A stretch of DNA of 64,000 nucleotides, from contig DATJPD010000082.1 of NCBI GenBank assembly GCA_035506575.1, positions 18,566-82,565 of the forward strand, in the 5' to 3' direction. The translations under genes and the position numbers were made by a program. The DNA comes from Alphaproteobacteria bacterium. Its GTDB lineage: Bacteria > Pseudomonadota > Alphaproteobacteria > CACIAM-22H2. Under the pieces are notes generated by a model. It was not told where the DNA came from and searched no databases. It was given only the letters and a program-made list of their open reading frames with translations. Position 1 is the stretch's first letter. Each line of letters begins with the position of its first letter. Below, piece by piece: positions 1-64,000 of this stretch.

Positions 1-611
1 GACAGGATGTAGATGCCGTGCGCCCGGCAGAATTCGACGCATTCGCCGTAGAAATCGAGCCCGACGACCTGCGCGGTCGGATTTGAAGGGAAGCTCAGGA
101 CGAGCGCGATCGGCGGCGGGACGGAATGCTTGACCGCGCGCTTGAGGCTGCCGAAGAAATCATGCCCCTCGCCGATCGGCAGATGGCGCAAGCTGGCTCC
201 GGCCATGATGAAGCCGTAGGGGTGGATCGGATAGCTCGGATTGGGCACCAGGATCGTGTCGCCCGGGCTGGTGATCGCCTGCGCGAGATTGGCCAGGCCC
301 TCTTTCGAGCCGAGGGTCACGATCGTCTCGGTCTCGGGGTCGATGTCGACGTTGAACCGCCGCTTGTAATAGGCGGCGTGCGCCCGGCGCAGGCCAGGAA
401 TGCCGCGCGACACCGAGTAGCGGTGGGTGCGCGGATCGCGCACCGTCTCGACCAGCTTCTCGACGATGTGCTTGGGGGTCGGCATGTCGGGATTGCCCAT
501 GCCGAGGTCGATGACGTCGAGGCCGGCCGCGCGTGCCTTGGCACGCATGGTGTTGACCTCGGCGAACACGTAAGGCGGGAGACGTCTGATCCGGTAAAAA
601 TCTTCGCTCAT
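1..611 (-). CDS. Class I/II PLP-dependent aminotransferase (AlaA/aspartate aminotransferase-like). Only the N-terminal ~203 codons are present; the gene runs off the window start.
   Basis: Absent from the ORF track because it is open at the window edge. Manual reverse translation from the ATG (complement of cat at ~609-611) gives MSEDFYRIRRLPPYVFAEVNTMRAKARAAGLDVIDLGMGNPDMPTPKHIVEKLVETVRDPRTHRYSVSRGIPGLRRA..., a canonical class I aminotransferase N-terminus. The listed + ORF 126..704 is its antisense shadow. Confidence 0.85.
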   Translation of the reverse strand, partial: MSEDFYRIRRLPPYVFAEVNTMRAKARAAGLDVIDLGMGNPDMPTPKHIVEKLVETVRDPRTHRYSVSRGIPGLRRAHAAYYKRRFNVDIDPETETIVTLGSKEGLANLAQAITSPGDTILVPNPSYPIHPYGFIMAGASLRHLPIGEGHDFFGSLKRAVKHSVPPPIALVLSFPSNPTAQVVGLDFYGECVEFCRAHGIYIL

Positions 612-775
612 CGCATCACTTTAGCCCCGGATTGGGGCACCATTCTGACACCGGGACAGCCGATCTCCCCGCCGACTCGGCTGCCCGCGGCGCCAGCAAT
701 GTAAGGCGCATCAGCCCTGTAAGCACCTGTTTTTTCGAGGGATGATGGCTGGCTGGCGCTTCCCTGGGCGGCCCG

Positions 776-1390
776 GTGCGGCTACGGTGGCACGCCTCCA
801 TGCACGAGCCCTCTCCGCCCGACGACCTCGCCCGGCCGACCAGCCTTCGCCGTCGCCTGACCGAGCCTTCCTTCCTGTTTCTCCTGGTGTTTGCGAGCTC
901 AACCGGCCTCGCCTGCTATGTCTTGAAGGGACCGGCGGTGTTCTGGACGGCGTTTCGCGAGCATCTGTGGCTCCTCGTCGCGATTACGCCGGTGCTGGCC
1001 GGGGCGGTCCTCCTGGGCGCCTTCCTTCAGGCGCTGGTCCCGCCCGGCTATGTGCGCACGCGCCTGGGCGAAGGATCGGGACTGCGCGGCATCGCGATCG
1101 GCTCGTTCATCGGCCTGTTCGTACCCGGCGGACCGATGATCTCGATGCCGCTCCTGCTGGCGGTGATCGAGGCCGGGGCCGACCTCGCCGCGTGCGTCGC
1201 CTTCTACATGTCGTGGTCGATGCTGGCGTTGGTGCGCATCATCCAATGGGAGGTGCCGCTCATGGGCGGCAAGTTCGCGGCCATCCGTTTCCTGTCCGCG
1301 ATCCCGCTGCCCTTCGTGGCCGGTCTCATGGCCATTCCGCTGTTCCGCCGGTTTCGCGGGCGCGCACCCGGCAGCGGGATGTCCTCCTGA
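776..1390 (+). CDS. Integral membrane permease, half-size subunit A (COG0701/DUF318-like predicted permease)
   Basis: ORF track, 204 aa. It has several hydrophobic helices (FLFLLVFASSTGLACYVL, LWLLVAITPVLAGAVLLGAFL) and the motif GLFVPGGPMISMPLLLAV. An alternative start lies at ~800 (MHEPS). Its TGA stop overlaps the next ATG (TGATG). Confidence 0.6.
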   Translation: MRLRWHASMHEPSPPDDLARPTSLRRRLTEPSFLFLLVFASSTGLACYVLKGPAVFWTAFREHLWLLVAITPVLAGAVLLGAFLQALVPPGYVRTRLGEGSGLRGIAIGSFIGLFVPGGPMISMPLLLAVIEAGADLAACVAFYMSWSMLALVRIIQWEVPLMGGKFAAIRFLSAIPLPFVAGLMAIPLFRRFRGRAPGSGMSS

Positions 1391-1881
1391 TGCTGCTCGC
1401 CGCCTCGATCATCTGGCCGATCGTCGTGCTGTGCACGGTCGCCCTGTGGACCGGGCCGCGCTCGCGCCGCCGCCAGGCGCTGGCCCTGGCACAGACCAAC
1501 GGCGTGTTCATGGCTCTGCGCATGCCGTTCGCCATGCTGGGCGCCGGCTTCGCCGGCAGCCTGCTGCCGGCCGATCTGGTTGCCGAGTGGCTGGGCGGTG
1601 CGTCGGGCTGGAAAGGCATCCTCATCGCCTCGGCCGTCGGCTGCTTCGTGCCCAGCGGGCCGATCGTGTCGTTCCCGTTCGCGCTGGCGCTCTACAACAC
1701 CGGCGTGGGCGTCCCCCAGCTGGTGGCCTTCCTCACCTCGTGGTCGCTCCTGTCGGTGCACACGTTCATGGCCTGGGAGATGCCGGTCCTGGGCCTGCGC
1801 TTTCCGCTCGTGCGCTACGCGTGCTCCCTCATCCTTCCGCCGATCGCCGGGTTCCTCGCCATGGCGATGGTGGATATCTGA
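1390..1881 (+). CDS. Integral membrane permease, half-size subunit B (paralogous half of the same permease family)
   Basis: This is the C-terminal 164 codons of ORF 742..1881. The in-frame ATG at 1390 overlaps the upstream stop. The sequence begins MLLMLLAASIIWPIVVLCTVALW..., and the motif GCFVPSGPIVSFPFALAL mirrors the PGGP motif of subunit A. The N-terminal 216 codons of the listed ORF are an out-of-frame overlap with subunit A. Confidence 0.6.
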   Translation: MLLAASIIWPIVVLCTVALWTGPRSRRRQALALAQTNGVFMALRMPFAMLGAGFAGSLLPADLVAEWLGGASGWKGILIASAVGCFVPSGPIVSFPFALALYNTGVGVPQLVAFLTSWSLLSVHTFMAWEMPVLGLRFPLVRYACSLILPPIAGFLAMAMVDI

Positions 1882-1890
1882 CGCGCCGCC

Positions 1891-2787
1891 CTAATAGTCG
1901 ACGAACACGTCGTAGGCGTCAGCGCGGCGGGTGCCGCTGTCGAGGATGGTCACGCGGTCGCTGGGCAGCCCCGTGCCGGCGAGCGCCTCGCGCAAGGCCT
2001 TGGTGCGCCGGTCGGCAAGTCCCGCGGCCGGCGGCGGACCATTGGCCGGTGCCGGCACAAGCCGGACCCGGCCATCGTTCTCCAGCGCCGCTGCTGCCGC
2101 GGCATCGAGGGTGTTCCGCCCGGCGGCGCCGATGGAGGCGGTATCGCTGGCAAACGAGACGGTGCCGTGCCGCTCGGACGTCGTGAGCACGCCCCCGGCC
2201 GCCGACGCTCCTTGCTCCGGAACTGCGGGGACCTCGATGAGCGGTGCCGGTCCCGCCCCCTCCGGGGTGGAGTTCAGCAACTCAGGCGGCAGGGAGTTCG
2301 GGCTCGGCGGCGCTGCGTTCGCGGTCGTGCTCGGCGGCTCCGCTGCGGGCGCGGGCGCTGGCGTCGGCGCCGCAGGAGCACCGGCCGAGGGTGGCACCTG
2401 CGCTCCGGTTTGGGCGCGCAAGGTCTCGTCGGCCTTGGCCGCGGCCGCACGGTCGGCTTGAAGGGCCGTGACCTCCTTTTGACGTTGCTGACGCTGCCCC
2501 ACGGTCACGAAGGGTGGCGGCGGCACTGTGCCCAGGTTGGGGATCGGCCGGCCCTGCGCGGGCGGCGGCTCGACGTTCGGCGGGGCCGGCTCGTCGTATC
2601 CGAACAAGCCCATGACCGACCGCTTGGCGTTTCCGACCTGGGTAATGGGGTCGTATTCCGGCGGCAGCTGCGAGCAAGCGGCAACCGCCAGGGCCGCCGC
2701 GGCCACCAAAAAAATATTCCGCAATGGCCGCGCGGCACGCCCGGTTGCAGTGCGGTGAGTGCGGCGCAACAAGTTTGTCACATCCAT
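1891..2787 (-). CDS. Pro/Ala-rich lipoprotein with a C-terminal OmpA-like domain
   Basis: ORF 1891..2955 trimmed to the internal Met (MDVTNLLRR...). A lipobox is present (LAVAAC-S). It also has a long PAPAP-type linker and a C-terminal segment (DRRTKALREALAGTGLPSDRVTI) resembling OmpA_C peptidoglycan-binding domains. Confidence 0.6.
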   Translation of the reverse strand: MDVTNLLRRTHRTATGRAARPLRNIFLVAAAALAVAACSQLPPEYDPITQVGNAKRSVMGLFGYDEPAPPNVEPPPAQGRPIPNLGTVPPPPFVTVGQRQQRQKEVTALQADRAAAAKADETLRAQTGAQVPPSAGAPAAPTPAPAPAAEPPSTTANAAPPSPNSLPPELLNSTPEGAGPAPLIEVPAVPEQGASAAGGVLTTSERHGTVSFASDTASIGAAGRNTLDAAAAAALENDGRVRLVPAPANGPPPAAGLADRRTKALREALAGTGLPSDRVTILDSGTRRADAYDVFVDY

Positions 2788-2963
2788 GAGATACGTGCGC
2801 CGCAGCGCAACCGGTCTCCGAAGGGGCTGAAATCCACGCTGGTTTCGTATAGAGATTGTTAAAGTCTGCCGGCCTTTACTGGCGGAATCGCACACCCCAT
2901 CTAAGGCACTCCGGCACCCTAACGAAAAGACGAGCAGCCGCAAAGCTTCGCTCACACGAAATC

Positions 2964-4817
2964 ATGGCCGATCAGTCCAGTCCTCTGCCAAGATCTGTCT
3001 CCGCTCCGCCCGGCAAAGCGGCGCCGGCGGGGGAGTCGTCGCCGTCCGACGTCAAGCTGCCCGATCCGGTGGAGTTGTCGCGAATCATGACCCGCATCGC
3101 CGAGCACAGCCAGCGGCTGGTCAGTGAGTTCCTCACCCGCCAGGCTACGTCCCCGGTCGAGCAGCCGGACCCGCTCAATCTCGGCCACGCCTTCTTCGAC
3201 ATGACCGCACGCCTGATGGCGAACCCGGCCAAGCTCGTGCAGGCGCAGCTCTCGCTGTGGAACGACTACCTGGCGCTGTGGCAGTCGACCGCGCGCAAGA
3301 TGCTGGGCGAGCCCTCGCAGGCGGTCGTGACGCCGGCCGAAGACGACCGCCGGTTCAAGGACGCGCTGTGGGACGAGAATTACGTCTTCGACTACATCAA
3401 GCAGTCGTACCTGTTGTCGGCGCGCTGGATGCAGTCGCTCGTGCGCGACGTCGAGGGGCTCGACGAGAAGACGGCACGCAAAGTCGATTTCTACACGCGC
3501 CAATTCGTCGACGCGATGGCGCCCTCGAATTTCGCCGTGACCAATCCCGAGGTGCTGCGCGCCACGATCGACAGCGGCGGCGAGAACCTGCTCAAGGGCC
3601 TGTCCAATCTCCTGGACGATCTCGAGCGCGGCAAGGGCCGTCTGTCGATCAAGATGACCGACCTCGAGGCGTTCAAGGTCGGCGAGAACATCGCCGTGAC
3701 GCCCGGCAAGGTCGTCTACCAAAACGACCTGATGCAGCTCATCCAGTACGAGCCGACCACCGAGACCGTGGCCAAGCGCCCGCTGCTCATCATCCCGCCG
3801 TGGATCAACAAGTTCTACATCCTCGATCTGCGCGAGAAGAACTCGTTCATCAAATGGGCCGTGGGCCAAGGCCACACGGTATTCGTCATCTCGTGGGTCA
3901 ACCCCGACGAGAAGCTCGCCGCCAAGACGTTCGACGACTACATGGTCGAAGGACCTCTTGCCGCACTCGATGCCATGGAGAAGGCGACCGGGGAACGCGA
4001 CGCCAACGTGATTGGCTACTGCCTCGGCGGCACCCTCCTCGCCTCCACGCTTGCCTGGATGGCGGCACGGAAGGACGACCGCATCCAGAGTGCGACGTTC
4101 TTCGCCGCGATGGTCGATTTCGAGGAAGCCGGCGAGCTCTCGGTGTTCATCGACGAGGAGCAGCTTGCCGCCCTCGAAGAGAAGATGAACGAGAAGGGCT
4201 ATCTCGAAGGTCGCGACATGGCGACGACCTTCAACATGCTGCGCGCCAACGACCTGATCTGGTCGTTCGTCGTCAACAACTACCTCCTGGGCAAGGATCC
4301 GTTCCCGTTCGATCTCCTGTACTGGAATTCCGATTCCACGCGCATGCCCGCCGCGATGCACAGCTTCTACCTGCGGCAGATGTACCAGGAGAATCGCCTG
4401 TCCGCCGGCGAGATCAAGCTGCTCGGCACGAAGATCGATCTCACCAAGATCAAGCTGCCGGTGTTCATCCTGTCGACGCGCGAGGACCATATCGCCCCGT
4501 GGCGCTCGACCTATGTGGCGACGCAACTCTATCGCGGCCCGACCGAGTTCGTCCTTGCCGCCTCGGGCCACATCGCGGGCGTGGTGAATCCTCCGGCCGC
4601 CAACAAGTACAGCCATTGGGTCGGCAAGAAGACTCCGCCCGCACCCGAGGACTGGCTTGCCGCGGCCGAACAGCATCCGGGCTCGTGGTGGCCGCACTGG
4701 AACCAATGGGTCAAGAAGTACTCGGGCGGCGAGGTGCCGGCGCGCAAGCCGGGTGATGGCAAGCTCCCCGTGATCGAGGCGGCTCCTGGGTCGTACGTGA
4801 AAGTAAAAGCGGTCTAG
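2964..4817 (+). CDS. phaC: Class I poly(3-hydroxyalkanoate) synthase
   Basis: ORF 2856..4817 trimmed to MADQSSPLP at 2964. It has the lipase-box G-Y-C-L-G-G and the typical PhaC N-terminal region (NLGHAFFDMTARLMANPAKLVQAQLSLWNDYLALW). The length of ~617 aa fits. Confidence 0.95.
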   Translation: MADQSSPLPRSVSAPPGKAAPAGESSPSDVKLPDPVELSRIMTRIAEHSQRLVSEFLTRQATSPVEQPDPLNLGHAFFDMTARLMANPAKLVQAQLSLWNDYLALWQSTARKMLGEPSQAVVTPAEDDRRFKDALWDENYVFDYIKQSYLLSARWMQSLVRDVEGLDEKTARKVDFYTRQFVDAMAPSNFAVTNPEVLRATIDSGGENLLKGLSNLLDDLERGKGRLSIKMTDLEAFKVGENIAVTPGKVVYQNDLMQLIQYEPTTETVAKRPLLIIPPWINKFYILDLREKNSFIKWAVGQGHTVFVISWVNPDEKLAAKTFDDYMVEGPLAALDAMEKATGERDANVIGYCLGGTLLASTLAWMAARKDDRIQSATFFAAMVDFEEAGELSVFIDEEQLAALEEKMNEKGYLEGRDMATTFNMLRANDLIWSFVVNNYLLGKDPFPFDLLYWNSDSTRMPAAMHSFYLRQMYQENRLSAGEIKLLGTKIDLTKIKLPVFILSTREDHIAPWRSTYVATQLYRGPTEFVLAASGHIAGVVNPPAANKYSHWVGKKTPPAPEDWLAAAEQHPGSWWPHWNQWVKKYSGGEVPARKPGDGKLPVIEAAPGSYVKVKAV

Positions 4818-5191
4818 ATCTCAAGGACCGCCCCTCACCCGCGGCCGCAGAGTTGTCGCAGCGCCGCCGTTCGGTCCGTATGGCAGAATAAATCGGCAGC
4901 GGAGCGCTTTGCCGCAACTGCGTTGTTGCGGCGCAGCAAACTATGCACGTCTCACGCGTTGCCTGAGCGTGAAAGCGCTAGATTCGAGAAATCAATCTGG
5001 CTAGTTTTCGGCATGAAAGCTGATTCGGCTCTCTCCACGTTCGTGGAAAAAACGAGCCTTCCCCTCGACCGCGCGCATCACGCTGCCTACATGCAGCGGA
5101 TCAATAACGAGACAAAGAAATCACGGTGATGCCCCACGCGCAGTCCGCCCGCCATAAAGAAAATGCTGATCAGGTGCCGACAGGAGACGCC

Positions 5192-7018
5192 ATGAACGTG
5201 CACACCAATCGTCGTACGACCAACGCCAAGCTGCTGCACTGGGTCGAGGAGATGGCAGCCCTCTGCAAGCCTGACCAGATCTACTGGTGCGACGGTTCGC
5301 AGGAGGAATATGACCGGCTGTGCGCCGAGATGGTCGCGCGCGGCACGATGATCAAGCTCAATCAGCAGAAGCGTCCTGGCTGCTATCTCGCCCGCTCCAC
5401 ACCCGCCGACGTGGCGCGTGTCGAAGAGCGCACCTTCATCTGCTCCAAGCGCAAGGAAGACGCAGGCCCGACCAACAACTGGGTCGATCCCGACGAGATG
5501 AAGCGCACGCTCAAGCCGCTGTTCGACGGCTGCATGCGCGGGCGCACGATGTACGTCATTCCGTTCAGCATGGGCCCGCTCGGCTCGCCGATCGCGCATA
5601 TCGGCGTTCAACTGACCGATTCACCCTACGCCACGGTCAGCATGCGGATCATGACCCGCATCGGCCAGAAGGTGCTCGACGTGCTCGGCGACGGCAAGTT
5701 CGTGCCGTGCCTGCATTCGGTGGGCGCGCCGCTCAAGCCCGGCGAGAAAGACGTGCCGTGGCCGTGCAACACGCTCAAATACATCGTTCAGTTCCCCGAG
5801 GAACACACGATCTGGTCCTACGGCTCGGGCTATGGCGGCAACGCGCTGCTCGGCAAGAAGTGCTTTGCGCTGCGCATCGCCTCGATCCTGGCGCGCGAGG
5901 AAGGCTGGCTCGCCGAGCACATGCTGATCCTGGGCGTCGAAAGCCCCAAGGGCGAGAAGACCTATGTTGCCGCCGCCTTCCCGTCGGCGTGCGGCAAGAC
6001 GAATTTCGCGATGATGATCCCGCCGGCCGGCTTCGACGGCTGGAAGGTCACGACCATCGGCGAGGACATCGCCTGGATCAAGAAAGGCCCGGACGGCCGG
6101 CTGCGCGCCATCAACCCCGAGTTCGGCTTCTTCGGGGTCGCCCCAGGCACCTCGATGCGGACGAATCCGAACGCGCTCAGGATGCTGTCCAAGAACACTA
6201 TCTTCACCAACGTGGCGCTGACCGATGACGGCGATGTGTGGTGGGAGGGCATGGACGGCGCCCCGCCCGCGCACGCGATCGACTGGCAGGGACGCGACTG
6301 GACGCCGCAGAGCGGCACCAAGGCCGCCCACCCGAACTCCCGGTTCACGGTACCGACCTCGCAATGCCCGAGCCTGGACGCGGCCTGGGACGACCCGGCG
6401 GGCGTGCCGATCTCGGCCTTCATCTTCGGCGGCCGGCTCAGCAAGACCTTCCCTCTCGTGTTCCAGGCTTTCGACTGGTCGCACGGCGTCTACCTCGGGG
6501 CCACGCTCGGCTCCGAGGCCACGGCCGCGGCCGACAACCAGGCCGCCATCCGCCGCGACCCGATGGCGATGATCCCGTTCTGCGGCTACAACATGGCCGA
6601 TTACTGGGCGCACTGGCTCAGGGTCGGCAAAGGCCTCACGAACCCGCCGCCGATCTTCCGGGTGAACTGGTTCCGCAAGGACGGGGACGGCAAGTTCATT
6701 TGGCCGGGGTTCGGCGAGAACATGCGCGTCCTGAAGTGGATCCTCGACCGGGTCAATGGCCGCGCCGACGCGGTGGAGAGCCCGTTCGGCTTGATGCCGC
6801 GCCACCAGGACCTGACCTGGAACGGCCTCTCCTTCGACAAGGGTGCCTTCCACGCCATCATGGACATCAAACGCGACGAGGCGAAGCGCGAGGCCGAGGA
6901 CCAGAAGACATGGTTCGACACCTTCGGCGACCGCCTCCCGCGCGAGATGGAGAACCACCGCGAGAAGCTCCTCGCCCGAGTCGAGAAGTCGCCGCCGGTG
7001 TGGCAAGCACCGGAGTGA
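5192..7018 (+). CDS. pckG: Phosphoenolpyruvate carboxykinase, GTP-dependent type
   Basis: ORF 5126..7018 trimmed to MNVHT at 5192, preceded by AGGAGA. GTP-PEPCK signatures are present: [23 protein letters not shown] and [25 protein letters not shown]. Confidence 0.95.
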
Positions 7019-7033
7019 GCCCCGCTCTCCAAC

Positions 7034-7060
7034 AAAAGGCCGGCGTGAAGCCGGCCTTTT
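7034..7060 (+). terminator. Rho-independent terminator after pckG
   Basis: An 11-bp perfect stem (aaaaggccggc / gccggcctttt) with a 5-nt loop, ending in a T-run, 16 nt after the pckG stop. Coordinates are hand-counted. Confidence 0.7.
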
Positions 7061-7099
7061 CGTCGCGAGGTTGTGCGACTCGACCAGGTTTTCCGGGCC

Positions 7100-7565
7100 T
7101 CAGTTGACTTTCTAAAGCGCAAGCGTCACGGCCGAGTCGTTAACGCCAAAGTAGCAAATGTAATAAAAAATTCATTGGGCGACCATAAATTATACTTGCG
7201 CTTCAAAGGGCAAATCCCTTATTACCGCTAATGAGACGCCAATCGCACGTGCCAAGGCCCCTTCGTGGGTACAGTAACGACGTGTACGCGCCTTTTCGGT
7301 CGAGCCGGTCGACAGTGGGCCGGTACCTTAAGGGAAGTGGATACGATGGTTCCTGGGCACGACTTCGCGCCCTATCCGCGCATCGACGGGTAAACGCCCC
7401 CGCGGGCGGCTGAGCTGAGCTCGGCCGTATTCGCGCGTTTGCGTTTTCCGTCTTTCCGTCAAACCGCGCCACTCGTCTAACCCCCGGGAAAACCCGGATT
7501 GAGTGGACGCCCGTCGAGAGCCGCAAGGCCCACGCTCGACGTGTATCCGCGGATAGGGAGTTAAC
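7100..7565 (+). promoter_or_regulatory. Long (~450 nt) promoter and 5' leader region of the hss-odc-GNAT operon; candidate cis-regulatory RNA
   Basis: No convincing protein gene is present; ORF 7231..7413 has no SD and poor GC3. There is an AT-rich block at ~7140-7230, followed by a GC-rich segment with several local stems (gtcga/tcgac ~7299-7313, ccggg-aaaa-cccgg ~7483-7496, cgtcgag/ctcgacg ~7511-7540). Confidence 0.35.
7544..7555. promoter_or_regulatory. Perfect 12-nt palindrome TATCCGCGGATA abutting the hss Shine-Dalgarno; candidate operator
   Basis: tatccgcggata lies immediately 5' of gggag and the ATG at 7566. The half-site TATCCGCG recurs at ~7373-7380. Confidence 0.35.
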
Positions 7566-8978
7566 ATGGACAAGAAGCACGTTTCCTTTGCCGGCCGCGT
7601 GGTGATGGTCGGCTTTGGCTCGATCGGCCAGGGTGTGCTGCCGCTGATTCTGCGGCACATCGACATGCCGCGCGAGAACATCGTCATCGTCACCGCCGAA
7701 GAGCGCGGCCGCGAGATCGCCGCCGAATACGGCGTGCGGTTCATCGTCCGCCCGCTCACCCGCGACAACTACCGGGTCGTGCTGGACTCGCTGGTGAAGG
7801 CCGGCGACTTCATCCTGAACCTGTCGGTCGACGTGTCGTCGGTCGCACTGATCAAGTACGCCCATGCGAAGGGCGCGCTCTACCTCGACACCTGCGTCGA
7901 GCCGTGGGCCGGCGGCTACACCGATCCGTCGCTGTCCCCGTCCGAGCGCTCCAACTACGCCCTGCGCGAGACGGCACTGGCGCTGGCCCCGAAATTCGCG
8001 GGCGGCCCCACCGCCCTCCTCACCCACGGCGCCAATCCGGGCCTCGTTTCACACTTCGTCAAGGAAGCGCTGCTAAAGATCGCCAAGGACACGGGCCACA
8101 AGGTGCGCAGCCCGCGCGACCGCATCGGCTGGGCCCTGCTCGCCCGCGATCTTGGAGTGAAGGTGATCCACATCGCTGAGCGCGACACCCAGGTCGCCGA
8201 GCAGCCCAAGGCTCCCGGCGAGTTCGTCAACACCTGGTCGATCGACGGCTTCGTGGGCGAAGGCCAGCAGCCGGCCGAGCTCGGCTGGGGCACGCACGAG
8301 CGGCACTTCCCCGAGGACGGCCAGCGCCACGGCTTCGGCTGCGATTCGGCCATCTACCTGATGCGCCCGGGTGCGGCCACGCGCGTGCGCACCTGGACGC
8401 CGCTCGAGGGGCCGTTCCATGGCTTTCTCGTGACCCACAACGAGTCCATCTCGATCTCGGACTATTACACGCTGGCCGAGGGCGGCACGGTGCATTACCG
8501 GCCGACCGTCCATTATGCCTATCACCCGTGCGACGACGCCGTTCTGTCGCTGCACGAGCTGGCTGGCAAGAACTGGACCTTGCAGTCGACCAAGCGGCTG
8601 ATGATGACCGAGATCGCCAAGGGCATCGATGAGCTCGGTGTTCTGTTGATGGGCCATAAGCGCGGCGCATATTGGTATGGATCGCGCCTGTCCATCGACG
8701 AGGCGCGGGAGCTCGTGCCGCACAACAACGCGACCAGCCTTCAGGTCACGGTCGCGGTGCTCGGCGGCATGATCTGGGCGATCGAGAACCCGAACGCAGG
8801 CGTGGTCGAGGCGGACAATATCGACCACAAGCGCGTCATGGACATCGCGCGTCCCTATCTCGGCGAGGTGGTCGGCGTTTACTCCGACTGGACGCCGCTG
8901 GACGGCCGCGGCGCCCTGTTCCCGGAGGCGGTCGACTCCGCCGATCCCTGGCAGTTCAAGAATTTCCGCGTCGCCTGA
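7566..8978 (+). CDS. hss: Homospermidine synthase
   Basis: 470 aa with an N-terminal Rossmann motif (VVMVGFGSIGQGV). Segments THGANPGLVSHFVKEALL and WGTHERHFPEDG resemble bacterial Hss of the Blastochloris viridis type (~477 aa). Confidence 0.9.
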   Translation: MDKKHVSFAGRVVMVGFGSIGQGVLPLILRHIDMPRENIVIVTAEERGREIAAEYGVRFIVRPLTRDNYRVVLDSLVKAGDFILNLSVDVSSVALIKYAHAKGALYLDTCVEPWAGGYTDPSLSPSERSNYALRETALALAPKFAGGPTALLTHGANPGLVSHFVKEALLKIAKDTGHKVRSPRDRIGWALLARDLGVKVIHIAERDTQVAEQPKAPGEFVNTWSIDGFVGEGQQPAELGWGTHERHFPEDGQRHGFGCDSAIYLMRPGAATRVRTWTPLEGPFHGFLVTHNESISISDYYTLAEGGTVHYRPTVHYAYHPCDDAVLSLHELAGKNWTLQSTKRLMMTEIAKGIDELGVLLMGHKRGAYWYGSRLSIDEARELVPHNNATSLQVTVAVLGGMIWAIENPNAGVVEADNIDHKRVMDIARPYLGEVVGVYSDWTPLDGRGALFPEAVDSADPWQFKNFRVA

Positions 8979-9007
8979 GCGGCTGAACGCGAGAGGAGAC
9001 ATTCACG

Positions 9008-10138
9008 ATGACCACCAAGAAGATCACCCAGTTCCTCGCCGAGCGACGACCGCAGACCCCCTGCCTGGTCATCGACCTCGACGTGGTCGCGGACAACTAC
9101 AAGAAGCTGCGTGCGGCTGTGCCGCAGGCCGGCATCTACTATGCCGTCAAGGCGAATCCGGCGCCGGAGATCCTGAAGCTCCTGGCGAAGGTCGGCTCGA
9201 ACTTCGACACCGCGAGCATCAACGAGATCGACATGGTGCTGGCGAGCGGCGCCGGCGCCGACCGCATCTCGTACGGCAACACGATCAAGAAGAAGAGCGA
9301 CATCGCCGCCGCCTATGAGCGCGGCGTGCGGCTCTACGCGTTCGATTCCGCGGGCGAGCTCGACAAGCTGTCCGCGGTCGCCCCCGGCTCGCGCGTGTTC
9401 TGCCGCATCCTCACCTCCGGCGCCAACGCCGACTGGCCGCTGTCGCGGAAGTTCGGCTGCGATGTCGGCATGGCCAAGAAGCTCCTGCTCGAAGCCGCCA
9501 CGCGCAACGTCGTGCCCTATGGCGTGTCGTTCCATGTCGGCTCGCAGCAGCGCGACCCCGCGCAGTGGGACGCCGCGGTGGCGCAGGCTGCCTGGCTGTT
9601 CCGCGAGTGCGAGGAGAACGGCGTGCAGCTGACGATGCTCAACATCGGCGGCGGCTTTCCGACGCGCTACCGGCGGAACATCCCGGCGATGCAGGCCTAC
9701 GGCGCTGCGATCGACGAGAGCCTGCGCCGGCACTTCGGCAACCGGATCCCCGACGTGATCGTCGAGCCCGGCCGCCAGATGGTGGGCAGCGCCGGCGTGA
9801 TCCAGACCGAGGTCGTGCTGATCTCGAAGAAGGCGGAGAGCGACCGCAAGCGCTGGGTCTATCTCGACATCGGCAAGTTCGGCGGCCTCGCCGAGACGAT
9901 GGACGAGGCGATCCAGTACCCGATCTCCTCCGAGCGCAAAGGGGCGACCGGCCCCGTGGTGCTCGCGGGACCGACCTGCGATTCGGCCGACATCCTCTAC
10001 GAGAAGGCGGATTACCGGCTGCCCGAGGACCTCGAGATCGGCGACAAGCTCGAGATCCGCTCGGCCGGCGCCTACACCACGACCTACGCCGCGGTCGCCT
10101 TCAACGGCTTCGAGCCGTTGAAGACCTACTGCGTCTGA
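9008..10138 (+). CDS. Ornithine (or lysine/ornithine) decarboxylase, alanine-racemase-fold PLP enzyme
   Basis: 376 aa with the PLP-lysine motif YAVKANP, the glycine loop NIGGGFP and the C-terminal GPTCDSAD motif. It starts 29 nt after hss. Confidence 0.9.
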   Translation: MTTKKITQFLAERRPQTPCLVIDLDVVADNYKKLRAAVPQAGIYYAVKANPAPEILKLLAKVGSNFDTASINEIDMVLASGAGADRISYGNTIKKKSDIAAAYERGVRLYAFDSAGELDKLSAVAPGSRVFCRILTSGANADWPLSRKFGCDVGMAKKLLLEAATRNVVPYGVSFHVGSQQRDPAQWDAAVAQAAWLFRECEENGVQLTMLNIGGGFPTRYRRNIPAMQAYGAAIDESLRRHFGNRIPDVIVEPGRQMVGSAGVIQTEVVLISKKAESDRKRWVYLDIGKFGGLAETMDEAIQYPISSERKGATGPVVLAGPTCDSADILYEKADYRLPEDLEIGDKLEIRSAGAYTTTYAAVAFNGFEPLKTYCV

Positions 10139-10143
10139 CGTCG

Positions 10144-10641
10144 ATGGTCACGTATGCGGTGGAGCGGGACGAACACGGTCCCGCCATCGAACGGCTGCTC
10201 GACTCCGCGTTCGGCGAGGCGCGCTGGCACAAGACCAGCCAGCGCGTCCGCGCCGGCCGCGCGCCCGTGCGCGAGCTCAGCCTCGTGGCCCTCGACGGCC
10301 AGGAGCTGGTCGGCACCGTGCGGCTGTGGCGCATCGCGGCCGGCAAGCGCCGCAAGCCCGCGCTGCTGCTGGGGCCGCTCGCCGTGGATGCACGCTTTCG
10401 CGAGCACGGCATCGGCGGCAGCCTGATGACCGAAGCGCTGGCGCGCGCCCGTGCCGCGGGCGAGCCGGCGGTGCTGCTGGTGGGCGATGAGCCTTATTAC
10501 GGCCGCTTCGGTTTCCGCGCCGACAAGACCGGCGGGTTGTGGCTGCCAGGCCCGGTCGACCGGCGGCGCTTCCTCGCCTGCGAGCTGTCACCCGAAGCCC
10601 TGAAGGACATCACAGGACCGGTCCTGCCGGTCGCCGCGTAG
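10144..10641 (+). CDS. GNAT-family N-acetyltransferase
   Basis: In-frame ATG at 10144 inside ORF 9565..10641 (MVTYAVERDEHGPAIERLL...). The acetyl-CoA motif region is RFREHGIGGSLMTEAL. It starts 5 nt after the odc stop. Confidence 0.8.
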   Translation: MVTYAVERDEHGPAIERLLDSAFGEARWHKTSQRVRAGRAPVRELSLVALDGQELVGTVRLWRIAAGKRRKPALLLGPLAVDARFREHGIGGSLMTEALARARAAGEPAVLLVGDEPYYGRFGFRADKTGGLWLPGPVDRRRFLACELSPEALKDITGPVLPVAA

Positions 10642-10647
10642 GGATGC

Positions 10648-10680
10648 CGTCATGCCCCCACAAAAGCCCGGGGCATGACG
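10648..10680. repeat. REP-like palindromic hairpin (CGTCATGCCCC ... GGGGCATGACG) between convergent genes
   Basis: An 11-bp stem lying between the GNAT stop (10641) and the argC stop (10689). The same arm sequence recurs at ~32597-32626. Confidence 0.6.
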
Positions 10681-10688
10681 AGCAAGCC

Positions 10689-11741
10689 TTACGGGAACAT
10701 CGCTTCCTGAAGCAATCCCGTCGTCTCCGGCAGGCCGTACATCACGTTGAGGTTCTGAATCGCCTGGCCTGAGGCGCCCTTCACCAGGTTGTCCTCCACG
10801 CACAGCACGATCGCGCGGCCCGGGATCCGGTCGGCGAACACGCCGATATGGACGTAGTTCGAGCCGCGCACGTGCCGGGTCGCCGGCGACACGCCCTCGG
10901 CAACCACGCGGACGAACGGCTCAGCCGCGTAACGCCTGGCAAGTGCCGCCCGCAAATCGCCCGCCGTGGCGCCGTTGACCAGCTTCACGTAGATCGACGA
11001 CAGGATGCCGCGGTTCATCGGCATGAGATGGGCCGTGAAGTTCACCACCACCGGCCTGCCGGCGGCCTTCGAGAGCCCCTGCTCGATCTCCGGTGCATGC
11101 CGATGCTTGGCGACACCGTAGGCGTGGATGCCCTCCGATACCTCGCTGAACAGCATCTCCTCTTTCGCCGCGCGCCCGGCCCCGGTCATCCCCGACTTCG
11201 CGTCGATGATGATGTCGCCGGTGTCGATCAGCTTCGCCTCGATCAGCGGGATCAACGGCAACTGCGCGGAGGTCGGGTAGCAGCCGGGATTGGCGACGAG
11301 CCGCGCCTCCTTGACCGCCGGGCGCTCGATCTCGGTGAGGCCGTAGACGGCCTCTTTCTGCAGCTCCACCGCCCGGTGCGCGTGGCCGTACCACTTGGCG
11401 TAGACCTCGACATCGGCGAGCCGGAAATCGGCCGACAGGTCGATCACCTTGAGCCGGCGCGGCAGCTTCGCGATCACCTCCTGGGTGGTCCCGTGCGGCA
11501 GGCCGCAGAACACGACGTCGACGTCGTCCCATTTGGCCTCGTCGATCTTGATCAGCTTGGGCAGGCCCAGGTGGCCGAGATGCGGGAACACCGCCCCCAG
11601 CTCTTGGCCCGCGTGGCGGTCGGCGGTGAGGAGGCGCATCTCCGTCTGCGGGTGACGGGCGAGCAGCCGGATGAGCTCAGCCCCGGTGTAGCCGGACGCG
11701 CCAAGGATACCGACCCGGATCTTGTTCGATGCCGCACTCAT
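10689..11741 (-). CDS. argC: N-acetyl-gamma-glutamyl-phosphate reductase
   Basis: 350 aa. The sequence includes IRVGILGASGYTGAELIRLL and the active-site region ANPGCYPTS. Confidence 0.95.
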   Translation of the reverse strand: MSAASNKIRVGILGASGYTGAELIRLLARHPQTEMRLLTADRHAGQELGAVFPHLGHLGLPKLIKIDEAKWDDVDVVFCGLPHGTTQEVIAKLPRRLKVIDLSADFRLADVEVYAKWYGHAHRAVELQKEAVYGLTEIERPAVKEARLVANPGCYPTSAQLPLIPLIEAKLIDTGDIIIDAKSGMTGAGRAAKEEMLFSEVSEGIHAYGVAKHRHAPEIEQGLSKAAGRPVVVNFTAHLMPMNRGILSSIYVKLVNGATAGDLRAALARRYAAEPFVRVVAEGVSPATRHVRGSNYVHIGVFADRIPGRAIVLCVEDNLVKGASGQAIQNLNVMYGLPETTGLLQEAMFP

Positions 11742-11821
11742 GTTGAGCTCCTCACAGCCATGGTCATGGTCGCAAAAAAAGAGCGTTCCGCAAAGGCCTC
11801 GCAGAGACTAGAAACGTCGGC

Positions 11822-12667
11822 ATGTATGCCGTGGTGACGCCCAATCGCAACCGGCTGGCAACCCTGCAGGAGGTTCTGCCGAGCTGGCAGGCTGCACCCC
11901 TGGTCTCCGAAATCGTCGTGGTCGATTTCGGCAGCGAACGGCCGATCGAGCCCGCCGATTTCGCCGACCAGCGCAAGCTCAAGCTCGTGCGCGTGTCGGG
12001 CACGGACGAGTGGCGCATCGGGCTTGCCCTCAACATCGGCATCGACCACGCGAGGTGCGAGGCGATCTGCAAGCTCGATTCCGACATCGAGATGACCAAC
12101 GCGGCCTGGCTCTCCGGCGTCGACACACAGGCGGCATTCTATCGCGGCCGCTATGACGGTCCCGTGTCGAACGGCCAGGCGATCTTCGCCAAGCGGCACT
12201 GGCAGGCCGTGGGCGGCTACAACGAATGGCTGTCCGGCTACGGCTTCGACGATTCGGATTTCTACATCCGGCTGCGCAAGAGCGGCGTCGAGGAGCGTCG
12301 GATCGATCCGGGGTTCATCGTCGAGCGGCCCCATGCGATCGCCAGCCGCGTCAGCGACAAACTCACCACCGAATTCTTCGAGCTGGCGCCGCCGGATCCG
12401 AAGGGACGCTTGGTGTTCACCTCCAGCCGCAACACCTATCTCGCCTATCTGCGTCCCTGGACCCCGGAGCTGCGGCGCAGCACGACCGTGCGGGCACTTC
12501 CCGGCGGAGTGACCGGCGTCGAGCTCGGTCCCGTGAGCGAGGCTCACCGCAAGGCCGCCGCGTTTGCGAACGTCCTGGGTCTGGTGCGGATGGCCGGGGT
12601 GCCTGAACATGTCGAGCTCTTGAATGCGATGGTGGCGACGTTTCTGGCGGAAGACGGCGGTCTCTAA
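11822..12667 (+). CDS. Glycosyltransferase, GT-A (family 2-like)
   Basis: 281 aa. It has the N-terminal VVTPNRN and VVVDFGS motifs, a DSD (DxD) motif, and a GGYNEWLSGYGFDDSDF segment resembling the GT2/GT7 C-terminal region. Confidence 0.5.
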   Translation: MYAVVTPNRNRLATLQEVLPSWQAAPLVSEIVVVDFGSERPIEPADFADQRKLKLVRVSGTDEWRIGLALNIGIDHARCEAICKLDSDIEMTNAAWLSGVDTQAAFYRGRYDGPVSNGQAIFAKRHWQAVGGYNEWLSGYGFDDSDFYIRLRKSGVEERRIDPGFIVERPHAIASRVSDKLTTEFFELAPPDPKGRLVFTSSRNTYLAYLRPWTPELRRSTTVRALPGGVTGVELGPVSEAHRKAAAFANVLGLVRMAGVPEHVELLNAMVATFLAEDGGL

Positions 12668-12690
12668 ACGGCGGGCTTTAGCCCAACAAA

Positions 12691-12718
12691 AAAGGGCTGG
12701 CGGAACCGCCAGCCCTTT
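12691..12718. terminator. Bidirectional rho-independent terminator between the GT gene and rpsI
   Basis: A 13-bp stem (aaagggctggcgg aa ccgccagcccttt) flanked by an A-run on one side and a T-run on the other. Confidence 0.7.
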
Positions 12719-12742
12719 CTCGTCTCGTATTGTGAGAGACGG

Positions 12743-13300
12743 CTAGCGTTTCGAGAACTGGAAGCTGCGGCGCGCCTTGGCGCGGCCGTACTTCTTGCGC
12801 TCGACCACACGGCTGTCGCGGGTCAGGAAGCCCACCTTCTTGAGCACGGCGCGCAGGCCCGGCTCGTAAAGCGTCAGCGCCTTGCTGATGCCGTGACGCA
12901 CCGCCCCCGCCTGGCCGGACAAGCCGCCGCCGGTGACCGTCGCGACCACGTCGAACTGCTCGCTGCGATTGGCCACCAGGAACGGCTGGCGGATCAGCAT
13001 GCGCAGCACCGGCCGCGCGAAATAGATGTTGCCGTCGCGGCCGTTCACCTGGAAGCCGCCCTTGCCGGGCTTGAGCCACACGCGGGCGACCGCGTTCTTG
13101 CGCTTGCCGGTGGCGTAGGACCGCCCCTGCGCGTCGCGCTGCGGCTCGGGCAGTTCGGCCGCCGGCTGCGCCACCTGCTGGGCAGCACTCGCCATCGCGA
13201 GATCGGCCAGGGTGCGCGTCCGCGTCACCGTCGAGGGCCGCTCGCCGCCCGCCCGATCCGTGCGCGGCCCGCTGCCGCCTCTCGTCGGTCTCTCAGCCAT
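12743..13300 (-). CDS. rpsI: 30S ribosomal protein S9, with a long N-terminal extension
   Basis: 185 aa. The core is [18 protein letters not shown]...[18 protein letters not shown]. The start at 13300 is supported by AAGAGGAG about 10 nt upstream, inside the end of rplM. Confidence 0.9.
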
Positions 13301-13303
13301 CGC

Positions 13304-13777
13304 TTACGCGCTCCTCTTGTTCTTCGGATTCAACTTGGCGAAATCCACGACCTGGGGATTCTGCGCCTCGTGCGGATGCTGGGTCCCGGCATAGACCTTG
13401 AGGTTGCGCATCTGCTTGCGCGCCAGCGGGCTGTCCTTCTTCATCATCCGCTCGACGGCGCGCACGATCAGACGCTCAGGGAACTTGCTGCGCAAGGTCT
13501 CCTGCGGCGTCTGCTCCTTGACGCCGCCGGGATGGCCGGTGTGCCAGTAGAACACCCGGTCGGTGATCTTGCGGCCGGTGATCCGCACCTTCTCGGCGTT
13601 GATCACCACCACGTTGTCGCCGCAATCGACGTGCGGCGTGAAATTCGTCCGGTGCTTGCCCTTGAGGCGGAGTGCCAGGAACGAGGCGAGACGGCCCAGC
13701 ACGACGCCATCGGCATCCACCAGGATCCATTTCTTGCCCTTCGCCGCCGCGGCCGGCGTCAACGAAACGGTCGACAT
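13304..13777 (-). CDS. rplM: 50S ribosomal protein L13
   Basis: ORF 13304..13813 trimmed to [32 protein letters not shown]..., a canonical L13 N-terminus. Confidence 0.95.
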
Positions 13778-13833
13778 GACTTCATCCCAAATAAGGAACG
13801 GCGGACCACGCACGGGTCCGCCGAAGGTGGCGG

Positions 13834-13862
13834 ACTATCGTTCGTGGTGGCTCACCTGTCAA
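13834..13862 (-). promoter_or_regulatory. Candidate sigma70-type promoter of rplM-rpsI
   Basis: The minus strand reads TTGACA, 17 nt, GATAGT, about 55 nt upstream of the rplM ATG. A leader hairpin (gtccgcc-gaaggt-ggcggac) follows at ~13816-13835. Confidence 0.45.
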
Positions 13863-13937
13863 GCAAAGAATTGCAGCACAAATCAGCAGTTTGCGATTAC
13901 GGTATTATATAACCGCATGCGCAGACGATTGGAATTA

Positions 13938-14420
13938 TTACTTTCTTTGCTCGGGCGGGGGGATCGAATAGGTGCCGGTGACGTGTGCGACCGGCTCGTC
14001 CTCACCTTCCGAATAGAGCGTGACCTCGAGCACGGCCAGCCGCTTGCCAAGCTTGAGGCAGCGACCCTCTGCGATCACGTCCGCCTCGCCCGGCTTGCGC
14101 AGGAAATTGATGTTGAGGTTCGTCGTCACCGCAAGCTCGACCGGGCCGATCTGGCTCAACACGACCAGGTACATCACGAAATCGGCGAGCCCCATCAGCG
14201 CCGGCCCCGCGACCGTGCCTCCGGGCCGGATGAGGTCGCGCCGGAACGGCATACGGGTCAGGCAGCGTCCGTACTCGAGCGTCTCGACGCGCAGGCCAAG
14301 AAGGGCTGCGAGCGGCAGGCTCTCGCGCACGATGCGCTCGACATCGGCGATGGACACGTGGCTTGGCCGTGGTGGGCTCTGGCGCGGCGCTGGGTTCACG
14401 CTTGAATCCTCGTTGGACAT
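13938..14420 (-). CDS. PaaI-family hotdog-fold thioesterase
   Basis: ORF 13938..14756 trimmed to MSNEDSS (160 aa). It has the typical PaaI segment RPGGTVAGPALMGLADFVMY and NLNINFLRKP. Confidence 0.8.
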   Translation of the reverse strand: MSNEDSSVNPAPRQSPPRPSHVSIADVERIVRESLPLAALLGLRVETLEYGRCLTRMPFRRDLIRPGGTVAGPALMGLADFVMYLVVLSQIGPVELAVTTNLNINFLRKPGEADVIAEGRCLKLGKRLAVLEVTLYSEGEDEPVAHVTGTYSIPPPEQRK

Positions 14421-14480
14421 GACCGCAAATACAGGCAGCGGCGATGCCCCGCAAGGTCTCGTCGCCGGATCTGCGAGGAG

Positions 14481-15284
14481 ATGCACATGACCACCGCCGC
14501 TCCGACCGAACCGCTCGTGCTGCGCCAGGATCGCGACGGTGTGGCAACTCTGACCCTGAACCGGCCGGCGCAGCGGAACGCCCTCTCCGTGGCGTTGATG
14601 GGTGCCTTGCAGGCGGAGCTCGACCGCATCAAGGACGACCGGGCCGTGAAAGTGATTGTGATCGCGGGAGCGGGTCCCGGGTTCTGCGGCGGTCACGACC
14701 TCAAGGAGATGCGAGCCAATCCCGGGCGCCAGGCCTACGAGGCGCTGTTCGCCCAATGCTCACGCCTCATGCTGTCGATCGTCCGCCTGCCCAAGCCGGT
14801 GATCGCGCGCGTGCATGCGGTCGCGGCCGCGGCGGGATGCCAGCTGGTCGCGACCTGCGATCTTGCCGTCGCCGCCGAGAGCGCCCGATTTGCGGTCAAC
14901 GGCGTCAACATCGGTCTGTTCTGCTCCACCCCCATGGTGGCCCTCACGCGCGCCATTCCGCGCAAGCCGGCGATGGAGATGCTGCTGACGGGCGAGCTCA
15001 TCGATGCCCGCACTGCACTCGCCTATGGGCTGGTGAACCGCGTCGTAGCCGATGACCAGCTTGATGCGGCGGTGGCCGAGCTTGCGGCAAAAATCGTCGC
15101 CAAGTCGCCCTACGCGCTCGCGATCGGCAAGGAGGCGTTCTACCGCCAGGCCGAGCTCGGGCTCGAGGACGCCTATGCCTATGCGAGCCAGGTGATGACG
15201 ACCAACATGCTGGCGCGCGACGCCGAGGCCGGCATCGATGCGTTCATCGCCAAGCGGCCGATGCCCGACTGGCAGGGGCGTTGA
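14481..15284 (+). CDS. Enoyl-CoA hydratase/isomerase family protein
   Basis: 267 aa with the crotonase signature LTLNRPAQRNALS ... VIVIAGAGPGFCGGHDLKEM. Confidence 0.9.
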   Translation: MHMTTAAPTEPLVLRQDRDGVATLTLNRPAQRNALSVALMGALQAELDRIKDDRAVKVIVIAGAGPGFCGGHDLKEMRANPGRQAYEALFAQCSRLMLSIVRLPKPVIARVHAVAAAAGCQLVATCDLAVAAESARFAVNGVNIGLFCSTPMVALTRAIPRKPAMEMLLTGELIDARTALAYGLVNRVVADDQLDAAVAELAAKIVAKSPYALAIGKEAFYRQAELGLEDAYAYASQVMTTNMLARDAEAGIDAFIAKRPMPDWQGR

Positions 15285-15311
15285 CGGCACCGCGCAGAGG
15301 CGTCGCTTGAT

Positions 15312-15333
15312 TTTGGTGCGAAAACGCACCAAA
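15312..15333 (+). terminator. Hairpin after the enoyl-CoA hydratase gene (weak terminator candidate)
   Basis: A 9-bp stem (tttggtgcg aaaa cgcaccaaa) 28 nt after the stop. There is no clear T-run. Confidence 0.35.
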
Positions 15334-15431
15334 TCTTAACCAGTGTTAACATAAGATAACTGCCGTCGAGTCGAGGGCGCGGCGACCGGAGGGGCACCGG
15401 CGCCGCACGCACTACGCGGGAAGACTTAATT

Positions 15432-16715
15432 ATGCCCGATCGCAGAGTCCTGCTGACCCCCGCCGGGCGCGCATCGCGCCAGATCATTCGTCAGGCGTTG
15501 TCGCAGGACGAGCTCAACCGCGCCGCCCAGCTCCACGACGATTTCGTCAATTCGCGCCGCGGCGGCCAGCGCATGAGCTTCTCCGGCCGCGACCTGTCGC
15601 TGTTGAATCTGTCCGGGCTCAACCTCCAGGGCGCCGTGTTCACCGGCTCGGCCTTCTTCAACACCAATCTCTCGAATGCGGTCCTGGACTCGACCATCCT
15701 GTTCGGCTGCGACCTGAGCGATGCCAACCTCCAGGGCGCGTCGTTGCGCGATGCCGATCTGCGGGGCGCCTGCTTCCGCCGCACCAATCTTTCGGGCGCC
15801 AACCTGTCGGGCGCCGACCTGCGCGAAGGCCGCCTCGCGCACCGCGACCGTGACAAAGGCTTCAAGGAAGTCGTGTTCGATGAGGTCGACGCGGCAAACA
15901 TGGAGGGCGCCAATCTCACCAGCGCCAATCTGTCGCTGGCGCGCCTTGCCGCCACGGTGGCCGACCGCGCCGACTTCACCGATGCCAACATGCGCGGCTG
16001 CAAGCTGCCGCGCGCCAATCTCAAACGCGCCATCCTGCGCGGTGCCGATCTCTCGCACGCCGATCTGAGCGGCGCCAATTTGCGGGGCGCCAACCTGCGT
16101 TATGCCGTGCTCATGGGCGCCAGCCTCGCGCACGCGGACACGGCGGAAGCCGACATGACGGGCGTGCTCACCGACGCTCCGGTCGGAAAGCCGATCAGCG
16201 CCCTTCCCCGCCCGCTCGACGCGCTGCTTGCCGACCACGACCGCTTCGTCCGCTCGGCCGGCGCCGAAGGTCGGGCCCTCGACCTCTCGGGCTTCGACCT
16301 GCGCAATGCGCCGGTCCTCACCCGCTTCTCGCTCGCCACGCTGAAGGCAAAAGGGGCCGTCTTCTACGGTCTCGACCTGCAGAACGTCCGCATGCAGGCC
16401 GCCCAGCTCGAAGGAGCGGATTTCCGCTCCTGCCGGCTGGCGGGTGCCGACATGCGCGGCGCCAATCTCACGGAAGCGCTGCTGTCGCACGCCGACTTGC
16501 GCGACAGCGACTTCAGCGCCATCCTCGTGCGTGAGACCATGGCCGTGCCGACCAAGCTGATCCAGGCCGAGTTGCGCGGTGCCGATCTGCGCGGCGCCAA
16601 TCTCTCGGGCGTTAACCTGCGTGGCGCCGACCTCACCGGGGCGCGCCTCGAGGGTGCGAAGCTCGAGAATGCCGATCTCGCGCATGCGGTCGGCGTGCCG
16701 GAGGGGCTCAAGTGA
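15432..16715 (+). CDS. Pentapeptide-repeat protein
   Basis: 427 aa. After a ~50-aa unique N-terminus there are three blocks of A(D/N)LxG-type pentapeptides (ANLSGANLSGADLREG, ADLSHADLSGANLRGANLRYA, and others). Confidence 0.9.
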   Translation: MPDRRVLLTPAGRASRQIIRQALSQDELNRAAQLHDDFVNSRRGGQRMSFSGRDLSLLNLSGLNLQGAVFTGSAFFNTNLSNAVLDSTILFGCDLSDANLQGASLRDADLRGACFRRTNLSGANLSGADLREGRLAHRDRDKGFKEVVFDEVDAANMEGANLTSANLSLARLAATVADRADFTDANMRGCKLPRANLKRAILRGADLSHADLSGANLRGANLRYAVLMGASLAHADTAEADMTGVLTDAPVGKPISALPRPLDALLADHDRFVRSAGAEGRALDLSGFDLRNAPVLTRFSLATLKAKGAVFYGLDLQNVRMQAAQLEGADFRSCRLAGADMRGANLTEALLSHADLRDSDFSAILVRETMAVPTKLIQAELRGADLRGANLSGVNLRGADLTGARLEGAKLENADLAHAVGVPEGLK

Positions 16716-17227
16716 CGGCGACTGCGGCGGCCGCACCCGACCACGACGCCTACACGGACGACTACATCCGCGGCATCCTGCGGCGCGTGCGCACGATCGC
16801 CATGGTCGGGGCCAGTCCGAACTGGAACCGGCCGAGCTACTTCGCGATGAAGTACCTGCAACACAAGGGCTACCGGGTGATCCCGGTGAACCCGGTCGCG
16901 GCCGGCCAATCCATCCTCGGCGAGAAGGTCTACGCGACCCTGAAGGACATCCCAGACCCGGTCGACATGGTCGATATCTTCCGCAACTCCGACGCCGCCG
17001 GTCCGATCACCGACGAGGCGATCGCCATCGGCGCCAAGGTGGTGTGGATGCAGCTCGGCGTGCGCAACGATGCCGCCAAAGACCGCGCCGAGGCGGCGGG
17101 GCTCACGGTCGTGATGAACCGCTGCCCCAAGATCGAATACGGCCGCCTCCACGGCGAGCTGTCGTGGAGCGGCATCAACTCCGGCATCATTTCGGCCAAG
17201 CGCCCGCGGCTGATGCGGGTGAGCTGA
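16712..17227 (+). CDS. CoA-binding domain protein (YccU/YneT-like)
   Basis: 171 aa with the motifs TIAMVGASPNWNRPSYF and GYRVIPVNP. The GTG start overlaps the pentapeptide gene stop (GTGA). Confidence 0.85.
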   Translation: MTATAAAAPDHDAYTDDYIRGILRRVRTIAMVGASPNWNRPSYFAMKYLQHKGYRVIPVNPVAAGQSILGEKVYATLKDIPDPVDMVDIFRNSDAAGPITDEAIAIGAKVVWMQLGVRNDAAKDRAEAAGLTVVMNRCPKIEYGRLHGELSWSGINSGIISAKRPRLMRVS

Positions 17228-19048
17228 TTACAGGGCCCGGGGGCCCTTCACTTCGACCGGGCGGGCGCCTTCGGCCGCATCCGTGATATCGGCCCACACG
17301 ATCAACGTACCGCCGTCGGGCGTGCGCAGATCGCGGGCCAGCAGCCGGCGGCCGTTCACATCATGGATCACCGGCTCGCCGGCGGCGGCGCGGTGGCGGG
17401 CGAGCCGCTCGGCCAGGATCTCCGCCGCACGCCCCGGCGGCGACGGCACGTCGCCGAGCCGGATGCTCTCCCAATAGAACCGCTCGAAGGTCACCCCGGG
17501 CACCAGGAATTTCGCCGCACGCCCCGAGCTTCGGCGGTACAGCTCGTTGCACACCACGAAGCGGTCTTCGGCGTCCCAGAACGAGAACCCGTTGGCCCCG
17601 TGTTCCATGGCGTACAGGAACCGCATGTTCGCCCGCGACGAGGCGCTGCGCTCCTCCACGACGGCCGTGATGTCGCGGGCGACGCCGCGATAGCCGACGA
17701 AATTGCCGCGCGCATCGAAGCGCGGCATACCGCTGAGATTGAGATGCGCGATGCGTCCCGCGGGCGTGCGGACCTGGCAGAGGAATTCGCGGAACAGGCG
17801 CTGGGCGGCGATGTCGTCCTCGAGCTGCCCGACCGTCAGATCGCCCGGCTGGGTGATCATCAGGTCCCGCAGGCTGCGTCCCAGCGCGTCGTGCACGGGA
17901 AAGCCGGTGTGGCCGTGCCCGGCGCGCGACACATAGCTGAAGCGCAAGTCCCCGTCGGTTTCCCAATACCAGTCCGATGCGGCCTCGGCGAAATCGCGAA
18001 AGCGCGCCTCGCTGCGCTCGCGGCGCCGCAGCTGCAGCACCAGAAGCGCGATCAGGGCCGCGATGACAATATCGGCACCGATCACCCAGATGCCGGCCAC
18101 GGAAGCGTGGCGCCACCACTCGTCGAGAACCACCGAGGTGTCGAGCACGGTGCGCACGACGACCGGATAATCGTCGAGTGCCGCATAGCCGTAGAGCCGG
18201 TCGATATGATCGGAGCCACTGATTCCGCGCGTCGAGCCGATCTTGTCCTGGGTGAGAAGTTGATGCAGGTTGAAATTCTCGACCGCACGGCCGACCCGGC
18301 CCTCGATCCACGGATAGCGCGCAAGCATGACCTCATCGGTGGTCAGGAGCGCGATCGCGGAATGCGGTCCGAGGTCGATGGCCGCGTACAATCGCGACAG
18401 ATACACGGGGTCGATGTCGGCCCCGACCACCCCGAGAAAGCGACCGTTGGCATCCTCCATGCGGCGCGTCAGCAGGAAGACCCATTGCCCGTCGACCCGG
18501 CTCCGGAAGCTGGGCGTCACCAGCGGGCCCATCTGCCCTGCCTGGTGCGCCACGAAATAAGGCTGCTCCACGGCGGAGACCCGCGGCGGCGGGAAACTCC
18601 TCGCGCTGTAAAGGGCATTGCCCTGGGCGTCGGTGACGAAGAGGTTCTTGAGCTGCGGCAAGGTCGGAACGATCGACTGCAGCATCCGATGTCGGGTCTC
18701 GTCGTCCGAGCCGGGGTTGCTCGCGAGGTCGTTGATGATGCTGAGCACCGCAAGGTCGGCGCCCTTGAACGCCGCCAAAGTCTGCTGCGACTGGCTGAGC
18801 GCCAGCCGTCGCAGATCTATCTGCGCCTTGTCGAGCGCGTCGCTCCGCATCTCCCATAGGACGAGCGCCGCCGCAGCCATCGATGCCGCGATCAGGACGA
18901 TCCCGAACCAGATCAAGAGACGGCTGGGCGTCCGGCTGATCCACGGATCGGCCTCGCCCCACCGGTCTGGGGGCTCGAACGGCGGGGGCGCGCCTGCGGC
19001 GCTGGACTCCTGGGGGCTCATGGCAACAGGAGGAAAGTATAGCGGCAT
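17228..19048 (-). CDS. Membrane sensor protein: periplasmic Cache-like domain, TM helix and two cytoplasmic PAS domains, with no recognisable output domain
   Basis: 606 aa. TM1 is LLIWFGIVLIAASMAAAALVL and TM2 is VAGIWVIGADIVIAALIALLVL. The first PAS is FRDFAEAASDWYWETDGDLRFSYVS; a second, PAS_7-like, is FLYAMEHGANGFSFWDAEDRFVVCN. The protein ends ~20 aa after the second PAS. An alternative start MSPQESS lies at 19021. Confidence 0.8.
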   Translation of the reverse strand: MPLYFPPVAMSPQESSAAGAPPPFEPPDRWGEADPWISRTPSRLLIWFGIVLIAASMAAAALVLWEMRSDALDKAQIDLRRLALSQSQQTLAAFKGADLAVLSIINDLASNPGSDDETRHRMLQSIVPTLPQLKNLFVTDAQGNALYSARSFPPPRVSAVEQPYFVAHQAGQMGPLVTPSFRSRVDGQWVFLLTRRMEDANGRFLGVVGADIDPVYLSRLYAAIDLGPHSAIALLTTDEVMLARYPWIEGRVGRAVENFNLHQLLTQDKIGSTRGISGSDHIDRLYGYAALDDYPVVVRTVLDTSVVLDEWWRHASVAGIWVIGADIVIAALIALLVLQLRRRERSEARFRDFAEAASDWYWETDGDLRFSYVSRAGHGHTGFPVHDALGRSLRDLMITQPGDLTVGQLEDDIAAQRLFREFLCQVRTPAGRIAHLNLSGMPRFDARGNFVGYRGVARDITAVVEERSASSRANMRFLYAMEHGANGFSFWDAEDRFVVCNELYRRSSGRAAKFLVPGVTFERFYWESIRLGDVPSPPGRAAEILAERLARHRAAAGEPVIHDVNGRRLLARDLRTPDGGTLIVWADITDAAEGARPVEVKGPRAL

Positions 19049-19122
19049 TGCAGGCCGGGTCCATCGCCCCCGGCGGCCCGGGCATGTTAAGACAGATGCG
19101 CCGTCACCGCTCGAGGATATCC

Positions 19123-20421
19123 ATGCCCGACGAGAAACCCCGCAGCTTCGGCTTCGAGACGCGCGCCGTACACGCCGGCGCCACGCCCGATCCGGTCACC
19201 GGTGCCCGCAGCACGCCGATCTATCAGACGACGGCCTATGTGTTCGATGACGTCGACCATGCGGCTTCGCTCTTCAACCTGCAGACCTTCGGGTACATCT
19301 ACAGCCGGCTCACCAACCCGACGGTCGCCGTGCTCGAGGAGCGCCTGGCCAATCTCGAAGGCGGCCGCGGCTGCGTCTGCGCAGCCTCGGGTCATGCGGC
19401 CCAGCTCCTCACCTTCTTCACGTTGATGGACAATGGCGACGAATTCGTCGCCAGCCGCAACCTCTATGGCGGGTCGATCACGCAGTTCACCCACAGCTTC
19501 AAGAAATTCGGCTGGACCGCCCGTTTTGTCGACCCCGCGGATCCCAAGAATTTCGAAGCCGCACTGACGCCCAAGTGCAAGGCGATCTTCGTCGAGAGCC
19601 TCGCCAACCCGGGCGGCGTCATCGTCGACCTTGAGCCCATCGGCGAGATCGCGCGGCGGGCGGGGATTCCGCTGATCGTCGACAACACGATGGCGACGCC
19701 CTATCTGTGCCGGCCGTTCGAATGGGGGGCCGATCTGGTCGTGCACTCGACCACCAAGTTCCTGTCCGGCCATGGCAACTCGATGGGCGGAGCGGTCATC
19801 GAATCCGGCCGCTTCGACTGGGGGAAGAGCGGAAAATTCCCGTCGATGAGCGGCCCCGATCCTGCCTACCACGGGCTCAGCTTCGCCGAGACCTTCGGCG
19901 ATTTCGGCTTCACCATGAAGGCCCGCGCGGTCTCCCTGCGCGACCTGGGCCCGACGATGGCGCCGTTCAACGCGTTCCTCACGATCACCGGCATCGAGAC
20001 CCTGCACCTGCGCATGGAGCGCCACGTCGAGAATGCGCTGGCGGTGGCGGAGTTCCTGGAGCGGCACCCGGCGGTGAGCTGGGTGTCGTACGCGGGCCTG
20101 ACATCGAGCCCCTACCGCAAGCTGGTCGAAAGATACATGCCGCGCGGCGCCGGTTCGGTATTCACGTTCGGCGTCAAAGGCGGCTTTGCCGCCGGCGTCA
20201 AACTCGTCGAGACCGTGGAGCTGTTCTCGCATCTCGCGAATATCGGCGACACGCGTTCGCTCATCATTCACCCGGCCTCCACCACCCACCGCCAGCTCAC
20301 CGAAGAGCAGCAGGTCAAGGCGGGCGCCGGCCCGGATGTGATCCGCCTGTCGGTCGGGATCGAGACCGCCTCTGACTTGATCGCGGACCTCGACCGGGCG
20401 CTCCGCGCGGCCGCGGGCTGA
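19123..20421 (+). CDS. metY: O-acetylhomoserine sulfhydrylase (aminocarboxypropyltransferase)
   Basis: ORF 19048..20421 trimmed to MPDEKPRSFGFETRAVHAG at 19123, with GAGGAT upstream. The PLP-lysine region is HSTTKFLSGHGNSMGG. Confidence 0.9.
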   Translation: MPDEKPRSFGFETRAVHAGATPDPVTGARSTPIYQTTAYVFDDVDHAASLFNLQTFGYIYSRLTNPTVAVLEERLANLEGGRGCVCAASGHAAQLLTFFTLMDNGDEFVASRNLYGGSITQFTHSFKKFGWTARFVDPADPKNFEAALTPKCKAIFVESLANPGGVIVDLEPIGEIARRAGIPLIVDNTMATPYLCRPFEWGADLVVHSTTKFLSGHGNSMGGAVIESGRFDWGKSGKFPSMSGPDPAYHGLSFAETFGDFGFTMKARAVSLRDLGPTMAPFNAFLTITGIETLHLRMERHVENALAVAEFLERHPAVSWVSYAGLTSSPYRKLVERYMPRGAGSVFTFGVKGGFAAGVKLVETVELFSHLANIGDTRSLIIHPASTTHRQLTEEQQVKAGAGPDVIRLSVGIETASDLIADLDRALRAAAG

Positions 20422-20424
20422 TGT

Positions 20425-21204
20425 TCAGACCACCTCAAATTCCATGAGCTGGATCGGCGCCTGGAAATAGGCGCGGCGGAAAGAGTCCTGGTTCGCGTAT
20501 CTGCTCTGCGGCAGCCGCTTGTATCCCAGCTGCAAACGCAAGGACGGGCGCTCGAACGGATACGGATCGAACCGGACCTTGCGCGGCCCGAGCGCTGTCA
20601 GCCTCAGCGGGATGCCGTCGCGCTTCGAGCTGCCATAGGCGGTGGGTACCGGCTCGATGTAATCGTCACACGGCTCGGCGCAGCAGAAGTACAGTCCAAG
20701 CAGGTCCCACACCTGCAGCAGCCGATAGTTGGTCCATACCTCGTCAGGATCGAACGCTTTGCGCGCCTCCGCCTGACGCTTTTCGTCGCGCTCGATATAC
20801 GCCGCGACCTCGGGCCGGTCGTAGCGCGCGTAATTGTCCGGATGGGTGATCGTGTCGTAACGGTGCCGCCAAAGTCCCGTCCGGTGCATGCTGACGATCA
20901 GCCCGGAATAAGGGTCGATATCGGTCATCCAGTCGCTGCACCACTGGTACGCGTCGAGCTGTTTCTGGCTGAACGGCAACGTGCGGAACTCCGGCGTATC
21001 GCCGCTCTCCAGCAAAATCGGGCTGGTCTCGTAGCGCAGCCAGCCGAAATCATGAAAGGTCGCGGCGCGCACCACCGAATCGTACGGCCTCGGTGCCGCA
21101 AACCGCCCGTTCCCCCAATGCGCCGCCATCTGGCCGACCAGACGGGAGTGATCGGTCTGGCCGATCAGCGTCAGCTGTCCGTCGCTTTCCTTGCGTACGA
21201 TCAC
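20425..21204 (-). CDS. DUF3891-family protein (HD-like metal-binding motifs)
   Basis: This is the C-terminal 260 codons of ORF 20425..21819. GTG start at 21204 is preceded by GGAGGA 7 nt upstream. The sequence begins (M)IVRKESDGQLTLIGQTDHSRLVGQMAAHWGN...AATFHDFGW. It overlaps the upstream gene by 4 nt. Confidence 0.7.
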   Translation of the reverse strand: MIVRKESDGQLTLIGQTDHSRLVGQMAAHWGNGRFAAPRPYDSVVRAATFHDFGWLRYETSPILLESGDTPEFRTLPFSQKQLDAYQWCSDWMTDIDPYSGLIVSMHRTGLWRHRYDTITHPDNYARYDRPEVAAYIERDEKRQAEARKAFDPDEVWTNYRLLQVWDLLGLYFCCAEPCDDYIEPVPTAYGSSKRDGIPLRLTALGPRKVRFDPYPFERPSLRLQLGYKRLPQSRYANQDSFRRAYFQAPIQLMEFEVV

Positions 21205-21914
21205 GGGGATATCCTCCGTTCGTTCGAAGCCGAATTGGGCGCCAGGGCGGCGCACAGCTGCGCCGTACTCGTGACCCAGCCGAGGAAGGTCTCCACCGAG
21301 TAGACGACCGCCTTCTGGACGAAATCCGGTCCCGATTGCTGCGTCGCGTCCTCGACCAGGATGCAGAAATACTCGCGATGGAACGCCTCGCGCAGCGTCG
21401 ATTCCACGCACACGTTGGTGGCGATACCGGTAAAGATCAGGTGCCGGATGTTGCGCGAGCGCAGGATGTTGTCGAGATCGGTGCCGCAAAAGCCGCTGTA
21501 ACGGGCTTTGGGCAGCACGAACTCGTCCGGCCGCGGCACCAGCTCCCCGACCAGTGCGTGGCCCCACGTGCCGTGGGTCAGGATCGTACCGGCGAGCTCG
21601 GGCCGCGCGCGCATCAGCTTCAGCGGGTTGGATTTGTGCCAGTTCGGCGAGTCCGGTCCGCCGGCGTTCCTGAGCGCCGCATCCCAGCCGTTCTGCAGGA
21701 AAACGACGGTCGTGCCCGCCGCGCGCGCGGCATCGAGAACGCGCGCCGTATTGGCGATGACGCCCTTGGCGGGGCCGATATCGCGCCCCATGAGGTCGCG
21801 ATATCCGCGCGGCGAGCAATAATCGTTCTGCATGTCGACGACGACCAGCGCCGTCGTGGCGGCCGAAAATTCGATCGGCTCCGGACGCGCGTTGAGGTGG
21901 AACGAGCTCGGCAT
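21201..21914 (-). CDS. RutB-like isochorismatase-family amidohydrolase (ureidoacrylate amidohydrolase-like)
   Basis: ORF 21201..21953. The start is most likely MPSSFHLNARPEPIEFS at 21914, 4 nt after the upstream stop. There is extended similarity to E. coli RutB as I remember it: ALVVVDMQNDY, FLQNGWD, GGPDSPNWHKSN, LPKARYSGF, and FTGIATNVCVESTLRE with the catalytic Cys. Confidence 0.85.
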   Translation of the reverse strand: MPSSFHLNARPEPIEFSAATTALVVVDMQNDYCSPRGYRDLMGRDIGPAKGVIANTARVLDAARAAGTTVVFLQNGWDAALRNAGGPDSPNWHKSNPLKLMRARPELAGTILTHGTWGHALVGELVPRPDEFVLPKARYSGFCGTDLDNILRSRNIRHLIFTGIATNVCVESTLREAFHREYFCILVEDATQQSGPDFVQKAVVYSVETFLGWVTSTAQLCAALAPNSASNERRISP

Positions 21915-21918
21915 GGGT

Positions 21919-22134
21919 TCACGCGGGGCGATGCGGCGCATCTGGATCGACATGAACGGCGAGCTCGTCGTCCGACGCCCAGACGAGGCCGGCCAGGATC
22001 AGGGGGTCGAGACAGATCGCCATGCCGGTCTGCGCGTCCTCGATGCGCAGGCGTGGCGCGTGGCCCTCGCGGTCCAACGACAGGTGTACCTGCGCGAATT
22101 CGTTCGCCAGCGTCCATGTTTCACGGGTGCTCAT
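21919..22134 (-). CDS. Small hypothetical protein (71 aa)
   Basis: ORF track. A strong SD (GGGAGGAGG) lies just upstream of the ATG and third-position GC is high. It sits between the oxygenase beta subunit and the RutB-like gene. It has a single Cys, so it is not a ferredoxin. Confidence 0.55.
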   Translation of the reverse strand: MSTRETWTLANEFAQVHLSLDREGHAPRLRIEDAQTGMAICLDPLILAGLVWASDDELAVHVDPDAPHRPA

Positions 22135-22149
22135 CGCCTCCTCCCGCGC

Positions 22150-22644
22150 TCAGACAAGATAGGGAATCCCGTCGAGCGGCTCGTCGCATTTCAGCAGCGC
22201 CACTTTCTTTCTCGCGATCTTCCAATCCGCGCCGTTCCGCGCCAGGCGGAACTCGCAGCGCGCCGAATGGATCGCCTGCTTGTGGCGGGTGAGCGCAAAC
22301 AGGACCATGACCGCCGATACCACGAGCGTGCCATCCGCGGCCTCCTCTTCGATCGCGACATTCGAGATCGCCCGGTGCATGCGCGACGGCGGATCCTGCG
22401 CGTGGGCATAGCCGGACTTCAGACGGGCGACGCGGCGCTCCATGTCGGCGCGCGTGTCGTAGATGATCGACACGTGCTGCGCCGGATCGATGTCCCCGTG
22501 GCCGGCCGGCAGCCAATAGATGGCGTCGGCCGTGAACATGTCGAGCCAGTCGTCGAACCGGCCTTCGTCCAGGAGCCGCGCCTCGCGGTACAGGACCTGC
22601 TCGATCGCGGTGCGGTCGATCGCGACGGGGCGCTCAACTCCCAT
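22150..22644 (-). CDS. Aromatic-ring-hydroxylating dioxygenase, beta (small) subunit
   Basis: ORF 22150..22665 trimmed to MGVERPVAIDR. It has the NTF2/SnoaL-like RHO-beta pattern (IEQVLYREARLLDEGRFDDWLDMFTADAIYWLP). It overlaps the alpha subunit stop by 11 nt. Confidence 0.85.
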   Translation of the reverse strand: MGVERPVAIDRTAIEQVLYREARLLDEGRFDDWLDMFTADAIYWLPAGHGDIDPAQHVSIIYDTRADMERRVARLKSGYAHAQDPPSRMHRAISNVAIEEEAADGTLVVSAVMVLFALTRHKQAIHSARCEFRLARNGADWKIARKKVALLKCDEPLDGIPYLV

Positions 22645-23803
22645 GCGCCGCCTCCGGCCGCGCATCGGCAGTCATCAGGTCTTTCCAGCGCCGGTACATG
22701 CCGCGGTGCTGCGTCTCGTCAGTCATCGTGCTGGAGAGATATCCGCCGTGCATCTGCTCGCGCTCCAGTCCGCGCGCGAACACCAGCCATTCGACCGCCG
22801 AGCTCTGCAGACCCTCCTGGGTGCGCTCGAAGATCTCCAGATCGTCGGCGTAGACGACGCCGGCCGGCCCGAACTCGAACTCCTGCCAGCGCATGCGGCT
22901 GAGGTTCAGTTCCTCCGGCACGTTTTGCAGCCGCACGACATTCGTGTAGATCTCCGTCCGGTTGACCGCGACCGGCCTGATCGTGCGGATCTGCGTGCGC
23001 AGCAGGACGAGGTTTGGAAACACGACGACATTGAAGCCGCCGTTGGGCGAACCGCTCGCGGGCAAAGGTCCGGTGTCGCGATGGTCGGTCACCCCGTGGC
23101 CATCCATGTCGACGACCCTGCCCTTCGCCTCGGCGTAGATCTTGAGCGCCTCTTCGGTGAACGTGCTGCGGTGCAGATATTGGACGTGGTACGGGTCGAC
23201 GCCGTTCTCGATCTGGTATTTCCAGTTGCCGTCATAGGCGCATTTCTGCAGGCCCCGGAACACCTCGATCTCACCGGTAGGCGAGACCTTGCAGAATTCA
23301 TCCAGCAGCTCCTTCGTGCCGCCGAGATGCGCATCGAGCGTCGGCCCCTCCGCAGCCATGCTGCCGAAGATGAATCCGCGATGGACAGCAAGCCGGGGCA
23401 CGCGCGCCAGGCTCAGCTCCTCGCGCACGAACGAGGGGCCGTAGCCGCCCGGGTGCGGCACGCCCACGAGCTTGCCGCCGTTGCCGTAGGTCCAGCCGTG
23501 GTAGGCGCAGCGGAAAAACCGCGCGTTGCCGAATTCCTGCTGGCACACGGTGGCGCCGCGGTGGCGGCAGCGGTTGACCAGTGCCGTCACCTCGCCGTCG
23601 CTCTGACGGGCCACGATGATCGGGTGCCTGCCGATGAAGGTCGTCTTGTAATCGCCGGCCTCGCCGATCTCGCTCGTATGGCCAAGATAGACCCAGGAAC
23701 GGCCGAAGATCCGCTCCATCTCGAGATCGAAGATCTCGGGATCTGTGTAGACCGCGCGATGCACCGCGTCGCGCCTGATCAAGCCCGAGAGATCGCGTTC
23801 CAT
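22634..23803 (-). CDS. Rieske [2Fe-2S] non-heme-iron oxygenase, alpha (large) subunit
   Basis: ORF 22634..23836 trimmed to MERDLSG at 23803, with GGAGGAAAG upstream. The Rieske motif is CRHRG...CAYHGW. The mononuclear iron motif is NGVDPYHVQYLH. Confidence 0.9.
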   Translation of the reverse strand: MERDLSGLIRRDAVHRAVYTDPEIFDLEMERIFGRSWVYLGHTSEIGEAGDYKTTFIGRHPIIVARQSDGEVTALVNRCRHRGATVCQQEFGNARFFRCAYHGWTYGNGGKLVGVPHPGGYGPSFVREELSLARVPRLAVHRGFIFGSMAAEGPTLDAHLGGTKELLDEFCKVSPTGEIEVFRGLQKCAYDGNWKYQIENGVDPYHVQYLHRSTFTEEALKIYAEAKGRVVDMDGHGVTDHRDTGPLPASGSPNGGFNVVVFPNLVLLRTQIRTIRPVAVNRTEIYTNVVRLQNVPEELNLSRMRWQEFEFGPAGVVYADDLEIFERTQEGLQSSAVEWLVFARGLEREQMHGGYLSSTMTDETQHRGMYRRWKDLMTADARPEAAHGS

Positions 23804-23813
23804 CTTTCCTCCT

Positions 23814-25235
23814 TCACTGCACGAGGCTCGCGACAATCTCGCGAATGTCGGCGAGCTCGTCGAGGCGACGTACGAGGTCGATGATCTTGTCGAGCCTGTC
23901 GGCCGGCGGCACGATCTTCGCGTAGCCGGCGTTGCTGCGAAATTTCGCCGCGATCTCTTCGAAGGACAGCGGCCGGGTAGGATGGCCGCGCGGCCGCTTC
24001 ACGGTCGCCCCATGTGTCCGTCCGTCGCGCGTGCGGATTTCCAGAACCCCGCCCTCTGGCCCGCCGGGCGGGCTCAAGCCCGGATCGAAGACGTAGGAGA
24101 TGCGCTCGGCCATCGCGAGCGCGGCCGCCTCGGATCGGTGCTTCCCCTTGAAATCGGCCAGCGTGACCGTGCCGTTGACGAGCACCTTGGCCAGGATGAA
24201 TGGCAGGCTGTTCATCGCCGCCGATGACGTGGGTGGACGGCGCCGCACGGCAAGCGGCTCGCTCATCGCACGCCCCCACACGCCGACGCGGACCGTGACG
24301 TCGGCGATGTCGCCCGGCGCGATGTCCTGTGCCGAGATCAACCCCAAGGCTGCCTCGATGAACGGATGCGTGACCAAAGTGCCCGGCCAGAATTTGAACA
24401 CCCGGTTGGCCGAGACGAATGTCTCGCCGAGGCCCGCGCCGAGGGGCCCCCGGTCGTAACGGCCGCCGTAGTGCGCGCCGAACAGGCCGGCCTTGCCGTC
24501 GAACACGGCACCTTGCGCCAGCACGCCGCACTCGGCGAGCAAGGCGCTTTGAACGCCGCCCTGGTTGCAGAAGGCGGCATAGAGCGTCTTGCCCATGCTG
24601 TCGGCGCTATGCACCACGAGCTCTTCGGTCCCGGCCGTCTGCATGAGCGCCAGGCCCAGCGCGCTGTGCATTTTGGCCGGCGTCAGGCCGAGCAGCCGTC
24701 CTGCCGCCGCCGCGGCGCTGAAATATCCGAAGATCTGGGTCGGGATCAGCGCCGGGAACTCATCCGAATCCTGGCCTTGGGCCATCGCCATGGCGAGGCG
24801 ATGCTGGATCTCGCAGCCCACGACGAGTGCCGCGATGAACTCCTGCCCGCTCACGGCCCGTCCCAGGCGCTCCGCTGCCGCGAACGCTGCCGGCACGACA
24901 CATACGGCGACATGTGTCTGCGGGCTCTCCAGGATGTCGTCATAGTCGAGAGCGCGCGCGAGCGTGCCGTTCGCCATCGCGGCCAATGCTGCCGGCACGC
25001 GCCGGCCGGTCGACCAGATCGCCGCCTCGGGTGCACCGCCCTGGGCGGTGACGAACTCGATCACCTCGGCACAGCCTTCGCCGATGCCCGAGGACGCCAG
25101 GGCCACGCCCAACGTATCGAGGACCGTGTTCTTGGCCACCGCCACGATCTCCGCCGGGACGTCCACGAACCGCAGAGACGCGGCGAACTGGCTGAGCGCC
25201 ACGACCGAATCCGGCTGGCTCATGGCGACGTTCAC
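23814..25235 (-). CDS. MmgE/PrpD-family protein (2-methylcitrate dehydratase superfamily)
   Basis: 473 aa. The N-terminus LSQFAASLRFVDVPAEIVAVAKNTVLDTLGVALAS and the segment ALDYDD are typical of the family. Confidence 0.9.
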   Translation of the reverse strand: MNVAMSQPDSVVALSQFAASLRFVDVPAEIVAVAKNTVLDTLGVALASSGIGEGCAEVIEFVTAQGGAPEAAIWSTGRRVPAALAAMANGTLARALDYDDILESPQTHVAVCVVPAAFAAAERLGRAVSGQEFIAALVVGCEIQHRLAMAMAQGQDSDEFPALIPTQIFGYFSAAAAAGRLLGLTPAKMHSALGLALMQTAGTEELVVHSADSMGKTLYAAFCNQGGVQSALLAECGVLAQGAVFDGKAGLFGAHYGGRYDRGPLGAGLGETFVSANRVFKFWPGTLVTHPFIEAALGLISAQDIAPGDIADVTVRVGVWGRAMSEPLAVRRRPPTSSAAMNSLPFILAKVLVNGTVTLADFKGKHRSEAAALAMAERISYVFDPGLSPPGGPEGGVLEIRTRDGRTHGATVKRPRGHPTRPLSFEEIAAKFRSNAGYAKIVPPADRLDKIIDLVRRLDELADIREIVASLVQ

Positions 25236-25254
25236 TCAGCCCTCCCGAGCGGGG

Positions 25255-27630
25255 TCACGCCGTGCGCGCCATGGCGTGCCGCACGGCGGTGACGACCTGC
25301 TCCGGCTTGATCGGCGTTGAGTCGAACTCGATGCCGAAAGGCGACAACGCGTCGGCCACGGCATTGGCGATCGTGACCGGTGGCGCGATCGCTCCGCCTT
25401 CGCCAAGCCCTTTCACTCCCAGCGGATTGAGCGGCGACGGTGTTTCCTGGTGCACGAGCCGGATCTCCGGCACATCGCTCGCGGTCGGCACCAGATAGTC
25501 CATGAAGGACACGGCGAGCGGCTGCCCGTCGGCATTGTAGGGCAGCTCCTCGAGCAAGGCGCCGCCGATGCCCTGCACGGTCCCGCCCACCACCTGCCCT
25601 TCCACCAGCAACGGATTCACCGTGACGCCGCAATCGTGCGCGACCGCGTAATCCTCGATCGTAACGCGGCCGGTCTCGATGTCGACATCGACGATCGCCG
25701 CATGCACCGCGTAGGCCCAGGTGACGGTCGGCGGCTCGTAGTAGTACGTGTCCTCGAGCCCGGCATCCATCCCGTCCGGACGGCGCCGGTCCCAGCCCGG
25801 GCGCGCCGCCTGCGCCAGTGCGGCAAGGCTCACCGTCTTGCCCGGCACGCCGACGATGCCAACCCCGCCGGGGCGCAGTTCGAGATCGGCTTCCGCGCAT
25901 TCCAGGAGGCCGGCGGCGATCGCGAACGCCTTCCTGCTCAGGCGGTCGGTCGCGTGGTGAAGGGCTGCCGACACGGTCACCGTGCTGCGGCTGGCGATCG
26001 TGCCGAACCCCATCGGAATGGCCGCCGTGTCGGCCAGCGACACGACGACGTCGTCCGGATGGACCTTCCAGAGGTCCGCCACGATCTGCGCGAAGATCGT
26101 CTCCATGCCCTGCCCTTGCGGACAGGCGCCCGAGGCAACGTGGATCTTGCCCGTCGTCTCGATGCGTACCGTCGCCCCTTCGAACGGTCCGACGCCGGTG
26201 CCCTCGTTGTAGCAGCCGATGCCGAGCCCGAGATAGCGGCCCTGCTGGCGGGCGGCGCGCTGGCGATTGCGAAATGCCGCGAGGCCGCCCAACGCGTCGA
26301 GCGCCTTGTCGAGCGCGCCCGGATAGTCGCCGCCGTCGAACACGATCGGCTCGCCGTCGCGATAGAGGATGCCGTTCTGGTAGGGCATCTCCTCGGGCTT
26401 GACCATGTTCCGCCGCCGGACCTCGGCCGGCTCCAGGCGCAGCTGCCGCGCGATGAGGTCGATCAGCCGTTCCATCGCCTGCACCGCCTCGGGGCGGCCC
26501 GCACCGCGATAGGGCGCGTTCGGCGTCTTCGTCGTGAAGACAAGCGTGCCGCCGACGGCGAGATTGGGAATCTTGTAGGGGCCGGGAAGATGCACGACCG
26601 TGTTGTAGGCGATCGGCAGGCCAAGCGGATTGAACGCGCCCTGGTCCATGATGAAATGATCGCGCAGCGCCAGGATGCGACCCTCGCCATCGAAGCCGAT
26701 CTCCACATCATGGAACTGGTCGCGGGAATGGCAGGCGCTGATCAGATGCTCGTACCGGTCCTCGATCCACTTGACCGGCCGGCCAAGCGCCCGCGAGAGG
26801 AACGCGATGACCTGCTCCTCTGCATAGGGGTGGCCCTTCACGCCAAACCCGCCGCCGACATCGGGAGCGATACAGCGCACGCGCGCCTCCGGCAGGCCGA
26901 GGCATGACGCGACCGCACCGCGCACCATGTGCACCATCTGGGTCGACGACCAGATCGTGATGGACGACGTGCGCGGATCATACTGGCTGAGGATGCCGCG
27001 GCACTCCATCGGCATCGCGGCGTAGCGATGGTGGTAGTAGCGGCGTTTGATCTTGTGGGGCGCCCGCGCCAATGCCGCGTCCACGTCGCCCTTCGCGATC
27101 GCCATCTCGCCGTTCACATTGTGCCCGAGTTGCTCGTGCACCAGCGGCGATGACGGCTTGAGGGCCGCGTCGACGTCGAGGACGGGCGGCAGCGGCTCGA
27201 TGTCGACGACAGCGAGAGCCGCCGCATCCTCGGCTGCGTAACGGCTGTCTGCCACGATGACCGCGAGCGGCTCGCCCACGTAGCGCACCTTCCCTTCGGC
27301 CAGCGGCAGTTGGCGCGGGTTGTCCGATTTGTGGCGGACGACGGCCCGCCATTTCGCGGGCATCGGCACTTCGTGCGGCGGCCCCGGCGGCGCGAGCTTG
27401 CGGAACTCAGCCCCGGCGAGGACATAGGCCACGCCGGGTGCGGCAGCGGCTTCTCTCAGATCCACGGTGCGAATGTTTCCATGCGCCACCGAGCTGCGGA
27501 TGAACGCAGCGTGCAACATGCCCGGCAATGCGAGATCGGCGACATACTGACCCTGACCGGTCAGCAACCGGCGATCCTCGCGCCGCGGCATTCTCTGGCC
27601 GACGAACCGATCGGTTTTGTGCTCGCGCAT
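25255..27630 (-). CDS. Molybdopterin-dependent hydroxylase, large (catalytic) subunit, CoxL/XdhB family
   Basis: 791 aa. The N-terminus is VGQRMPRREDRRLLTGQGQYVAD. The active-site loop APYRGAGRPEA resembles the form-II CoxL signature AYRGAGR. No CoxS/CoxM-type genes are adjacent. Confidence 0.9.
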   Translation of the reverse strand: MREHKTDRFVGQRMPRREDRRLLTGQGQYVADLALPGMLHAAFIRSSVAHGNIRTVDLREAAAAPGVAYVLAGAEFRKLAPPGPPHEVPMPAKWRAVVRHKSDNPRQLPLAEGKVRYVGEPLAVIVADSRYAAEDAAALAVVDIEPLPPVLDVDAALKPSSPLVHEQLGHNVNGEMAIAKGDVDAALARAPHKIKRRYYHHRYAAMPMECRGILSQYDPRTSSITIWSSTQMVHMVRGAVASCLGLPEARVRCIAPDVGGGFGVKGHPYAEEQVIAFLSRALGRPVKWIEDRYEHLISACHSRDQFHDVEIGFDGEGRILALRDHFIMDQGAFNPLGLPIAYNTVVHLPGPYKIPNLAVGGTLVFTTKTPNAPYRGAGRPEAVQAMERLIDLIARQLRLEPAEVRRRNMVKPEEMPYQNGILYRDGEPIVFDGGDYPGALDKALDALGGLAAFRNRQRAARQQGRYLGLGIGCYNEGTGVGPFEGATVRIETTGKIHVASGACPQGQGMETIFAQIVADLWKVHPDDVVVSLADTAAIPMGFGTIASRSTVTVSAALHHATDRLSRKAFAIAAGLLECAEADLELRPGGVGIVGVPGKTVSLAALAQAARPGWDRRRPDGMDAGLEDTYYYEPPTVTWAYAVHAAIVDVDIETGRVTIEDYAVAHDCGVTVNPLLVEGQVVGGTVQGIGGALLEELPYNADGQPLAVSFMDYLVPTASDVPEIRLVHQETPSPLNPLGVKGLGEGGAIAPPVTIANAVADALSPFGIEFDSTPIKPEQVVTAVRHAMARTA

Positions 27631-27789
27631 TTCTTCCCCTCACGGTCCCGGGCCCGCGTCTTCAGCTGTCGCTTATGCAGGTCTGATGCCAGCCGATGGG
27701 TGCGCGTTTCAATGGCATAGATATTGCTCGATCGGCTCATCCGCCGAGTGATTCCGTATTGAACCAATGGTCAATCAAAGGGGGAGCCC
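27631..27789. promoter_or_regulatory. Divergent control region between the Mo-hydroxylase operon and the ABC transporter operon
   Basis: A 159-nt intergenic region, AT-richer than its surroundings. CAATGG-containing elements recur (ttcaatggca and accaatggtca). GGGGAG lies before the SBP ATG. Confidence 0.4.
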
Positions 27790-28779
27790 ATGATCCGACA
27801 CCTCGCCTTCTCCGTGGTCTGCGCCGCCGTTCTGGCAAGCGCTTCGGCCCAGGCCGCCGACAAGGTCGACTTCATGATCGACTGGGTGCCCACGGGAGAA
27901 GAAGCATATCCGTATGTCGGCGTGCAGGAAGGATACTTCGCGCAGGAAGGTCTCGAGGTGACGATCAAGGTCGGCCGCGGCTCGGTCGATACGATCACAA
28001 AAGTAGCGACCGGCGTTGCCGATTTTGGATCAGCCGCGGTGGGCGCCCTGATGGGTGCAGCCGCGCAAGGACCGGTGCCGGTGAAGGCGATCTACTCGAT
28101 CTACAGCAAGCAGCCCGACGCGATCTTCACCGTGAAGGGCAGCGGCATCACCGCGATCAAGGATTTGAACGGCCGCACGGTCGGCACGGCCACCTTCTCC
28201 TCGTCGAATACGATCTGGCCGGTGTTCGCCACAATGAACGGCCTCGATCTGTCGAAGATCAAGCTTCAGAAGGTCGAGGTGAACACCCTGGCACCCCTGC
28301 TCGCCACGGGCCAGATCGATGCGACGATCAACTGGGTGACGGCCGCGCCCAACACCGAGGCGATCCTCAAGAAGGCCGGCAAGGAGATCGTCGTCCTGCC
28401 GTGGTCGGAGCACGGGCTCGACGGCTACGGCCTCTCGGTCATCGCCGCGGACAAGGTCATCAAGGAACGTCCCGACGTCGTGGCGCGCTTCGTCCGCGCG
28501 TTTACCAAGGTCACCGCGTTCGTGGTGGCCAATCCCGCCGGAGCCGCCAAGGATCTCAAGGCCATGGTTCCCGAGGCCGACCTCGAGTCCGATACCGCCG
28601 AGGCGCGCACGCTCGGGCCGCTCATCAAGAACGAGGTCAGCGAGAAATACGGCATGGGGACCTATGACCCGGCCCTGTTGAAAAAGACCTGGGAATGGGT
28701 GGCCAAGGCCCAGAACTATCCACTCGACAAGCTCGATCCCGAGACGGTCGTCAACCGGACCTTCTCGCCGCGATCCTAG
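27790..28779 (+). CDS. ABC transporter substrate-binding protein, NMT1/THI5 (SsuA/ThiY-like) family, paralog 1
   Basis: 329 aa with a signal peptide (MIRHLAFSVVCAAVLASASAQA). It includes DWVPTGEEAYPYVGVQEGYF, typical of NMT1-type SBPs. Confidence 0.85.
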   Translation: MIRHLAFSVVCAAVLASASAQAADKVDFMIDWVPTGEEAYPYVGVQEGYFAQEGLEVTIKVGRGSVDTITKVATGVADFGSAAVGALMGAAAQGPVPVKAIYSIYSKQPDAIFTVKGSGITAIKDLNGRTVGTATFSSSNTIWPVFATMNGLDLSKIKLQKVEVNTLAPLLATGQIDATINWVTAAPNTEAILKKAGKEIVVLPWSEHGLDGYGLSVIAADKVIKERPDVVARFVRAFTKVTAFVVANPAGAAKDLKAMVPEADLESDTAEARTLGPLIKNEVSEKYGMGTYDPALLKKTWEWVAKAQNYPLDKLDPETVVNRTFSPRS

Positions 28780-28851
28780 CCCGCCGCGCGGCCGGTGGTG
28801 AGGTTGGACCCGTTTTTGCTCTGATGGCGGAAGGGCGCATCGGAGGGATCC

Positions 28852-29028
28852 ATGTTCATCGATCCGAATTTTGAGACATTCTCGGGCGAATTTCTCGTAC
28901 GCGAGGTCGCGGCTTATGGCGGTGAACAGCGGTCCAAGCCGCCCTTTCATCCGATGCAGCGCCTGTGGCGGTGGGCGATCAAAGCGCTGAAGACCCGGGG
29001 ACTCGGCGCCCGCCGTGGCGGGCATTGA
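28852..29028 (+). CDS. Possible small ORF (58 aa) in the SBP-ATPase gap
   Basis: Below the ORF-track size cutoff and found manually. GGAGGG lies 5 nt before the ATG. The translation is MFIDPNFETFSGEFLVREVAAYGGEQRSKPPFHPMQRLWRWAIKALKTRGLGARRGGH. GC3 is only moderate (~two-thirds), so coding status is uncertain. Confidence 0.25.
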   Translation: MFIDPNFETFSGEFLVREVAAYGGEQRSKPPFHPMQRLWRWAIKALKTRGLGARRGGH

Positions 29029-29076
29029 TGCGATATCGGGCGCCGCCCAATATTTCGGCAACATAAAGGCACATGC

Positions 29077-29865
29077 GTGAGCATCCAGGTGCGCCCGGCA
29101 ATCACATTCGAAAAGGTCGGCCGCGTGTTCGGCCTTGCCGACGGCCAGCAGGTGACCGCGCTGCGCGATCTGTCCTTCTCGATCGCCAAGAATGAATTCG
29201 TCGCGATCGTCGGTCCCTCGGGCTGCGGCAAGTCGACCGTCCTGCGGCTGATCGCGGGGCTCATTCCGCCAACCCGCGGCCGGGTCTCGATTTACGAGGT
29301 CGCGGTCGACGAACCCCCGGATATGGTCGGCATCGTGTTCCAGAAGCCGACCCTCCTGCCCTGGCTCGATGTGAAGTCGAACGTGACGTTCCCGATGCGG
29401 CACAAATACGGCCGCGTCACGGAGCAGGATCACAAGCTCGCGCGCGAGCTGCTGGCGCTCGTGGGCTTGAGCGACTTCGCCAGCAGCCGGCCGGACGAGC
29501 TGTCGGGCGGAATGCAGCAGCGCGCCGCGATCGCGCGCGCCCTGCTGCTCGATCCCGAGATCCTGCTCATGGACGAGCCCTTTTCAGCGCTCGATGCGTT
29601 GACGCGCGACGAGATGAGCTTCGAGCTGCTACGCATCTGGACCGAGCGGCCCAAGACCGTCGTCTTCATCACCCATTCGATCCCCGAGGCGGTGCTGCTC
29701 GCCGACCGCATCTTCGTGATGACGCCGCGCCCGGGAACGATCGCGGAGATCATCGACAATCCGCTGCCGCGCCCGCGCGGCATCGATACGCTGGCAGACC
29801 CGGTCTATCATGAGCTCACGACTCGCATCCGCAACACGGTCTTCGCCCGCCCGCGCGCGGCCTGA
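29077..29865 (+). CDS. ABC transporter ATP-binding protein (NitT/TauT family)
   Basis: 262 aa with a GTG start. Motifs present are Walker A GPSGCGKST, the signature LSGGMQQR and Walker B LLMDEP. Confidence 0.9.
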   Translation: MSIQVRPAITFEKVGRVFGLADGQQVTALRDLSFSIAKNEFVAIVGPSGCGKSTVLRLIAGLIPPTRGRVSIYEVAVDEPPDMVGIVFQKPTLLPWLDVKSNVTFPMRHKYGRVTEQDHKLARELLALVGLSDFASSRPDELSGGMQQRAAIARALLLDPEILLMDEPFSALDALTRDEMSFELLRIWTERPKTVVFITHSIPEAVLLADRIFVMTPRPGTIAEIIDNPLPRPRGIDTLADPVYHELTTRIRNTVFARPRAA

Positions 29866-30661
29866 CGGCCCGCCGCGCGCGCGCGCGCAGACCTTCAAGA
29901 AGGTGGCACTCCACCTCGCGCCGACCTTGACCATGCTGGCCATCCTGGCCGTCTGGGAGGCCGCCTGCCGGCTGCTGCATGTGCCGGAATTCCTGCTGCC
30001 GGCACCAAGTGTTATCCTGAAGGCCGCACTTGCGATGAGCGGCTCCGAGTGGGCGGGCCACATCACGAGTACGCTGCGCGTGGCGCTCGAGGGCTACACG
30101 GTCTCGATACTGATCAGCCTCCCGCTGGCCACGATGCTGGCGCTGTCGCCCATCCTGTCGCGGACGATCTATCCGATTCTCGTGGTGATCCATTCGACGC
30201 CGATCGTGGCCGTGGCGCCGATCATCGTGGTGACGCTCGGCGTGAGCGACCTGCCGCGCGTGGTCATCACCTCGATCATCACCTTCTTCCCGCTCGTCAT
30301 CTCGACCGCGACCGGCATCCTGTCGACGCCGGACGAACTCGTCGAGCTCTCGCGCTCGTTGCGTGCCACGCGCGGCCGCGAGATCCTGCAGATCCGGCTG
30401 CCCTATGCGGTGCCGCACATCTTCAGCGCGCTCAAGGTGTCGATCACCCTGGCCGTCGTCGGGGCCGTCGTGGCCGAGTTCGTGGCCGCCGAGCGCGGCC
30501 TCGGTTATGCGATCCTGTTCGCCACCTCGACGTTCAAGATCCCGCAGGCGTTCGCCTGCCTCGTCGTTCTGGTGATGATGTCTCTGATCCTGTTCCGTCT
30601 CGTGGTGACCGCGCAGATGCTCCTCTTCCCGTGGAGCCTGCCGCGCGAGAAACGGGCCTGA
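29810..30661 (+). CDS. ABC transporter permease (BPD_transp_1, NitT/TauT family)
   Basis: 283-aa ORF with multiple TM helices and an EAA-like loop (LSRSLRATRGREILQIRLPYAVP). The ATG at 29810 overlaps the ATPase gene by 56 nt. An alternative GTG start lies at 29903. Confidence 0.8.
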   Translation: MSSRLASATRSSPARARPDGPPRARAQTFKKVALHLAPTLTMLAILAVWEAACRLLHVPEFLLPAPSVILKAALAMSGSEWAGHITSTLRVALEGYTVSILISLPLATMLALSPILSRTIYPILVVIHSTPIVAVAPIIVVTLGVSDLPRVVITSIITFFPLVISTATGILSTPDELVELSRSLRATRGREILQIRLPYAVPHIFSALKVSITLAVVGAVVAEFVAAERGLGYAILFATSTFKIPQAFACLVVLVMMSLILFRLVVTAQMLLFPWSLPREKRA

Positions 30662-30674
30662 CGAACGGTTTTCG

Positions 30675-31151
30675 TCAGCGCGTCAGCTCGACCGCGGCGG
30701 CCCGATAGAGGGCCACGCAGTCCTCGTGCAGCACGCCGGTCACGACCGTAAGGTCCCAGCCGACGAACTCGGCGAAACTTTCGGCCGTGTATTTGTGGAA
30801 ATTGAAGGCGAGCTTCGCCAAGGTCCGGATGTCGGCGTTGCGCGCGCCCAGCACCAGCGTCTTGATGCCGGCGTTCAGGATGGCGCCCAGGCACATCGGA
30901 CAGGGCTCGCAAGTTGCGTAGAACACCGCGTCGGGGATGTGCCGCTCGCCGAGTTTCTGCGTCGCATACTTGATGGCCAGCGTCTCGGAATGCGCGGTCG
31001 CATCGCTCGTCGAGACCTTGAGGCTGCGACTGCGGCATACGACCTGTCCGTGGCGCACCACCACGGCGCCGAACGGCTGCTCGCCCGCGGCGGCACCCGC
31101 CTTCGCCTCCGCAATCGCCATCGCCATGAAATGCTCGTGATCGGTCGTCAT
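30675..31151 (-). CDS. CDA-fold (CMP/dCMP-type zinc) nucleoside/nucleobase deaminase 1
   Basis: ORF 30675..31313 trimmed to MTTDHEHFMAMAIAEAK at 31151, with AGGAGG upstream. The zinc motifs are AHSE and CEPCPMC. Confidence 0.85.
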   Translation of the reverse strand: MTTDHEHFMAMAIAEAKAGAAAGEQPFGAVVVRHGQVVCRSRSLKVSTSDATAHSETLAIKYATQKLGERHIPDAVFYATCEPCPMCLGAILNAGIKTLVLGARNADIRTLAKLAFNFHKYTAESFAEFVGWDLTVVTGVLHEDCVALYRAAAVELTR

Positions 31152-31278
31152 CGATACCTCCTGGTGTCTAGCTGCGCGCTGAGACAGCAAGAAGTATGCC
31201 GAATGTTTGGGCAGCCGTACCGCTGGTCCGACGCTTGCATCGCACAGCGCTAACGCAACGCGATCGAGGGAGCGAGGA

Positions 31279-32586
31279 ATGACGTTTCCGCAATTCCATC
31301 TCGCCTGGTTCACGAATTTCGCACTCGACGAATGGCGCGAGCCGCTGTCATCGGCCGGCGGCGCGCCGTGGACGGGCGACTTCTATGTCGAGATGGCGAA
31401 GACACTCGAACGGGCGTGCTTCGACTACATCATCCTCGAAGATACCCTGATGGTCCCGGAGGCCTATGGCGGCACGTCCGAACATGCGCTCAAAGGCGGC
31501 ATCCAGGTGCCCAAGCACGACCCGGCCCCGCTTGCAGCACTCATGGGTGCGGCGACCTCGCATGTCGGCATCGTGGCGACCCTGTCGACCTTGGGCTATC
31601 CGCCGTTCCTGCTCGCGCGGCTGTGTGCGACCATAGACCATATCGCCCGCGGCCGGTTCGGCTGGAACATCGTGACCAGCGGCGAGAACATCGCAGCCCA
31701 GAATTTCGGCCTGCCCGAATTGCCGGAGCACGACCTCCGCTATGAGATGGCCGACGAGTACATGGATGTCGTCAATCAGCTCTTCGCGTCGTGGGATCCG
31801 GATGCCGTCGTGCGCGACCGCGCCACCAACACCTATGCGGATTTCCGCAAGGTCCGGCCCGTCCACTTCCAGGGCCGGTACTTCAAGTCGCGCGGGCCGC
31901 TGAACACGGCCCCGATGCCGCAGGGCCGGCCGGCCTACATCCAGGCGGGCGGCTCGCCGCGCGGCCGAGACTTCGCCGCCAAGCACGCGGATTCCATCAT
32001 CGCCTCGAGCAACGGGATCGCGGGCATGAAGGCGTTCCGCGACGACGTGCGAAAGCGCGCCGCGAAATTCGGCCGCAACCCCGACGACATCAAGGTCCTC
32101 TTCCTGTTCGCACCGGTGCTCGGCGAGACCGAGGAGGAGGCAAAGGCCAAGAACGAACGCGGGCTTGCCAGCCAGTGGTTCCAGGACCGGGCGCTCGGGC
32201 TCTACAGCGGCATCACCGACATCGACCTGTCGAAATTCGACCTCGACAAGCCGCTCCCTGAGCTGACGACCAACGGCGAGTCCACCTCGCTCGCCAAGTT
32301 CGCCCAGTTCGGCAGCGGCAAGACGTTGCGGCAGGTGATCATGGAGGGCGGCAAGGGCGGCTGTGTCGATTGCGTGGGTACGCCCGAGCAGGTGGCCGAC
32401 CAGATGGCCGACATCATGCAGCAGGTGGGCGGTGACGGCTTCCTCATCAAGCACCCGTTCAACCTCATCAACCGCCGCTACATCCTCGAGGTCGCCGAGG
32501 GCCTCGTGCCGGCGCTGCAGCGCCGCGGCCTGGTGCGCATGCGCTACACCAAGCCGACGTTGCGCGAGACCCTCTGCGAGTTCTGA
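31279..32586 (+). CDS. LLM-class flavin-dependent monooxygenase, NtaA/SnaA/DszA family
   Basis: ORF 31207..32586 trimmed to MTFPQFHLAWFTNF at 31279. The segment ATIDHIARGRFGWNIVTS is typical of group C FMN monooxygenases. Confidence 0.9.
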   Translation: MTFPQFHLAWFTNFALDEWREPLSSAGGAPWTGDFYVEMAKTLERACFDYIILEDTLMVPEAYGGTSEHALKGGIQVPKHDPAPLAALMGAATSHVGIVATLSTLGYPPFLLARLCATIDHIARGRFGWNIVTSGENIAAQNFGLPELPEHDLRYEMADEYMDVVNQLFASWDPDAVVRDRATNTYADFRKVRPVHFQGRYFKSRGPLNTAPMPQGRPAYIQAGGSPRGRDFAAKHADSIIASSNGIAGMKAFRDDVRKRAAKFGRNPDDIKVLFLFAPVLGETEEEAKAKNERGLASQWFQDRALGLYSGITDIDLSKFDLDKPLPELTTNGESTSLAKFAQFGSGKTLRQVIMEGGKGGCVDCVGTPEQVADQMADIMQQVGGDGFLIKHPFNLINRRYILEVAEGLVPALQRRGLVRMRYTKPTLRETLCEF

Positions 32587-32596
32587 GCTTCCGGTG

Positions 32597-32626
32597 CGTC
32601 ATGCCCCGGGAAGCCGGGGCATGACG
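32597..32626. repeat. REP-like palindromic hairpin (CGTCATGCCCCGG gaag CCGGGGCATGACG) between convergent genes
   Basis: A 13-bp perfect stem with a 4-nt loop, lying between the LLM stop (32586) and the SBP2 stop (32637). It shares its arm sequence with the element at ~10648-10680. Confidence 0.65.
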
Positions 32627-32636
32627 TCCCGGGAGA

Positions 32637-33629
32637 CTACGACTTCGGGACGAAGGACCGGTCGACGATCCCGACCGGGTCGATCTTGTCGAGCGGATAG
32701 TTCTGCGCCTTGGCCACCCACTCCCAGGTCTTCTTCAGGAGCTCGGGGTCGAAGGTCCACATGCCGTATTTCTGGCTGACCTCGTTCTTGATCAGCAAGG
32801 CCGCGTTCTTCCACTCAGCGAGGCCATCCTCGGCCGGAATGTCGGGCAGCATGGCGTGGTTGTCCTTGGCGGCGGCCTCGGGATTGGCGAAGGTGAAGTT
32901 GATCGCTTTCGTGTAGGCGCGCAGAAAGCGGGCCACGACCTGCGGCTGCTCCTTGATCACTTTGTCGGTCGCCATCAGCGACAGGCCATATCCCTCGAGC
33001 CCGTATTCCGACCACGGCAGCATGACGAGCTCCTTGCCGTTCTGGCTGAGCACGCGCTCGGCACTCGCCTTGTTCGTCACCCAGCTGATCGTCGCGTCGG
33101 TTTTTCCGGTCGCCAGCATCCCGAACAGCGTGTTGGGATCGGCCTTGATCAGCGTGATCTTGCCGACATCGAGACCGTTGGACTGCGCGAACACCGGCCA
33201 GATCACGTTGGAGGAGGTGAACGGCGCCGTCGCGACCGTCTTGCCGATGAGATCCTTGAGCGTCGTGATGCCGCTGCCCTTGATGGTGAAGATCGCGTCC
33301 GGCTGCTTGACGTAGATCGACGCGATCGCCTTCACGGGCACGTTGCTTTGCGCGACGGCCCCCATGAGCGCCCCGACGGCCGCGGCACCGAAGTCCGCCG
33401 TGCCCGTTCCCAGCTTCGTGATCGTGTCGGTGCTGCCGCGCCCGATGCGCACCGTGACCTCCAGGCCTTCGTCCTTGAAGAAGCCCTCCTTCTCGGCCAC
33501 GTACGGATACGGCTCTTCGCCCGACGGGATCCAGTCGAGGAGGAACGTGACCTTGTCCAACGCATGCGCGGCCGTGCTCGAGAAGAACAGGGCCGACGCT
33601 GCGAGCACCGCAAGGATCGCTTGTCTCAT
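32637..33629 (-). CDS. ABC transporter substrate-binding protein, NMT1/THI5 family, paralog 2
   Basis: 330 aa with a signal peptide (MRQAILAVLAASALFFSSTAAHA). By eye it is about 60-65% identical at protein level to the 27790..28779 product. Confidence 0.85.
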   Translation of the reverse strand: MRQAILAVLAASALFFSSTAAHALDKVTFLLDWIPSGEEPYPYVAEKEGFFKDEGLEVTVRIGRGSTDTITKLGTGTADFGAAAVGALMGAVAQSNVPVKAIASIYVKQPDAIFTIKGSGITTLKDLIGKTVATAPFTSSNVIWPVFAQSNGLDVGKITLIKADPNTLFGMLATGKTDATISWVTNKASAERVLSQNGKELVMLPWSEYGLEGYGLSLMATDKVIKEQPQVVARFLRAYTKAINFTFANPEAAAKDNHAMLPDIPAEDGLAEWKNAALLIKNEVSQKYGMWTFDPELLKKTWEWVAKAQNYPLDKIDPVGIVDRSFVPKS

Positions 33630-33792
33630 AACGCATCTCTCCGCTTAAGAATTGAGCACGCCGCAAAAGGTTTGAACGGCAGATGCCGCGGCGGTGGCTC
33701 GAAGCGCCGCGCGTGCGAAGAAATCTGCAAGCCATATGCCATCGCGAAATGCGTCGCGGCGCGCCGACGTCACGCGCTATAGTTCCGGCACG

Positions 33793-34287
33793 ATGCCGTT
33801 CTCAAAACTCGATCACGAGCGCTTTCTCCGCCGCACCTTCGACGTCGCGCGTGACGCGCGCGCCAATGGACAGCATCCCTTCGGCGCGATCCTCGTGGGG
33901 CCGGATGGCTCGATCCTGATGGAGCAGGGCAACGGCTATTTCCCGGACCGGGACATGACCGCACACGCCGAGCGCCTGCTGATGACACGCGCCTCGAAGA
34001 CCTATCCTCCGGCGGTGCTGCGGGAGTGCACGCTCTACAGCTCCGCCGAGCCGTGCGCGATGTGCGCCGGTGCGATCTATTGGGCCGGGGTCGGCCGCGT
34101 CGTGTTCGGCGCCAGCGAATTTCAGCTCAAGTCGATGACCGGCAATCATCCGGAAAACCCGACCCTCGATCTCCCCTGCACCACGGTGTTCGCCGCGGGC
34201 CAGCGCGCGGTCGAGGTGATCGGTCCCCTTCTCGCCGATGAGGCCCTGGCGCTCCACCAGGGTGCCTGGGACGCGCCGCAGGCCTAA
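33793..34287 (+). CDS. CDA-fold (CMP/dCMP-type zinc) nucleoside/nucleobase deaminase 2
   Basis: ORF 33694..34287 trimmed to MPFSKLDHERFLRR at 33793. The zinc motifs are HAE and AEPCAMC. It is clearly different in sequence from deaminase 1. Confidence 0.85.
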   Translation: MPFSKLDHERFLRRTFDVARDARANGQHPFGAILVGPDGSILMEQGNGYFPDRDMTAHAERLLMTRASKTYPPAVLRECTLYSSAEPCAMCAGAIYWAGVGRVVFGASEFQLKSMTGNHPENPTLDLPCTTVFAAGQRAVEVIGPLLADEALALHQGAWDAPQA

Positions 34288-35321
34288 AGGCTCAGCATGC
34301 GCTCGGCCGCGGGCGGCAGGAACTTGTCCGTGTAGACGTCCTCGGGCCGCTGCTTCTCCGGAAGCTTGAACACCTCGGTCAAGGTGTCGATGTTCCGCTG
34401 CAGGCGAACGGCGTCCACGTGGCTGACGCCGTTCTGCTCGACATTCGGCCGTTTGAGCGCCAGGTCGATCATCAGCTCGAGGCGGCCGACTTCGATGCCG
34501 GTATTCAGCAGCGGATCATGTTTCTTCAGCGATTCGACCGCCGCAACCTTGTCGGCGATCATCGCCTTGAGGCCGCGCACGGTCACGCGCAGGAACTTCC
34601 GCACCAGATCCGGATTCTTCTCGGCGAACTCGGCGCGGACCACCACGCCGCTGCCATACAGATCGACGCCGTAATCCGCGAAATTCATCACCGACAGCTC
34701 GTCGCGCCGGACGCCGAGCTGCTCGAGATCCGGAATCGAGGTCGTCACGTAGCCGGCCAGCGCGTCGGCCTGGCGCTTGGCGAACTGCTCCGCCTGCAGC
34801 TGGATGCTCACGGTTTGCCAGATGACTTTGCTCTCATCGACGCCGTTCGCCCGCGCAAACGCAGGAAACATCGTCCGTCCGCCGGTGGTCAGCGGGGCGA
34901 CGATGGTCTTCCCTTCCAGGTCCTTGGGCGTGGTGATGCCGCTGCCCTTGCGCGTGATGATGGTGCCGGGAAAAACGTCGTAGATCACGAACACGCTCAG
35001 CAGCTTGCGCTCCGGGCTCTTGGCGTTGAACAGCATGACCGTGTTCATGTCGCCGAACAGAAAGTCATAGTTCCCGCCCGCGATCGCCTGCGCGTTCTCG
35101 AGCCCACCATAGCCGCGGTCGATCGTCACGGACAGCCCTTCGTCCTGGAAATAGCCGCGCGCATCCGCGAGGCTCCAGATCGACTGCGGCGACTGCCAGA
35201 CCCAGTCGAGCCGCAGCTTGATCGGCGTGAGAGGCTGAGCGCGTGCAGCCGAGCCCGCGCCGAGGAACAGCGGCGCCGCCAGCGCGCCGCGCAATACCGA
35301 CCGTCGATCGAGTCCGCTCAT
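34284..35321 (-). CDS. ABC transporter substrate-binding protein, NMT1/THI5 family, divergent paralog 3 with a Tat-like signal
   Basis: ORF 34284..35348 trimmed to MSGLDRRSVLRGALAAPLFLGAGSAARA at 35321, with GAGGGGG upstream. Its stop overlaps the stop of deaminase 2; the two genes are convergent. Confidence 0.8.
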   Translation of the reverse strand: MSGLDRRSVLRGALAAPLFLGAGSAARAQPLTPIKLRLDWVWQSPQSIWSLADARGYFQDEGLSVTIDRGYGGLENAQAIAGGNYDFLFGDMNTVMLFNAKSPERKLLSVFVIYDVFPGTIITRKGSGITTPKDLEGKTIVAPLTTGGRTMFPAFARANGVDESKVIWQTVSIQLQAEQFAKRQADALAGYVTTSIPDLEQLGVRRDELSVMNFADYGVDLYGSGVVVRAEFAEKNPDLVRKFLRVTVRGLKAMIADKVAAVESLKKHDPLLNTGIEVGRLELMIDLALKRPNVEQNGVSHVDAVRLQRNIDTLTEVFKLPEKQRPEDVYTDKFLPPAAERMLSL

Positions 35322-35357
35322 GACACCCCCTCGCCCTTCGCCCGCCACCAGGTTGGA

Positions 35358-36860
35358 TCAGGTCAACCGCGCAAACCGGTTCACATCCATCGGCCGACCC
35401 AACGCCTCTGTGATCAGCGGCTGGAACACCGCGCGCTCGCCGCGCGTCGCGCTCAGGTGCTGCGCGTTGTTCTGTTCATCCTGCGTCGCGAATTCCTGCG
35501 CCGACGCATAGATCTCGTCCTCGTCCACCTTCGTGCAGCGGCCGGCTTTGACGACGACCTCGCCGGCCACGAGCACCGTGTCGATGGATTGCCCGGTCTC
35601 GTACATCACGAGATGGTTCCACACATTGCCGAGCGGCCGGTGGATGTCGCTGTCGAGCCTGAGGATCGCAAGATCGGCATGGGCGCCGACCTCGATGGCG
35701 CCGAGCTTCCCGGGCTCGCCCAGCACGGCGGCCCCGCCGACGGTCGCGAGCCCGAGGGCCTGACGCGAGGTCATCCAGCGGTCGCAGTCCGGTTGGCTGA
35801 TGCGGCTCAACAGCATGGAAAACTTGGCCTGCTCGAACATGTTGATCGCATTGCTGCTGCAGCCATCGGACCCCACCGCCACCCGGACGCCCGCCTCCAG
35901 AAGCCGTGTCGTCGGCTGGAGGCCGCTGCCCAGCACGAGATTGCTCACCGGGTTGTTCACGACATTCACGCGCTTCTCGGCCGCGAGCTCGATGTCGCGG
36001 TCCGTGCACCAGACAAAATGCGCGAGCGAGCTCTTCTCGTTGATGAGGCCAAAGCGGTCGAGATAGGCGACGAAGCTACCGCCGATCCCGGGCGCCATCA
36101 GTGCCTGGGTCTTGGCCTCCAGGAGATGGGTGTGCAGCCCCATGCGGTGCCGCGCCGCGAATTCGCCGGTCTTTTCCAGAAGTGCCGGCGTGCACCGCTG
36201 CGGCCCGTCCACGCCGAGCATGAGCCGCACGCGCTCGCCGCCCCGGGTCTCGGCCGCAACCTCCTCCATCATGACGAAGTACTCGTCGGGTGATTTGGGA
36301 GTCATGCGCACCCAGCGGTCCTGGATGTCCTGAGGCAGGCGCGCCGCCTCGATCGGCAAGGAATCGATGTAGCGGCGGTCCTCGAACATGGGCGCCACGG
36401 CAGCCCGGATGCCGATGTCCCGGTACGCCTTGAAGACGGTCAGCACCGCCTCCGTGGACGGCATCGCCCCGTGACGGAAATGATCCACCACGCCGGTCAC
36501 GCCGTGCTTGAGCATCTCGATCGCGTGCAGCAAGGCCCCCACCCGCACGATCTCAAGCGGCCGGTGCGAGCGCCGCGACATCGCCTCCATGACGAACAGG
36601 TCGAGCGGCGCCCCGCCGATCTTCCCGCGCTGCAGCGCCGAGGCGGAATGCGAATGCGAGTTGATCAGCCCGGGAAGGACCAGCGCGTTCGAAAACGCCA
36701 GCGTCTCGAACGTGCCCCCTGCGAAGGGGGCTGCCTCGCCTTTCGGCGCGATCGCCGCGATGCGCCCGCCCGCGATCCACAGGTCCATGTCGTCGAGCAG
36801 ATCGTCGCTGCCGCCGAGCGGCGCGATCTTCGCCCCCGTGATCCGCAGCTTGGAGCCCAC
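35358..36860 (-). CDS. Amidohydrolase-superfamily enzyme (chlorohydrolase/guanine-deaminase/SsnA-like subgroup)
   Basis: This is the C-terminal 500 codons of ORF 35358..37949. A GTG start at 36860 lies 5 nt after the upstream stop. The metal motifs are GLINSHSH and HTHLLE, plus GSDG and a late aspartate region. Confidence 0.85.
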   Translation of the reverse strand: MGSKLRITGAKIAPLGGSDDLLDDMDLWIAGGRIAAIAPKGEAAPFAGGTFETLAFSNALVLPGLINSHSHSASALQRGKIGGAPLDLFVMEAMSRRSHRPLEIVRVGALLHAIEMLKHGVTGVVDHFRHGAMPSTEAVLTVFKAYRDIGIRAAVAPMFEDRRYIDSLPIEAARLPQDIQDRWVRMTPKSPDEYFVMMEEVAAETRGGERVRLMLGVDGPQRCTPALLEKTGEFAARHRMGLHTHLLEAKTQALMAPGIGGSFVAYLDRFGLINEKSSLAHFVWCTDRDIELAAEKRVNVVNNPVSNLVLGSGLQPTTRLLEAGVRVAVGSDGCSSNAINMFEQAKFSMLLSRISQPDCDRWMTSRQALGLATVGGAAVLGEPGKLGAIEVGAHADLAILRLDSDIHRPLGNVWNHLVMYETGQSIDTVLVAGEVVVKAGRCTKVDEDEIYASAQEFATQDEQNNAQHLSATRGERAVFQPLITEALGRPMDVNRFARLT

Positions 36861-36865
36861 GGCGG

Positions 36866-38395
36866 TCAGGCGGCCACCATGGCGGAGAAGCCCGCGACCT
36901 CGCCGAGACGTGCAAGGGCGAACGCACGGTCGAGCCGTACGAGAAAGAGCCCCACCTGCATCGGCAGACGGTGATCGAGAAAGCAGTCGTAGATCGTATC
37001 CAGGGCCTCGGCCAACGGCAGCCCGTGTGCGCAGCGTGCCCGTTCGACCGCGGCGCGCAGATCGAGCGCCTTGCGCACGCTCACCTTCTGCGGCTCGGGG
37101 GTCGCCCAGTCGATGTCGCCGAGGTTCGACGCGAGCGCCTCGACGAAGGCCAGCTTGCGCGCCGGCAGGTTTTTTGCCGCCTCCGGCACATGGTCCTCGG
37201 CGACCTGCAGGAACCAGTTCCGCTCGTCGGTCGCTCGCGCGAGGTCGCAATCGATCCGGCGGCCGTTCTTGAAGGCCATGACCGGGACGCACCGCGCGTC
37301 CGCGACCCGCGTGCGCATAACGCAATCCTCGAGCTCGAACCGGCCGGCCTCGAGCCGGAACACGGTGATATCGGCGGGAAGCCCGGGACGCAGACTGCCC
37401 GCGCGGTCCGAGAGCGACAGGTGGCGCGCCGGATTTGCGGTCACGCAGGCGATGACGTCGTGCAGCGACAGGCCGAGGCGCAGGCAGATCGACATCGTAT
37501 GCGACAGCGAGAACGTCGGCCGCAGGACGTTGAACTGCTGCAGATCGGAGCTGATGAAGTGCGGCCGCAGGCCCTGGGCCATGGTCTTCTCCGCGACGTC
37601 CCAGGAAAATCCGTAGCTGCCGAAGCCGATGTCGAACAGCGCGCCGCGCGCCGCCGCGTCCTGCACGCATGGCAGGATCCTGCCCGCCCGATCCAGGACC
37701 TGCCCCTGCGGACACCCGTTGTAGACATGGGTGATGATGTCGCCGGCGCCGACGCAGCTCACCGCGTATTCGAACGGATCGATGAAACCCGGCCAGGCGC
37801 GGTTCTCGCCGATGTGCAGATAAAACGGCATGCCCAGCGCCGAGGCGACGTTGCGCGCGATCTCGATCGTCACCTGTCCGCGCTGGCTGTACGCCGCCGC
37901 CTTGATATAGCGAGCGACACCGGGATGCGCCTCGATCCAGTCGGACCACAGCGAGATCGGAATCGCCGCTATGTCGCGGATATCGTCGTCGCCGGGCTCA
38001 TAATCGAAGCCGACGATGCCCATCGGCAGGACGTAGGGGCCGGCATAGACATCCGTGACCAGCCGCCCCTTGGTCAGCGCCTCGAACTCGTCGAGCGTCA
38101 GGATGCCCGGGCCGCCGGCATCGATGAAACTGGTCACACCCTGGCAAATGCCGATGCTGTCGGGGTCGCCGAAGCCGAGTGCCCCCATCGCATGCACATG
38201 AATATCGATCCAGCCTGGCGACAGATAGTTGCCGGAGAGATCGACGGTCTCCGCGCCCGAAGGGACTTCGATCCCAGTGCCGACGGCGGCGATCTTGCCG
38301 GCAGCGATCAGGACGTCGGCAGGCCCGTCGATCCGTCGGGCGGGATCGATGACATGCGCACCCTTTAAGAACACCGCGTTCTCATATTTGCTCAT
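36866..38395 (-). CDS. Amidohydrolase-superfamily enzyme (dihydroorotase/deacylase-like) with a ~130-aa C-terminal extension
   Basis: ORF 36866..38455 trimmed to MSKYENAVFLKGAHVIDP at 38395. The HxH motif is GWIDIHVHA. The C-terminal helical tail after ~residue 380 has no family I recognise. Confidence 0.8.
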   Translation of the reverse strand: MSKYENAVFLKGAHVIDPARRIDGPADVLIAAGKIAAVGTGIEVPSGAETVDLSGNYLSPGWIDIHVHAMGALGFGDPDSIGICQGVTSFIDAGGPGILTLDEFEALTKGRLVTDVYAGPYVLPMGIVGFDYEPGDDDIRDIAAIPISLWSDWIEAHPGVARYIKAAAYSQRGQVTIEIARNVASALGMPFYLHIGENRAWPGFIDPFEYAVSCVGAGDIITHVYNGCPQGQVLDRAGRILPCVQDAAARGALFDIGFGSYGFSWDVAEKTMAQGLRPHFISSDLQQFNVLRPTFSLSHTMSICLRLGLSLHDVIACVTANPARHLSLSDRAGSLRPGLPADITVFRLEAGRFELEDCVMRTRVADARCVPVMAFKNGRRIDCDLARATDERNWFLQVAEDHVPEAAKNLPARKLAFVEALASNLGDIDWATPEPQKVSVRKALDLRAAVERARCAHGLPLAEALDTIYDCFLDHRLPMQVGLFLVRLDRAFALARLGEVAGFSAMVAA

Positions 38396-38507
38396 GAGAC
38401 CGCCTCGCGATGAATGATCGAGCATCCGCCCATGTTGCAAAGGTGTGTTTTGCAAACGGCGGGCCAGGCGCGGCGGGTGTCCAGTTTTTGAGCAGGCTTG
38501 CGCCCGC

Positions 38508-40124
38508 TTAATCGACCGAGGTGGCCCGGGTCACCCGAAGTTCGTCGAAGTCGAGCTCGCGCATCAACGTCTCGACGGTTTCGTCGCTGATCTCGCGCTC
38601 CCGGTGCAGCTTCACCAGCCGCCGGCGTGCCGCTTTGATAGCCGCCAGGCGCAGGCGGCGCCGCTTCTCGGCGACGGCGGCCGTATCGTGAGAATGGCCC
38701 GCATCCGCCTGGGCTTCGAGCTCCGCCAGCGGCCTTGCGAAGTCGGAGCGCACGCGTTCGATCACACGGGCTGGCAGCGCCATCCGCTCGGCCACCCGGT
38801 CGATCTCCGCGACGGCCGCATAGGCCATCTTCGCGCGCGCGAGTCCCTCTTCCTCGTTGAGATCGACACCCAAAGCCCCATCGTAGCCCAGACGGCGCAG
38901 GACGATGGGCAGGCTCAGCCCCTGTCCCACGATCGTGGTGACGATCACGGCAAAGGTTAGGAACACGATCAGGGCGCGAGCCGGAAACGGCGCGCCGTCG
39001 GCCAACGTCAGCGGCAGGGCCATCGCGGCGGCAAGCGACACGATGCCGCGCATGCCGATATAGCCCACGACCGCGGTCGCCCGGAGCTGCTCCGCCGGAG
39101 CGACGCCGCGGATCCTGGCCGTGACCCATTGCGGCAGGAATCCGACGGCGAACACCCACACAACGCGTGCCAGGATCATCGCCGCGCTGATCGCCGCCGC
39201 GTCGATGATCAGCTCGCTCCACGAAAACGGAGCCAGCGCCTGGATGATCGGCGGCAGCTGCAGGCCGATCAGGATGAAGATCAGGCTGTTGAGAAAGAAC
39301 ACCACGGCGTCCCACAGCGCCAGGCCGCGCTGGCGCGTCTCGGCAGAGATGACCGTCGGGCTCACCCAGGCGCGCCACAATCCGATGCTCACCACGGCCA
39401 GCACGCCTGAGGTCCCCAGCGCATCCGCCGCCCAGAACGCGGCGAAGGGTGCGGCCATCAACAGCAGCGTCTCCGACAAGGTGTCGTGCAGCCGGCGGTG
39501 GATCCACACCGATACCCAGCCGAGCGCCAAACCCACCGTGATGCCACCGACGGCCACCAGGACGAACTCGCCGACCGCCTGGCGCGCCGAGAAGACCCCG
39601 GTCATCAGCGCCGCCAGCGCAAACTTGTAGAGCACGAGGGCCGTCGCGTCGTTCACCAGGCTTTCGCCTTCAATGACGGTGACGAGGGGGCGCGGCAAGT
39701 TCAGGTTATGGAGGATGGCCGTCGCGGCGACCGCATCTGGCGGCGACACGATGGCCCCGAGCAGGAAAGCCGCCGGCCACGGTAAGGAGGGCACCAGATA
39801 CTTCGCCACGACGGCGACGGCCGCGGTCGTGAACAGCACCAGCCCGAGTGCAAGCCTGCCGATCGGCCGCCAATTGTCGCGGAACCCGTGCCACGGCATG
39901 TGCAGGGCCGCCCGGTACAGGATCGGCGGCAGGAACACGATGAAGACGATCTCGGGGTCGAGACGCACCGGCGGCAAGCCGGGTAGGATGCTGGGGGCGA
40001 AGCCGAGCGCCAGCCCGCCGAGCGTGAGCGCGATCGGGTACGGCATGCCCAGGCGCCGTGCGGCGACACCCAGCGCCATCGCGGCGATCACCAGCAGGAT
40101 GACGATCTCGAGCGTGGTGGTCAT
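38508..40124 (-). CDS. Na+/H+ antiporter (CPA1/NhaP-type)
   Basis: 538 aa with ~11-12 TM helices. It has VSPPDAVAATAIL and ESLVNDATALVLY, which are typical CPA1 motifs, and a cytoplasmic C-terminal tail. Confidence 0.9.
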   Translation of the reverse strand: MTTTLEIVILLVIAAMALGVAARRLGMPYPIALTLGGLALGFAPSILPGLPPVRLDPEIVFIVFLPPILYRAALHMPWHGFRDNWRPIGRLALGLVLFTTAAVAVVAKYLVPSLPWPAAFLLGAIVSPPDAVAATAILHNLNLPRPLVTVIEGESLVNDATALVLYKFALAALMTGVFSARQAVGEFVLVAVGGITVGLALGWVSVWIHRRLHDTLSETLLLMAAPFAAFWAADALGTSGVLAVVSIGLWRAWVSPTVISAETRQRGLALWDAVVFFLNSLIFILIGLQLPPIIQALAPFSWSELIIDAAAISAAMILARVVWVFAVGFLPQWVTARIRGVAPAEQLRATAVVGYIGMRGIVSLAAAMALPLTLADGAPFPARALIVFLTFAVIVTTIVGQGLSLPIVLRRLGYDGALGVDLNEEEGLARAKMAYAAVAEIDRVAERMALPARVIERVRSDFARPLAELEAQADAGHSHDTAAVAEKRRRLRLAAIKAARRRLVKLHREREISDETVETLMRELDFDELRVTRATSVD

Positions 40125-40194
40125 GCGGGAGGCACCCTGCCACGGGCCCTAGCAACGCGCCACCTTGATGCCGAGACAGATCCGGCGGTTCGCC

Positions 40195-41127
40195 TCAGCG
40201 CGCCAGCGCTGCGAGGATCGCCAGAAGGCGGCGGTCGCGCTCGGCTGCGAGCTCGGGAATGCTGCGTCCGCCCACCGCGTCGGCGACGCCGTCGACGATC
40301 CGCTTGCGGATCTCGGGAGAGAGGCGCGGCGCGCCGAGGTCGGCCCACCAGCTTTCCATGGGCGTGCCGAGATGTGCCAGGAAATGCGCCATCCCGCCCT
40401 CCCCGCCGGCGAGATGGAAGGTCGTGTTCGGCCCCATGAACGCCCAGCGCAGGCCGGGACCGAATGCAATCGCCTTGTCGATGTCGGCGACGCTCGCGAC
40501 ATCCTCGGCGAGAAGATGGACGGCCTCCCGCCACAGCGCCGCCTGCAGCCGGTTGGCGATATGGCCTTTTACCTCCTTGCGCACATGGATCGGCTCCTTG
40601 CCGATCTGCGCGTAGAAGGCCATCGCGCGCGCGACGGCGTCCGGCGCCGTCTTGTGTCCGCCCACGACCTCGACCAGCGGGATCAGGTGCGGCGGGTTGA
40701 ACGGATGGCCGATGACGCACCGCCCGGGATGGCGGCAACCCTCCTGGATGCGGCTCATCAGCAGGCCAGACGAGCTGGAGGCGATGACGATCTCCGGCGC
40801 CACCGCGCCGTCCAGCGCGCGGAACAGCTCGATCTTGAGGTCTTCCCGCTCGGGTCCGTTTTCCTGGACGAACTCGGCGCCCGCGACGGCCGCCGCGGCG
40901 TCTTTCGCGAATCTCACGCGCTCGGGATCGGCTCCGGCGGCCAGTCCCAGCCGCGACAGCGCGGGCCAGGCATCGCTGATGAACCGGCGAACGAAGGTTT
41001 CTGCGTCCGGCCGCGGATCCCATGCCGTCACATGGAGACCGCGCGACAGGAAATAGGCGGCCCAGCTGGCGCCGATCGTTCCCGCCCCGATGACCGCCAC
41101 GCGCCGGACCGACGCCGTTTCGCTCAT
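40195..41127 (-). CDS. L-carnitine dehydrogenase-like 3-hydroxyacyl-CoA dehydrogenase family protein
   Basis: 310 aa. It includes VAVIGAGTIGASWA (Rossmann motif), GHPFNPPHLIPLVEVVGG and GLRWAFMGP. Confidence 0.85.
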   Translation of the reverse strand: MSETASVRRVAVIGAGTIGASWAAYFLSRGLHVTAWDPRPDAETFVRRFISDAWPALSRLGLAAGADPERVRFAKDAAAAVAGAEFVQENGPEREDLKIELFRALDGAVAPEIVIASSSSGLLMSRIQEGCRHPGRCVIGHPFNPPHLIPLVEVVGGHKTAPDAVARAMAFYAQIGKEPIHVRKEVKGHIANRLQAALWREAVHLLAEDVASVADIDKAIAFGPGLRWAFMGPNTTFHLAGGEGGMAHFLAHLGTPMESWWADLGAPRLSPEIRKRIVDGVADAVGGRSIPELAAERDRRLLAILAALAR

Positions 41128-41161
41128 GACATGTCCTCCCCCAAAGCCGCTCTTCGTCGGC

Positions 41162-41566
<405 letters not shown>

Positions 41567-42775
41567 TCAATCCGCGGCTTCCGCCGCCGTCAGCGGCAGG
41601 CTCGAGACGGCGCGGTCGTCCGGCAGGAACAGTGCCGAGACGCCGACGATCGCGGCGAGCAGGCCCAGCAACAGATAAAGCGAGCCGAAGCCGCCGGTCG
41701 TGTCATGGACATAGGCGATCAGCGGAATGGCGGTCGCAGCCACGCCGAGCGCGAGCACGAACTTGGCACCGTAGGCGGTCCCGCGCCACTTGCCCGGCGT
41801 GAAATGCGCGAGCAGGCCGTTCTCCGCCGGGATGCAGCTGTAATTGGCGAACACCATGAGCACGGTGAGCGCCAGAACCGGCCAGCCGGTGACCGCCGCC
41901 GCACCCAACAGCAGCGGCGCCTGGAGCGCAAACCCGACCAGATACACCCGCCGCATCGCGAAGCGGTCCGCAAGCCGCCCGCCCACGTACTGCGCCGTCG
42001 CCGCACACAAAAATACGACGGTCACCAGCGCGCCGGGCCCGAGCGCCCCGCTGGTCATCCCCGCCAGGCGTTCGGCGAACACCTTGGGCAGCATCACCAT
42101 ATAGGCGGCGCCGATCAGGCCCGAGCACAGCATCGTCAGCGACAGGATGAAAAACGCGCGCACGGCATCGCCGCGCGACGGCTCCGGCCGCGGCTTCAGA
42201 TCGACCGGCGGCGCGTCGACCGCGCCGAGGCCCCAGGCGACCGCCAGTGCCACGCCGACCGCGATGGCGGCGGCGCCGGGCACGACGAAGGCCGCCCGCC
42301 AGGAAACCAGATCGCACAGAGCACCGGCGATCATCGGGCCGACGGCGAGCCCGACCGAGCCGAAGATGCCGTTGATGCCCAACGCCCGGCCGCGATTGGC
42401 GGCGGCACGGATGAGCCATGCCATGCCGACCGGGTGGTAGATCGAGGCGAACGTACCGATGAGGGCCAGCCCCACGGCGAGCTCGACCCCGTTGCGGGCG
42501 AAGCCGGTCATCACCGTGGCGACGCCGCTGCCGATGAAGAACACGACCATCATGCCGAGCGTCGACCAGCGGTCGCCAAGCCACCCTGCCGGGAGGGCCG
42601 CAACCCCGAACAGGACCTGGCCCGCGAACATCAGCGCGATCAGCTCGCCATAGGGCATGCGCCACTCGCGCTCGAGCACCAGCACGACGGTCGGATAGAG
42701 GATCGTCAGGATGTGGGAGAAGCTATGCCCCACATTTGAGAAAAATTGCGCGCAGGCGGGCGAAGGGCGGGTCAT
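41567..42775 (-). CDS. MFS transporter
   Basis: 402 aa with 12 predicted TM helices and the MFS loop motif GWLGDRW. It ends 6 nt upstream of the VOC gene. Confidence 0.85.
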   Translation of the reverse strand: MTRPSPACAQFFSNVGHSFSHILTILYPTVVLVLEREWRMPYGELIALMFAGQVLFGVAALPAGWLGDRWSTLGMMVVFFIGSGVATVMTGFARNGVELAVGLALIGTFASIYHPVGMAWLIRAAANRGRALGINGIFGSVGLAVGPMIAGALCDLVSWRAAFVVPGAAAIAVGVALAVAWGLGAVDAPPVDLKPRPEPSRGDAVRAFFILSLTMLCSGLIGAAYMVMLPKVFAERLAGMTSGALGPGALVTVVFLCAATAQYVGGRLADRFAMRRVYLVGFALQAPLLLGAAAVTGWPVLALTVLMVFANYSCIPAENGLLAHFTPGKWRGTAYGAKFVLALGVAATAIPLIAYVHDTTGGFGSLYLLLGLLAAIVGVSALFLPDDRAVSSLPLTAAEAAD

Positions 42776-42850
42776 TTATTAATCCTGCGCCCTGCGGCCG
42801 CCGCGGACAAGTCCGCCGGATGCAAGGGACGTATGCGCCGAAACGAACCG

Positions 42851-43177
42851 TCAGCTCGGCCGCGCCGCGGTCTCTGTCGCCACCCACGCGAGAAAGTCGG
42901 GGTTGCCGTCGGGGATCGGCAGGGCGACCACGCAGGGCACCGCATAGCTGTGCAGGGCCTTCACCCGTGCGGTTACCGCGGCCACCAGGTCGGCGCGCGT
43001 CTTGACGATCAGCACCGCCTCGCGATCCTCGGTGAGCTTGCCCTCCCACCAATAGACCGACTCCATGCCGTCGATGACGTTGGCGCAGGCCGCCAGCCGT
43101 CCCTCCACCAGGGCGCGGCCGATCTTCTTCGCCTCGTCGCGCGAGCCGGCCGTGATATAAAGCATGCGGATGTCCAT
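42851..43177 (-). CDS. cutA: Divalent-cation tolerance protein CutA
   Basis: 108 aa. It includes LAACANVIDGMESVYWWEGK, a CutA1 signature. Confidence 0.9.
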   Translation of the reverse strand: MDIRMLYITAGSRDEAKKIGRALVEGRLAACANVIDGMESVYWWEGKLTEDREAVLIVKTRADLVAAVTARVKALHSYAVPCVVALPIPDGNPDFLAWVATETAARPS

Positions 43178-43229
43178 GGCTCTCCTCCCTGCCTGCCCCT
43201 AGGATAACGCGCCCCGAGGATCATGCATC

Positions 43230-43628
43230 ATGTCCAAGCCGTTCGATCCGATCCCGATCCGCTCGCGACGCCTGACTGTCGTCGAGGGATCGGGCACCGG
43301 ATCAGATGCGAGATCCGCCCCTGCGGCACCCGCCGCCCGGCCGGCCAAAGCCAAGCCGCGCGGCCTGCCGCCCGCGCCGGGCGCACCCACCGACGTCCAG
43401 AAGGCGTGGCTCGCGCGCGGGCTGTCGCAGCCCGGCGGCAAACTGCCGCTGTTCGACGACGCCGGCCGGCGCATCGATCAGCGGACGATCCGGGCCTGCA
43501 TCGACCAGGGCTGGGCCGAGCCGTGGTTTGCCAATCCCCTCAAGCCGGACTGGCTGGTCTGCCGATTGACCGACGCGGGCCGGGCCGTGGCAGCCCAGAC
43601 CGACCCGATCTCAAGCTCAGGGGCGTAG
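43230..43628 (+). CDS. Hypothetical protein (132 aa)
   Basis: ORF track. Third-position GC is high and there is no recognisable domain. Confidence 0.5.
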   Translation: MSKPFDPIPIRSRRLTVVEGSGTGSDARSAPAAPAARPAKAKPRGLPPAPGAPTDVQKAWLARGLSQPGGKLPLFDDAGRRIDQRTIRACIDQGWAEPWFANPLKPDWLVCRLTDAGRAVAAQTDPISSSGA

Positions 43629-43778
43629 GACCTTCGGCCAATACGGGCGGGGTGGACTTGCTCCGCCCCCGCCGCTACGATTTTAACGAGTCGGGCGGGA
43701 TGGGGTTAACCACGACGCCGCCCGAACGTTGAACGGACCCGCTGACGGGATGAACCTCTAGGGCGAAACGCAGGGATC

Positions 43779-44003
43779 ATGTCGGGCGTACACCGCTACG
43801 AAGTCGCGATACACAACGAGACGGTCAAGAAGTCCGTGCGCGAGGCCGATCCCAACAAGACCGGCCTGTCGGATGAATGGGCCGACACGCGCTACATCGA
43901 AGTCCGCGCCGAGTCCCCGGAAGCGGCCAAGAAGAAAATTCTGGCCCGCTATCCCGAGCATCGCGGCTTCGTGGTCTCCGAGGTCCGGCAGCTGCCGGAC
44001 TGA
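43779..44003 (+). CDS. Small hypothetical protein (74 aa)
   Basis: ORF track. Codon usage is genome-typical, composition is charged and soluble, and no family is recognised. Confidence 0.5.
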   Translation: MSGVHRYEVAIHNETVKKSVREADPNKTGLSDEWADTRYIEVRAESPEAAKKKILARYPEHRGFVVSEVRQLPD

Positions 44004-44012
44004 GCCGGCCGG

Positions 44013-45353
44013 CTACCCTGCCAGCGCATCCCGCAGCGCGGCCTCGAAGCCGCGCTTCCATCCCGCGAAGCTGTTGTGCGCCATGACATGCCGGCGGGCG
44101 CCTGCCCCCAAGGCGAGGCGCGCCTCGCGGCTCGCGCACAGCGTCTGCAGCACCGTCGCGACACGCGCCAGGCGCCCGCCCTCCGGGCGGAACATCGGAC
44201 GGAAATCGCCGCGCAGCCAGCCGCTGCCCGGATCCTCGCTGTAGATCGCCCCGCGCCGTCCCGGCACGACGATCGCCGTCTCGTCCGGCGTCACGTACTC
44301 TTCGTACCCCGGCACGTCGGACACCACGCAGGCGAGGCCGCAATACATCGCGCGCAGAATCGAGATCGAGTGCAGGCTCGCCGCGTCGAGGAAGAAGATG
44401 TCCGCGCGCAGCAGCAGCTCCAGCATCTCATCGTCGGAGAGCCGGTCCGGCAGCAGCCTGATCTTCGGATGACCGCGCACTCGCCGGGCGATGTCTGTCC
44501 CTTCGAGGATGTCCGGGAGTCCGCTCCGCAACGTCAGGCGGAGGGTCGGAAACTGCGGCTCGATCTCGAAGAAGGCGAGCAGCAGGTCGAGCCCGCCGCG
44601 CAGGACGAAGCTTTGCGTGCGCTGGTGCCAGGAATTGGTGAACAGGATATCGATGTCCGGCTTGTCCCGCCGGCGCTCGACCGCGGCGGCAACCCGTACC
44701 TCCTCGTTCGGCGTGAAATGCGGGCCGGCCGGGACATGCCGGGTCTTGCGGGAGATGACCTCGCTGGCCAGCACGCGATCGATCTGATCCTGCGTGGATT
44801 TGAGATTCGTGAAGATGCCGCGGCAGGCGGGCGCTTCGAGCATCGCGCGCACGAACCAGTACACGTATTGCTGCCGCAGTTCGATGCCGGTGCAATCGCC
44901 TTCGACCAGCATCGGGTGAAAGAGCGTGGTCAGGCTTTCGGTGTGCAGCAGATAGGGCAGCTGCCCCAGCAGCATCGGGGCGGTGTGGAAGAACGCAAGC
45001 TCGGCTGCCGGATCGATGCGCGCCTGCGAGTCCGGATCGCGCGAGGCGATGAACTGCCGCAACGCATCTTCGTTGCGCGGAATGTCCCCCAGGCCGGCCG
45101 CCAGGCGCTCGCCCAGGGCCGCGGCCGCGCGCTGCGCCTCCGCCGCGTAGGCCGGCCGGCCCATCGCCGATGCGCGAACGAACTCGATGCCGGGATAGCT
45201 CTGGTCGGTCAGCGAGACGAGCAGCGGGTGATTAGAATTGATGCGGTCGTAGATCGGCAGGTCGAACGGCAAGAGGACCCGCGTCACGCCGGCCTCTCCG
45301 CCCCGCCTTCGCGCCATGCCGCCATGCCCATCCCGCGCGACTCCTCCGATCAC
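44013..45353 (-). CDS. Glycosyltransferase, GT-B fold (family 1-like C-terminal domain)
   Basis: 446-aa ORF with an alternative start MARRRGG at 45317. The C-terminal segment ISILRAMYCGLACVVSDVPGYEEYVTPDETAIVVPG resembles the GT1 nucleotide-sugar binding region. Confidence 0.55.
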   Translation of the reverse strand: MIGGVARDGHGGMARRRGGEAGVTRVLLPFDLPIYDRINSNHPLLVSLTDQSYPGIEFVRASAMGRPAYAAEAQRAAAALGERLAAGLGDIPRNEDALRQFIASRDPDSQARIDPAAELAFFHTAPMLLGQLPYLLHTESLTTLFHPMLVEGDCTGIELRQQYVYWFVRAMLEAPACRGIFTNLKSTQDQIDRVLASEVISRKTRHVPAGPHFTPNEEVRVAAAVERRRDKPDIDILFTNSWHQRTQSFVLRGGLDLLLAFFEIEPQFPTLRLTLRSGLPDILEGTDIARRVRGHPKIRLLPDRLSDDEMLELLLRADIFFLDAASLHSISILRAMYCGLACVVSDVPGYEEYVTPDETAIVVPGRRGAIYSEDPGSGWLRGDFRPMFRPEGGRLARVATVLQTLCASREARLALGAGARRHVMAHNSFAGWKRGFEAALRDALAG

Positions 45354-45404
45354 CGCATGATGCGATGCGGAGCGGCGGTTTGCCAGGGCCGAGGGGTGGC
45401 TTGC

Positions 45405-45668
45405 TCAGTGCGAGGAGTGACCGGCCGAGTAGCCGTCGTTGTACGCCTTCTCCTTGTCCTTCTGCATCTTGTCCGCGACGAGGCCACCGATCAGACCTGC
45501 GCCGGCGCCGATGGCAGCCCCCATGCCGGCATTGCCTGCCATGGCACCAATGATGGCGCCGCCGCCCGCGCCGACCACCGTCCCGGTCGCCGCGTACTTC
45601 TCGGTCTGGTTCATGCCCGAACATCCGGCGGTCACGAGCACCAGTCCCACGGCCAGAAGCGTCCGCAT
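45405..45668 (-). CDS. Glycine-zipper lipoprotein (YMGG/17-kDa-antigen-like)
   Basis: ORF 45405..45935 trimmed to MRTLLAVGLVLVTAGC-S (lipobox), 87 aa. The glycine zipper is GAGGGAIIGAMAGNAGMGAAIGAGAGLIGG. Confidence 0.7.
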   Translation of the reverse strand: MRTLLAVGLVLVTAGCSGMNQTEKYAATGTVVGAGGGAIIGAMAGNAGMGAAIGAGAGLIGGLVADKMQKDKEKAYNDGYSAGHSSH

Positions 45669-45682
45669 GGCTTTACGTCCTT

Positions 45683-46057
45683 TCAGCGGCATGGATAGCT
45701 GAGGTGCGCGAACTCGAGCACGCCATCGACCGGCGTCATGGTCACGGTCGCCGGGGTCTTGCTCGCCCAGGCGGCAAAGTCTCTCGCCACGCGGTCGCGC
45801 GTGAGGCCTTTGTCCGTCGGCAGGCAGTAGAGGCGCTCGCCGAGGGCATCGGCGACCGATTGATAGGTGCGGTGGACTCCGACCAGGAACCCCTCGCACA
45901 TGTGGATGGCCGCCACATTCGTGTTGGCGGCGCACAGGGCACCCAGCTCCTGGGCATTCTCCAGCAGGAAATCGCTGCCTTCGACCGCGCGCGCCGGCCC
46001 GGCCGCGAGCGCCAGGAACGGCATCGCCAGCAGCGACCGTGTGAGGAGTGTCCGCAT
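45683..46057 (-). CDS. Exported Rap1a/Tai4-like protein (putative immunity-protein fold)
   Basis: 124 aa with a signal peptide (MRTLLTRSLLAMPFLALAAGPARA). The Cys pattern LC...MCEGFLVGV...YC.P...PC matches what I remember of Rap1a/Tai4-family proteins. Confidence 0.45.
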   Translation of the reverse strand: MRTLLTRSLLAMPFLALAAGPARAVEGSDFLLENAQELGALCAANTNVAAIHMCEGFLVGVHRTYQSVADALGERLYCLPTDKGLTRDRVARDFAAWASKTPATVTMTPVDGVLEFAHLSYPCR

Positions 46058-46164
46058 GGTCCGCCTCTCGGTTGTTGTTGGCGTCAGTCTCTTTTCAAGA
46101 CTCCCCGACGGCAGTCGGATTCGGGCAAATTTGGGGAGCTCGCGGCAACCCAGAGGAACGGACG

Positions 46165-46506
46165 ATGAGCCTTACGATTTATCACAACCCGAAATGCGGG
46201 ACCTCGCGCAAGGTCCTGGCCGCCCTGCGCGACGCCGGCCACGCGCCCGAGGTCATCGAGTATCTCAAGACCCCGCCGTCCCGCAGCGAGCTCAAAAGCC
46301 TGTTCAAGCGCATGGGCCTCCGGCCCGCCGACGGCGTGCGCAAGAAGGAGAAGGTCTTCGCCGAGCTAAAGCTGGCCAAGGCCGACGACGAGGCGTTGTT
46401 GGACGCGATGGCCAAGCACCCGATCCTGATCGAGCGCCCCATTGTGATATCCGGAAACAAGGCGCGCATCTGCCGGCCGCCCGAAACGGTCAAGGAATTC
46501 CTGTGA
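46165..46506 (+). CDS. arsC: Arsenate reductase, glutaredoxin-coupled ArsC family
   Basis: In-frame ATG at 46165 in ORF 46048..46506. MSLTIYHNPKCGTSRKVL...HPILIERPIV...RICRP closely parallels E. coli R773-type ArsC. Confidence 0.85.
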   Translation: MSLTIYHNPKCGTSRKVLAALRDAGHAPEVIEYLKTPPSRSELKSLFKRMGLRPADGVRKKEKVFAELKLAKADDEALLDAMAKHPILIERPIVISGNKARICRPPETVKEFL

Positions 46507-46522
46507 CGGGGCTTGGCAAGAT

Positions 46523-46599
46523 TGGTCGGAGCGGCGGGATTTGAACCCGCGACCCCCAGTCCCCCAGACTGATGCGCTACCGGGCTGCGCTACGCTCCG
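46523..46599 (-). tRNA. tRNA-Pro (anticodon GGG)
   Basis: Manual fold of the reverse complement gives: acceptor CGGAGCG/CGCUCCG, D-arm GCGC/GCGC, anticodon stem UCAGU/ACUGG with loop CU-GGG-GG, T-arm GCGGG-UUCAAAU-CCCGC, and an encoded CCA. Length is 77 nt. Confidence 0.9.
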
Positions 46600-46704
46600 A
46601 CCGTGGCGAGGATGAACGGGGCCGGCGGGGTGTCTCAAGGCCGGTCCGCTGCAGTTCGCGGGCGGCACTATAGCCGCCGGCCCAAGGGGGTCAACTGATG
46701 TGGG

Positions 46705-47226
46705 CTAGCGCCGTGCCTTGCGCAGCAGGTCGCGGAGCTCGGAGAGCTCGCTGATCGCGGCGTCGATTTCGGCGCGCTGTGTGGCGGCGGCCGAGGCGTC
46801 GACGCCGCCCGCGTCCATCTCGCCCCCGGCGCCGGCCTCGAGGGCGGGCTCGAGTTCGATCTCGCCGTCCCCGCCGGCCTCGGCATCGGGGCGGCGGCCG
46901 ACGTCGCGCAGCAGGCGCTGGACGCCCTTGATCGTGTAGCCGTTGTTGTAGAGCAGCTCGCGGATGCGGCGGAGAAGCTCGACGTCTTCCGGGCGGTAAT
47001 AGCGCCGGCCGCCGGCGCGCTTGAGCGGCCGGATCTGCGCGAACCGCGTCTCCCAGAAGCGCAGCACGTGCTGCGGCACGTTAAGATCGGTCGCCACCTC
47101 GCTGATCGTGCGGAAGGCGCCGGCGGCCTTGCCGGGACGGCGTGCCGCGAGGTCGGCCGCCGCCGACGCGGGCCGGCCGCCGCCGATCGCTTCGTTCTCC
47201 ATCGGGAGCGTCATCACCGATACCAT
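46705..47226 (-). CDS. MerR-family transcriptional regulator
   Basis: 173 aa. The HTH segment is [25 protein letters not shown]...[12 protein letters not shown]. It lies directly downstream of ihfA, as is common in alphaproteobacteria. Confidence 0.85.
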
Positions 47227-47260
47227 GCCCCGAGACTATCCCCGCCCTCCGTGATGCGGA

Positions 47261-47638
47261 TCACGTCTTGGGCGGCGACGAAGGAGCCGCGCCGGCAGGC
47301 TGGCCGGTCGCCGGCGCTCCGGCCGGCTTGGCCGCCGCCTTGGACAGCGCCCGGTTGATCTTGTTCTTCAGCACGTGCGAGGCCCGGAAGACCAGGACCT
47401 TGCGCGGCAGGATCGGAACCTCCTCGCCGGTCTTGGGGTTACGCCCGATCCTTTGCCCTTTTTGGCGCACCGAGAAACTACCGAACGAGGAGATCTTGAC
47501 CGTCTCTCCACGCGTCAGAGAGTCGACCATCTCGTTCAAAATCGTCTCGACCAAGGCCGCGGAATCGTTTCGCGACAGACCAACTTCCTGATAGACCGCC
47601 TCGCTCAGGTCAGCGCGCGTCACGGTCGTTTCTGACAT
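47261..47638 (-). CDS. ihfA: Integration host factor subunit alpha
   Basis: 125 aa. It includes [31 protein letters not shown]...[12 protein letters not shown], with a Pro/Ala-rich tail. Confidence 0.95.
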
Positions 47639-47826
47639 GGCTGTTCCCCCTCGGGTTTCAGGCGCTCGGTTGGATGAGGAGTCGCGTTCTGTTCAAGTAA
47701 AATCTTACCTCAACCGGGGAAATCGGTCAATTACAGAGGGATGGCGCACGTCTTTGAGCTGAATTCGAACGCTTGGCGCCAACTGGCGGAGATAGGCCGA
47801 TATCGGCCGCAACCTCCCCGCTCGTA

Positions 47827-48834
47827 TTACCAGCGAATGACGCCAGCACCCCACGCCAGGCCGCCGCCGATCGCTTCGAGGAGCACGATATGCCCGGGCT
47901 GGATGCGGCCATCGCCGCTCGCCTCGGCCAACGCCAGCGGTATGGAGGCTGCCGAGGTATTGGCGTGATGGTCGACGGTGACGACGACGCGGTTGCTGCC
48001 GAGGCCGAGCTTGCGGGCCATGCCGTCAATGATGCGCTTGTTCGCCTGGTGCGGAACCAGCCAGTCGACATCGGCCCCGGTCATGCCGTTGGCCTCCAGC
48101 GCCTCGTTCACCACCGCGGCGAGCTTGCCGACCGCATGGCGGAACACCTCCTGCCCCTGCATGCGCAGATGGCCCACGGTCTTGGTCGACGACGGGCCGC
48201 CGTCGACATAAAGCGAATCGTGGTAACGGCCGTCGCTGTGAAGATGGGTCGACAGGATTCCGCGGTCATGCCCGTTGCCGCTCGAAGGCGTCGCCCGCAG
48301 GACGACCGCCCCCGCCCCGTCACCGAACAGCACGCAAGTCCCGCGATCGGTCCAGTCGAGGATGCGCGAGAAGGTCTCGGCGCCGATCACGAGTGCGGTC
48401 TTCACCTGGCCGGTCTTGATGAAATTGTCCGCGGTCGCCAGCGCGAAGATGAAGCCGCTGCACACCGCCTGAACGTCGAAGGCAAAGCCGCCGGTCATTC
48501 CGAGCTGCGCCTGGATGCGGGTCGCCGTGGCCGGAAACGTCTCATCGGGCGTGCTCGTCGCCACCACCACGAGGTCGACCTCCGACGCATCGACGCCGGC
48601 CGCGGCAAGTGCCCGCTTCGCCGCTTTCGTGCCGAGGTCGGATGTGAGCTCGCCCGGCGAGGCGATGTGACGCTGCTTGATGCCCGTGCGCTCGGTGATC
48701 CACTCGTCGGACGTGTCGACGCGCTGCGCGAGCTCGTCGTTGGTCACGATCTGCTCCGGCAGATATCCGCCGCAGCCGAGCACGAGCGAGCGCGGCGGCA
48801 GGGCCGGTGCGTGCTTCTTCGCCGGATTGGTCAT
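47827..48834 (-). CDS. fabH: 3-oxoacyl-ACP synthase III
   Basis: This is the C-terminal 335 codons of ORF 47827..49428, starting MTNPAKKH at 48834. The active-site Cys is in AVCSGF, and HQANKRI and GGGLAWGA are present. The start overlaps the plsX stop (TGATG). Confidence 0.95.
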
Positions 48835-49880
48835 CAGCCGGTCGCTGCCTGCGGCTTGTTCGCGGCGGCCTGCAGGTGCTCGAGTTCGGCGCGGATCTTG
48901 GAGTTGAAGTCGTTGGCCGCCATGTCGACCGCGACACCGATCGCGTTGGCGAAGCCGAGGGCGTCCGTGCCGCCGTGGCTCTTCACCACGATGCCGTTCA
49001 ACCCGAGGAACAAGGCGCCGTTGTAGCGCCGCGGATCGGTCCGCTTGCGCACCTTGTTCAGCGCATGGCGGGCGAACAGATACCCGATGCGCGCGACGAG
49101 CGAAGACCGGAACGCGCCGCGCAGGAATTCCGAATACAGCTTGGCCGTGCCCTCGGCGGTCTTCAGCGCGATGTTGCCGGAGAAGCCGTCGGTGACCACC
49201 ACGTCCACGGTGCCGGCCGTGATGTCGTCGCCTTCGACGAAGCCATGGAAGTGCACGGGCAGATCGGTATTGCGCAGGAGGGTTGCTGCGGCGCGGACCT
49301 CTTCGTGGCCTTTCTGCTCCTCGGAGCCGACATTGAGCAGGCCGATGCTCGGCTGCGAGACCCCGAGGACCGTGCGCGCAAAGACCTCGCCCATGACCGC
49401 GAACTGGACCAGGTTGTCGGCATCGCACTCCACATTGGCGCCAAGGTCGAGCATCACGCTTTCGCCGCGCATGGTGGGAAAATAGGAGGCGATGGCCGGC
49501 CGGTCGATCCCAGGCACCATGCGCAGGACGATCTTCGACATGGCCATCAAGGCGCCGGTGTTGCCCGCCGACACGACCGCCGCGGCCTCGCCGCCTTCGA
49601 GCGCGTCGATCGCAAGCCGCATGCTCGAGCGGCGGCCGGCCCGCAACGCGACCGACGGCTTATCCTCGTTCGTCACGAAATCGGGCGTATGGCGGATCTG
49701 GCAGAGCGGCTTCAGGACCGCGTTGCGATCCAGGAGCGGCGATATGCGCGCCTCGTCACCGAACAGCAGGAAATGGACGTCGGGGAATCGCCGATGCGCG
49801 ATGTTGGCGCCCGCGATGACCATCTCCGGCGCATGATCGCCGCCCATGGCGTCAAGGGCGATGGTCAGGCGGCCGCTCAC
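48834..49880 (-). CDS. plsX: Phosphate acyltransferase PlsX
   Basis: 348 aa with a GTG start. It includes [16 protein letters not shown]. Confidence 0.95.
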
Positions 49881-49903
49881 GTGAGCCGTTCAGTCCGGGT
49901 GAC

Positions 49904-50086
49904 TTAAGCCGACTTGGCCGGGATCACTTCGCGGCCATCGTAGTAGCCGCAGGCGCTGCACACGTGGTGCGGGCGCTTGAGTTCGCCGCAATTCGGGCAT
50001 TCCACATGCGCCGTGCTCTTGAGCGCTTCGTGAGAGCGCCGCATGTCGCGCCGCGACCGCGTGACCTTCTTCTTTGGAACCGCCAT
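49904..50086 (-). CDS. rpmF: 50S ribosomal protein L32
   Basis: 60 aa. It begins [19 protein letters not shown] and has a CxxC...CxxC zinc ribbon. Confidence 0.95.
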
Positions 50087-50189
50087 GATATCTCTTTCCC
50101 TGTCGCCCGCAGCGACAGCCTGCAGCTTACCGAATTGACCGGAGGATGGGCACTAAATAGACAAAAAGGCGTACTTTCTCAAGCATACT

Positions 50190-50732
50190 TTAGCCCTTCG
50201 TCTTTCGCAAATTCGCCAGGACTGAGAACGGGTTAGGCCGATCTGCGGGCGCCGGCCCGGCCCCCGCCCCCGACTCGACCGCGGCACCCGGCGCATGCGG
50301 ATACGGATCGAGCGCCAGCGCCAGCTCCTGCGCCACCGCTTCCCCGATATCGAGCGATCCCACGGGCAGCGGCTCGACCACGCTCTCCTCGTCCACGTCG
50401 ACGCTGACATCGGCATCCTTGGCAACCTCGCCATAGACGAGGGTGAAGTCCTCCTCGACCCGGTTGTCGACCGGTTCGAGGGTGACGACGCACGCCTGGG
50501 TCACGTCGGCGCTCAGGTGGCCCGCGAGGTGGACCTGCGTGCCGGCATGGGTACGCCGCACGCGGACCCGTGCCTCCAGACGCGCAAGCCCCAGCAGACC
50601 GAAGCGCTGCGTCAGCGCCTCGCGCTCGGCCTGCGTGGCGCTGATCTCGTGCGCGGTCTCCGCAGTACCGATGCGCGCGAGTTCGATCGGACGCGAGAAC
50701 TCGGGGGGCGAGGCACCGGGATCCGCCATCAC
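50190..50732 (-). CDS. YceD/DUF177-family protein
   Basis: 180 aa, in the conserved position upstream of rpmF-plsX. It has an acidic C-terminal half (DVSVDVDEESVVEPL...DIGEAVAQELALALDPYP). Confidence 0.85.
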   Translation of the reverse strand: MMADPGASPPEFSRPIELARIGTAETAHEISATQAEREALTQRFGLLGLARLEARVRVRRTHAGTQVHLAGHLSADVTQACVVTLEPVDNRVEEDFTLVYGEVAKDADVSVDVDEESVVEPLPVGSLDIGEAVAQELALALDPYPHAPGAAVESGAGAGPAPADRPNPFSVLANLRKTKG

Positions 50733-51295
50733 TCCACCTGCGGGGCCGGAACGTCCGGGAACGTAACACCTCCCGCCGCCAAGCGTTGCAGCGGCTGAGC
50801 GGCGAGTTCGCGCACGGCGGCGCGGACGTAGCCGCAGACCGCGGCCAGTACCGCAGCCGCAGGCTCGCTGTCGCGCAGCGTGCCGTAAAGATTGCGCCGC
50901 AGGGCCGCGGCCAGCACGCTGTCGTCGGCGGCAAGCCCGCTTTCGTAAGCCGCCATGCGTCCGTACAACCCCTCCGCCATCGCGCGGATGCGCCGGCCGA
51001 CGCCGAGATCGGCCACGCCCATCTCACGCAGGCTACGGTCCATGTCGCCGAACATCGTATCGAACAGCTCCTGCGACAACCGCTCCGCTGCCGGGCCTTC
51101 CGCCTTCAGGCGGTGCAGGACCAAGAACATGTGCAGCGCGATTAGCTCGAAACGGCCGTCGAGGGTATCGGGCACGCCGCAGGCCGAATAGAAGATCGGG
51201 CGGCGCGCCTGCTCCACGGTCGTGCGGTACAATATTGCCGCACTGTGGGCGGCGACGTCGGCATTGCCGTGTTTCAAGGAAAATAATCGCCACAT
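50729..51295 (-). CDS. Ubiquinol-cytochrome c chaperone (Cbp3-like) family protein
   Basis: 188 aa. It includes DTLDGRFELIALHMFLVLHRL and DMDRSLREMGVADLGVGRRI. It overlaps yceD by 4 nt. Confidence 0.8.
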   Translation of the reverse strand: MWRLFSLKHGNADVAAHSAAILYRTTVEQARRPIFYSACGVPDTLDGRFELIALHMFLVLHRLKAEGPAAERLSQELFDTMFGDMDRSLREMGVADLGVGRRIRAMAEGLYGRMAAYESGLAADDSVLAAALRRNLYGTLRDSEPAAAVLAAVCGYVRAAVRELAAQPLQRLAAGGVTFPDVPAPQVE

Positions 51296-51427
51296 GGTGC
51301 ATCGAGCATAACGTTAACCTTGTCGCGCGTCGCGCCTTACCTTGACAGGGCAAAGTACGGATGCATTCTATCCGCGCTTTGCGGGGTGCCCGTGAGTCGC
51401 CCGCTGGCGAACGACAAAGGCAGGATT

Positions 51428-51958
51428 ATGCAGGGGAAAAGGGTTCGGCGCGGCATGTCACGTCCGTTCGGGCGCATCTTCGGCCGCACCATCGTGTTGG
51501 CCGCGGGGCTCGCGCTCAGCGCCTGTCAGCACCACGTCGACGACCTCGGCTACGTGCCGGATCCGGACGAGGTCGCGCGCATCAAGCCCGGTCTGCAAGG
51601 CCGCGACGAGGTCCGCGAGATCCTCGGCTCGCCCTCGAGCGCCAGCACCTTCACCGACGACCGCTGGTTCTACATCAGCAAGAAGATCGAGTGGGTCGCG
51701 TTCTTCACGCCCGACGTCCTCGATCAGAAGGTCATCGAGGTCGATTTCGACAAGGACGGCATGGTCTCCGAGGTCCGCAACTACACGCTCAAGGACAGCG
51801 AGCAGATCGACCCCGTGACGCGCAAGACGCCGTCGCCCGGACGCGAGCTTGGGTTCTTCGAACAGTTGATCGGCAACATCGGCAAGTTCAACACGCCGCA
51901 AAGCGGCAGCGGCGGTTCGACCACCGGCCCCGGCGGCGGCACCGGCCCCGGCTACTGA
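51428..51958 (+). CDS. bamE: Outer-membrane protein assembly factor BamE (SmpA/OmlA)
   Basis: ORF 51320..51958 trimmed to MQGKRVRR at 51428. The lipobox is LALSAC-Q. It includes GYVPDPDEVARIKPGLQGRDEVREILGSPS and has a Gly-rich tail. Confidence 0.8.
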   Translation: MQGKRVRRGMSRPFGRIFGRTIVLAAGLALSACQHHVDDLGYVPDPDEVARIKPGLQGRDEVREILGSPSSASTFTDDRWFYISKKIEWVAFFTPDVLDQKVIEVDFDKDGMVSEVRNYTLKDSEQIDPVTRKTPSPGRELGFFEQLIGNIGKFNTPQSGSGGSTTGPGGGTGPGY

Positions 51959-51976
51959 CGGGCCGGCTCAAAAACG

Positions 51977-52017
51977 AAAAGCCCCGGAGCCTAGACGGCC
52001 CCGGGGCTTTTGTTTTT
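51977..52017. terminator. Bidirectional rho-independent terminator between bamE and hppA
   Basis: Stems aaaagccccgg ... ccggggctttt are followed by a T-run on the + strand and preceded by an A-run, which is a T-run on the minus strand. Confidence 0.7.
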
Positions 52018-52031
52018 GCGCTGACCCGACG

Positions 52032-54125
52032 TCAGTGCGCCAGGATCGCGAGCAGCAGGATCGCGACGATGTTGATGATCTTGATCATCGGGTTCACCGC
52101 CGGGCCAGCCGTGTCCTTGTAGGGATCGCCGACCGTATCGCCGGTCACCGCCGCCTTGTGCGTGTCGGAGCCCTTGCCGCCGTAATGCCCGTCCTCGATG
52201 TACTTCTTGGCATTGTCCCAGGCGCCGCCGCCCGAGGTCATCGAGATCGCGACGAACAGGCCGGTGACGATCGTGCCAACGAGCATGGCGCCCACGGCGG
52301 TGAACGCCGCCGCCTGGCCGCCGATGAACCGGATGACGAAGTAGAGCACGACCGGCGCCAGGACCGGCAGCAGCGACGGCACGATCATCTCGGCGATCGC
52401 CGCCTTGGTCAGAAGGTCGACCGCCTTGCCGTAATCCGGCTTGGCCGTGCCCTCCATGATGCCCTTGATCTCCTGGAACTGGCGGCGCACTTCGACCACC
52501 ACCGAGCCGGCAGCACGCCCGACCGCGGTCATGGCCATGGCGCCGAACAGGTACGGCAGGAGACCGCCGATGAACAACCCGACGATCACATAAGGATCGT
52601 TGAGGGTGAACTGCAGCTTCAGGTTCGGGAAGTAGTGCTGCAGGTCCTCGGTGTAAGCGGCGAACAGCACGAGAGCCGCGAGACCCGCCGAGCCGATCGC
52701 ATAACCCTTGGTCACGGCCTTGGTCGTGTTGCCGACCGCATCCAGCGCGTCGGTCGTCTTGCGGATGTCCTTGGGCAGCTGCGACATCTCGGCGATGCCG
52801 CCGGCGTTGTCGGTCACCGGCCCGTAGGCGTCGAGCGCCACGATCATGCCGGCCAGCGCCAGCATCGTCGTGGCCGCGATCGCGATCCCGAACAGGCCCG
52901 CGTTCAGATAGGCCAGGAGGATGCCGCCGCAGATCACGATCACCGGCAGGGCCGTCGCCTCCATCGAGACGGCCAGCCCTTTGATGATGTTCGTCGCATG
53001 CCCCGTCTGCGAGGCTTCGGCGACACTCTGCACCGGCCGGTAGTCGACGCCGGTGTAGTATTCGGTGATCCACACCAGAAGGCCCGTCACCGCGAGCCCG
53101 GTGAGCGCGCAGTAGAAAAGGTGCCGGCCGGTGAAGGTCAGCCCGTTGATGGTGAACTGCGTGCCGAAGCCGATATACCACTGGACGATCACGCCGATGA
53201 TGATCACCGATAGGATACCGGTGACGATCAGGGCCTTGTACAGCGCCTTCATGATCTTGCCATCGGCGCTCAGCTTGACGAAGAACGTGCCGACCACCGA
53301 GGCCGCGATGCAGCCGCCGCTGATCAAGAGCGGGAACAGCATCATCTGGCTCTGCACGGGCCCCGTGAAGAAGATCGCCGTGAGCAGCATGGTCGCCACG
53401 ATCGTGACCGCATAGGTCTCGAACAAGTCGGCGGCCATGCCGGCGCAGTCGCCCACGTTGTCGCCCACGTTGTCGGCGATCACCGCCGGATTGCGCGGGT
53501 CATCCTCAGGGATGTTCTTTTCGATCTTGCCGACGAGGTCGGCGCCGACGTCAGCACCCTTGGTGAAAATACCGCCGCCGAGACGGGCAAAGATGGAGAT
53601 CAGAGAGGCGCCGAACGACAGGGCCACCAGCGCCTCGAGGATCGAGCGCTGGCTGGCTGCGTCGTTGCCGCCGATCCAGTGCAGCAGGATGCCGTAGTAC
53701 AGCGTGACGCCGAGGAGCCCGAGACCGACGACGAGAAGGCCCGTGATGGCGCCGGAGCGGAACGCGACGTCGAGGGCCGGCTGCATGCCTTCGCGGGCCG
53801 CGGCCGCCGTACGCACGTTGGCGCGCACCGAGACGTTCATGCCGATATAGCCGGCCGAACCGGACAGGACTGCGCCGATTACGAACCCGACGGCGACATG
53901 GATGCCGAGGAAAAAGCCGAGGATGATCGTCACCACCACGCCGGCGATGGCGATCGTCCGATATTGGCGGTTGAGATAGGCGCGGGCGCCCTCTTGGATG
54001 GCCGCCGAGATCTCCTGCATGCGCGCGGTGCCGGTCCCGGCCGCCATCACCTTGTTGTAAGCATAGACGCCGTAGATGAGGGCGAGCACGCCGCACGCCA
54101 CGACGATCCAATAGGCTTCGGTCAT
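52032..54125 (-). CDS. hppA: Membrane-bound proton-translocating pyrophosphatase
   Basis: 697 aa with ~16 TM helices. V-PPase motifs are present: [36 protein letters not shown] and [14 protein letters not shown]. Confidence 0.95.
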
Positions 54126-54307
54126 AGGTCGAAATCCTTCAGCGTTTTTCTTGTTCGATCCGGTTCTGCCCGGCCGCTAACTCTAAGATTTTGAGGGAAA
54201 TTTGCGATTCTCGGGCTGCGGAGCGGGCGCGAACATGCCAGAACCGCCCTGCCCTGGCAAGCATGCGGGCCGTGCCCCGGCCGGCTATCTGCCGCAGGAC
54301 GTTAACC

Positions 54308-55186
54308 TCAGGCGGCGCGGCCCACTGGCGGGTCGACGTCGAGGGTGGTGCTGCGGCGCAGCTCGCGGCGGAGCGTGGGGTCATGGCGCCGGCCGCGATG
54401 GATGACGCAGCGGTTGTCCCAGATCACGAGGTCGCCGGGGCGCCATTGGTGGCGGTACACGAACTGCCGCTGGGTAGCGTGCTCGATCAGGTCCGAGACC
54501 AGGAGCCGGCTTTCGGGAACGGTCATGCCCAGGACGTGGGTGATGTGCACGCCCACGAACAGGACCTTGCGCCCGGAGCCCGGGTGCACCCGGACCAGCG
54601 GCCATTGGGCAGGCGGGATCGCCGCTTTTTGGGCGTCGGTATAGGTCTCGCCCAGCATGATCCGCGAATGGAGAGCTGAATGTTCGGCCGTGAGCCCGTC
54701 GATCTCGGCCTTGGCCTCCTCCGGGAGCGCGTCATAGGCCGCGCGCAGGTCGGCATATTCGGTCTCCCCACCCTTGGGCGTGACCACCAGCGCATGCAGC
54801 ATGGAATAGCGCGCCGCCGGCTTCTGGAAGGAGCTGTCGCTGTGCCACAGAGCGTTGGCGATGTTGCCGACGATCCGCCGATGGTCGCGTGCCGCGATCC
54901 GGCCGCTCTCGTCGAGATTGGAGATATCGGCCAACTCCTCGTACCCGAGCCGGTCCGGCTGACCGCGCCGGACCTTCTTCAAGCCGATATCCAGCGGCCC
55001 GAAGGCGCGGGTGAACGCGAGCTGCTGCTCCGGCCCGACCGGCTTCCCGCGCAGCACCAGGACCGCGTAGCGGTCCATGGCGGCGTTGATCTCCTGGACC
55101 AGGTCCGGGTCCGGGACCCGGCCGATATCGACGTCGTCGGTCTCTGCCGCGAACAGCGGATGGAGCGGGTGCAGTCGTAGAGCCAC
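54308..55186 (-). CDS. TauD/TfdA-family Fe(II)/2-oxoglutarate dioxygenase
   Basis: 292 aa with a GTG start. The facial-triad region is WHSDSSF...HS. It also has WRPGDLVIWDNRCVIHRG. Confidence 0.9.
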   Translation of the reverse strand: MALRLHPLHPLFAAETDDVDIGRVPDPDLVQEINAAMDRYAVLVLRGKPVGPEQQLAFTRAFGPLDIGLKKVRRGQPDRLGYEELADISNLDESGRIAARDHRRIVGNIANALWHSDSSFQKPAARYSMLHALVVTPKGGETEYADLRAAYDALPEEAKAEIDGLTAEHSALHSRIMLGETYTDAQKAAIPPAQWPLVRVHPGSGRKVLFVGVHITHVLGMTVPESRLLVSDLIEHATQRQFVYRHQWRPGDLVIWDNRCVIHRGRRHDPTLRRELRRSTTLDVDPPVGRAA

Positions 55187-55202
55187 GGCCGCCCCCCTGC
55201 GC

Positions 55203-56402
55203 CTACGCCGCGACGGTCCGCCGCTTCAGCGCGAGCCAGGCGAGTGCGGCCAGCGCTGCGGCGATGAACGGGACGGCCACGACATTGAGGCCATTCCACC
55301 CGAGCGTGTTGAAGAAGGCGCCCGAGGACAGAGCGCCGGTGGCCATCATGCCGAAGACCAGGAAGTCGTTGGCGGCCTGCACCTTCGCCTTCTCGGCAGG
55401 CCGGTAGACCTGGGTCAGCAACGTGGTGGCGCCGACATAGGTGAAGTTCCATCCGATGCCCAGCAGGAACAGGCCGAGCCAGAACTGTGCCACCGCCGTG
55501 CCCGACATGTTGACCGCCAGGCACGCGGCGAGGATCACCAGGCCGCAGGTGATGACGTTGGTCGCGCCGAACCTGCCGATCAGGGTTCCGGTGAAGAACG
55601 ACGGCGCGAACATGCCGAGCACGTGCCACTGGATGACGAACGCGGCAGACTCGAACGGATACGAGCACGCGATCATGGCCAGCGGCGTGACCGTCATCAG
55701 CAAGGTCATCGTGCCGTAGCCGATCATGCCCGAGAGAATCGCGACCCTGGCCGCGGGCTGGCGCAGGATCTCGCGCAAGGGCCGGCCGCTGTCGCGCCGC
55801 TCCTCGGCCGTGGGGCTGGGGATTTCGATGAACTGCAGCACGATCAAGGCGATCACGGCCACGAGCGACAAGGCCGCGAACGACCCGGCGAAGGTCACCG
55901 GCGCCAGCAGATCCTTGGTGAGCTTGGCCAACTCGGGGCCGAGGACCGCGGCGATGACGCCCCCGGCCAGGGTGTAGGAAATCGCCTTGCCGCGCCACGC
56001 CTCGCTCGTCCCGTCGACTGCCGCAAACCGATAGGACTGGCCGAAACCGTTGTAGACGCCGTTGACCGCACTGCCGAGGCAGAACAGGAAAAACGACGCA
56101 TGCAGGACGCCCCACGCCGCCAGCGCCGTGCCGACGATCCCGAAGGCGGCCCCGACGGTGTAGCCCCAGCGGCGCCCCACGCGCCGCATGAAGAGGTTCG
56201 AGGGGATCTGGGTGAATACCACGAACGCCTGCTGGAGAGCCACGGGCAGGGTCGCCCAGGCCTTGTCGGGCGCCAGCGTGTAGCCGACGATCGACGCCTC
56301 GGCGATCATCGTCGACGTGCCGATCATGAAGAGCGCCTGGCAGAGCGCCAGCAACATGACGTTGCGCCGGGAGGTGCGGTCGTCGATCGCGATGGATGTC
56401 AT
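55203..56402 (-). CDS. MFS transporter
   Basis: 399 aa with 12 predicted TM helices. It lies 16 nt upstream of the TfdA-like gene. Confidence 0.85.
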   Translation of the reverse strand: MTSIAIDDRTSRRNVMLLALCQALFMIGTSTMIAEASIVGYTLAPDKAWATLPVALQQAFVVFTQIPSNLFMRRVGRRWGYTVGAAFGIVGTALAAWGVLHASFFLFCLGSAVNGVYNGFGQSYRFAAVDGTSEAWRGKAISYTLAGGVIAAVLGPELAKLTKDLLAPVTFAGSFAALSLVAVIALIVLQFIEIPSPTAEERRDSGRPLREILRQPAARVAILSGMIGYGTMTLLMTVTPLAMIACSYPFESAAFVIQWHVLGMFAPSFFTGTLIGRFGATNVITCGLVILAACLAVNMSGTAVAQFWLGLFLLGIGWNFTYVGATTLLTQVYRPAEKAKVQAANDFLVFGMMATGALSSGAFFNTLGWNGLNVVAVPFIAAALAALAWLALKRRTVAA

Positions 56403-56429
56403 GTCGAAGGGATACCGTCGCTGGTTGCT

Positions 56430-56858
56430 TCAGGAGACTTTCCGGGTGAAGGACCGGAGGAATTCGATGTTCTTCACCACGTCGGGCCCAAGCACCCGCA
56501 CGCATGACGCGCTCAGCCGCCGCTTCAGTGCCTCGGGATCGATGCCGGCGTCGGCGGCGTTCGGCAGATTGGCAAGCGCGTTGATGTCCATGACGAAGGC
56601 GTCGTTGAGCTTCGGCATCATGTCCTGGACTTTGACCTGGGCGGCCGAATCCGCGACGTCGAGCACGATGACGAAGCCGATATGCTTCTCGACCACGCCG
56701 TTGCGCTGGATCGAGACGACAAGCGGGTCAAGACGCACGCCGATCGGCTTGTCCTTGCCAGGCAAGGCCGGCTCCTCGGCGGCAAGGGCGGGCGCCGCCC
56801 CCATCGTGACGCAGAAAAGAACAACGGCAGCCAGCACGCGGACCAGACGGACGATCAC
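56430..56858 (-). CDS. Exported hypothetical protein (142 aa)
   Basis: ORF track with a signal peptide (VRVLAAVVLFCVTMGAAPALA). No family is recognised with certainty. Confidence 0.6.
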   Translation of the reverse strand: MIVRLVRVLAAVVLFCVTMGAAPALAAEEPALPGKDKPIGVRLDPLVVSIQRNGVVEKHIGFVIVLDVADSAAQVKVQDMMPKLNDAFVMDINALANLPNAADAGIDPEALKRRLSASCVRVLGPDVVKNIEFLRSFTRKVS

Positions 56859-56936
56859 GGCGTTCCTCGTTGAGTCGGCGCAAGTTTAGGCCCGTGGCCT
56901 GCGGAATTCAAAGTCGCCGGCAAGCCCCGCAGGCGG

Positions 56937-57653
56937 TCATTTGGACCCTGGGCCGAGCGGCAGGTCGGCCAGGACCTCCTCGGACTCGCGCATGGCATTG
57001 CCGCCGACTTCGTCGGTCACGTAATCCGGGTCGCGAAGCGAGGCGGCGGCGAGGCCGGTCGCGCGCGCCACGGCCTCGATGATCGGCTCCCGCGCGTCCT
57101 GGGGGGCCGTGTGCAGGGCGGCAGCGGCAGTAAAGATGGCCTGCGAGGGCACGGCGCGCGCCGCGGCGACGGCGACAGCGGCCGCCGTCTGCGGCGCCAG
57201 GCGGATCATCGCCGACGCGATCAGGGGGGCGGCCTGCGGGGCTGCCTCGGCCACGACCCGTGCCGCGTCCGCCGCCTGATCCGGTGCCGCCAGCGCGATC
57301 GCGGCCGCGACCGGCACCGGTGCCGGCTGGGCGAGACCGGCCACGTCGGCCGCCAGCGGGACGGCTCCCGCAGGGTCCGCCGCCGCACTGGCCCGCACGA
57401 CCGCGAATGCGACGCGGCGCACGTCGCGCTGGCCGGGTGCCACCTCGAACAAAGCGGCGGCCGCATCCTCCGGATAGGCGCCCTGCTGGATCAGGCGCAG
57501 CGCCGCGGCGTCGGCGCCGAGCCCGCCTGCGATCAGCCGGCGCGCCTGGTCGCGCAGATCATCCCCCGCTCCGGCCGCCATGGCCCACGCAGCTGACGCG
57601 ACGGTCGCGAGGAGAATGACCATGCCGCGCATGCGCATCGCAGCGGTGGTCAA
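56937..57653 (-). CDS. Exported alanine-rich protein with 15-residue tandem periodicity
   Basis: 238-aa ORF with a signal peptide (MRGMVILLATVASAAWA). Residues ~93-198 show AP(Q/D)x starting every 15 residues. The start overlaps the thiL stop by 4 nt. It is the only frame here with a plausible protein. Confidence 0.5.
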   Translation of the reverse strand: MTTAAMRMRGMVILLATVASAAWAMAAGAGDDLRDQARRLIAGGLGADAAALRLIQQGAYPEDAAAALFEVAPGQRDVRRVAFAVVRASAAADPAGAVPLAADVAGLAQPAPVPVAAAIALAAPDQAADAARVVAEAAPQAAPLIASAMIRLAPQTAAAVAVAAARAVPSQAIFTAAAALHTAPQDAREPIIEAVARATGLAAASLRDPDYVTDEVGGNAMRESEEVLADLPLGPGSK

Positions 57654-58636
57654 AAATGCGTCCAGCCGCCCTGCGCGAGCTTGCGCCGGCGGCCCCGGGC
57701 ATCGAGGACACTCACGCCCCTGCCCGCCTCCATGCGGCCGATGCGCGTCATCGCCACACCGGATGCGGCGGCCAAGCGCGCGATCTCGGGTGCCGCCGCC
57801 GGCGGCGCGGTGAAGAGAATCTCGTAGTCATCTCCGCCGGTGAGAACCTGCTCCATGAGCTGCGACCGCGCCGCGAGGGCGGCTTTTGCAGGCGTCGACA
57901 GGGGCACCGAGGTTTCGTCGATCACGGCGCACAATTTCGAGGTTTCGCAGACATGGCCCAAATCGGCGACCAGCCCGTCGGAGATATCGATGGCGGCCGT
58001 CGCGATGCCGGGCAGCTGCGGCCCGAGCGCCACGCGCGGCCGCGGCACCTGGTAGCGGCCGATGAGATGCTGGCGCTGCTTGGCCGTAAGAGAACGCAGT
58101 TTGCCGCGGCGCGCCATCAGCCCGAGGGCCGCATCGCCGATCGTGCCGGTGACGTAGACCTCGTCGCCCGCCCGCGCCCCGTTACGTCGCAAGCCCCGGC
58201 CCGGCCGCACGATGCCCAGAAGGGTGATCGCGAACGTCGCCGGTCCGGGTGTCGCCTTGGTATCGCCGCCCACGAGCGAGACGTCGAACTCCGCCTGGTC
58301 GTGCGCCAGCCCTTTGGCGAAGCGAGAGACCCATGCGTTGCCCACGCGCTTCGGAAATGCCGCGTCGAGCAGGTACCAGCGCGGGGTCGCACCTTTGGCG
58401 GCAAGGTCGGAAAGGTTTCTGCGCAGCACCTTGCGCGCGATCAGATCCGGCGGATCGTCCGGCAGGAAATGGACGGTGGCGACGATCGAATCCGTCTTCG
58501 CGACCAGTTCGTGGCCGTCGGGGACGTCGAGAAACGCCGCGTCGTCGGTCAGGCCGAAGGCGCCGGCCACGCCGGCCGCGAGCGGCGCGAAATAGCGCGC
58601 GATGATCTCGAATTCACCGCTTCTCTTTGGCGGCAT
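57650..58636 (-). CDS. thiL: Thiamine-monophosphate kinase
   Basis: ORF 57650..58663 trimmed to MPPKRSGEFEIIARYF at 58636. It includes LTDDAAFL, DSIVATVHF and GGD. It overlaps the nusB 3' end by 23 nt. Confidence 0.9.
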   Translation of the reverse strand: MPPKRSGEFEIIARYFAPLAAGVAGAFGLTDDAAFLDVPDGHELVAKTDSIVATVHFLPDDPPDLIARKVLRRNLSDLAAKGATPRWYLLDAAFPKRVGNAWVSRFAKGLAHDQAEFDVSLVGGDTKATPGPATFAITLLGIVRPGRGLRRNGARAGDEVYVTGTIGDAALGLMARRGKLRSLTAKQRQHLIGRYQVPRPRVALGPQLPGIATAAIDISDGLVADLGHVCETSKLCAVIDETSVPLSTPAKAALAARSQLMEQVLTGGDDYEILFTAPPAAAPEIARLAAASGVAMTRIGRMEAGRGVSVLDARGRRRKLAQGGWTHF

Positions 58637-59144
58637 TCGGGAGTTCCTGCGGCCGCAGCTCACGGGCGAGACGGTCGAGCACGCCGTTCACGAAGCCCCG
58701 CTCCTTGTCGCCGAGAAAAGCGCGCGCCACATCGAGATACTGGTCGATGACGACGCGGGCCGGCACATCCGCGAACTCCAGGAGCTCGCAGGCACCCGCC
58801 CGCAGGACGGCGCGCATCACGGAATCCAGCCGCTCGAGCGGCCAGCCCGCGGTCAAGGCGCCACTGATCAGCCGGTCGATGTCGGTGCGACGCACCGAGG
58901 CGGCAGCCGTGAGCGTTGCGAACAGCTTGGGGTCCGCGGGCGGACGCTGGTCCGCCTCGCCGAGCCGGTGATCGCGAAACTCGGCGATCACCTCGTCGGC
59001 CGGCCGCGCCGACATTTCGATCTGGTAGAGCGCCTGGACAGCGGCGATCCGTGCGGCGAGGCGCGGCGATTGCTGACGGCGCGGACGCGCCGGCGTGCCG
59101 CCGCCGTCGGGCTCCGGCGGGGTGGATGGATCGCGGCCGGTCAT
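58614..59144 (-). CDS. nusB: Transcription antitermination factor NusB
   Basis: ORF 58614..59246 trimmed to MTGRDPST at 59144, with an ATGA overlap with the ribH stop. It includes RIAAVQALYQIEM and FVNGVLDRLAREL. Confidence 0.9.
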   Translation of the reverse strand: MTGRDPSTPPEPDGGGTPARPRRQQSPRLAARIAAVQALYQIEMSARPADEVIAEFRDHRLGEADQRPPADPKLFATLTAAASVRRTDIDRLISGALTAGWPLERLDSVMRAVLRAGACELLEFADVPARVVIDQYLDVARAFLGDKERGFVNGVLDRLARELRPQELPNAAKEKR

Positions 59145-59605
59145 CGCGGAAAGAGCCGGAATCGACGTTTGAGGTCGATCATGGCAAGGCAGGCGCGCGC
59201 CGCATCGCCGCCCTTGTTCAGGCGGTCGACCTTGGCGCGCTCCCACGCCTGGTCCTCGTTCTCGACCGTCAGCACGCCGAAGCCCAGCGCCAGGGAGTAA
59301 TGGACGGCGAGATCCTGGAGCGCTCGCGCCGTCTCCTGGCAGATGTGGTCGTAATGGGTCGTTTCGCCGCGGATCACGCAGCCGAGCGCCACGTATCCGT
59401 CGAAGCGGCGGCGGCCCGGCGAAAAGTCCAGCGAGCGCACCGCGTATTGAATGGCGGCCGGAATCTCGAACGCGCCGGGGACGGCGAACCGCTCGTAGGT
59501 GGCGCCGGCCTCCTCGAGCACGGCGATCGCGCCGCGCATGAGCTCGTCCGCGAGGGGCTCATAGAACCGGGCCTCGACGATCATGACGTGGGGTGCAACT
59601 GCCAT
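59141..59605 (-). CDS. ribH: 6,7-dimethyl-8-ribityllumazine synthase
   Basis: ORF 59141..59656 trimmed to MAVAPHVMIVEARFY at 59605, with GGAGAT upstream. It includes VPGAFEIP and GCVIRGETTHYD. Confidence 0.9.
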   Translation of the reverse strand: MAVAPHVMIVEARFYEPLADELMRGAIAVLEEAGATYERFAVPGAFEIPAAIQYAVRSLDFSPGRRRFDGYVALGCVIRGETTHYDHICQETARALQDLAVHYSLALGFGVLTVENEDQAWERAKVDRLNKGGDAARACLAMIDLKRRFRLFPR

Positions 59606-59622
59606 TCCCGTATCTCCTGCCG

Positions 59623-60840
59623 TCAGGCGTCGGCCAGCGGCGGAATGGTCCGCCATTCGTGGACACGCAGGCCGTAGCCTTCGAGGCCGACGATGTTGCG
59701 GGGGTGATCGGACAGCAGGATCATGTCACGCACGCCGAGGTCGAGCAGGATCTGGGCTCCGACGCCGTAGTCGCGCAAGCCCGCGGCGGCGGCCGCGACC
59801 TGCCGGCCTTCATCGGAGAGGAAGTCCCCGAGCGCATCGGCTGGGTTGTTCACATCGCCCAGGCGCGCGCGGACGCGGTCGGACAGGCTCGTCGGCCGCG
59901 GCTCGCGGATCAGCACGACCACCCCGCGCTTCGCTTCGCCGATCATCTTCATCGACGAATGCAGCACGCCGCCCCGGTTCACCGAGGTATCGCCGAGCAC
60001 GTCGTCGAGCACGTTCAGCGCGTGCATGCGCACGAGCACCGGCTCGGGCCCCGAAAGGTCGCCTTTGACGAGGGCGATGTGCTCGGCATACGCCGCCTTG
60101 TTGACGTACACCACCATCCGGAACAGGCCGCCGAAGCGGCTCTTGAGCGTGGTCTCGATGGTCCGCTCGACGAGCCGATCGTGGCGCCGGCGGTAGGCGA
60201 TCAGGTCGGCGATCGTCGCCACCTTGAGGCCGTGGAACTGCGCGAACTTCACGAGGTCGGGCAGCCGCGCCATGCTGCCGTCGTCGTTCATGATTTCGCA
60301 GATCACGCCGGACGGGTTGAGCCCGGCGAGGCGAGCCAGGTCGACGGCCGCCTCGGTGTGGCCGGCGCGCACGAGCACGCCGCCGTCGCGCGCCACCAGC
60401 GGGAAGACGTGGCCCGGCGACACGATGTCGCGCGCGCCCTTCTCGGGATCGATCGCGACGGCGACCGTGCGCGCGCGATCAGACGCCGAGATCCCGGTGG
60501 TGACCCCCTCGCGTGCCTCGATCGAAACGGTGAACGCCGTCTGGTGGCGCGTGCCGTTCTCGGACGACATGAGCTTGAGCCCGAGCTGGTCGCAGCGTGC
60601 CCGCGCCAGCGCCAGGCAGATCAACCCGCGCCCGTGCTTGGCCATGAAATTGATCGATTCCGGCGTCGCCATCTGCGCCGGGATCACGAGGTCGCCCTCG
60701 TTCTCGCGGTCCTCGTCATCGACCAGGATGAACATCCGGCCGTTGCGGGCGTCCTCGATGACGTCCTCGATCTTCGACAGGAAGGCGATATCGCTGACGC
60801 CTCGGTCGAGAAGGTCCTGCTGGCGGCGGGAGGGGCTCAT
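59623..60840 (-). CDS. ribB: 3,4-dihydroxy-2-butanone-4-phosphate synthase fused to a degenerate GTP-cyclohydrolase-II-like domain (RibBX-type)
   Basis: ORF 59623..60924 trimmed to MSPSRRQQ at 60840, with an ATGA overlap with the ribE stop. The DHBP synthase motifs are DDEDRENEGDLV and RAGHTEA. The C-terminal domain lacks the Cys triad of RibA, reading RMHALNVLDDVLGD where RVHSECLTGD...C.C is expected. Confidence 0.85.
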   Translation of the reverse strand: MSPSRRQQDLLDRGVSDIAFLSKIEDVIEDARNGRMFILVDDEDRENEGDLVIPAQMATPESINFMAKHGRGLICLALARARCDQLGLKLMSSENGTRHQTAFTVSIEAREGVTTGISASDRARTVAVAIDPEKGARDIVSPGHVFPLVARDGGVLVRAGHTEAAVDLARLAGLNPSGVICEIMNDDGSMARLPDLVKFAQFHGLKVATIADLIAYRRRHDRLVERTIETTLKSRFGGLFRMVVYVNKAAYAEHIALVKGDLSGPEPVLVRMHALNVLDDVLGDTSVNRGGVLHSSMKMIGEAKRGVVVLIREPRPTSLSDRVRARLGDVNNPADALGDFLSDEGRQVAAAAAGLRDYGVGAQILLDLGVRDMILLSDHPRNIVGLEGYGLRVHEWRTIPPLADA

Positions 60841-61451
60841 GGCGTGCTGGTCTCGTTCAGACGCGCAACATAACGCGCCATGAGGTCGACTTCCATGTTG
60901 ACGCGGTCGCCGGAAGTCAACCATCCGAGGGTCGTAACCGATTGAGTATGTGGAATAATGTTGACGCCAAAGCGCGTCGCCTCGGCACCGCGGTCCTCCA
61001 CCTCGTTCACGGTCAAGGACACGCCGTCCACGGCGATCGAGCCCTTCTGCGCCACGAACCGGCCGAGCCGCCGCGGCAATTCAAACACAAGCCGCCGCGA
61101 GCCGGCTTCGGAACGCACCTCGACGACCTGTCCCACGCCGTCGACATGGCCGCTCACCAGATGGCCGCCCAGCTCGTCCCCTGCCTTCAGCGCCCGCTCG
61201 AGATTGATCCGCGTTCCCTCGAGCCAGTTGCCCAGCGTCGTACAGCCGAGCGTCTCCGCCGACGCGTCGGCCGCGAACCAGCCCTTCCCCGTCTCCACGG
61301 CCGTGAGGCAACAGCCGCTGCAGGCAATCGAGGCACCGATCGCAATCCCCGACGTGTCATATGCCGTCTCGATCACGAAGCGCGCATCCCGGCCGGCCGC
61401 TCGCTTGACCGCGCGCACGCGCCCGATATCGGTGACGATCCCGGTGAACAT
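60837..61451 (-). CDS. ribE: Riboflavin synthase (alpha chain)
   Basis: 204 aa. It begins MFTGIVTDIG, includes GGHLVSGHVDG, and has two lumazine-binding repeats. Confidence 0.9.
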   Translation of the reverse strand: MFTGIVTDIGRVRAVKRAAGRDARFVIETAYDTSGIAIGASIACSGCCLTAVETGKGWFAADASAETLGCTTLGNWLEGTRINLERALKAGDELGGHLVSGHVDGVGQVVEVRSEAGSRRLVFELPRRLGRFVAQKGSIAVDGVSLTVNEVEDRGAEATRFGVNIIPHTQSVTTLGWLTSGDRVNMEVDLMARYVARLNETSTP

Positions 61452-61498
61452 GAGCCTAATCTAATCGGACGGCGGGCGGGCTGTAACTTGTTATTCCG

Positions 61499-62620
61499 TC
61501 AACCCTGTCCCGGCGCTGCGGCGTAGGTCTCGACGATGTCCTCGCCGCACGTCTCGACGCCGACCCGCGCGAACCGAGGCGCCTGGGCGAGCTGATCGAC
61601 ACCGAACGCCTGCGCCACCGGGGTCCCATCGCCGCCCACGATCGAGCCGGCGCGGAACCACACGATACGGTCGATCAACCCGGCGCCCAGCAGTGCGCCC
61701 GTGATATGGCCGCCGCCCTCGACCAGCACCCGGGTGAGGCCGCGCGCGGCGAAGGCGCGCATCATCTCCTCCATGTCCGGCCGGTCGCCGCCGGGTGCCA
61801 GCTCGATCAGCTCGACCCCGCAATCCTTGAGAATGTTGCGCCGCGTCCGGTCGGCGTCCGTATAGGTGACGATCCAGGTGGGCGTCTTCGCCGCGGTCTG
61901 GACGACTTGCGCGGTCAGCGGCAGCCGCAGGCGCGGGTCGACCACGATCCGCACCGGCGAGCGCGCGGCGAGGCCCGGCAGCCGGCAGGTCAGCTGCGGG
62001 TCGTCGGCGAGGGCGGTGCCGACCCCGACCATGATCGCGTCGTGCTGCGCGCGCAGGAGATGCGCCCGATGCCGCGCAGCTTCGCCGGTGATCCAGCGGC
62101 TCTCGCCGCGATGCGTGGCGATGCGGCCGTCGAGCGTGGTCGCGGCCTTGAGGGTCACCAGGGGACGGCCCACGGTGACGCGCAGGAAAAACCCGGCGTT
62201 GAGCTCGGTCGCCTCCTCGGCCAGGACTCCCGTCTCGACCGCGATGGCTGCGGCGCGCAGGGCGGCAAGACCGCGGCCCGACACGCGCGGATCGGGATCC
62301 TCGACCGCCGCCACCACGCGCGCCACGTTCGCCGCGATCAGCGCATCGGTGCAGGGCGGGGTCTGGCCGTGATGGCTGCAGGGCTCGAGGGTCACATAGG
62401 CGGTGGCTCCTGCCGCCGCGGTACCGGCGCGCAGAAGCGCCTCGGTCTCGGCGTGCGGCCGCCCGGAGATGCGCGTCCAGCCGCGCCCGACAACGGCGCC
62501 GTCGCGGACGAGGACGCAGCCGACGGCGGGGTTCGGCCACACCGCCCCCAGGTTGCGGCGCGCCAGCACCAGGGCCGCGCGCATATGCCCGATATCGTCC
62601 GCCGTCGCCATGTCCCTCAC
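61499..62620 (-). CDS. ribD: Bifunctional diaminohydroxyphosphoribosylaminopyrimidine deaminase / 5-amino-6-(5-phosphoribosylamino)uracil reductase
   Basis: 373 aa. The deaminase zinc motifs are HAE and LEPCSHHGQTPPC. The reductase domain includes KAATTLDGRIA. Confidence 0.9.
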   Translation of the reverse strand: MRDMATADDIGHMRAALVLARRNLGAVWPNPAVGCVLVRDGAVVGRGWTRISGRPHAETEALLRAGTAAAGATAYVTLEPCSHHGQTPPCTDALIAANVARVVAAVEDPDPRVSGRGLAALRAAAIAVETGVLAEEATELNAGFFLRVTVGRPLVTLKAATTLDGRIATHRGESRWITGEAARHRAHLLRAQHDAIMVGVGTALADDPQLTCRLPGLAARSPVRIVVDPRLRLPLTAQVVQTAAKTPTWIVTYTDADRTRRNILKDCGVELIELAPGGDRPDMEEMMRAFAARGLTRVLVEGGGHITGALLGAGLIDRIVWFRAGSIVGGDGTPVAQAFGVDQLAQAPRFARVGVETCGEDIVETYAAAPGQG

Positions 62621-62644
62621 CCCGCCAGCCCAGAGGGAGACGCG

Positions 62645-63109
62645 CTAGTCCTTCTCGGCCATGCCGCCCAGCTTGCCGACGAAATCCTCGAAGTCCTTCG
62701 CCTCGCGGAAGTTACGGTAGACCGAAGCGAACCGCACATAAGCCACGGGGTCGAGCGTCGACAGCGCGTCCATGACCATCTCGCCCACCACGGTCGAGGG
62801 GATTTCGCTTTCGCCCAGGCTCTCGAGGCGGCGGACGATGCCGCTCACGATGCGCTCGACGCGTTCCGGCTCGACCGGGCGCTTGCGGACCGCGATCGCG
62901 ATGGATCTCGCGAGCTTGTCGCGATCGAACTGTTCCTTGACGCCGTTCTTCTTCACGACCACGAGGTCGCGAAGCTGCACGCGTTCAAAGGTGGTGAAGC
63001 GCGACCCGCAGGACGGACAGAAGCGCCGGCGCCGGATGGCGCTGTTGTCCTCTGTCGGCCGCGAATCCTTCACCTGCGTGTCGTCGTGACCGCAAAACGG
63101 ACACCGCAT
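62645..63109 (-). CDS. nrdR: Transcriptional repressor NrdR
   Basis: 154 aa. It has the zinc ribbon MRCPFCG...CPSCG plus an ATP-cone. Confidence 0.95.
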
Positions 63110-63156
63110 TCCCCCGTCTCCCCCTCAGCCCTCGCCGTTATCGTCTTGATGCCGCG

Positions 63157-64000
63157 TCATTGGCCCGGATAGACCGGGAAGCGCCGGCACAGTTCCGCGA
63201 CCTTCGCACGCACGGCGGCTTCGGTCCCGGTATTGTCGCCGGAATTGCTCGCCGCCAAGCCATCCAGAACCTCATCGATCAGCTCGCCGACAAGGCGGAA
63301 CTCCGCCGCGCCGAAGCCGCGCGTGGTTCCGGCCGGAGATCCCAACCGCACTCCGGAGGTGACTGCAGGCTTCTCGGGATCGAACGGGATGCCGTTCTTG
63401 TTGCAGGTGATACCCGCCCGGTCGAGGCTTTGCTCGGCCGCCTTGCCGGTCAGCTTCTTCGGGCGCAAATCGACGAGCATCAGGTGGGTGTCGGTGCCGC
63501 CCGAAACGATGTCGAGGCCACGGCTCTTGAGCGTTTCGGCCAGGGTCTTGGCGTTTTCCACCACGGCACGCGCGTACGACTTGAACTCCGGCCGCAGCGC
63601 TTCGCCGAGCGCCACGGCCTTGGCGGCGATGACGTGCATCAAGGGGCCGCCCTGCAGGCCCGGAAAGACGGAGGAATTGATCTTCTTGCCCAGTTCCTCG
63701 TCCATGGACAGGATCATGCCGCCCCGGGGGCCGCGCAGTGTCTTGTGCGTGGTCGTGGTCACGACATGCGCATGGGGGAGCGGGCTCGGGTGCGCCCCGC
63801 CGGCGACGAGCCCGGCGAAATGCGCCATATCGACCATGAGATACGCTCCCACCGCGTCCGCGATCTTGCGGAAGCGCGCGAAATCGATGACGCGCGGATA
63901 GGCGGAGCCGCCGGCAATGATCATCTTCGGCCGGTGCTCGTGCGCCAGGCGTTCGACTTCGACGTAATCGATGCGCTGGTCGTCCCGGCGGACGGTGTAC
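63157..64000 (-). CDS. glyA: Serine hydroxymethyltransferase. Only the C-terminal ~280 codons are present; the gene continues past the window end.
   Basis: The ORF 63157..63924 translation contains [16 protein letters not shown] (PLP-lysine motif). The frame stays open to 64000. Confidence 0.95.

Follow-up and report, generated by a model that had tools for sequence, protein, structure and literature searches.

A candidate nitrogen-scavenging supercluster for N-heteroaromatic compounds in an alphaproteobacterial genome

The rut operon of Escherichia coli is regulated by NtrC, and the HpxDE system of Klebsiella oxidizes purines with a Rieske oxygenase. In riboflavin catabolism, a xanthine-oxidase-type enzyme acts first and a Rieske dioxygenase then opens the quinoxaline ring (PMC12746152). 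Downstream of xanthine riboswitches lie genes for an NMT1-type substrate-binding protein (SBP), a tauA-type ABC transporter, an hcaE-type oxygenase, a PRK12393 amidohydrolase and a tadA-like deaminase, and the same list includes the DIOX_N/2OG-Fe(II) oxygenase family (PMC7373994). The locus analysed here, positions 20425-38395 of a 64-kb window (the whole stretch of DNA examined) from an uncultured soil bacterium, encodes the set of families reported downstream of those riboswitches (PMC7373994), and its pair of a molybdenum (Mo) hydroxylase and a Rieske oxygenase resembles that of riboflavin catabolism (PMC12746152). As the first-pass annotation had stated, no characterised pathway with this gene combination was found in the literature searched, and the breakdown route is most likely one not yet characterised. 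We read the locus, with a probability of about 0.55, as a nitrogen-scavenging catabolic supercluster for aminated N-heteroaromatics of the pyrimidine, purine or pteridine type, built from at least three recurrent modules that would mostly be transcribed with sigma-54.

Pfam and NCBIfam profile searches placed 17 genes in the locus, all at the positions and in the families initially named. They are flanked, as described earlier, by an O-acetylhomoserine sulfhydrylase gene that ends at 20421 and a CPA1 Na+/H+ antiporter gene that ends at 38508.

25255-27630, minus strand: G7, CoxL-like Mo subunit of 791 aa, first gene of unit 1 (Pfam)
23814-25235, minus strand: G6, MmgE/PrpD-fold enzyme of 473 aa, unit 1 (Pfam N and C domains)
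22634-23803, minus strand: G5, Rieske alpha subunit, unit 1 (Rieske and Ring_hydroxyl_A domains)
22150-22644, minus strand: G4, Rieske beta subunit, unit 1 (Ring_hydroxyl_B)
21919-22134, minus strand: G3, 71-aa ORF, unit 1
21201-21953, minus strand: G2, RutB-like isochorismatase-fold cysteine amidohydrolase, unit 1
20425-21204, minus strand: G1, DUF3891 protein of 259 aa, last gene of unit 1 (PF13030, 144 bits)
27790-28779, plus strand: G8, NMT1/THI5-type SBP 1 with a Sec signal, unit 2 (PF09084)
29077-29865, plus strand: G9, NitT/TauT-type ABC ATPase, unit 2 (ABC_tran)
about 29810/29933-30661, plus strand: G10, NitT/TauT-type permease, unit 2 (BPD_transp_1)
30675-31151, minus strand: G11, CDA-fold zinc deaminase 1 (dCMP_cyt_deam_1 and MafB19-deam; HSE...PCPMC)
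31279-32586, plus strand: G12, NtaA/DmoA-family FMNH2-dependent monooxygenase (TIGR03860)
32637-33629, minus strand: G13, NMT1-type SBP 2 (profile family match)
33793-34287, plus strand: G14, CDA-fold zinc deaminase 2 (HAE...PCAMC)
34284-35321, minus strand: G15, NMT1-type SBP 3 with a twin-arginine signal (profile family match)
35358-36860, minus strand: G16, TRZ/ATZ or 8-oxoguanine-deaminase-like amidohydrolase (Amidohydro_1)
36866-38395, minus strand: G17, EF_0837/PRK09237-type (dihydroorotase-like) amidohydrolase

This layout is matched by independent gene calls made on a JGI soil-metagenome contig of identical sequence, in which several genes have shorter starts. G1 and G2 overlap by 4 nt, and G17 is the first gene of a G17-G16-G15 operon. 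Both amidohydrolases indeed carry the HxH motif attributed to them, as HSHS in G16 and HVH in G17. The count of transcription units, previously put at six or more, is revised to 7-8. The term island is apt for a variable gene cluster; it is not a mobile one, and nothing points to horizontal insertion, as no GC break was found at 20425-38395, no mobility gene within it and no adjacent tRNA.

The enzyme assignments all survived HMM and PDB searches. Four genes of unit 1, encoding the PrpD-like enzyme, the Rieske alpha and beta subunits and the 71-aa protein, form a core that recurs in about 20 genomes. G7, which precedes this core, contains Ald_Xan_dh_C, MoCoBD_1 and MoCoBD_2 domains and the motifs GGGFG, PYRGAGR and GLGEGG; the AYxCSFR loop of CO dehydrogenase is absent from it. 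It is closest to the large subunits of quinoline 2-oxidoreductase (QorL; the best PDB match, 541 bits) and 6-hydroxypseudooxynicotine dehydrogenase (KdhL), and the orthologues found close to the core in L003, L006, L025, L029 and L044 are 66-79% identical. Because CoxL orthologues adjoin CoxM and CoxS in other genomes (both genes in L006, a CoxS motif in L003), the CoxM/CoxS partners of G7 are almost certainly encoded elsewhere in the same genome. The reported lack of CoxS/CoxM, ferredoxin and reductase genes was confirmed: the 64 kb yielded no CoxS motif, plant-type ferredoxin motif or second Rieske motif, and the island no CoxM or reductase gene.

G6 has 778 homologues at E <= 1e-20 and is syntenic with the alpha, beta and small-protein genes in about 20 loci; its nearest PDB entries, cis-aconitate decarboxylase and IDS epimerase, score only about 100 bits. 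G5 displays the CRH...CAYH and D-x2-H-x4-H motifs, its nearest solved structure is the indole-3-acetate oxygenase IadD (210 bits), and its orthologues elsewhere are 59-94% identical. G4 is syntenic in every core locus. The 71-aa ORF G3, which has no match in Pfam or NCBIfam, is judged to be a real gene because more than 15 loci have a counterpart of 45-89% identity, always directly 3' of the beta-subunit gene. Its family comprises about 490 clusters at E <= 1e-3, and the predicted structure has four strands and one helix (pLDDT 72). A ferredoxin role for G3 was rejected, there being no conserved Cys/His cluster.

G2 keeps the Asp/Lys/Cys triad and aligns with E. coli RutB (8bkd) with 286 bits over 223 residues, at an identity of about 58% as counted by eye on the printed alignment. 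Its score on TIGR03614 (RutB) is 318 bits against an equivalog cut-off of 378, an observation that counts against the supercluster reading. G1 has 884 homologues, and its orthologues adjoin other NMT1-type ABC operons; no PDB neighbour was found for its predicted structure (pLDDT 91). The most specific matches, those of G2, G7 and G5, point to N-heterocycle chemistry. The proposed N-heterocycle uptake and degradation is partly supported, in the form of several modules rather than one fixed system.

The closest matches of the three binding proteins are ThiY and THI5. G13 is a 63% identical paralogue of G8, whereas G15 is only 28% identical to G8, and G9-G10 are the sole translocator genes of the island. 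In many loci a G8 orthologue (44-74% identity) is found close to the core, and the orthologues of G9-G10 are 52-95% identical. G12 passes the cut-off of TIGR03860 with 413 bits but reaches only 80 bits on the RutA model, whose cut-off is 498. DmoA, DszA, LadA and RcaE resemble it to about the same degree, and a 67% orthologue lies directly 3' of the core in L001. A 66% orthologue of G14 is found divergent beside a PrpD-like gene in L025. G17 scores 298 bits on NF006689 (cut-off 371) and has a 125-aa C-terminal extension conserved in close relatives only. G16 scores 200 bits on PRK09045 and 130 bits on PRK12393, has relatives of 60-90% identity in 18 metagenome loci, and matches TRZ/ATZ, 8-oxoguanine-deaminase and guanine-deaminase models. 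The PDB neighbours of G11 are guanine, guanosine, dC and TadA deaminases.

The matches of G16 and G11 to guanine, guanosine and 8-oxoguanine deaminases would also suit a locus devoted to purines, including damaged ones (guanine, 8-oxoguanine, isoguanine, adenine), that are imported, deaminated and then oxidized by the Mo hydroxylase and Rieske enzymes after the model of HpxDE. The families shared with the xanthine (NMT1-motif) riboswitch list agree with this proposal, as does L023, an 85% relative in which a DIOX_N/2OG-Fe(II) oxygenase gene, of a family on that list too, follows DUF3891 (PMC7373994). We nevertheless regard it as unlikely. Neither the window nor 14 related loci contain a xanthine riboswitch, the island has no Rfam element or riboswitch of any kind, and no uricase, HIU hydrolase, OHCU decarboxylase or allantoin-pathway gene was found. 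Moreover, neither a RutB-like nor a PrpD-like enzyme has a known place in purine catabolism.

The supercluster reading draws further on the promoters. Exact matches to TGG-N8-TTGC were sought on both strands of the 64 kb (128 kb in total). The window holds eight, five of which fall within the roughly 0.96 kb of intergenic DNA of the island, where about 0.1 would be expected (P about 1e-7). These five are correctly oriented and 47-100 nt upstream of start codons, and the three top-scoring sites of the whole window all lie inside the island.

27713-27728, plus strand: predicted sigma-54 -24/-12 promoter TGGCATAGATATTGCT of G8, exact match, among the top three
28805-28820, plus strand: sigma-54-type site TGGACCCGTTTTTGCT before G9-G10, exact match
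31224-31239, plus strand: sigma-54-type site TGGTCCGACGCTTGCA before G12, exact match
33726-33741, minus strand: predicted sigma-54 promoter TGGCATATGGCTTGCA of G13, exact match
38451-38466, minus strand: predicted sigma-54 promoter TGGCCCGCCGTTTGCA of G17-G16-G15, exact match
27676-27691, minus strand: weaker sigma-54-like site TGGCATCAGACCTGCA, uncertainly assigned to the G7 operon (score 25 of 29)
31186-31201, minus strand: weaker sigma-54-like site CGGCATACTTCTTGCT before G11

Matching sites occur upstream of orthologues in L001, L025, L030-L033, L040, L044 and L047-L049. The G8 site, 77 nt upstream of its gene, has an equivalent in L025, before the 74% orthologue of G8, and sites also precede the G12 orthologues in L001, L032 and L033. 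The G13 site is identical in L030, that of the G17 operon is conserved in L030 and L031, and similar sites stand upstream of the G11 orthologues in L030 and L032. Sigma-54 promoters are thus predicted on five units, and possibly on seven. Unit 1 may be regulated differently from the others, because its site is weak and has no counterpart upstream of the core operons in relatives, which are accompanied by a LysR gene instead. A 58-aa ORF between the 28805 site and G9 has low GC3 and lacks conservation.

Promoters of this type imply an enhancer-binding protein, which would therefore be encoded outside the window, as the 64 kb contain no GAFTGA motif. This regulator would most plausibly be the general nitrogen regulator NtrC, in a manner akin to the E. 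coli rut operon; no NtrC-type upstream site rose above background. The locus had been called regulator-less, which is accurate in that no island product contains an HTH domain, and the puzzle is largely explained by the sigma-54 promoters.

In other genomes the partners of the core vary, an NMT1-type ABC importer being usually near, and only close relatives, at 85% identity or more, have all seven genes as one operon. In L030-L047 a G15 orthologue (56-89% identity) always accompanies one of G16. This pair (module B) recurs as a module apart, which in other genomes comes with ABC components and a CoxMSL enzyme of its own. It is found together with NtaA (69%) in L032 and L033, in L032 also with CDA1 (77%), and with a CoxL orthologue (68%) in L044. 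Units 1 and 2 recur elsewhere in company with CoxL, the NtaA-type monooxygenase and one CDA deaminase, and this co-location (L001, L025, L032, L033, L044) speaks for the supercluster; one fixed system is not borne out, the four-gene core being the widespread unit. Since most genomes carry the modules apart, these may serve different compounds. This counts against the supercluster reading, as do the weak unit-1 site, the missing NtrC-type site, the aromatic-acid-type neighbours of the core in Bradyrhizobium-type loci and the absence of a xanthine riboswitch.

If instead the 17 genes acted in sequence on one substrate, as the first-pass annotation implied, with the three SBPs taking up that substrate and its extracellular breakdown products, one would understand the tight packing in a single 18-kb block, the sigma-54 signature common to most units, and the gene order from the antiporter to G9 conserved in relatives at 80-95% identity (L030, L031). 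In L025, likewise, genes of both units and a CDA deaminase are mixed within a single cluster (CDA2 at 66%, PrpD, DUF3891, SBP1 at 74%, CoxL at 73%, alpha, beta, small protein, permease and ATPase). Such a linear pathway is improbable, however, as the seven-gene operon, G16-G15, DUF3891 and NtaA are each found in more distant genomes with different partners and with separate ABC or CoxMSL genes, and two same-fold deaminases, two amidohydrolases and three SBPs exceed the needs of one substrate.

The opposite arrangement, in which the core is an ordinary aromatic-carboxylate dioxygenase system and the adjoining nitrogen-regulated scavenging genes are independent of it, with no common pathway, finds its evidence in the Bradyrhizobium, Azospirillum and Beijerinckia cores, which are accompanied by VanA-like oxygenase, reductase, GST, VOC dioxygenase, alpha/beta-hydrolase and UbiD genes, and in the core being without strong sigma-54 sites. 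The VanA-like, GST, VOC and alpha/beta-hydrolase neighbours in Bradyrhizobium-type loci look like ordinary aromatic-acid catabolism. We hold this arrangement to be doubtful, because in most loci, of both cluster types, the core has NMT1-type ABC genes of 45-74% identity nearby (more than 10 loci), and CoxL, RidA, CDA deaminase, DUF3891 and NtaA genes recur beside it (L006 has a RidA/RutC-family gene together with CoxM/CoxS). In the present lineage, moreover, a 4-nt overlap couples translation of the RutB-like and DUF3891 genes to that of the core.

For the supercluster, a flow of reactions can be proposed in which gene functions are taken from homology and the order of steps is inferred. G8 and G13, of one type, and the Tat-exported G15, of another, would capture related ring compounds, and all three would deliver them to the single ABC translocator G9-G10. 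Exocyclic amino groups would be released as ammonia by the CDA-fold G11 and G14 and the TRZ/ATZ-type G16. The QorL-like G7, with CoxM and CoxS from elsewhere, may then add an oxo group beside a ring nitrogen, after which G5/G4, with G3 as partner and a reductase from elsewhere, might oxygenate and thereby destabilise the ring. The ureido or amide acid thus formed could be hydrolysed by the RutB-like G2, yielding carbamate or ammonia, and the PrpD-fold G6 could dehydrate, decarboxylate or isomerise the carboxylated carbon skeleton. G17 (cyclic-amidohydrolase type), G12 (FMNH2 monooxygenase) and G1 (DUF3891) would act on side branches or related substrates.

One further feature was read from the sequence between the convergent genes G12 and G13, and is likely a bidirectional terminator:

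32598-32625, no strand assigned: GC-rich hairpin with a 12-bp stem

Open reading frames were called with GC3 guidance and their products were assigned to families by Pfam and NCBIfam scans. Seventeen genes (G1–G17) lie between the O-acetylhomoserine sulfhydrylase gene (19048-20421) and the CPA1 Na+/H+ antiporter gene (38508-40124), and the gene content and families proposed in the first-pass annotation were confirmed on every ORF. Unit 1, on the minus strand, encodes a CoxL-like Mo hydroxylase (G7), an MmgE/PrpD-family protein (G6), the alpha (G5) and beta (G4) subunits of a Rieske oxygenase, a 71-residue protein (G3), a RutB-like amidohydrolase (G2) and a DUF3891 protein (G1). Unit 2, on the plus strand, encodes an NMT1-type binding protein (G8), an ATPase (G9) and a permease (G10). 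Outside these units are two further NMT1-type binding proteins (G13, G15), an NtaA/DmoA-type FMN monooxygenase (G12), two CDA-fold deaminases (G11, G14) with the motifs HSE/PCPMC and HAE/PCAMC, and two amidohydrolases (G16, G17) with the motifs HSHS and HVH. A 17.8 kb JGI soil-metagenome contig is identical, which places the window in an uncultured soil bacterium; its independent gene calls agree, several N-termini being shorter. The nearest named relatives of the window are Alphaproteobacteria MAGs.

No HTH domain was found in any island product by Pfam/NCBIfam. Six-frame motif scans of all 64 kb revealed no CoxS-type or plant-type [2Fe-2S] protein, no second Rieske protein and no enhancer-binding protein of the GAFTGA type, and 20 flanking genes scanned with Pfam are housekeeping only. 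Hidden genes for CoxS/CoxM, a ferredoxin, a reductase or an enhancer-binding protein in the 64 kb were rejected on these grounds. The flanks include rplM-rpsI, argC, plsX, an enoyl-CoA hydratase gene and others. The GC content is 0.64-0.69 across the window with no composition break, no integrase or transposase families occur among the products scanned with Pfam, and the sole tRNA is at 46526. The region thus lacks the composition break, mobility genes and tRNA or repeat borders of a horizontally acquired genomic island, and because of the flat GC and absent mobility genes "island" means only a variable catabolic cluster. Three genes in the surroundings are noted separately:

15360-16715 (+): 451-aa pentapeptide-repeat protein gene in the housekeeping flank, unrelated to the cluster
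17228-19048 (-): gene of a 606-aa dCache-PAS-PAS_7 sensor without recognisable output domain, next after the sulfhydrylase gene; no other signal-sensing protein lies near the cluster
45683-46171 (-): Rap1a-like (type VI immunity) protein gene in the housekeeping flank, unrelated to the cluster

For the CoxL-like G7 the best matches are large subunits, that of quinoline 2-oxidoreductase with 541 bits and that of 6-hydroxypseudooxynicotine dehydrogenase with 508 bits. Its three Pfam domains are full length, and GGGFG, Gln231 and the catalytic Glu of GLGEGG are in place, as in a complete Mo-cofactor-binding large subunit of the xanthine-oxidase family. Assignment to aerobic CO dehydrogenase (form I CoxL) was rejected, as the loop reads PYRGAGR and not AYxCSFR, the scores fall below both CODH cut-offs (758 vs 950 and 522 vs 991), and the window contains no CoxS motif. 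The [2Fe-2S] and FAD subunits for G7 were not found in the 64 kb; CoxM and CoxS adjoin G7 orthologues in the related locus L006 and probably in L003, so we infer a trans-encoded pair here. The oxygenase has both its alpha and its beta Pfam domains, and G5 retains intact Rieske CxH...CxxH and 2-His-1-carboxylate motifs; these motifs and the beta subunit point to a Rieske non-haem-iron oxygenase of the alpha3beta3 type. Neither a ferredoxin nor a second Rieske motif for this enzyme was found in the window, and a Fer2-type reductase adjoins the equivalent genes in the Azospirillum locus L026. The nearest solved relative of G5 is IadD (210 bits), which converts indole-3-acetate to 2-oxindole-3-acetate. 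An iad auxin operon was nonetheless rejected, since IadD is simply the nearest solved Rieske alpha subunit and the main text of the iad paper does not mention PrpD or MmgE.

G6 contains both MmgE/PrpD domains (N-terminal 181 bits, C-terminal 81 bits on Pfam) and is distant from cis-aconitate decarboxylase (CAD) and IDS epimerase, at ~100 bits. Alignment to human CAD was judged on the active-site residues that we take to be D93, T97, H103, H159, K207, K272 and H277; equivalents of D93, H103, K207 and K272 are kept and those of T97, H159 and H277 are not. With this partial residue set and a score of 40 bits against a cut-off of 950 on the PrpD equivalog, G6 matches neither CAD nor PrpD proper. 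The RutB-like call for G2 was not reassigned: the protein aligns to E. coli RutB with 286 bits over 223 residues and ~58% identity (own count), and the Asp/Lys/Cys triad is intact. It scores 318 bits on the ureidoacrylate amidohydrolase equivalog TIGR03614, below the cut-off of 378, and 139 bits on the BiuH model (cut-off 370), and is far closer to RutB than to BiuH. Similarity at the level of RutB speaks for an intermediate that bears a uracil-like ureido-acrylate group.

The two remaining unit 1 products belong to families without assigned function, and both gain a concrete biochemical context from their positions:

21919-22134 (-): gene of the acidic 71-aa protein G3, directly after the Rieske beta gene; same position in related loci L001-L029
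20425-21204 (-): DUF3891 gene G1
L048, 10001-10780: DUF3891 orthologue, divergent beside an NMT1-type ABC operon
L049, 10001-10783: DUF3891 orthologue, divergent beside an NMT1-type ABC operon

The G3 family comprises ~490 clusters at 50% identity, has no Pfam model and shares the motif NEFAQVRL...D..GN.PRL.[IV]EDL...LD...LA.L...DP[DN]. Its predicted structure consists of four strands and a helix. A ferredoxin was rejected, there being no conserved Cys/His cluster; the sole fold matches are weak and PUR-repeat-like (E ~0.2). Rieske oxygenases of this clade may thus have in it an accessory subunit that has gone unrecognised. The AlphaFold model of DUF3891 is confident (pLDDT 91, pTM 0.90), comprises a helical domain and a beta-sheet domain, and lacks a structural neighbour in the PDB; the invariant residues H19, H51-D52, H107 and D167 bring a metal site to mind. 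The invariant H...HD...H...D pattern suggested an HD-domain enzyme, which was rejected as no known fold is supported: a profile search of PDB sequences points to none, and the best Foldseek match has an E value of 0.15 and a TM score below 0.25. DUF3891 orthologues of 63-77% identity divergently adjoin other NMT1-type ABC operons, one of which carries TenA and another an isochorismatase; the L048 orthologue is 77% identical and lies beside the TenA-binding protein-ABC operon.

Among the binding proteins, G8 and G13 are Sec-exported paralogues with 63% identity, and G15 is a divergent Tat-exported NMT1 member (28% identity). Their nearest structures include ThiY (3ix1) and THI5. The monooxygenase G12 scores 80 bits on the RutA model TIGR03612 (cut-off 498) and 413 bits on the NtaA/DmoA subfamily, scores that identify it as a bona fide NtaA/DmoA-subfamily enzyme and not RutA; it is no closer to any one of DmoA, DszA, LadA and riboflavin lyase than to the others. 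The amidohydrolase G16 falls in the TRZ/ATZ and 8-oxoguanine-deaminase group and G17 in the EF_0837/PRK09237 dihydroorotase-like group. The C-terminal 125 residues of G17 (window 36866-37240) form an extension without a Pfam match, kept, among the loci fetched, only in relatives of at least 80% identity.

Most units carry promoter-type sites of one kind. The window contains eight matches to TGG-N8-TTGC, vs 6.6 expected in shuffles, and five of the eight fall in the ~0.96 kb of island intergenic DNA, where ~0.1 is expected (P ~1e-7). Each of the five exact sites shares the strand of the gene that it precedes, 47-100 nt upstream of G8, G9-G10, G12, G13 and G17-G16-G15. A weighted consensus places the three top scorers of the entire window inside the island and adds two weaker back-to-back partner sites that face G7 and G11. 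Equivalent sites occur upstream of orthologues in L001, L025, L030-L033, L040, L044 and L047-L049. In spacing and orientation the elements bear the signature of sigma-54 promoters. Such promoters need an enhancer-binding activator, and the E. coli rut operon is NtrC- and sigma-54-dependent; by analogy with that operon, nitrogen limitation is most likely the inducing signal. The promoter regions hold no NtrC-type upstream palindromes above background, and a shared operator was rejected because only GC-rich, low-information 10-mers recur in them. The divergent promoter regions at 27676-27728 and 31186-31239 each hold two sigma-54-like sites set back to back. Only 22-23 nt separate the two -24 elements, so that an upstream activator site of the usual kind would not fit between the genes. 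The 297-nt spacer between the binding-protein gene G8 and the ATPase gene G9 (28780-29076) is unusually long and has its own sigma-54-type site. It contains a 58-aa ORF (28852-29028, JGI call) that was rejected as a gene; that ORF lacks conservation and its GC3 is low (0.69), so the spacer is probably an untranslated leader.

In the relatives no strong sigma-54 site lies upstream of the core operon, defined by the PrpD-like, Rieske alpha, Rieske beta and 71-aa protein genes. There a LysR gene, absent from the window, adjoins the core and in several cases is itself behind a high-scoring sigma-54 site. This arrangement suggests a nitrogen-controlled cascade in which sigma-54 would drive LysR, and LysR the catabolic operon. 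Near-perfect sigma-54 promoters (TGGCACG-N4-TTGCT) are located at L004 17424, L022 14016, L006 13632, L029 998 and L008/L009/L011 ~17350; those of L022, L006 and L029 are 60-80 nt upstream of the LysR-type gene flanking the core. Rfam detected no element in the island, either at gathering threshold or at E <= 5, and none in 14 related loci. Control by the xanthine (NMT1-motif) riboswitch was rejected, as no NMT1-motif RNA was found in the window or in the same 14 loci.

Five known systems resemble parts of the cluster. The E. coli Rut system (rutABCDEFG), which scavenges pyrimidine nitrogen, shares a RutB-like enzyme, a luciferase-family FMN monooxygenase (here G12), sigma-54 promoters on most units, a RidA/RutC-family gene (beside the core in L006) and the logic of releasing ring nitrogen under nitrogen limitation. 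However, there is no RutA here, G2 stays under the RutB equivalog cut-off, and RutC (RidA), RutD (alpha/beta hydrolase), RutE and RutF (reductases) and RutG (NCS2 permease) are absent from the 17 products; Rut attacks the ring through a flavin-N5-peroxide, whereas a Mo hydroxylase and a Rieske oxygenase are proposed here. The gene sets under xanthine riboswitches (Yu & Breaker 2020, PMC7373994) share NMT1/THI5-like binding proteins, a tauA-type ABC transporter, hcaE-type Rieske proteins, PRK12393-like amidohydrolases and tadA-like deaminases. They are controlled by a riboswitch, of which there is none here, sigma-54 control taking its place, and PrpD-like, RutB-like, DUF3891 and CoxL proteins are outside the gene list of PMC7373994; what those riboswitch-controlled genes do has itself yet to be established. 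Quinoline Qor with 2-oxoquinoline 8-monooxygenase is related through G7, whose closest match is QorL (541 bits), and quinoxaline LumJ with LumABCD of riboflavin catabolism (PMC12746152) is a precedent for the Mo hydroxylase/Rieske order. Both systems encode in the cluster the Fe-S and FAD subunits, ferredoxin and reductase that are absent from these 64 kb, use the compound as carbon source with catechol-cleavage genes, and have no PrpD-fold or RutB-like enzyme. The riboflavin/lumichrome pathway itself was rejected, as its set of P450, ThDP and catechol-cleavage enzymes with a fused xanthine oxidase is a different one.

The Atz/Trz s-triazine and biuret pathways share a TRZ/ATZ-family enzyme (G16) and an isochorismatase-fold amidohydrolase (cf. 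BiuH), and a CDA-fold deaminase could be an ammeline or guanine deaminase; cyanuric acid hydrolase (AtzD/TrzD) and allophanate hydrolase are, however, absent, and G2 is nearer to RutB than to BiuH. ThiXYZ/TenA thiamine-pyrimidine salvage shares NMT1/ThiY-family binding proteins, ThiY (3ix1) being among the nearest structures, but the window lacks TenA, ThiD and a TPP riboswitch, and its content is catabolic rather than for salvage. For Rut, CO dehydrogenase, the xanthine-riboswitch regulon, CAD/PrpD and a horizontally acquired island alike, one or more defining features are missing. The searchable literature yielded no characterised pathway with this gene set, as the first-pass annotation had supposed, nor any described orthologous cluster for DUF3891, for MmgE/PrpD with a Rieske protein or dioxygenase, or for RutB with a Rieske protein.

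In kind, the region is best read as a variant of a familiar type of system, a cluster for the uptake and breakdown of N-heterocycles under probable nitrogen control. Catabolic clusters that await characterisation are common, and this one breaks no rule. With gene functions taken from homology and the order of steps from reasoning, substrates captured by the three binding proteins would enter via one translocator and exocyclic amino groups would be removed by G11, G14 and G16. G7 would then hydroxylate next to a ring nitrogen, using the trans-encoded CoxM and CoxS, after which the Rieske enzyme would oxygenate, G2 would hydrolyse a ureido or amide acid, and G6 would process the carboxylated skeleton. 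In the breakdown of quinoxaline during riboflavin catabolism a Mo hydroxylase is followed by a Rieske dioxygenase that opens the N-ring (PMC12746152), and the same family set downstream of xanthine riboswitches is proposed to act on purines (PMC7373994). A more specific reading, to which we give about one chance in eight, is that the set of PrpD-fold protein, Rieske oxygenase, 71-aa protein and NMT1/ThiY importer, joined here by CoxL, RutB-like, DUF3891 and CDA-deaminase proteins, represents an undescribed oxidative ring-opening of 4-aminopyrimidines, among them perhaps the thiamine pyrimidine (HMP, aminomethylpyrimidine, FAMP) or its carboxylate, by which soil Alphaproteobacteria obtain ring nitrogen under sigma-54 control; DUF3891 would then have a novel fold for a metal-dependent hydrolase, and the 71-aa protein would be a novel Rieske accessory subunit. 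Soil holds large pools of heterocyclic nitrogen (nucleobases, vitamin fragments, pteridines, azaarene pollutants) whose microbial release routes are only partly known. The deaminase/amidohydrolase/Mo-hydroxylase guild appears wired to sigma-54, suggesting nitrogen starvation as the inducing condition. The interest of the cluster is raised by its widespread oxygenase core, the two families given context, the testable regulatory prediction and the existence of cultured carriers.

Searching GTDB species representatives with a profile built on G6 homologues gave 21 loci, which were compared by tblastn with all window proteins. The four-gene core recurs as PrpD-like protein, Rieske alpha (59-73% identity), beta and small protein (45-53%) in Bradyrhizobium, Beijerinckia, Azospirillum, Pigmentiphaga and many alphaproteobacterial MAGs, and almost always has in its vicinity an NMT1-type ABC importer whose components share 45-64% identity with G8-G10. 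This oxygenase core is uncharacterised, widely distributed and tied to a ThiY-family importer, and since cultured carriers exist its substrate is directly open to experiment. Loci of the Bradyrhizobium type additionally carry a 505-511-aa amidohydrolase, a VanA-like oxygenase, GST, VOC and alpha/beta-hydrolase proteins and LysR, and sometimes a reductase or UbiD. In L006, CoxL (79%), CoxM, CoxS, RidA and a 285-aa protein precede the core and LysR follows it; L029 carries LysR and CoxL (66%), and in L001 a G12 orthologue (67%) comes right after the core. L025 holds units 1 and 2 in shuffled, near-orthologous form together with the G14 deaminase (61-81% identity). The co-occurrence raised in the first-pass annotation was therefore borne out in part: core and NMT1 importer are widely associated, but all seven genes of unit 1, RutB-like and DUF3891 included, form an operon only in the window's own lineage, at 85% identity or above (L023).

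A metagenome scan with G16 addressed the second module, G16-G15. Relatives at 80-95% identity keep the order from the antiporter through G17 onward to G9. On more distant contigs G16-G15 belong to a module of their own, in which an ATPase and a permease face the amidohydrolase, the binding protein, CoxM, CoxS and CoxL, and which is sometimes near orthologues of G12 (69%), G11 (77%) or G7 (68%). Judged by these arrangements, the genes form a guild of interchangeable modules and not one fixed pathway. The CoxL of the second module is 27-31% identical to G7 and marks a distinct three-subunit Mo hydroxylase that the window's lineage lacks. This second Mo hydroxylase is located at L044 12699-16311 and also after G15 orthologues in L032, L033, L036, L039 and L041, its CoxM and CoxS being confirmed in L044 only.

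Follow-up and report, generated by a model that had tools for sequence, protein, structure and literature searches.

Does a molybdenum hydroxylase large subunit encoded beside a Rieske oxygenase, with no electron-transfer partner for either enzyme, pass its electrons straight to the Rieske centre, or are the partners encoded elsewhere? We addressed this question in a soil alphaproteobacterium, whose seven-gene minus-strand operon (20425-27630) comprises an XDH/CoxL-family Mo subunit, a PrpD-family protein, Rieske alpha and beta subunits, a 71-aa protein, a RutB-like hydrolase and a DUF3891 protein. The window analysed is the whole 64-kb stretch of DNA around it. We conclude that the operon reflects the usual scattering of genes rather than a novel, directly coupled pair of enzymes, because close relatives show the carriers encoded elsewhere.

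Gene content of the operon and its surroundings

The intergenic spacing across the seven genes ranged from -35 to +19 nt, and no terminator-like site was found between them. The first gene (25255..27630, minus strand, as all those of the operon) encodes the 791-aa Mo-hydroxylase large (Moco) subunit, hereafter L. It is followed by an MmgE/PrpD-family protein of 473 aa (23814..25235; 469 aa from an alternative start at 25223) with Pfam MmgE_PrpD_N and MmgE_PrpD_C domains, whose best PDB matches were cis-aconitate decarboxylase and iminodisuccinate epimerase (E about 1e-29). PrpD itself was rejected as an identity for this protein (40 bits against a cutoff of 950). The Rieske oxygenase alpha subunit (389 aa, 22634..23803, with a likely ATG start at 23803 and an ORF extending to 23836) and beta subunit (164 aa, 22150..22644, ORF extending to 22665, as called on an identical JGI contig) come next, directly followed by the conserved 71-aa protein, p71 (21919..22134). 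The RutB-like isochorismatase-family amidohydrolase (21201..21953; Pfam Isochorismatase, E 4e-43) has 250 aa, or 237 aa in the conspecific gene calls (L243-L245), and scored 318 bits against the RutB model TIGR03614, below the cutoff of 378, and 139 bits against BiuH (NCBIfam). The last gene (20425..21204) encodes a 259-aa DUF3891 protein, supported by a frame-specific GC3 profile, a Pfam match (E 2e-39) and the gene call on the identical JGI contig. All the sequence features described in an earlier, sequence-only reading of this DNA were recovered at the same positions, and the genes it listed were correctly placed, except that the RutB-like hydrolase and the DUF3891 gene had been omitted.

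Upstream of the L gene, a divergent intergenic (promoter) region (27631..27789), delimited from the ORF map and sequence, separates it from NMT1-type transporter genes; tblastn with CoxS and CoxM and a motif scan detected no coxS or coxM remnant there. The plus-strand genes at 27790..30661 encode a NitT/TauT-type ABC importer, composed of an NMT1-family binding protein, a conserved 58-aa ORF, an ATPase and a permease (Pfam NMT1, ABC_tran and BPD_transp_1). According to Pfam and the JGI contig gene calls, the rest of the catabolic cluster (30675..38455) contains two CDA-fold deaminases, an NtaA/DmoA-family FMN monooxygenase (NCBIfam TIGR03860, 413 bits), two further NMT1 binding proteins and two amidohydrolases. 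A flavin reductase gene for the FMN monooxygenase was likewise not seen nearby in the cluster.

The molybdenum hydroxylase large subunit is intact

The 791-aa protein contained the Pfam domains Ald_Xan_dh_C, MoCoBD_1 and MoCoBD_2 (E 4e-22 to 2e-80), and its best PDB matches were QorL (1t3q_B, E 4.5e-161), Kdh (7dqx_A) and Mycobacterium smegmatis CoxL (8uem_A). Its annotation as a CoxL-type catalytic subunit was thus correct, the type being QorL/KdhL-like "form II CoxL". The reported active-site loop APYRGAGRPEA was located at residue 372, and all the motifs were retained: the active-site Gln (SSTQM, 228), GGGFG (259), AYRGAGR (373) and the catalytic Glu (GLGEGG, 741). The Moco and active-site residues are therefore intact and not degenerate, which argues that L is functional without favouring direct coupling. 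The gene showed a dN/dS of 0.06-0.08 against conspecific copies, and between two partner-less copies the value was as low as in the neighbouring genes, which shows purifying selection. We also found that L retains 253 of the 268 columns that are invariant in 27 L subunits linked to genes for the FAD (M, CoxM) and [2Fe-2S] (S, CoxS) subunits, and 10 of the 15 deviating columns are common to the L of a relative with all three genes (L253). The sequence-only reading had labelled the missing [2Fe-2S] subunit "CoxS/XdhC-type"; CoxS is right, but XdhC is a maturation chaperone.

The Rieske oxygenase and p71

The alpha/beta annotation of the Rieske oxygenase also stood (Pfam Rieske, Ring_hydroxyl_A, and Ring_hydroxyl_B with SnoaL_4). 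The alpha subunit carries CRHRG at residue 90, CAYHGW at 110 and DPYHVQYLH at 214, with a cluster ligand spacing of CRH-x17-CAYH, and its nearest NCBIfam models were the alpha subunits of benzoate, phenylpropionate and anthranilate dioxygenases, all scoring far under their cutoffs. The p71 protein had no Pfam or NCBIfam match. Its gene lies directly 3' of the beta gene in all related loci that extend far enough to reveal it, and the alignment of 12 homologues gave 31 invariant columns with one conserved Cys. An AF2 model (pLDDT 72) predicted four strands and one helix, with no significant fold match in the PDB. With only one conserved Cys and lacking a set of Fe-S ligands, p71 cannot be an electron carrier of known type, and the earlier suggestion that it serves as an adaptor was not borne out.

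Partner genes are absent from the window

The absence of coxS, coxM, ferredoxin and reductase genes, first noted near the operon, holds across the whole 64 kb in four kinds of scan. Pfam searches of nearly all 59 GC3-supported ORFs and the DUF3891 gene detected no Fer2/Fer2_2, FAD_binding_5/CO_deh_flav_C, FNR-type or GR-type reductase domains; one 60-aa ORF (49904-50086, minus strand) was covered by the motif scans and tblastn only. In the six-frame translation the CoxS motifs QCGxC and CRCTGY were absent, and the sole Rieske CxH...CxxH motif was that of the alpha subunit itself. Finally, no credible ferredoxin Cys motif was present, and the CoxM and CoxS sequences of related loci gave no match in tblastn.

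The closest non-conspecific relatives carry coxM and coxS

The two closest non-conspecific homologues of the window L (L253 and L250) both lie beside the orthologous Rieske genes and are both followed by M and S. In L253, L is 77% identical over its full length and is followed by CoxM (FAD_binding_5 and CO_deh_flav_C) and CoxS (Fer2 and Fer2_2), beside PrpD, alpha, beta and p71; in L250, L (83% identical over 321 aa) has the same L-M-S order and adjoins the alpha-beta-p71 module. A third locus (L083; L 67% identical) shows the order M-S-L at 3 kb from the Rieske module. Since the closest relatives are arranged L-M-S, the partner-less state is derived. A second, more distant partner-less arrangement, L-alpha-beta-p71, was found in L248 (L 66% identical), which brings the lineages with a partner-less L beside Rieske genes to three (the window's species, L247 and L248). 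Because it recurs, the linkage is no one-off accident, but membership of a common pathway accounts for it. Of the four reference loci closest to the Rieske module, three had no Mo subunit within 10 kb, and the NMT1 importer arrangement was conserved next to the module in L081, L082, L084 and L248.

Partner genes in trans in a near-conspecific MAG

The near-conspecific MAG GCA_019233865.1 contains the same partner-less operon on contig JAFAMA010000382 (L 95% and alpha 94% identical) and a coxM-coxS-coxL locus on another contig, JAFAMA010000294, with protein accessions 382 apart. The alternative that the sequence-only reading had called mundane, partners encoded elsewhere, is the one that the evidence as a whole supports; the trans M-S pair itself was seen in this one MAG, in which binning errors are possible. 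The orthologous locus L329 (M 91%, S 96%) has a single M-S pair ahead of two L genes, and the product of one of these is 65% identical to the window L. Our literature search found no paper showing M and S subunits shared between L paralogues.

Partner-less genes are frequent

We then considered 80 reference loci (L 56-68% identical), from a collection that does not include the window's own genome and whose best matches are 68% for L and 78% for the window's H+-PPase. In 38 of the 80, coxM and coxS were absent from flanks of at least 3 kb on each side; a further 16 also lacked them, but had short flanks. None of the 80 showed the Mo-PrpD-Rieske arrangement of the window, and among the partner-less loci only L047 had a distant Rieske alpha-like gene, on the same strand and about 1 kb upstream. 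Neighbours of partner-less L genes were heterogeneous (TauD, TctC, VOC and others), no other redox gene recurred as a neighbour across the 54 partner-less loci, and M/S-linked and partner-less L genes interleaved on the tree.

Unlinked electron-transfer genes appear to be the norm in the alpha-subunit family as well: 34 of 60 loci with 10-kb flanks lacked a ferredoxin or reductase motif in a crude scan. No such gene was recognisable near the four closest Rieske-module loci, and the Pfam-scanned flanking genes of L081 and L082 include none; small ferredoxin-like motif matches occurred only near L082 and L083, in unvetted ORFs, one of them inside the L gene of L083. Neither the 64 kb nor the surroundings of the module relatives examined yielded a reductase or ferredoxin candidate for the window's Rieske enzyme.

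Weighing the explanations

The sequence-only reading had speculated that L, without S and M, supplies the Rieske centre directly with its two electrons, perhaps by way of the PrpD-family protein or p71, in a reductant-neutral tandem hydroxylation; a softer variant would recycle the electrons via CoxS and CoxM acting in trans. The stoichiometry fits (two electrons released, two consumed), as do the empty 64 kb, the three lineages with partner-less L beside Rieske genes and the lack of a recognisable reductase or ferredoxin near the module relatives. The idea is nonetheless extremely improbable. Among the observations that its authors had named as counting against it, degenerate molybdopterin-binding residues were not seen, but two others were: orthologous operons carrying coxM and coxS and, as far as their presence goes, M and S genes encoded elsewhere, in the near-conspecific MAG. 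Moreover, the Rieske module mostly occurs without a nearby Mo subunit in its closest reference loci, at least 38 L genes are partner-less in other contexts, the S-binding surface of the window L gives no sign of remodelling, and p71 has no cofactor motif and the PrpD family no redox activity. Solved (LMS)2 enzymes bury the Moco together with both Fe-S clusters, have the N-terminal domain of L wrapped around S, and pass electrons from the Moco to Fe-S I of S (PMC8305194).

The derived state of the operon, and the Rieske module that works without a nearby Mo subunit in other genomes, would also suit a functionless L gene stranded by rearrangement, with only the PrpD-Rieske part active. This is very unlikely given an intact ORF of exactly the length found in L253, complete catalytic and Moco motifs, low dN/dS between partner-less copies and a first-gene position kept across lineages at least 5% apart at the protein level. 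Partner-less L genes are so frequent in the clade that a common alternative acceptor encoded elsewhere is conceivable, such as an IorA-like Fe-S protein or a cytochrome c or pseudoazurin-type partner, and XDH-family enzymes do use varied terminal acceptors (e.g. the cytochrome c domain of NicB). We regard such an acceptor as unlikely, since the solved and characterised subfamily members (Qor, Kdh and CODH) all use S and M, the conserved invariant residues argue for the same interface, and no alternative redox neighbour recurs among the 54 loci.

Far more probable, in our judgement, is a canonical (LMS)2 hydroxylase and a Rieske oxygenase that catalyse successive steps of N-heterocycle catabolism with their redox partners in trans. 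The 791-aa protein would be the catalytic L of this heterotrimer, with M and S supplied from another locus, most likely a coxM-coxS pair already serving one or more paralogous L subunits, and the Rieske oxygenase would draw on an NAD(P)H reductase encoded elsewhere, with or without a ferredoxin. The two enzymes would share an operon for acting on the same substrate series and not for electron exchange. An N-heterocyclic substrate, probably carboxylated, may be imported by the adjacent NMT1-type ABC system and hydroxylated next to the ring nitrogen by the Mo enzyme, using water; the Rieske oxygenase would then hydroxylate it again, using O2, and the PrpD-family enzyme (a putative decarboxylase, dehydratase or isomerase), the RutB-like amidohydrolase and the DUF3891 protein would process the product.

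Comparison with known systems

QorLMS of Pseudomonas putida 86 (1t3q), the best structural-database match to the window L, aligned end to end and shares with it the Gln, GGGFG, the AYRG-x-G loop and the catalytic Glu. Like the reaction proposed here, that of Qor places the hydroxyl group beside the nitrogen of an N-heterocycle, and a Rieske-type oxygenase (OxoO/OxoR) acts next in the quinoline 2-oxidoreductase pathway. The Qor M, S and L genes are contiguous, whereas the 64-kb window has no gene for M or S, and the residues lining the active site differ. In its pathway logic the operon also resembles the picolinate pic cluster (PicA1A2A3, PicB1-4, PicC and PicF, an isochorismatase-family amidase). 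The pic pathway makes the succession of a Mo dehydrogenase and an alpha/beta Rieske oxygenase an established arrangement, with PicA then PicB1-4, each with its own redox components, ahead of a decarboxylation-type step and an amide hydrolase (bioRxiv 10.1101/530550). Unlike the window, pic encodes all redox partners (three PicA subunits, PicB ferredoxin and reductase), and the window has a PrpD-family protein in the place of PicC.

The 6-hydroxypseudooxynicotine (ketone) dehydrogenase KdhLMS of Paenarthrobacter nicotinovorans pAO1 (7dqx) was the second-best PDB match (E 5.5e-151). Its L gene is not contiguous with M and S (kdhL - pnh - kdhMS; PMC10494377), and despite the split genes the product is a regular LMS holoenzyme whose cofactors are buried (PMC8305194). 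The pAO1 M and S genes lie in the same cluster, one gene from kdhL, whereas those serving the window L would lie on another replicon or tens of kilobases away at the least. The scattering of Rieske electron-transfer genes is itself well documented: in pyrazon oxygenase of Phenylobacterium immobile E and in phthalate-family oxygenases the alpha gene is, as in the window, unclustered from ferredoxin and reductase genes, and in P. immobile shared Rieske partners are encoded elsewhere in the alphaproteobacterial genome (PMC7907043). The beta subunits of P. immobile are unlinked as well, whereas in the window alpha and beta are adjacent and followed by the conserved p71.

Gene content of the operon and its surroundings

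Genes were called with a third-position G+C (GC3) filter followed by Pfam scans, which covered nearly all of the 59 GC3-supported ORFs together with the DUF3891 gene; one 60-aa ORF (49904-50086, -) was covered by motif and tblastn checks only. The G+C content of the window is about 66%, without a break in composition around the operon, and because of this high G+C long spurious ORFs occur throughout. The operon comprises seven genes on the minus strand: the Mo-hydroxylase large subunit (791 aa; 27630-25255), an MmgE/PrpD-family protein recognised by Pfam (25235-23814), the Rieske oxygenase alpha subunit (RieA, 23803-22634; Pfam Rieske and Ring_hydroxyl_A) and beta subunit (RieB, 22644-22150; Ring_hydroxyl_B, 112 bits), a 71-aa protein without a family match (p71, 22134-21919), a RutB-like isochorismatase-family amidohydrolase identified by profile searches (21953-21201), and a DUF3891 protein (21204-20425), overlooked in the sequence-only reading and recognised by its frame-specific GC3 profile. 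These genes follow one another at distances of -35 to +19 nt, without any terminator-like site between them. The promoter and terminator scan gave no signal above chance.

An intergenic region of 159 bp separates the operon from a divergent NitT/TauT-type ABC importer with an NMT1-family binding protein. Past the importer lie two CDA-fold deaminases, an NtaA/DmoA-family FMN monooxygenase, two further NMT1 binding proteins and two amidohydrolases, and the island ends at about 38455. Two adjoining amidohydrolase-superfamily genes (about 500 and 529 aa; 35358-38455, -) were found inside or overlapping a mechanical 863-aa ORF of another frame. We also found a 58-aa ORF (28852-29028, +) between the NMT1 binding-protein and ABC ATPase genes, called on a soil-metagenome contig from JGI and kept in two contigs of the window's own species (L243 and L245); it had neither a domain match nor a Cys motif. 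The island recurs, identical at the protein level, on soil-metagenome contigs, all of them 18.2 kb or shorter. The host is an alphaproteobacterium without a close relative in the reference genome collection: the best match of its Mo subunit was 68% and its H+-PPase was at most 78% identical to anything in that collection (top match, Stella vacuolata). An Rfam search for riboswitches hinting at the substrate (e.g. TPP or Moco) returned one tRNA as its only match; a tRNA gene is located at 46526-46599 (-).

Elsewhere in the window, a 427-aa protein (15432-16715, +) is built up of pentapeptide repeats over nearly its whole length (217 bits, 7 stretches) and is encoded between enoyl-CoA hydratase and CoA-binding protein genes. 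A housekeeping run (57650-63109, -) contains an AIR-synthase-related gene, ribH, ribBA, a riboflavin synthase gene, ribD, nrdR and a partial SHMT gene. Two overlapping ORFs of very high G+C (56937-57653, -; 57111-57596, +) had no family match, the Pfam scan covering the minus-strand ORF only.

Redox partner genes in the window

Mo hydroxylases of this kind combine a Moco subunit (L) with FAD (M, CoxM) and [2Fe-2S] (S, CoxS) subunits. Among the scanned ORFs of the 64 kb there was no Pfam match to Fer2, Fer2_2, FAD_binding_5, CO_deh_flav_C, or an FNR-type or GR-type reductase. The CoxS motifs QCGxC and CRCTGY were absent from all six frames, the Rieske CxH...CxxH motif occurred a single time in the 64 kb, in the Rieske alpha subunit itself, and no credible ferredoxin cysteine pattern was found over the same length; tblastn of the 64 kb with CoxM and CoxS proteins from related loci gave zero matches. 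Thus, coxM and coxS do not lie beside L in the window, as they do in three related loci (L253, L250 and L083), and no reductase, with or without a ferredoxin, is encoded with the Rieske oxygenase in the 64 kb. The sequence-only reading had described both enzymes as lacking local partner genes, and four checks over the full 64 kb confirmed this. All the motifs that it quoted are there too: the Mo subunit has APYRGAGRPEA at residue 372, and Rieske alpha has CRHRG, CAYHGW and DPYHVQYLH. Finally, no flavin reductase gene for the FMN-dependent monooxygenase (31207-32586, +; TIGR03860, 413 bits) was found in the window; therefore, three redox enzymes of the cluster would rely on non-local partners.

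The Mo subunit resembles an ordinary L subunit

The Mo subunit had full-length matches to PF01315 (79 bits), PF02738 (270 bits) and PF20256 (253 bits), and thus the XDH/CoxL-family architecture with an a/b-hammerhead and two Moco-binding domains. It aligned end to end with QorL of quinoline 2-oxidoreductase (1t3q_B, E 4.5e-161), Kdh (7dqx_A) and mycobacterial CoxL (8uem_A), three structural relatives that are all (LMS)2 enzymes. The residue-by-residue alignment to QorL, KdhL and CoxL showed that the active-site and Moco residues are all kept (SSTQM 228, GGGFG 259, APYRGAGR 372, ASRST 546 and GLGEGG 741), including the Gln near Mo=O, the loop with the Arg, the catalytic Glu and ...SR(S/G).... 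The CoxL/XdhB-type annotation is sound. Form I aerobic CO dehydrogenase was excluded, since the loop APYRGAGR is without the Cu-binding Cys (vs. VAYRCSFR), and both curated CODH models scored well below their cutoffs (NF040766, 758 bits vs. 950; TIGR02416, 522 vs. 991); the Mo subunit is not a CO dehydrogenase.

Kdh has a buried Moco and two buried Fe-S clusters, and the N-terminal domain of its L embraces S (PMC8305194). Partner-less L genes are constrained in the same way as linked ones. The window L keeps 253 of the 268 columns that are invariant among 27 M/S-linked sequences, and 10 of its 15 deviations are common to an L with M and S beside it. The dN/dS of the Mo subunit gene, compared with conspecific copies, was 0.06-0.08. 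Given this residue retention and low dN/dS, the window L is, as far as its sequence tells, functional and similar to an ordinary LMS-type L subunit.

L genes without partners are frequent across genomes

In species-representative genomes, we found 80 loci whose L is 56-68% identical to that of the window, and the presence of M and S in them was assessed by tblastn. Both coxM and coxS adjoined L in 26 of the 80 loci, and 38 loci lacked both over 3 kb or more to each side of L; they were likewise absent in the other 16, where the flanks were too short to judge. None of the 80 had the Mo-PrpD-Rieske arrangement of the window, and the only partner-less locus with a Rieske alpha-like gene nearby was L047, in which a distant homologue (30% identity) is encoded some 1 kb upstream of L in the same orientation. 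The neighbours of partner-less L genes were varied, including TauD-type dioxygenases, TctC and VOC proteins, among others. A TauD/TfdA-family dioxygenase gene was located shortly downstream of L, on the same strand, in 16 partner-less loci (about 90 nt off in L001). Within this clade, L genes without partners occur widely in MAGs of soil Alphaproteobacteria, namely Xanthobacteraceae, Stellaceae and 'MFD' bins (L001-L059, at least 38 loci; e.g. L001, 10001-13258).

On a neighbour-joining tree, M/S-linked and partner-less L genes were interleaved; therefore, the linkage between L and M/S has been lost several times. The ratio of L to M/S genes was clearly other than 1:1 in these bacteria: locus L182 had the order L-L-M-S, and L240 contained three L genes and two M-S pairs. 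In a CoxM scan of genomes, about 9 of the 80 M-S pairs had no L within 6 kb, and the 80 loci returned had no assembly in common with the partner-less-L loci. Such M-S pairs without L, together with surplus L genes, form the pattern that would be expected if one M-S pair serves more than one L. There is a precedent for non-contiguous L and M/S genes in the order kdhL - pnh - kdhMS on pAO1 (PMC10494377). Our literature search found nothing relevant on coxL genes lacking partners, on the sharing of M/S subunits, or on a cluster of PrpD, Rieske and XDH genes. The comparative data back the example of the window in that XDH/CoxL-family L genes of soil Alphaproteobacteria are very often uncoupled from M/S genes, and neither annotation pipelines nor 'coxL' marker-gene surveys should assume one L per operon-encoded M-S pair.

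The Rieske module and its relatives

The Rieske alpha subunit contains C90-R-H ... C110-A-Y-H and D214-P-Y-H-V-Q-Y-L-H, which correspond to the Rieske motif CxH-x15-17-CxxH and, in the catalytic domain, to His-x4-His preceded by a bridging Asp. The beta gene overlaps the alpha stop codon by 11 nt, an adjacency of the alpha3beta3 type. Both motif sets and Ring_hydroxyl_B uphold the earlier annotation as an alpha/beta Rieske oxygenase.

Close relatives of Rieske alpha were limited to a handful of loci (61-73% identity). All those with enough sequence have the order PrpD-RieA-RieB-p71 or RieA-RieB-p71, and an ABC importer of the same type is usually close by. In three of them (L081, L082 and L084) the Mo subunit gene was absent within 10 kb of the module, and in L083 a coxM-coxS-coxL set lies 3 kb from it, with an L 67% identical to that of the window. 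The closest full-length homologue of the window L (77%, also 791 aa) was found in L253, directly followed by CoxM and CoxS, both Pfam-confirmed; in L250, an L that is 83% identical over the available 321 residues is again followed by CoxM and CoxS. A partner-less L beside the module recurred in L243-L245, which belong to the window's own species, in L247 of the near-conspecific MAG GCA_019233865.1 (L 95%) and in L248, a more distant contig with the order MoL-RieA-RieB-p71 (L 66%). Thus, the Mo enzyme and the Rieske oxygenase are recurrent neighbours, which is consistent with a shared pathway, and the closest orthologues of the window L are predicted to be conventional L-M-S enzymes.

In a crude motif scan, a ferredoxin/reductase signature was absent within 10 kb in 34 out of 60 RieA-family loci. 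In its four closest relatives, the surroundings of the module contained no recognisable gene for a ferredoxin or reductase, and the Pfam-scanned flanking genes of L081 and L082 included none; small ferredoxin-like motif matches occurred only in L082 and L083, in unvetted ORFs, one of them inside the Mo subunit gene of L083. Electron-transfer genes that lie apart from the oxygenase are well known in this class: none of the 19 Rieske alpha subunits of Phenylobacterium immobile is clustered with redox partners, and the same is reported for phthalate-family oxygenases; a linked reductase is common, yet not obligatory, for Rieske oxygenases (PMC7907043). The comparison brought to light a conserved and uncharacterised module of a PrpD-family protein, Rieske alpha/beta and a 71-aa protein, located beside NMT1-type transporters, deaminases and amidohydrolases, and the substrate of this catabolic module is probably an N-heterocycle.

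The accessory proteins of the operon

The p71 family is rare and well conserved: the 12 homologues (71-87 aa) share 31 invariant positions and one conserved Cys. The gene sits directly after the Rieske beta gene in the window and in nine related loci (L081-L084, L248, L250 and L252-L254), and because this position is fixed, an accessory role for the Rieske oxygenase is suggested. There was no Pfam or NCBIfam match, and the AF2 model, of moderate confidence (pLDDT 72), consists of four strands and one helix (beta4-alpha), with no PDB fold match at an E below 0.3.

The PrpD-family protein was rejected as 2-methylcitrate dehydratase PrpD (NF042438, 40 bits vs. a cutoff of 950) and was assigned to the MmgE/PrpD superfamily only, its nearest structures being cis-aconitate decarboxylase and IDS epimerase. 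RutB, the ureidoacrylate amidohydrolase, was likewise rejected (TIGR03614, 318 bits vs. 378); the rut operon context (rutA, rutC-G) was absent around the gene, and the LLM gene encodes an NtaA/DmoA-type protein instead of RutA. Its product is therefore annotated as a putative RutB-like isochorismatase-family hydrolase only.

DUF3891 proteins 31-32% identical to that of the window, which has H...HD-like motifs, are encoded directly upstream of coxM-coxS in four deltaproteobacterial or Binatia-like loci (L184, L195, L197 and L224; 5154-5933, +). The coxM-coxS pair is followed by coxL in the first three, and L224 ends within coxS. Because this link to Mo-hydroxylase operons recurs, an accessory or pathway role is suggested for this uncharacterised family.

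Source of the M and S subunits and electron flow

In the MAG GCA_019233865.1, the partner-less operon is found on contig JAFAMA010000382 and a coxM-coxS-coxL set on contig JAFAMA010000294. The p71 and CoxM protein accessions of this MAG lie 382 apart, placing both in the same assembly; the same test assigned proteins P0042 and P0002 to different MAGs. An orthologue of the MAG locus (M 91%, S 96%) was recovered as L329 (8001-14067), on a longer contig of the same metagenome series as the window-like contigs. It has the order coxM-coxS-L1-L2, with one M-S pair and two L genes, and its L1 is 65% identical to the window L.

These loci bear on the proposal of the sequence-only reading that the Mo enzyme feeds the Rieske centre directly, possibly with the PrpD-family protein or p71 as adaptor. 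Direct feeding is contradicted by the linked coxM and coxS of the closest relatives (L253, L250 and L083) and by the presence of coxM-coxS elsewhere in the near-conspecific MAG with the same operon. As an electron carrier or known adaptor, p71 was rejected, with its single Cys, no metal-cluster motif, no domain match and no PDB fold match; its sequence and model rule out a ferredoxin of any known type. Of the three points by which the proposal was to be judged, two count against direct coupling, which would have been a new wiring of two classic hydroxylase families.

In a broader version, the electrons of the Mo hydroxylase would be recycled to the co-operonic Rieske oxygenase and not to the respiratory chain, either by docking of L to the Rieske protein or with a CoxS/CoxM pair acting in trans as the 'reductase'; taken together, both hydroxylations would be redox-neutral, with no need for NAD(P)H. 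The lack of a recognisable linked Rieske reductase in the module relatives examined and the recurrent location of the module near XDH-family genes are compatible with such recycling, but both are equally explained by shared pathway membership, and with no positive support we consider recycling very improbable. What remains is one more representative of known enzyme kinds, in a catabolic cluster that is poorly characterised.

Proposed pathway and parallels with known systems

We propose a conventional (LMS)2 Mo hydroxylase, with its M and S subunits supplied from another locus, and a conventional Rieske oxygenase that would receive electrons from an unlinked reductase. The two enzymes would act one after the other on an imported N-heterocycle: the Mo enzyme would place a water-derived hydroxyl next to the ring nitrogen, and the Rieske oxygenase would add an O2-derived hydroxyl. 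The PrpD-family enzyme would act after the two hydroxylations, and the RutB-like amidohydrolase and the DUF3891 protein may finish the processing. The data establish the gene content, the conservation of residues, the selection on the genes and their comparative setting; the reaction order, the substrate and the identity of the M-S pair are those that we infer. The quinoline pathway parallels this design. The picolinate pathway is a parallel as well, with a Mo step, a Rieske step, a decarboxylase and an amidase, the first two carried out by the Mo dehydrogenase PicA and the four-component Rieske oxygenase PicB (10.1101/530550).
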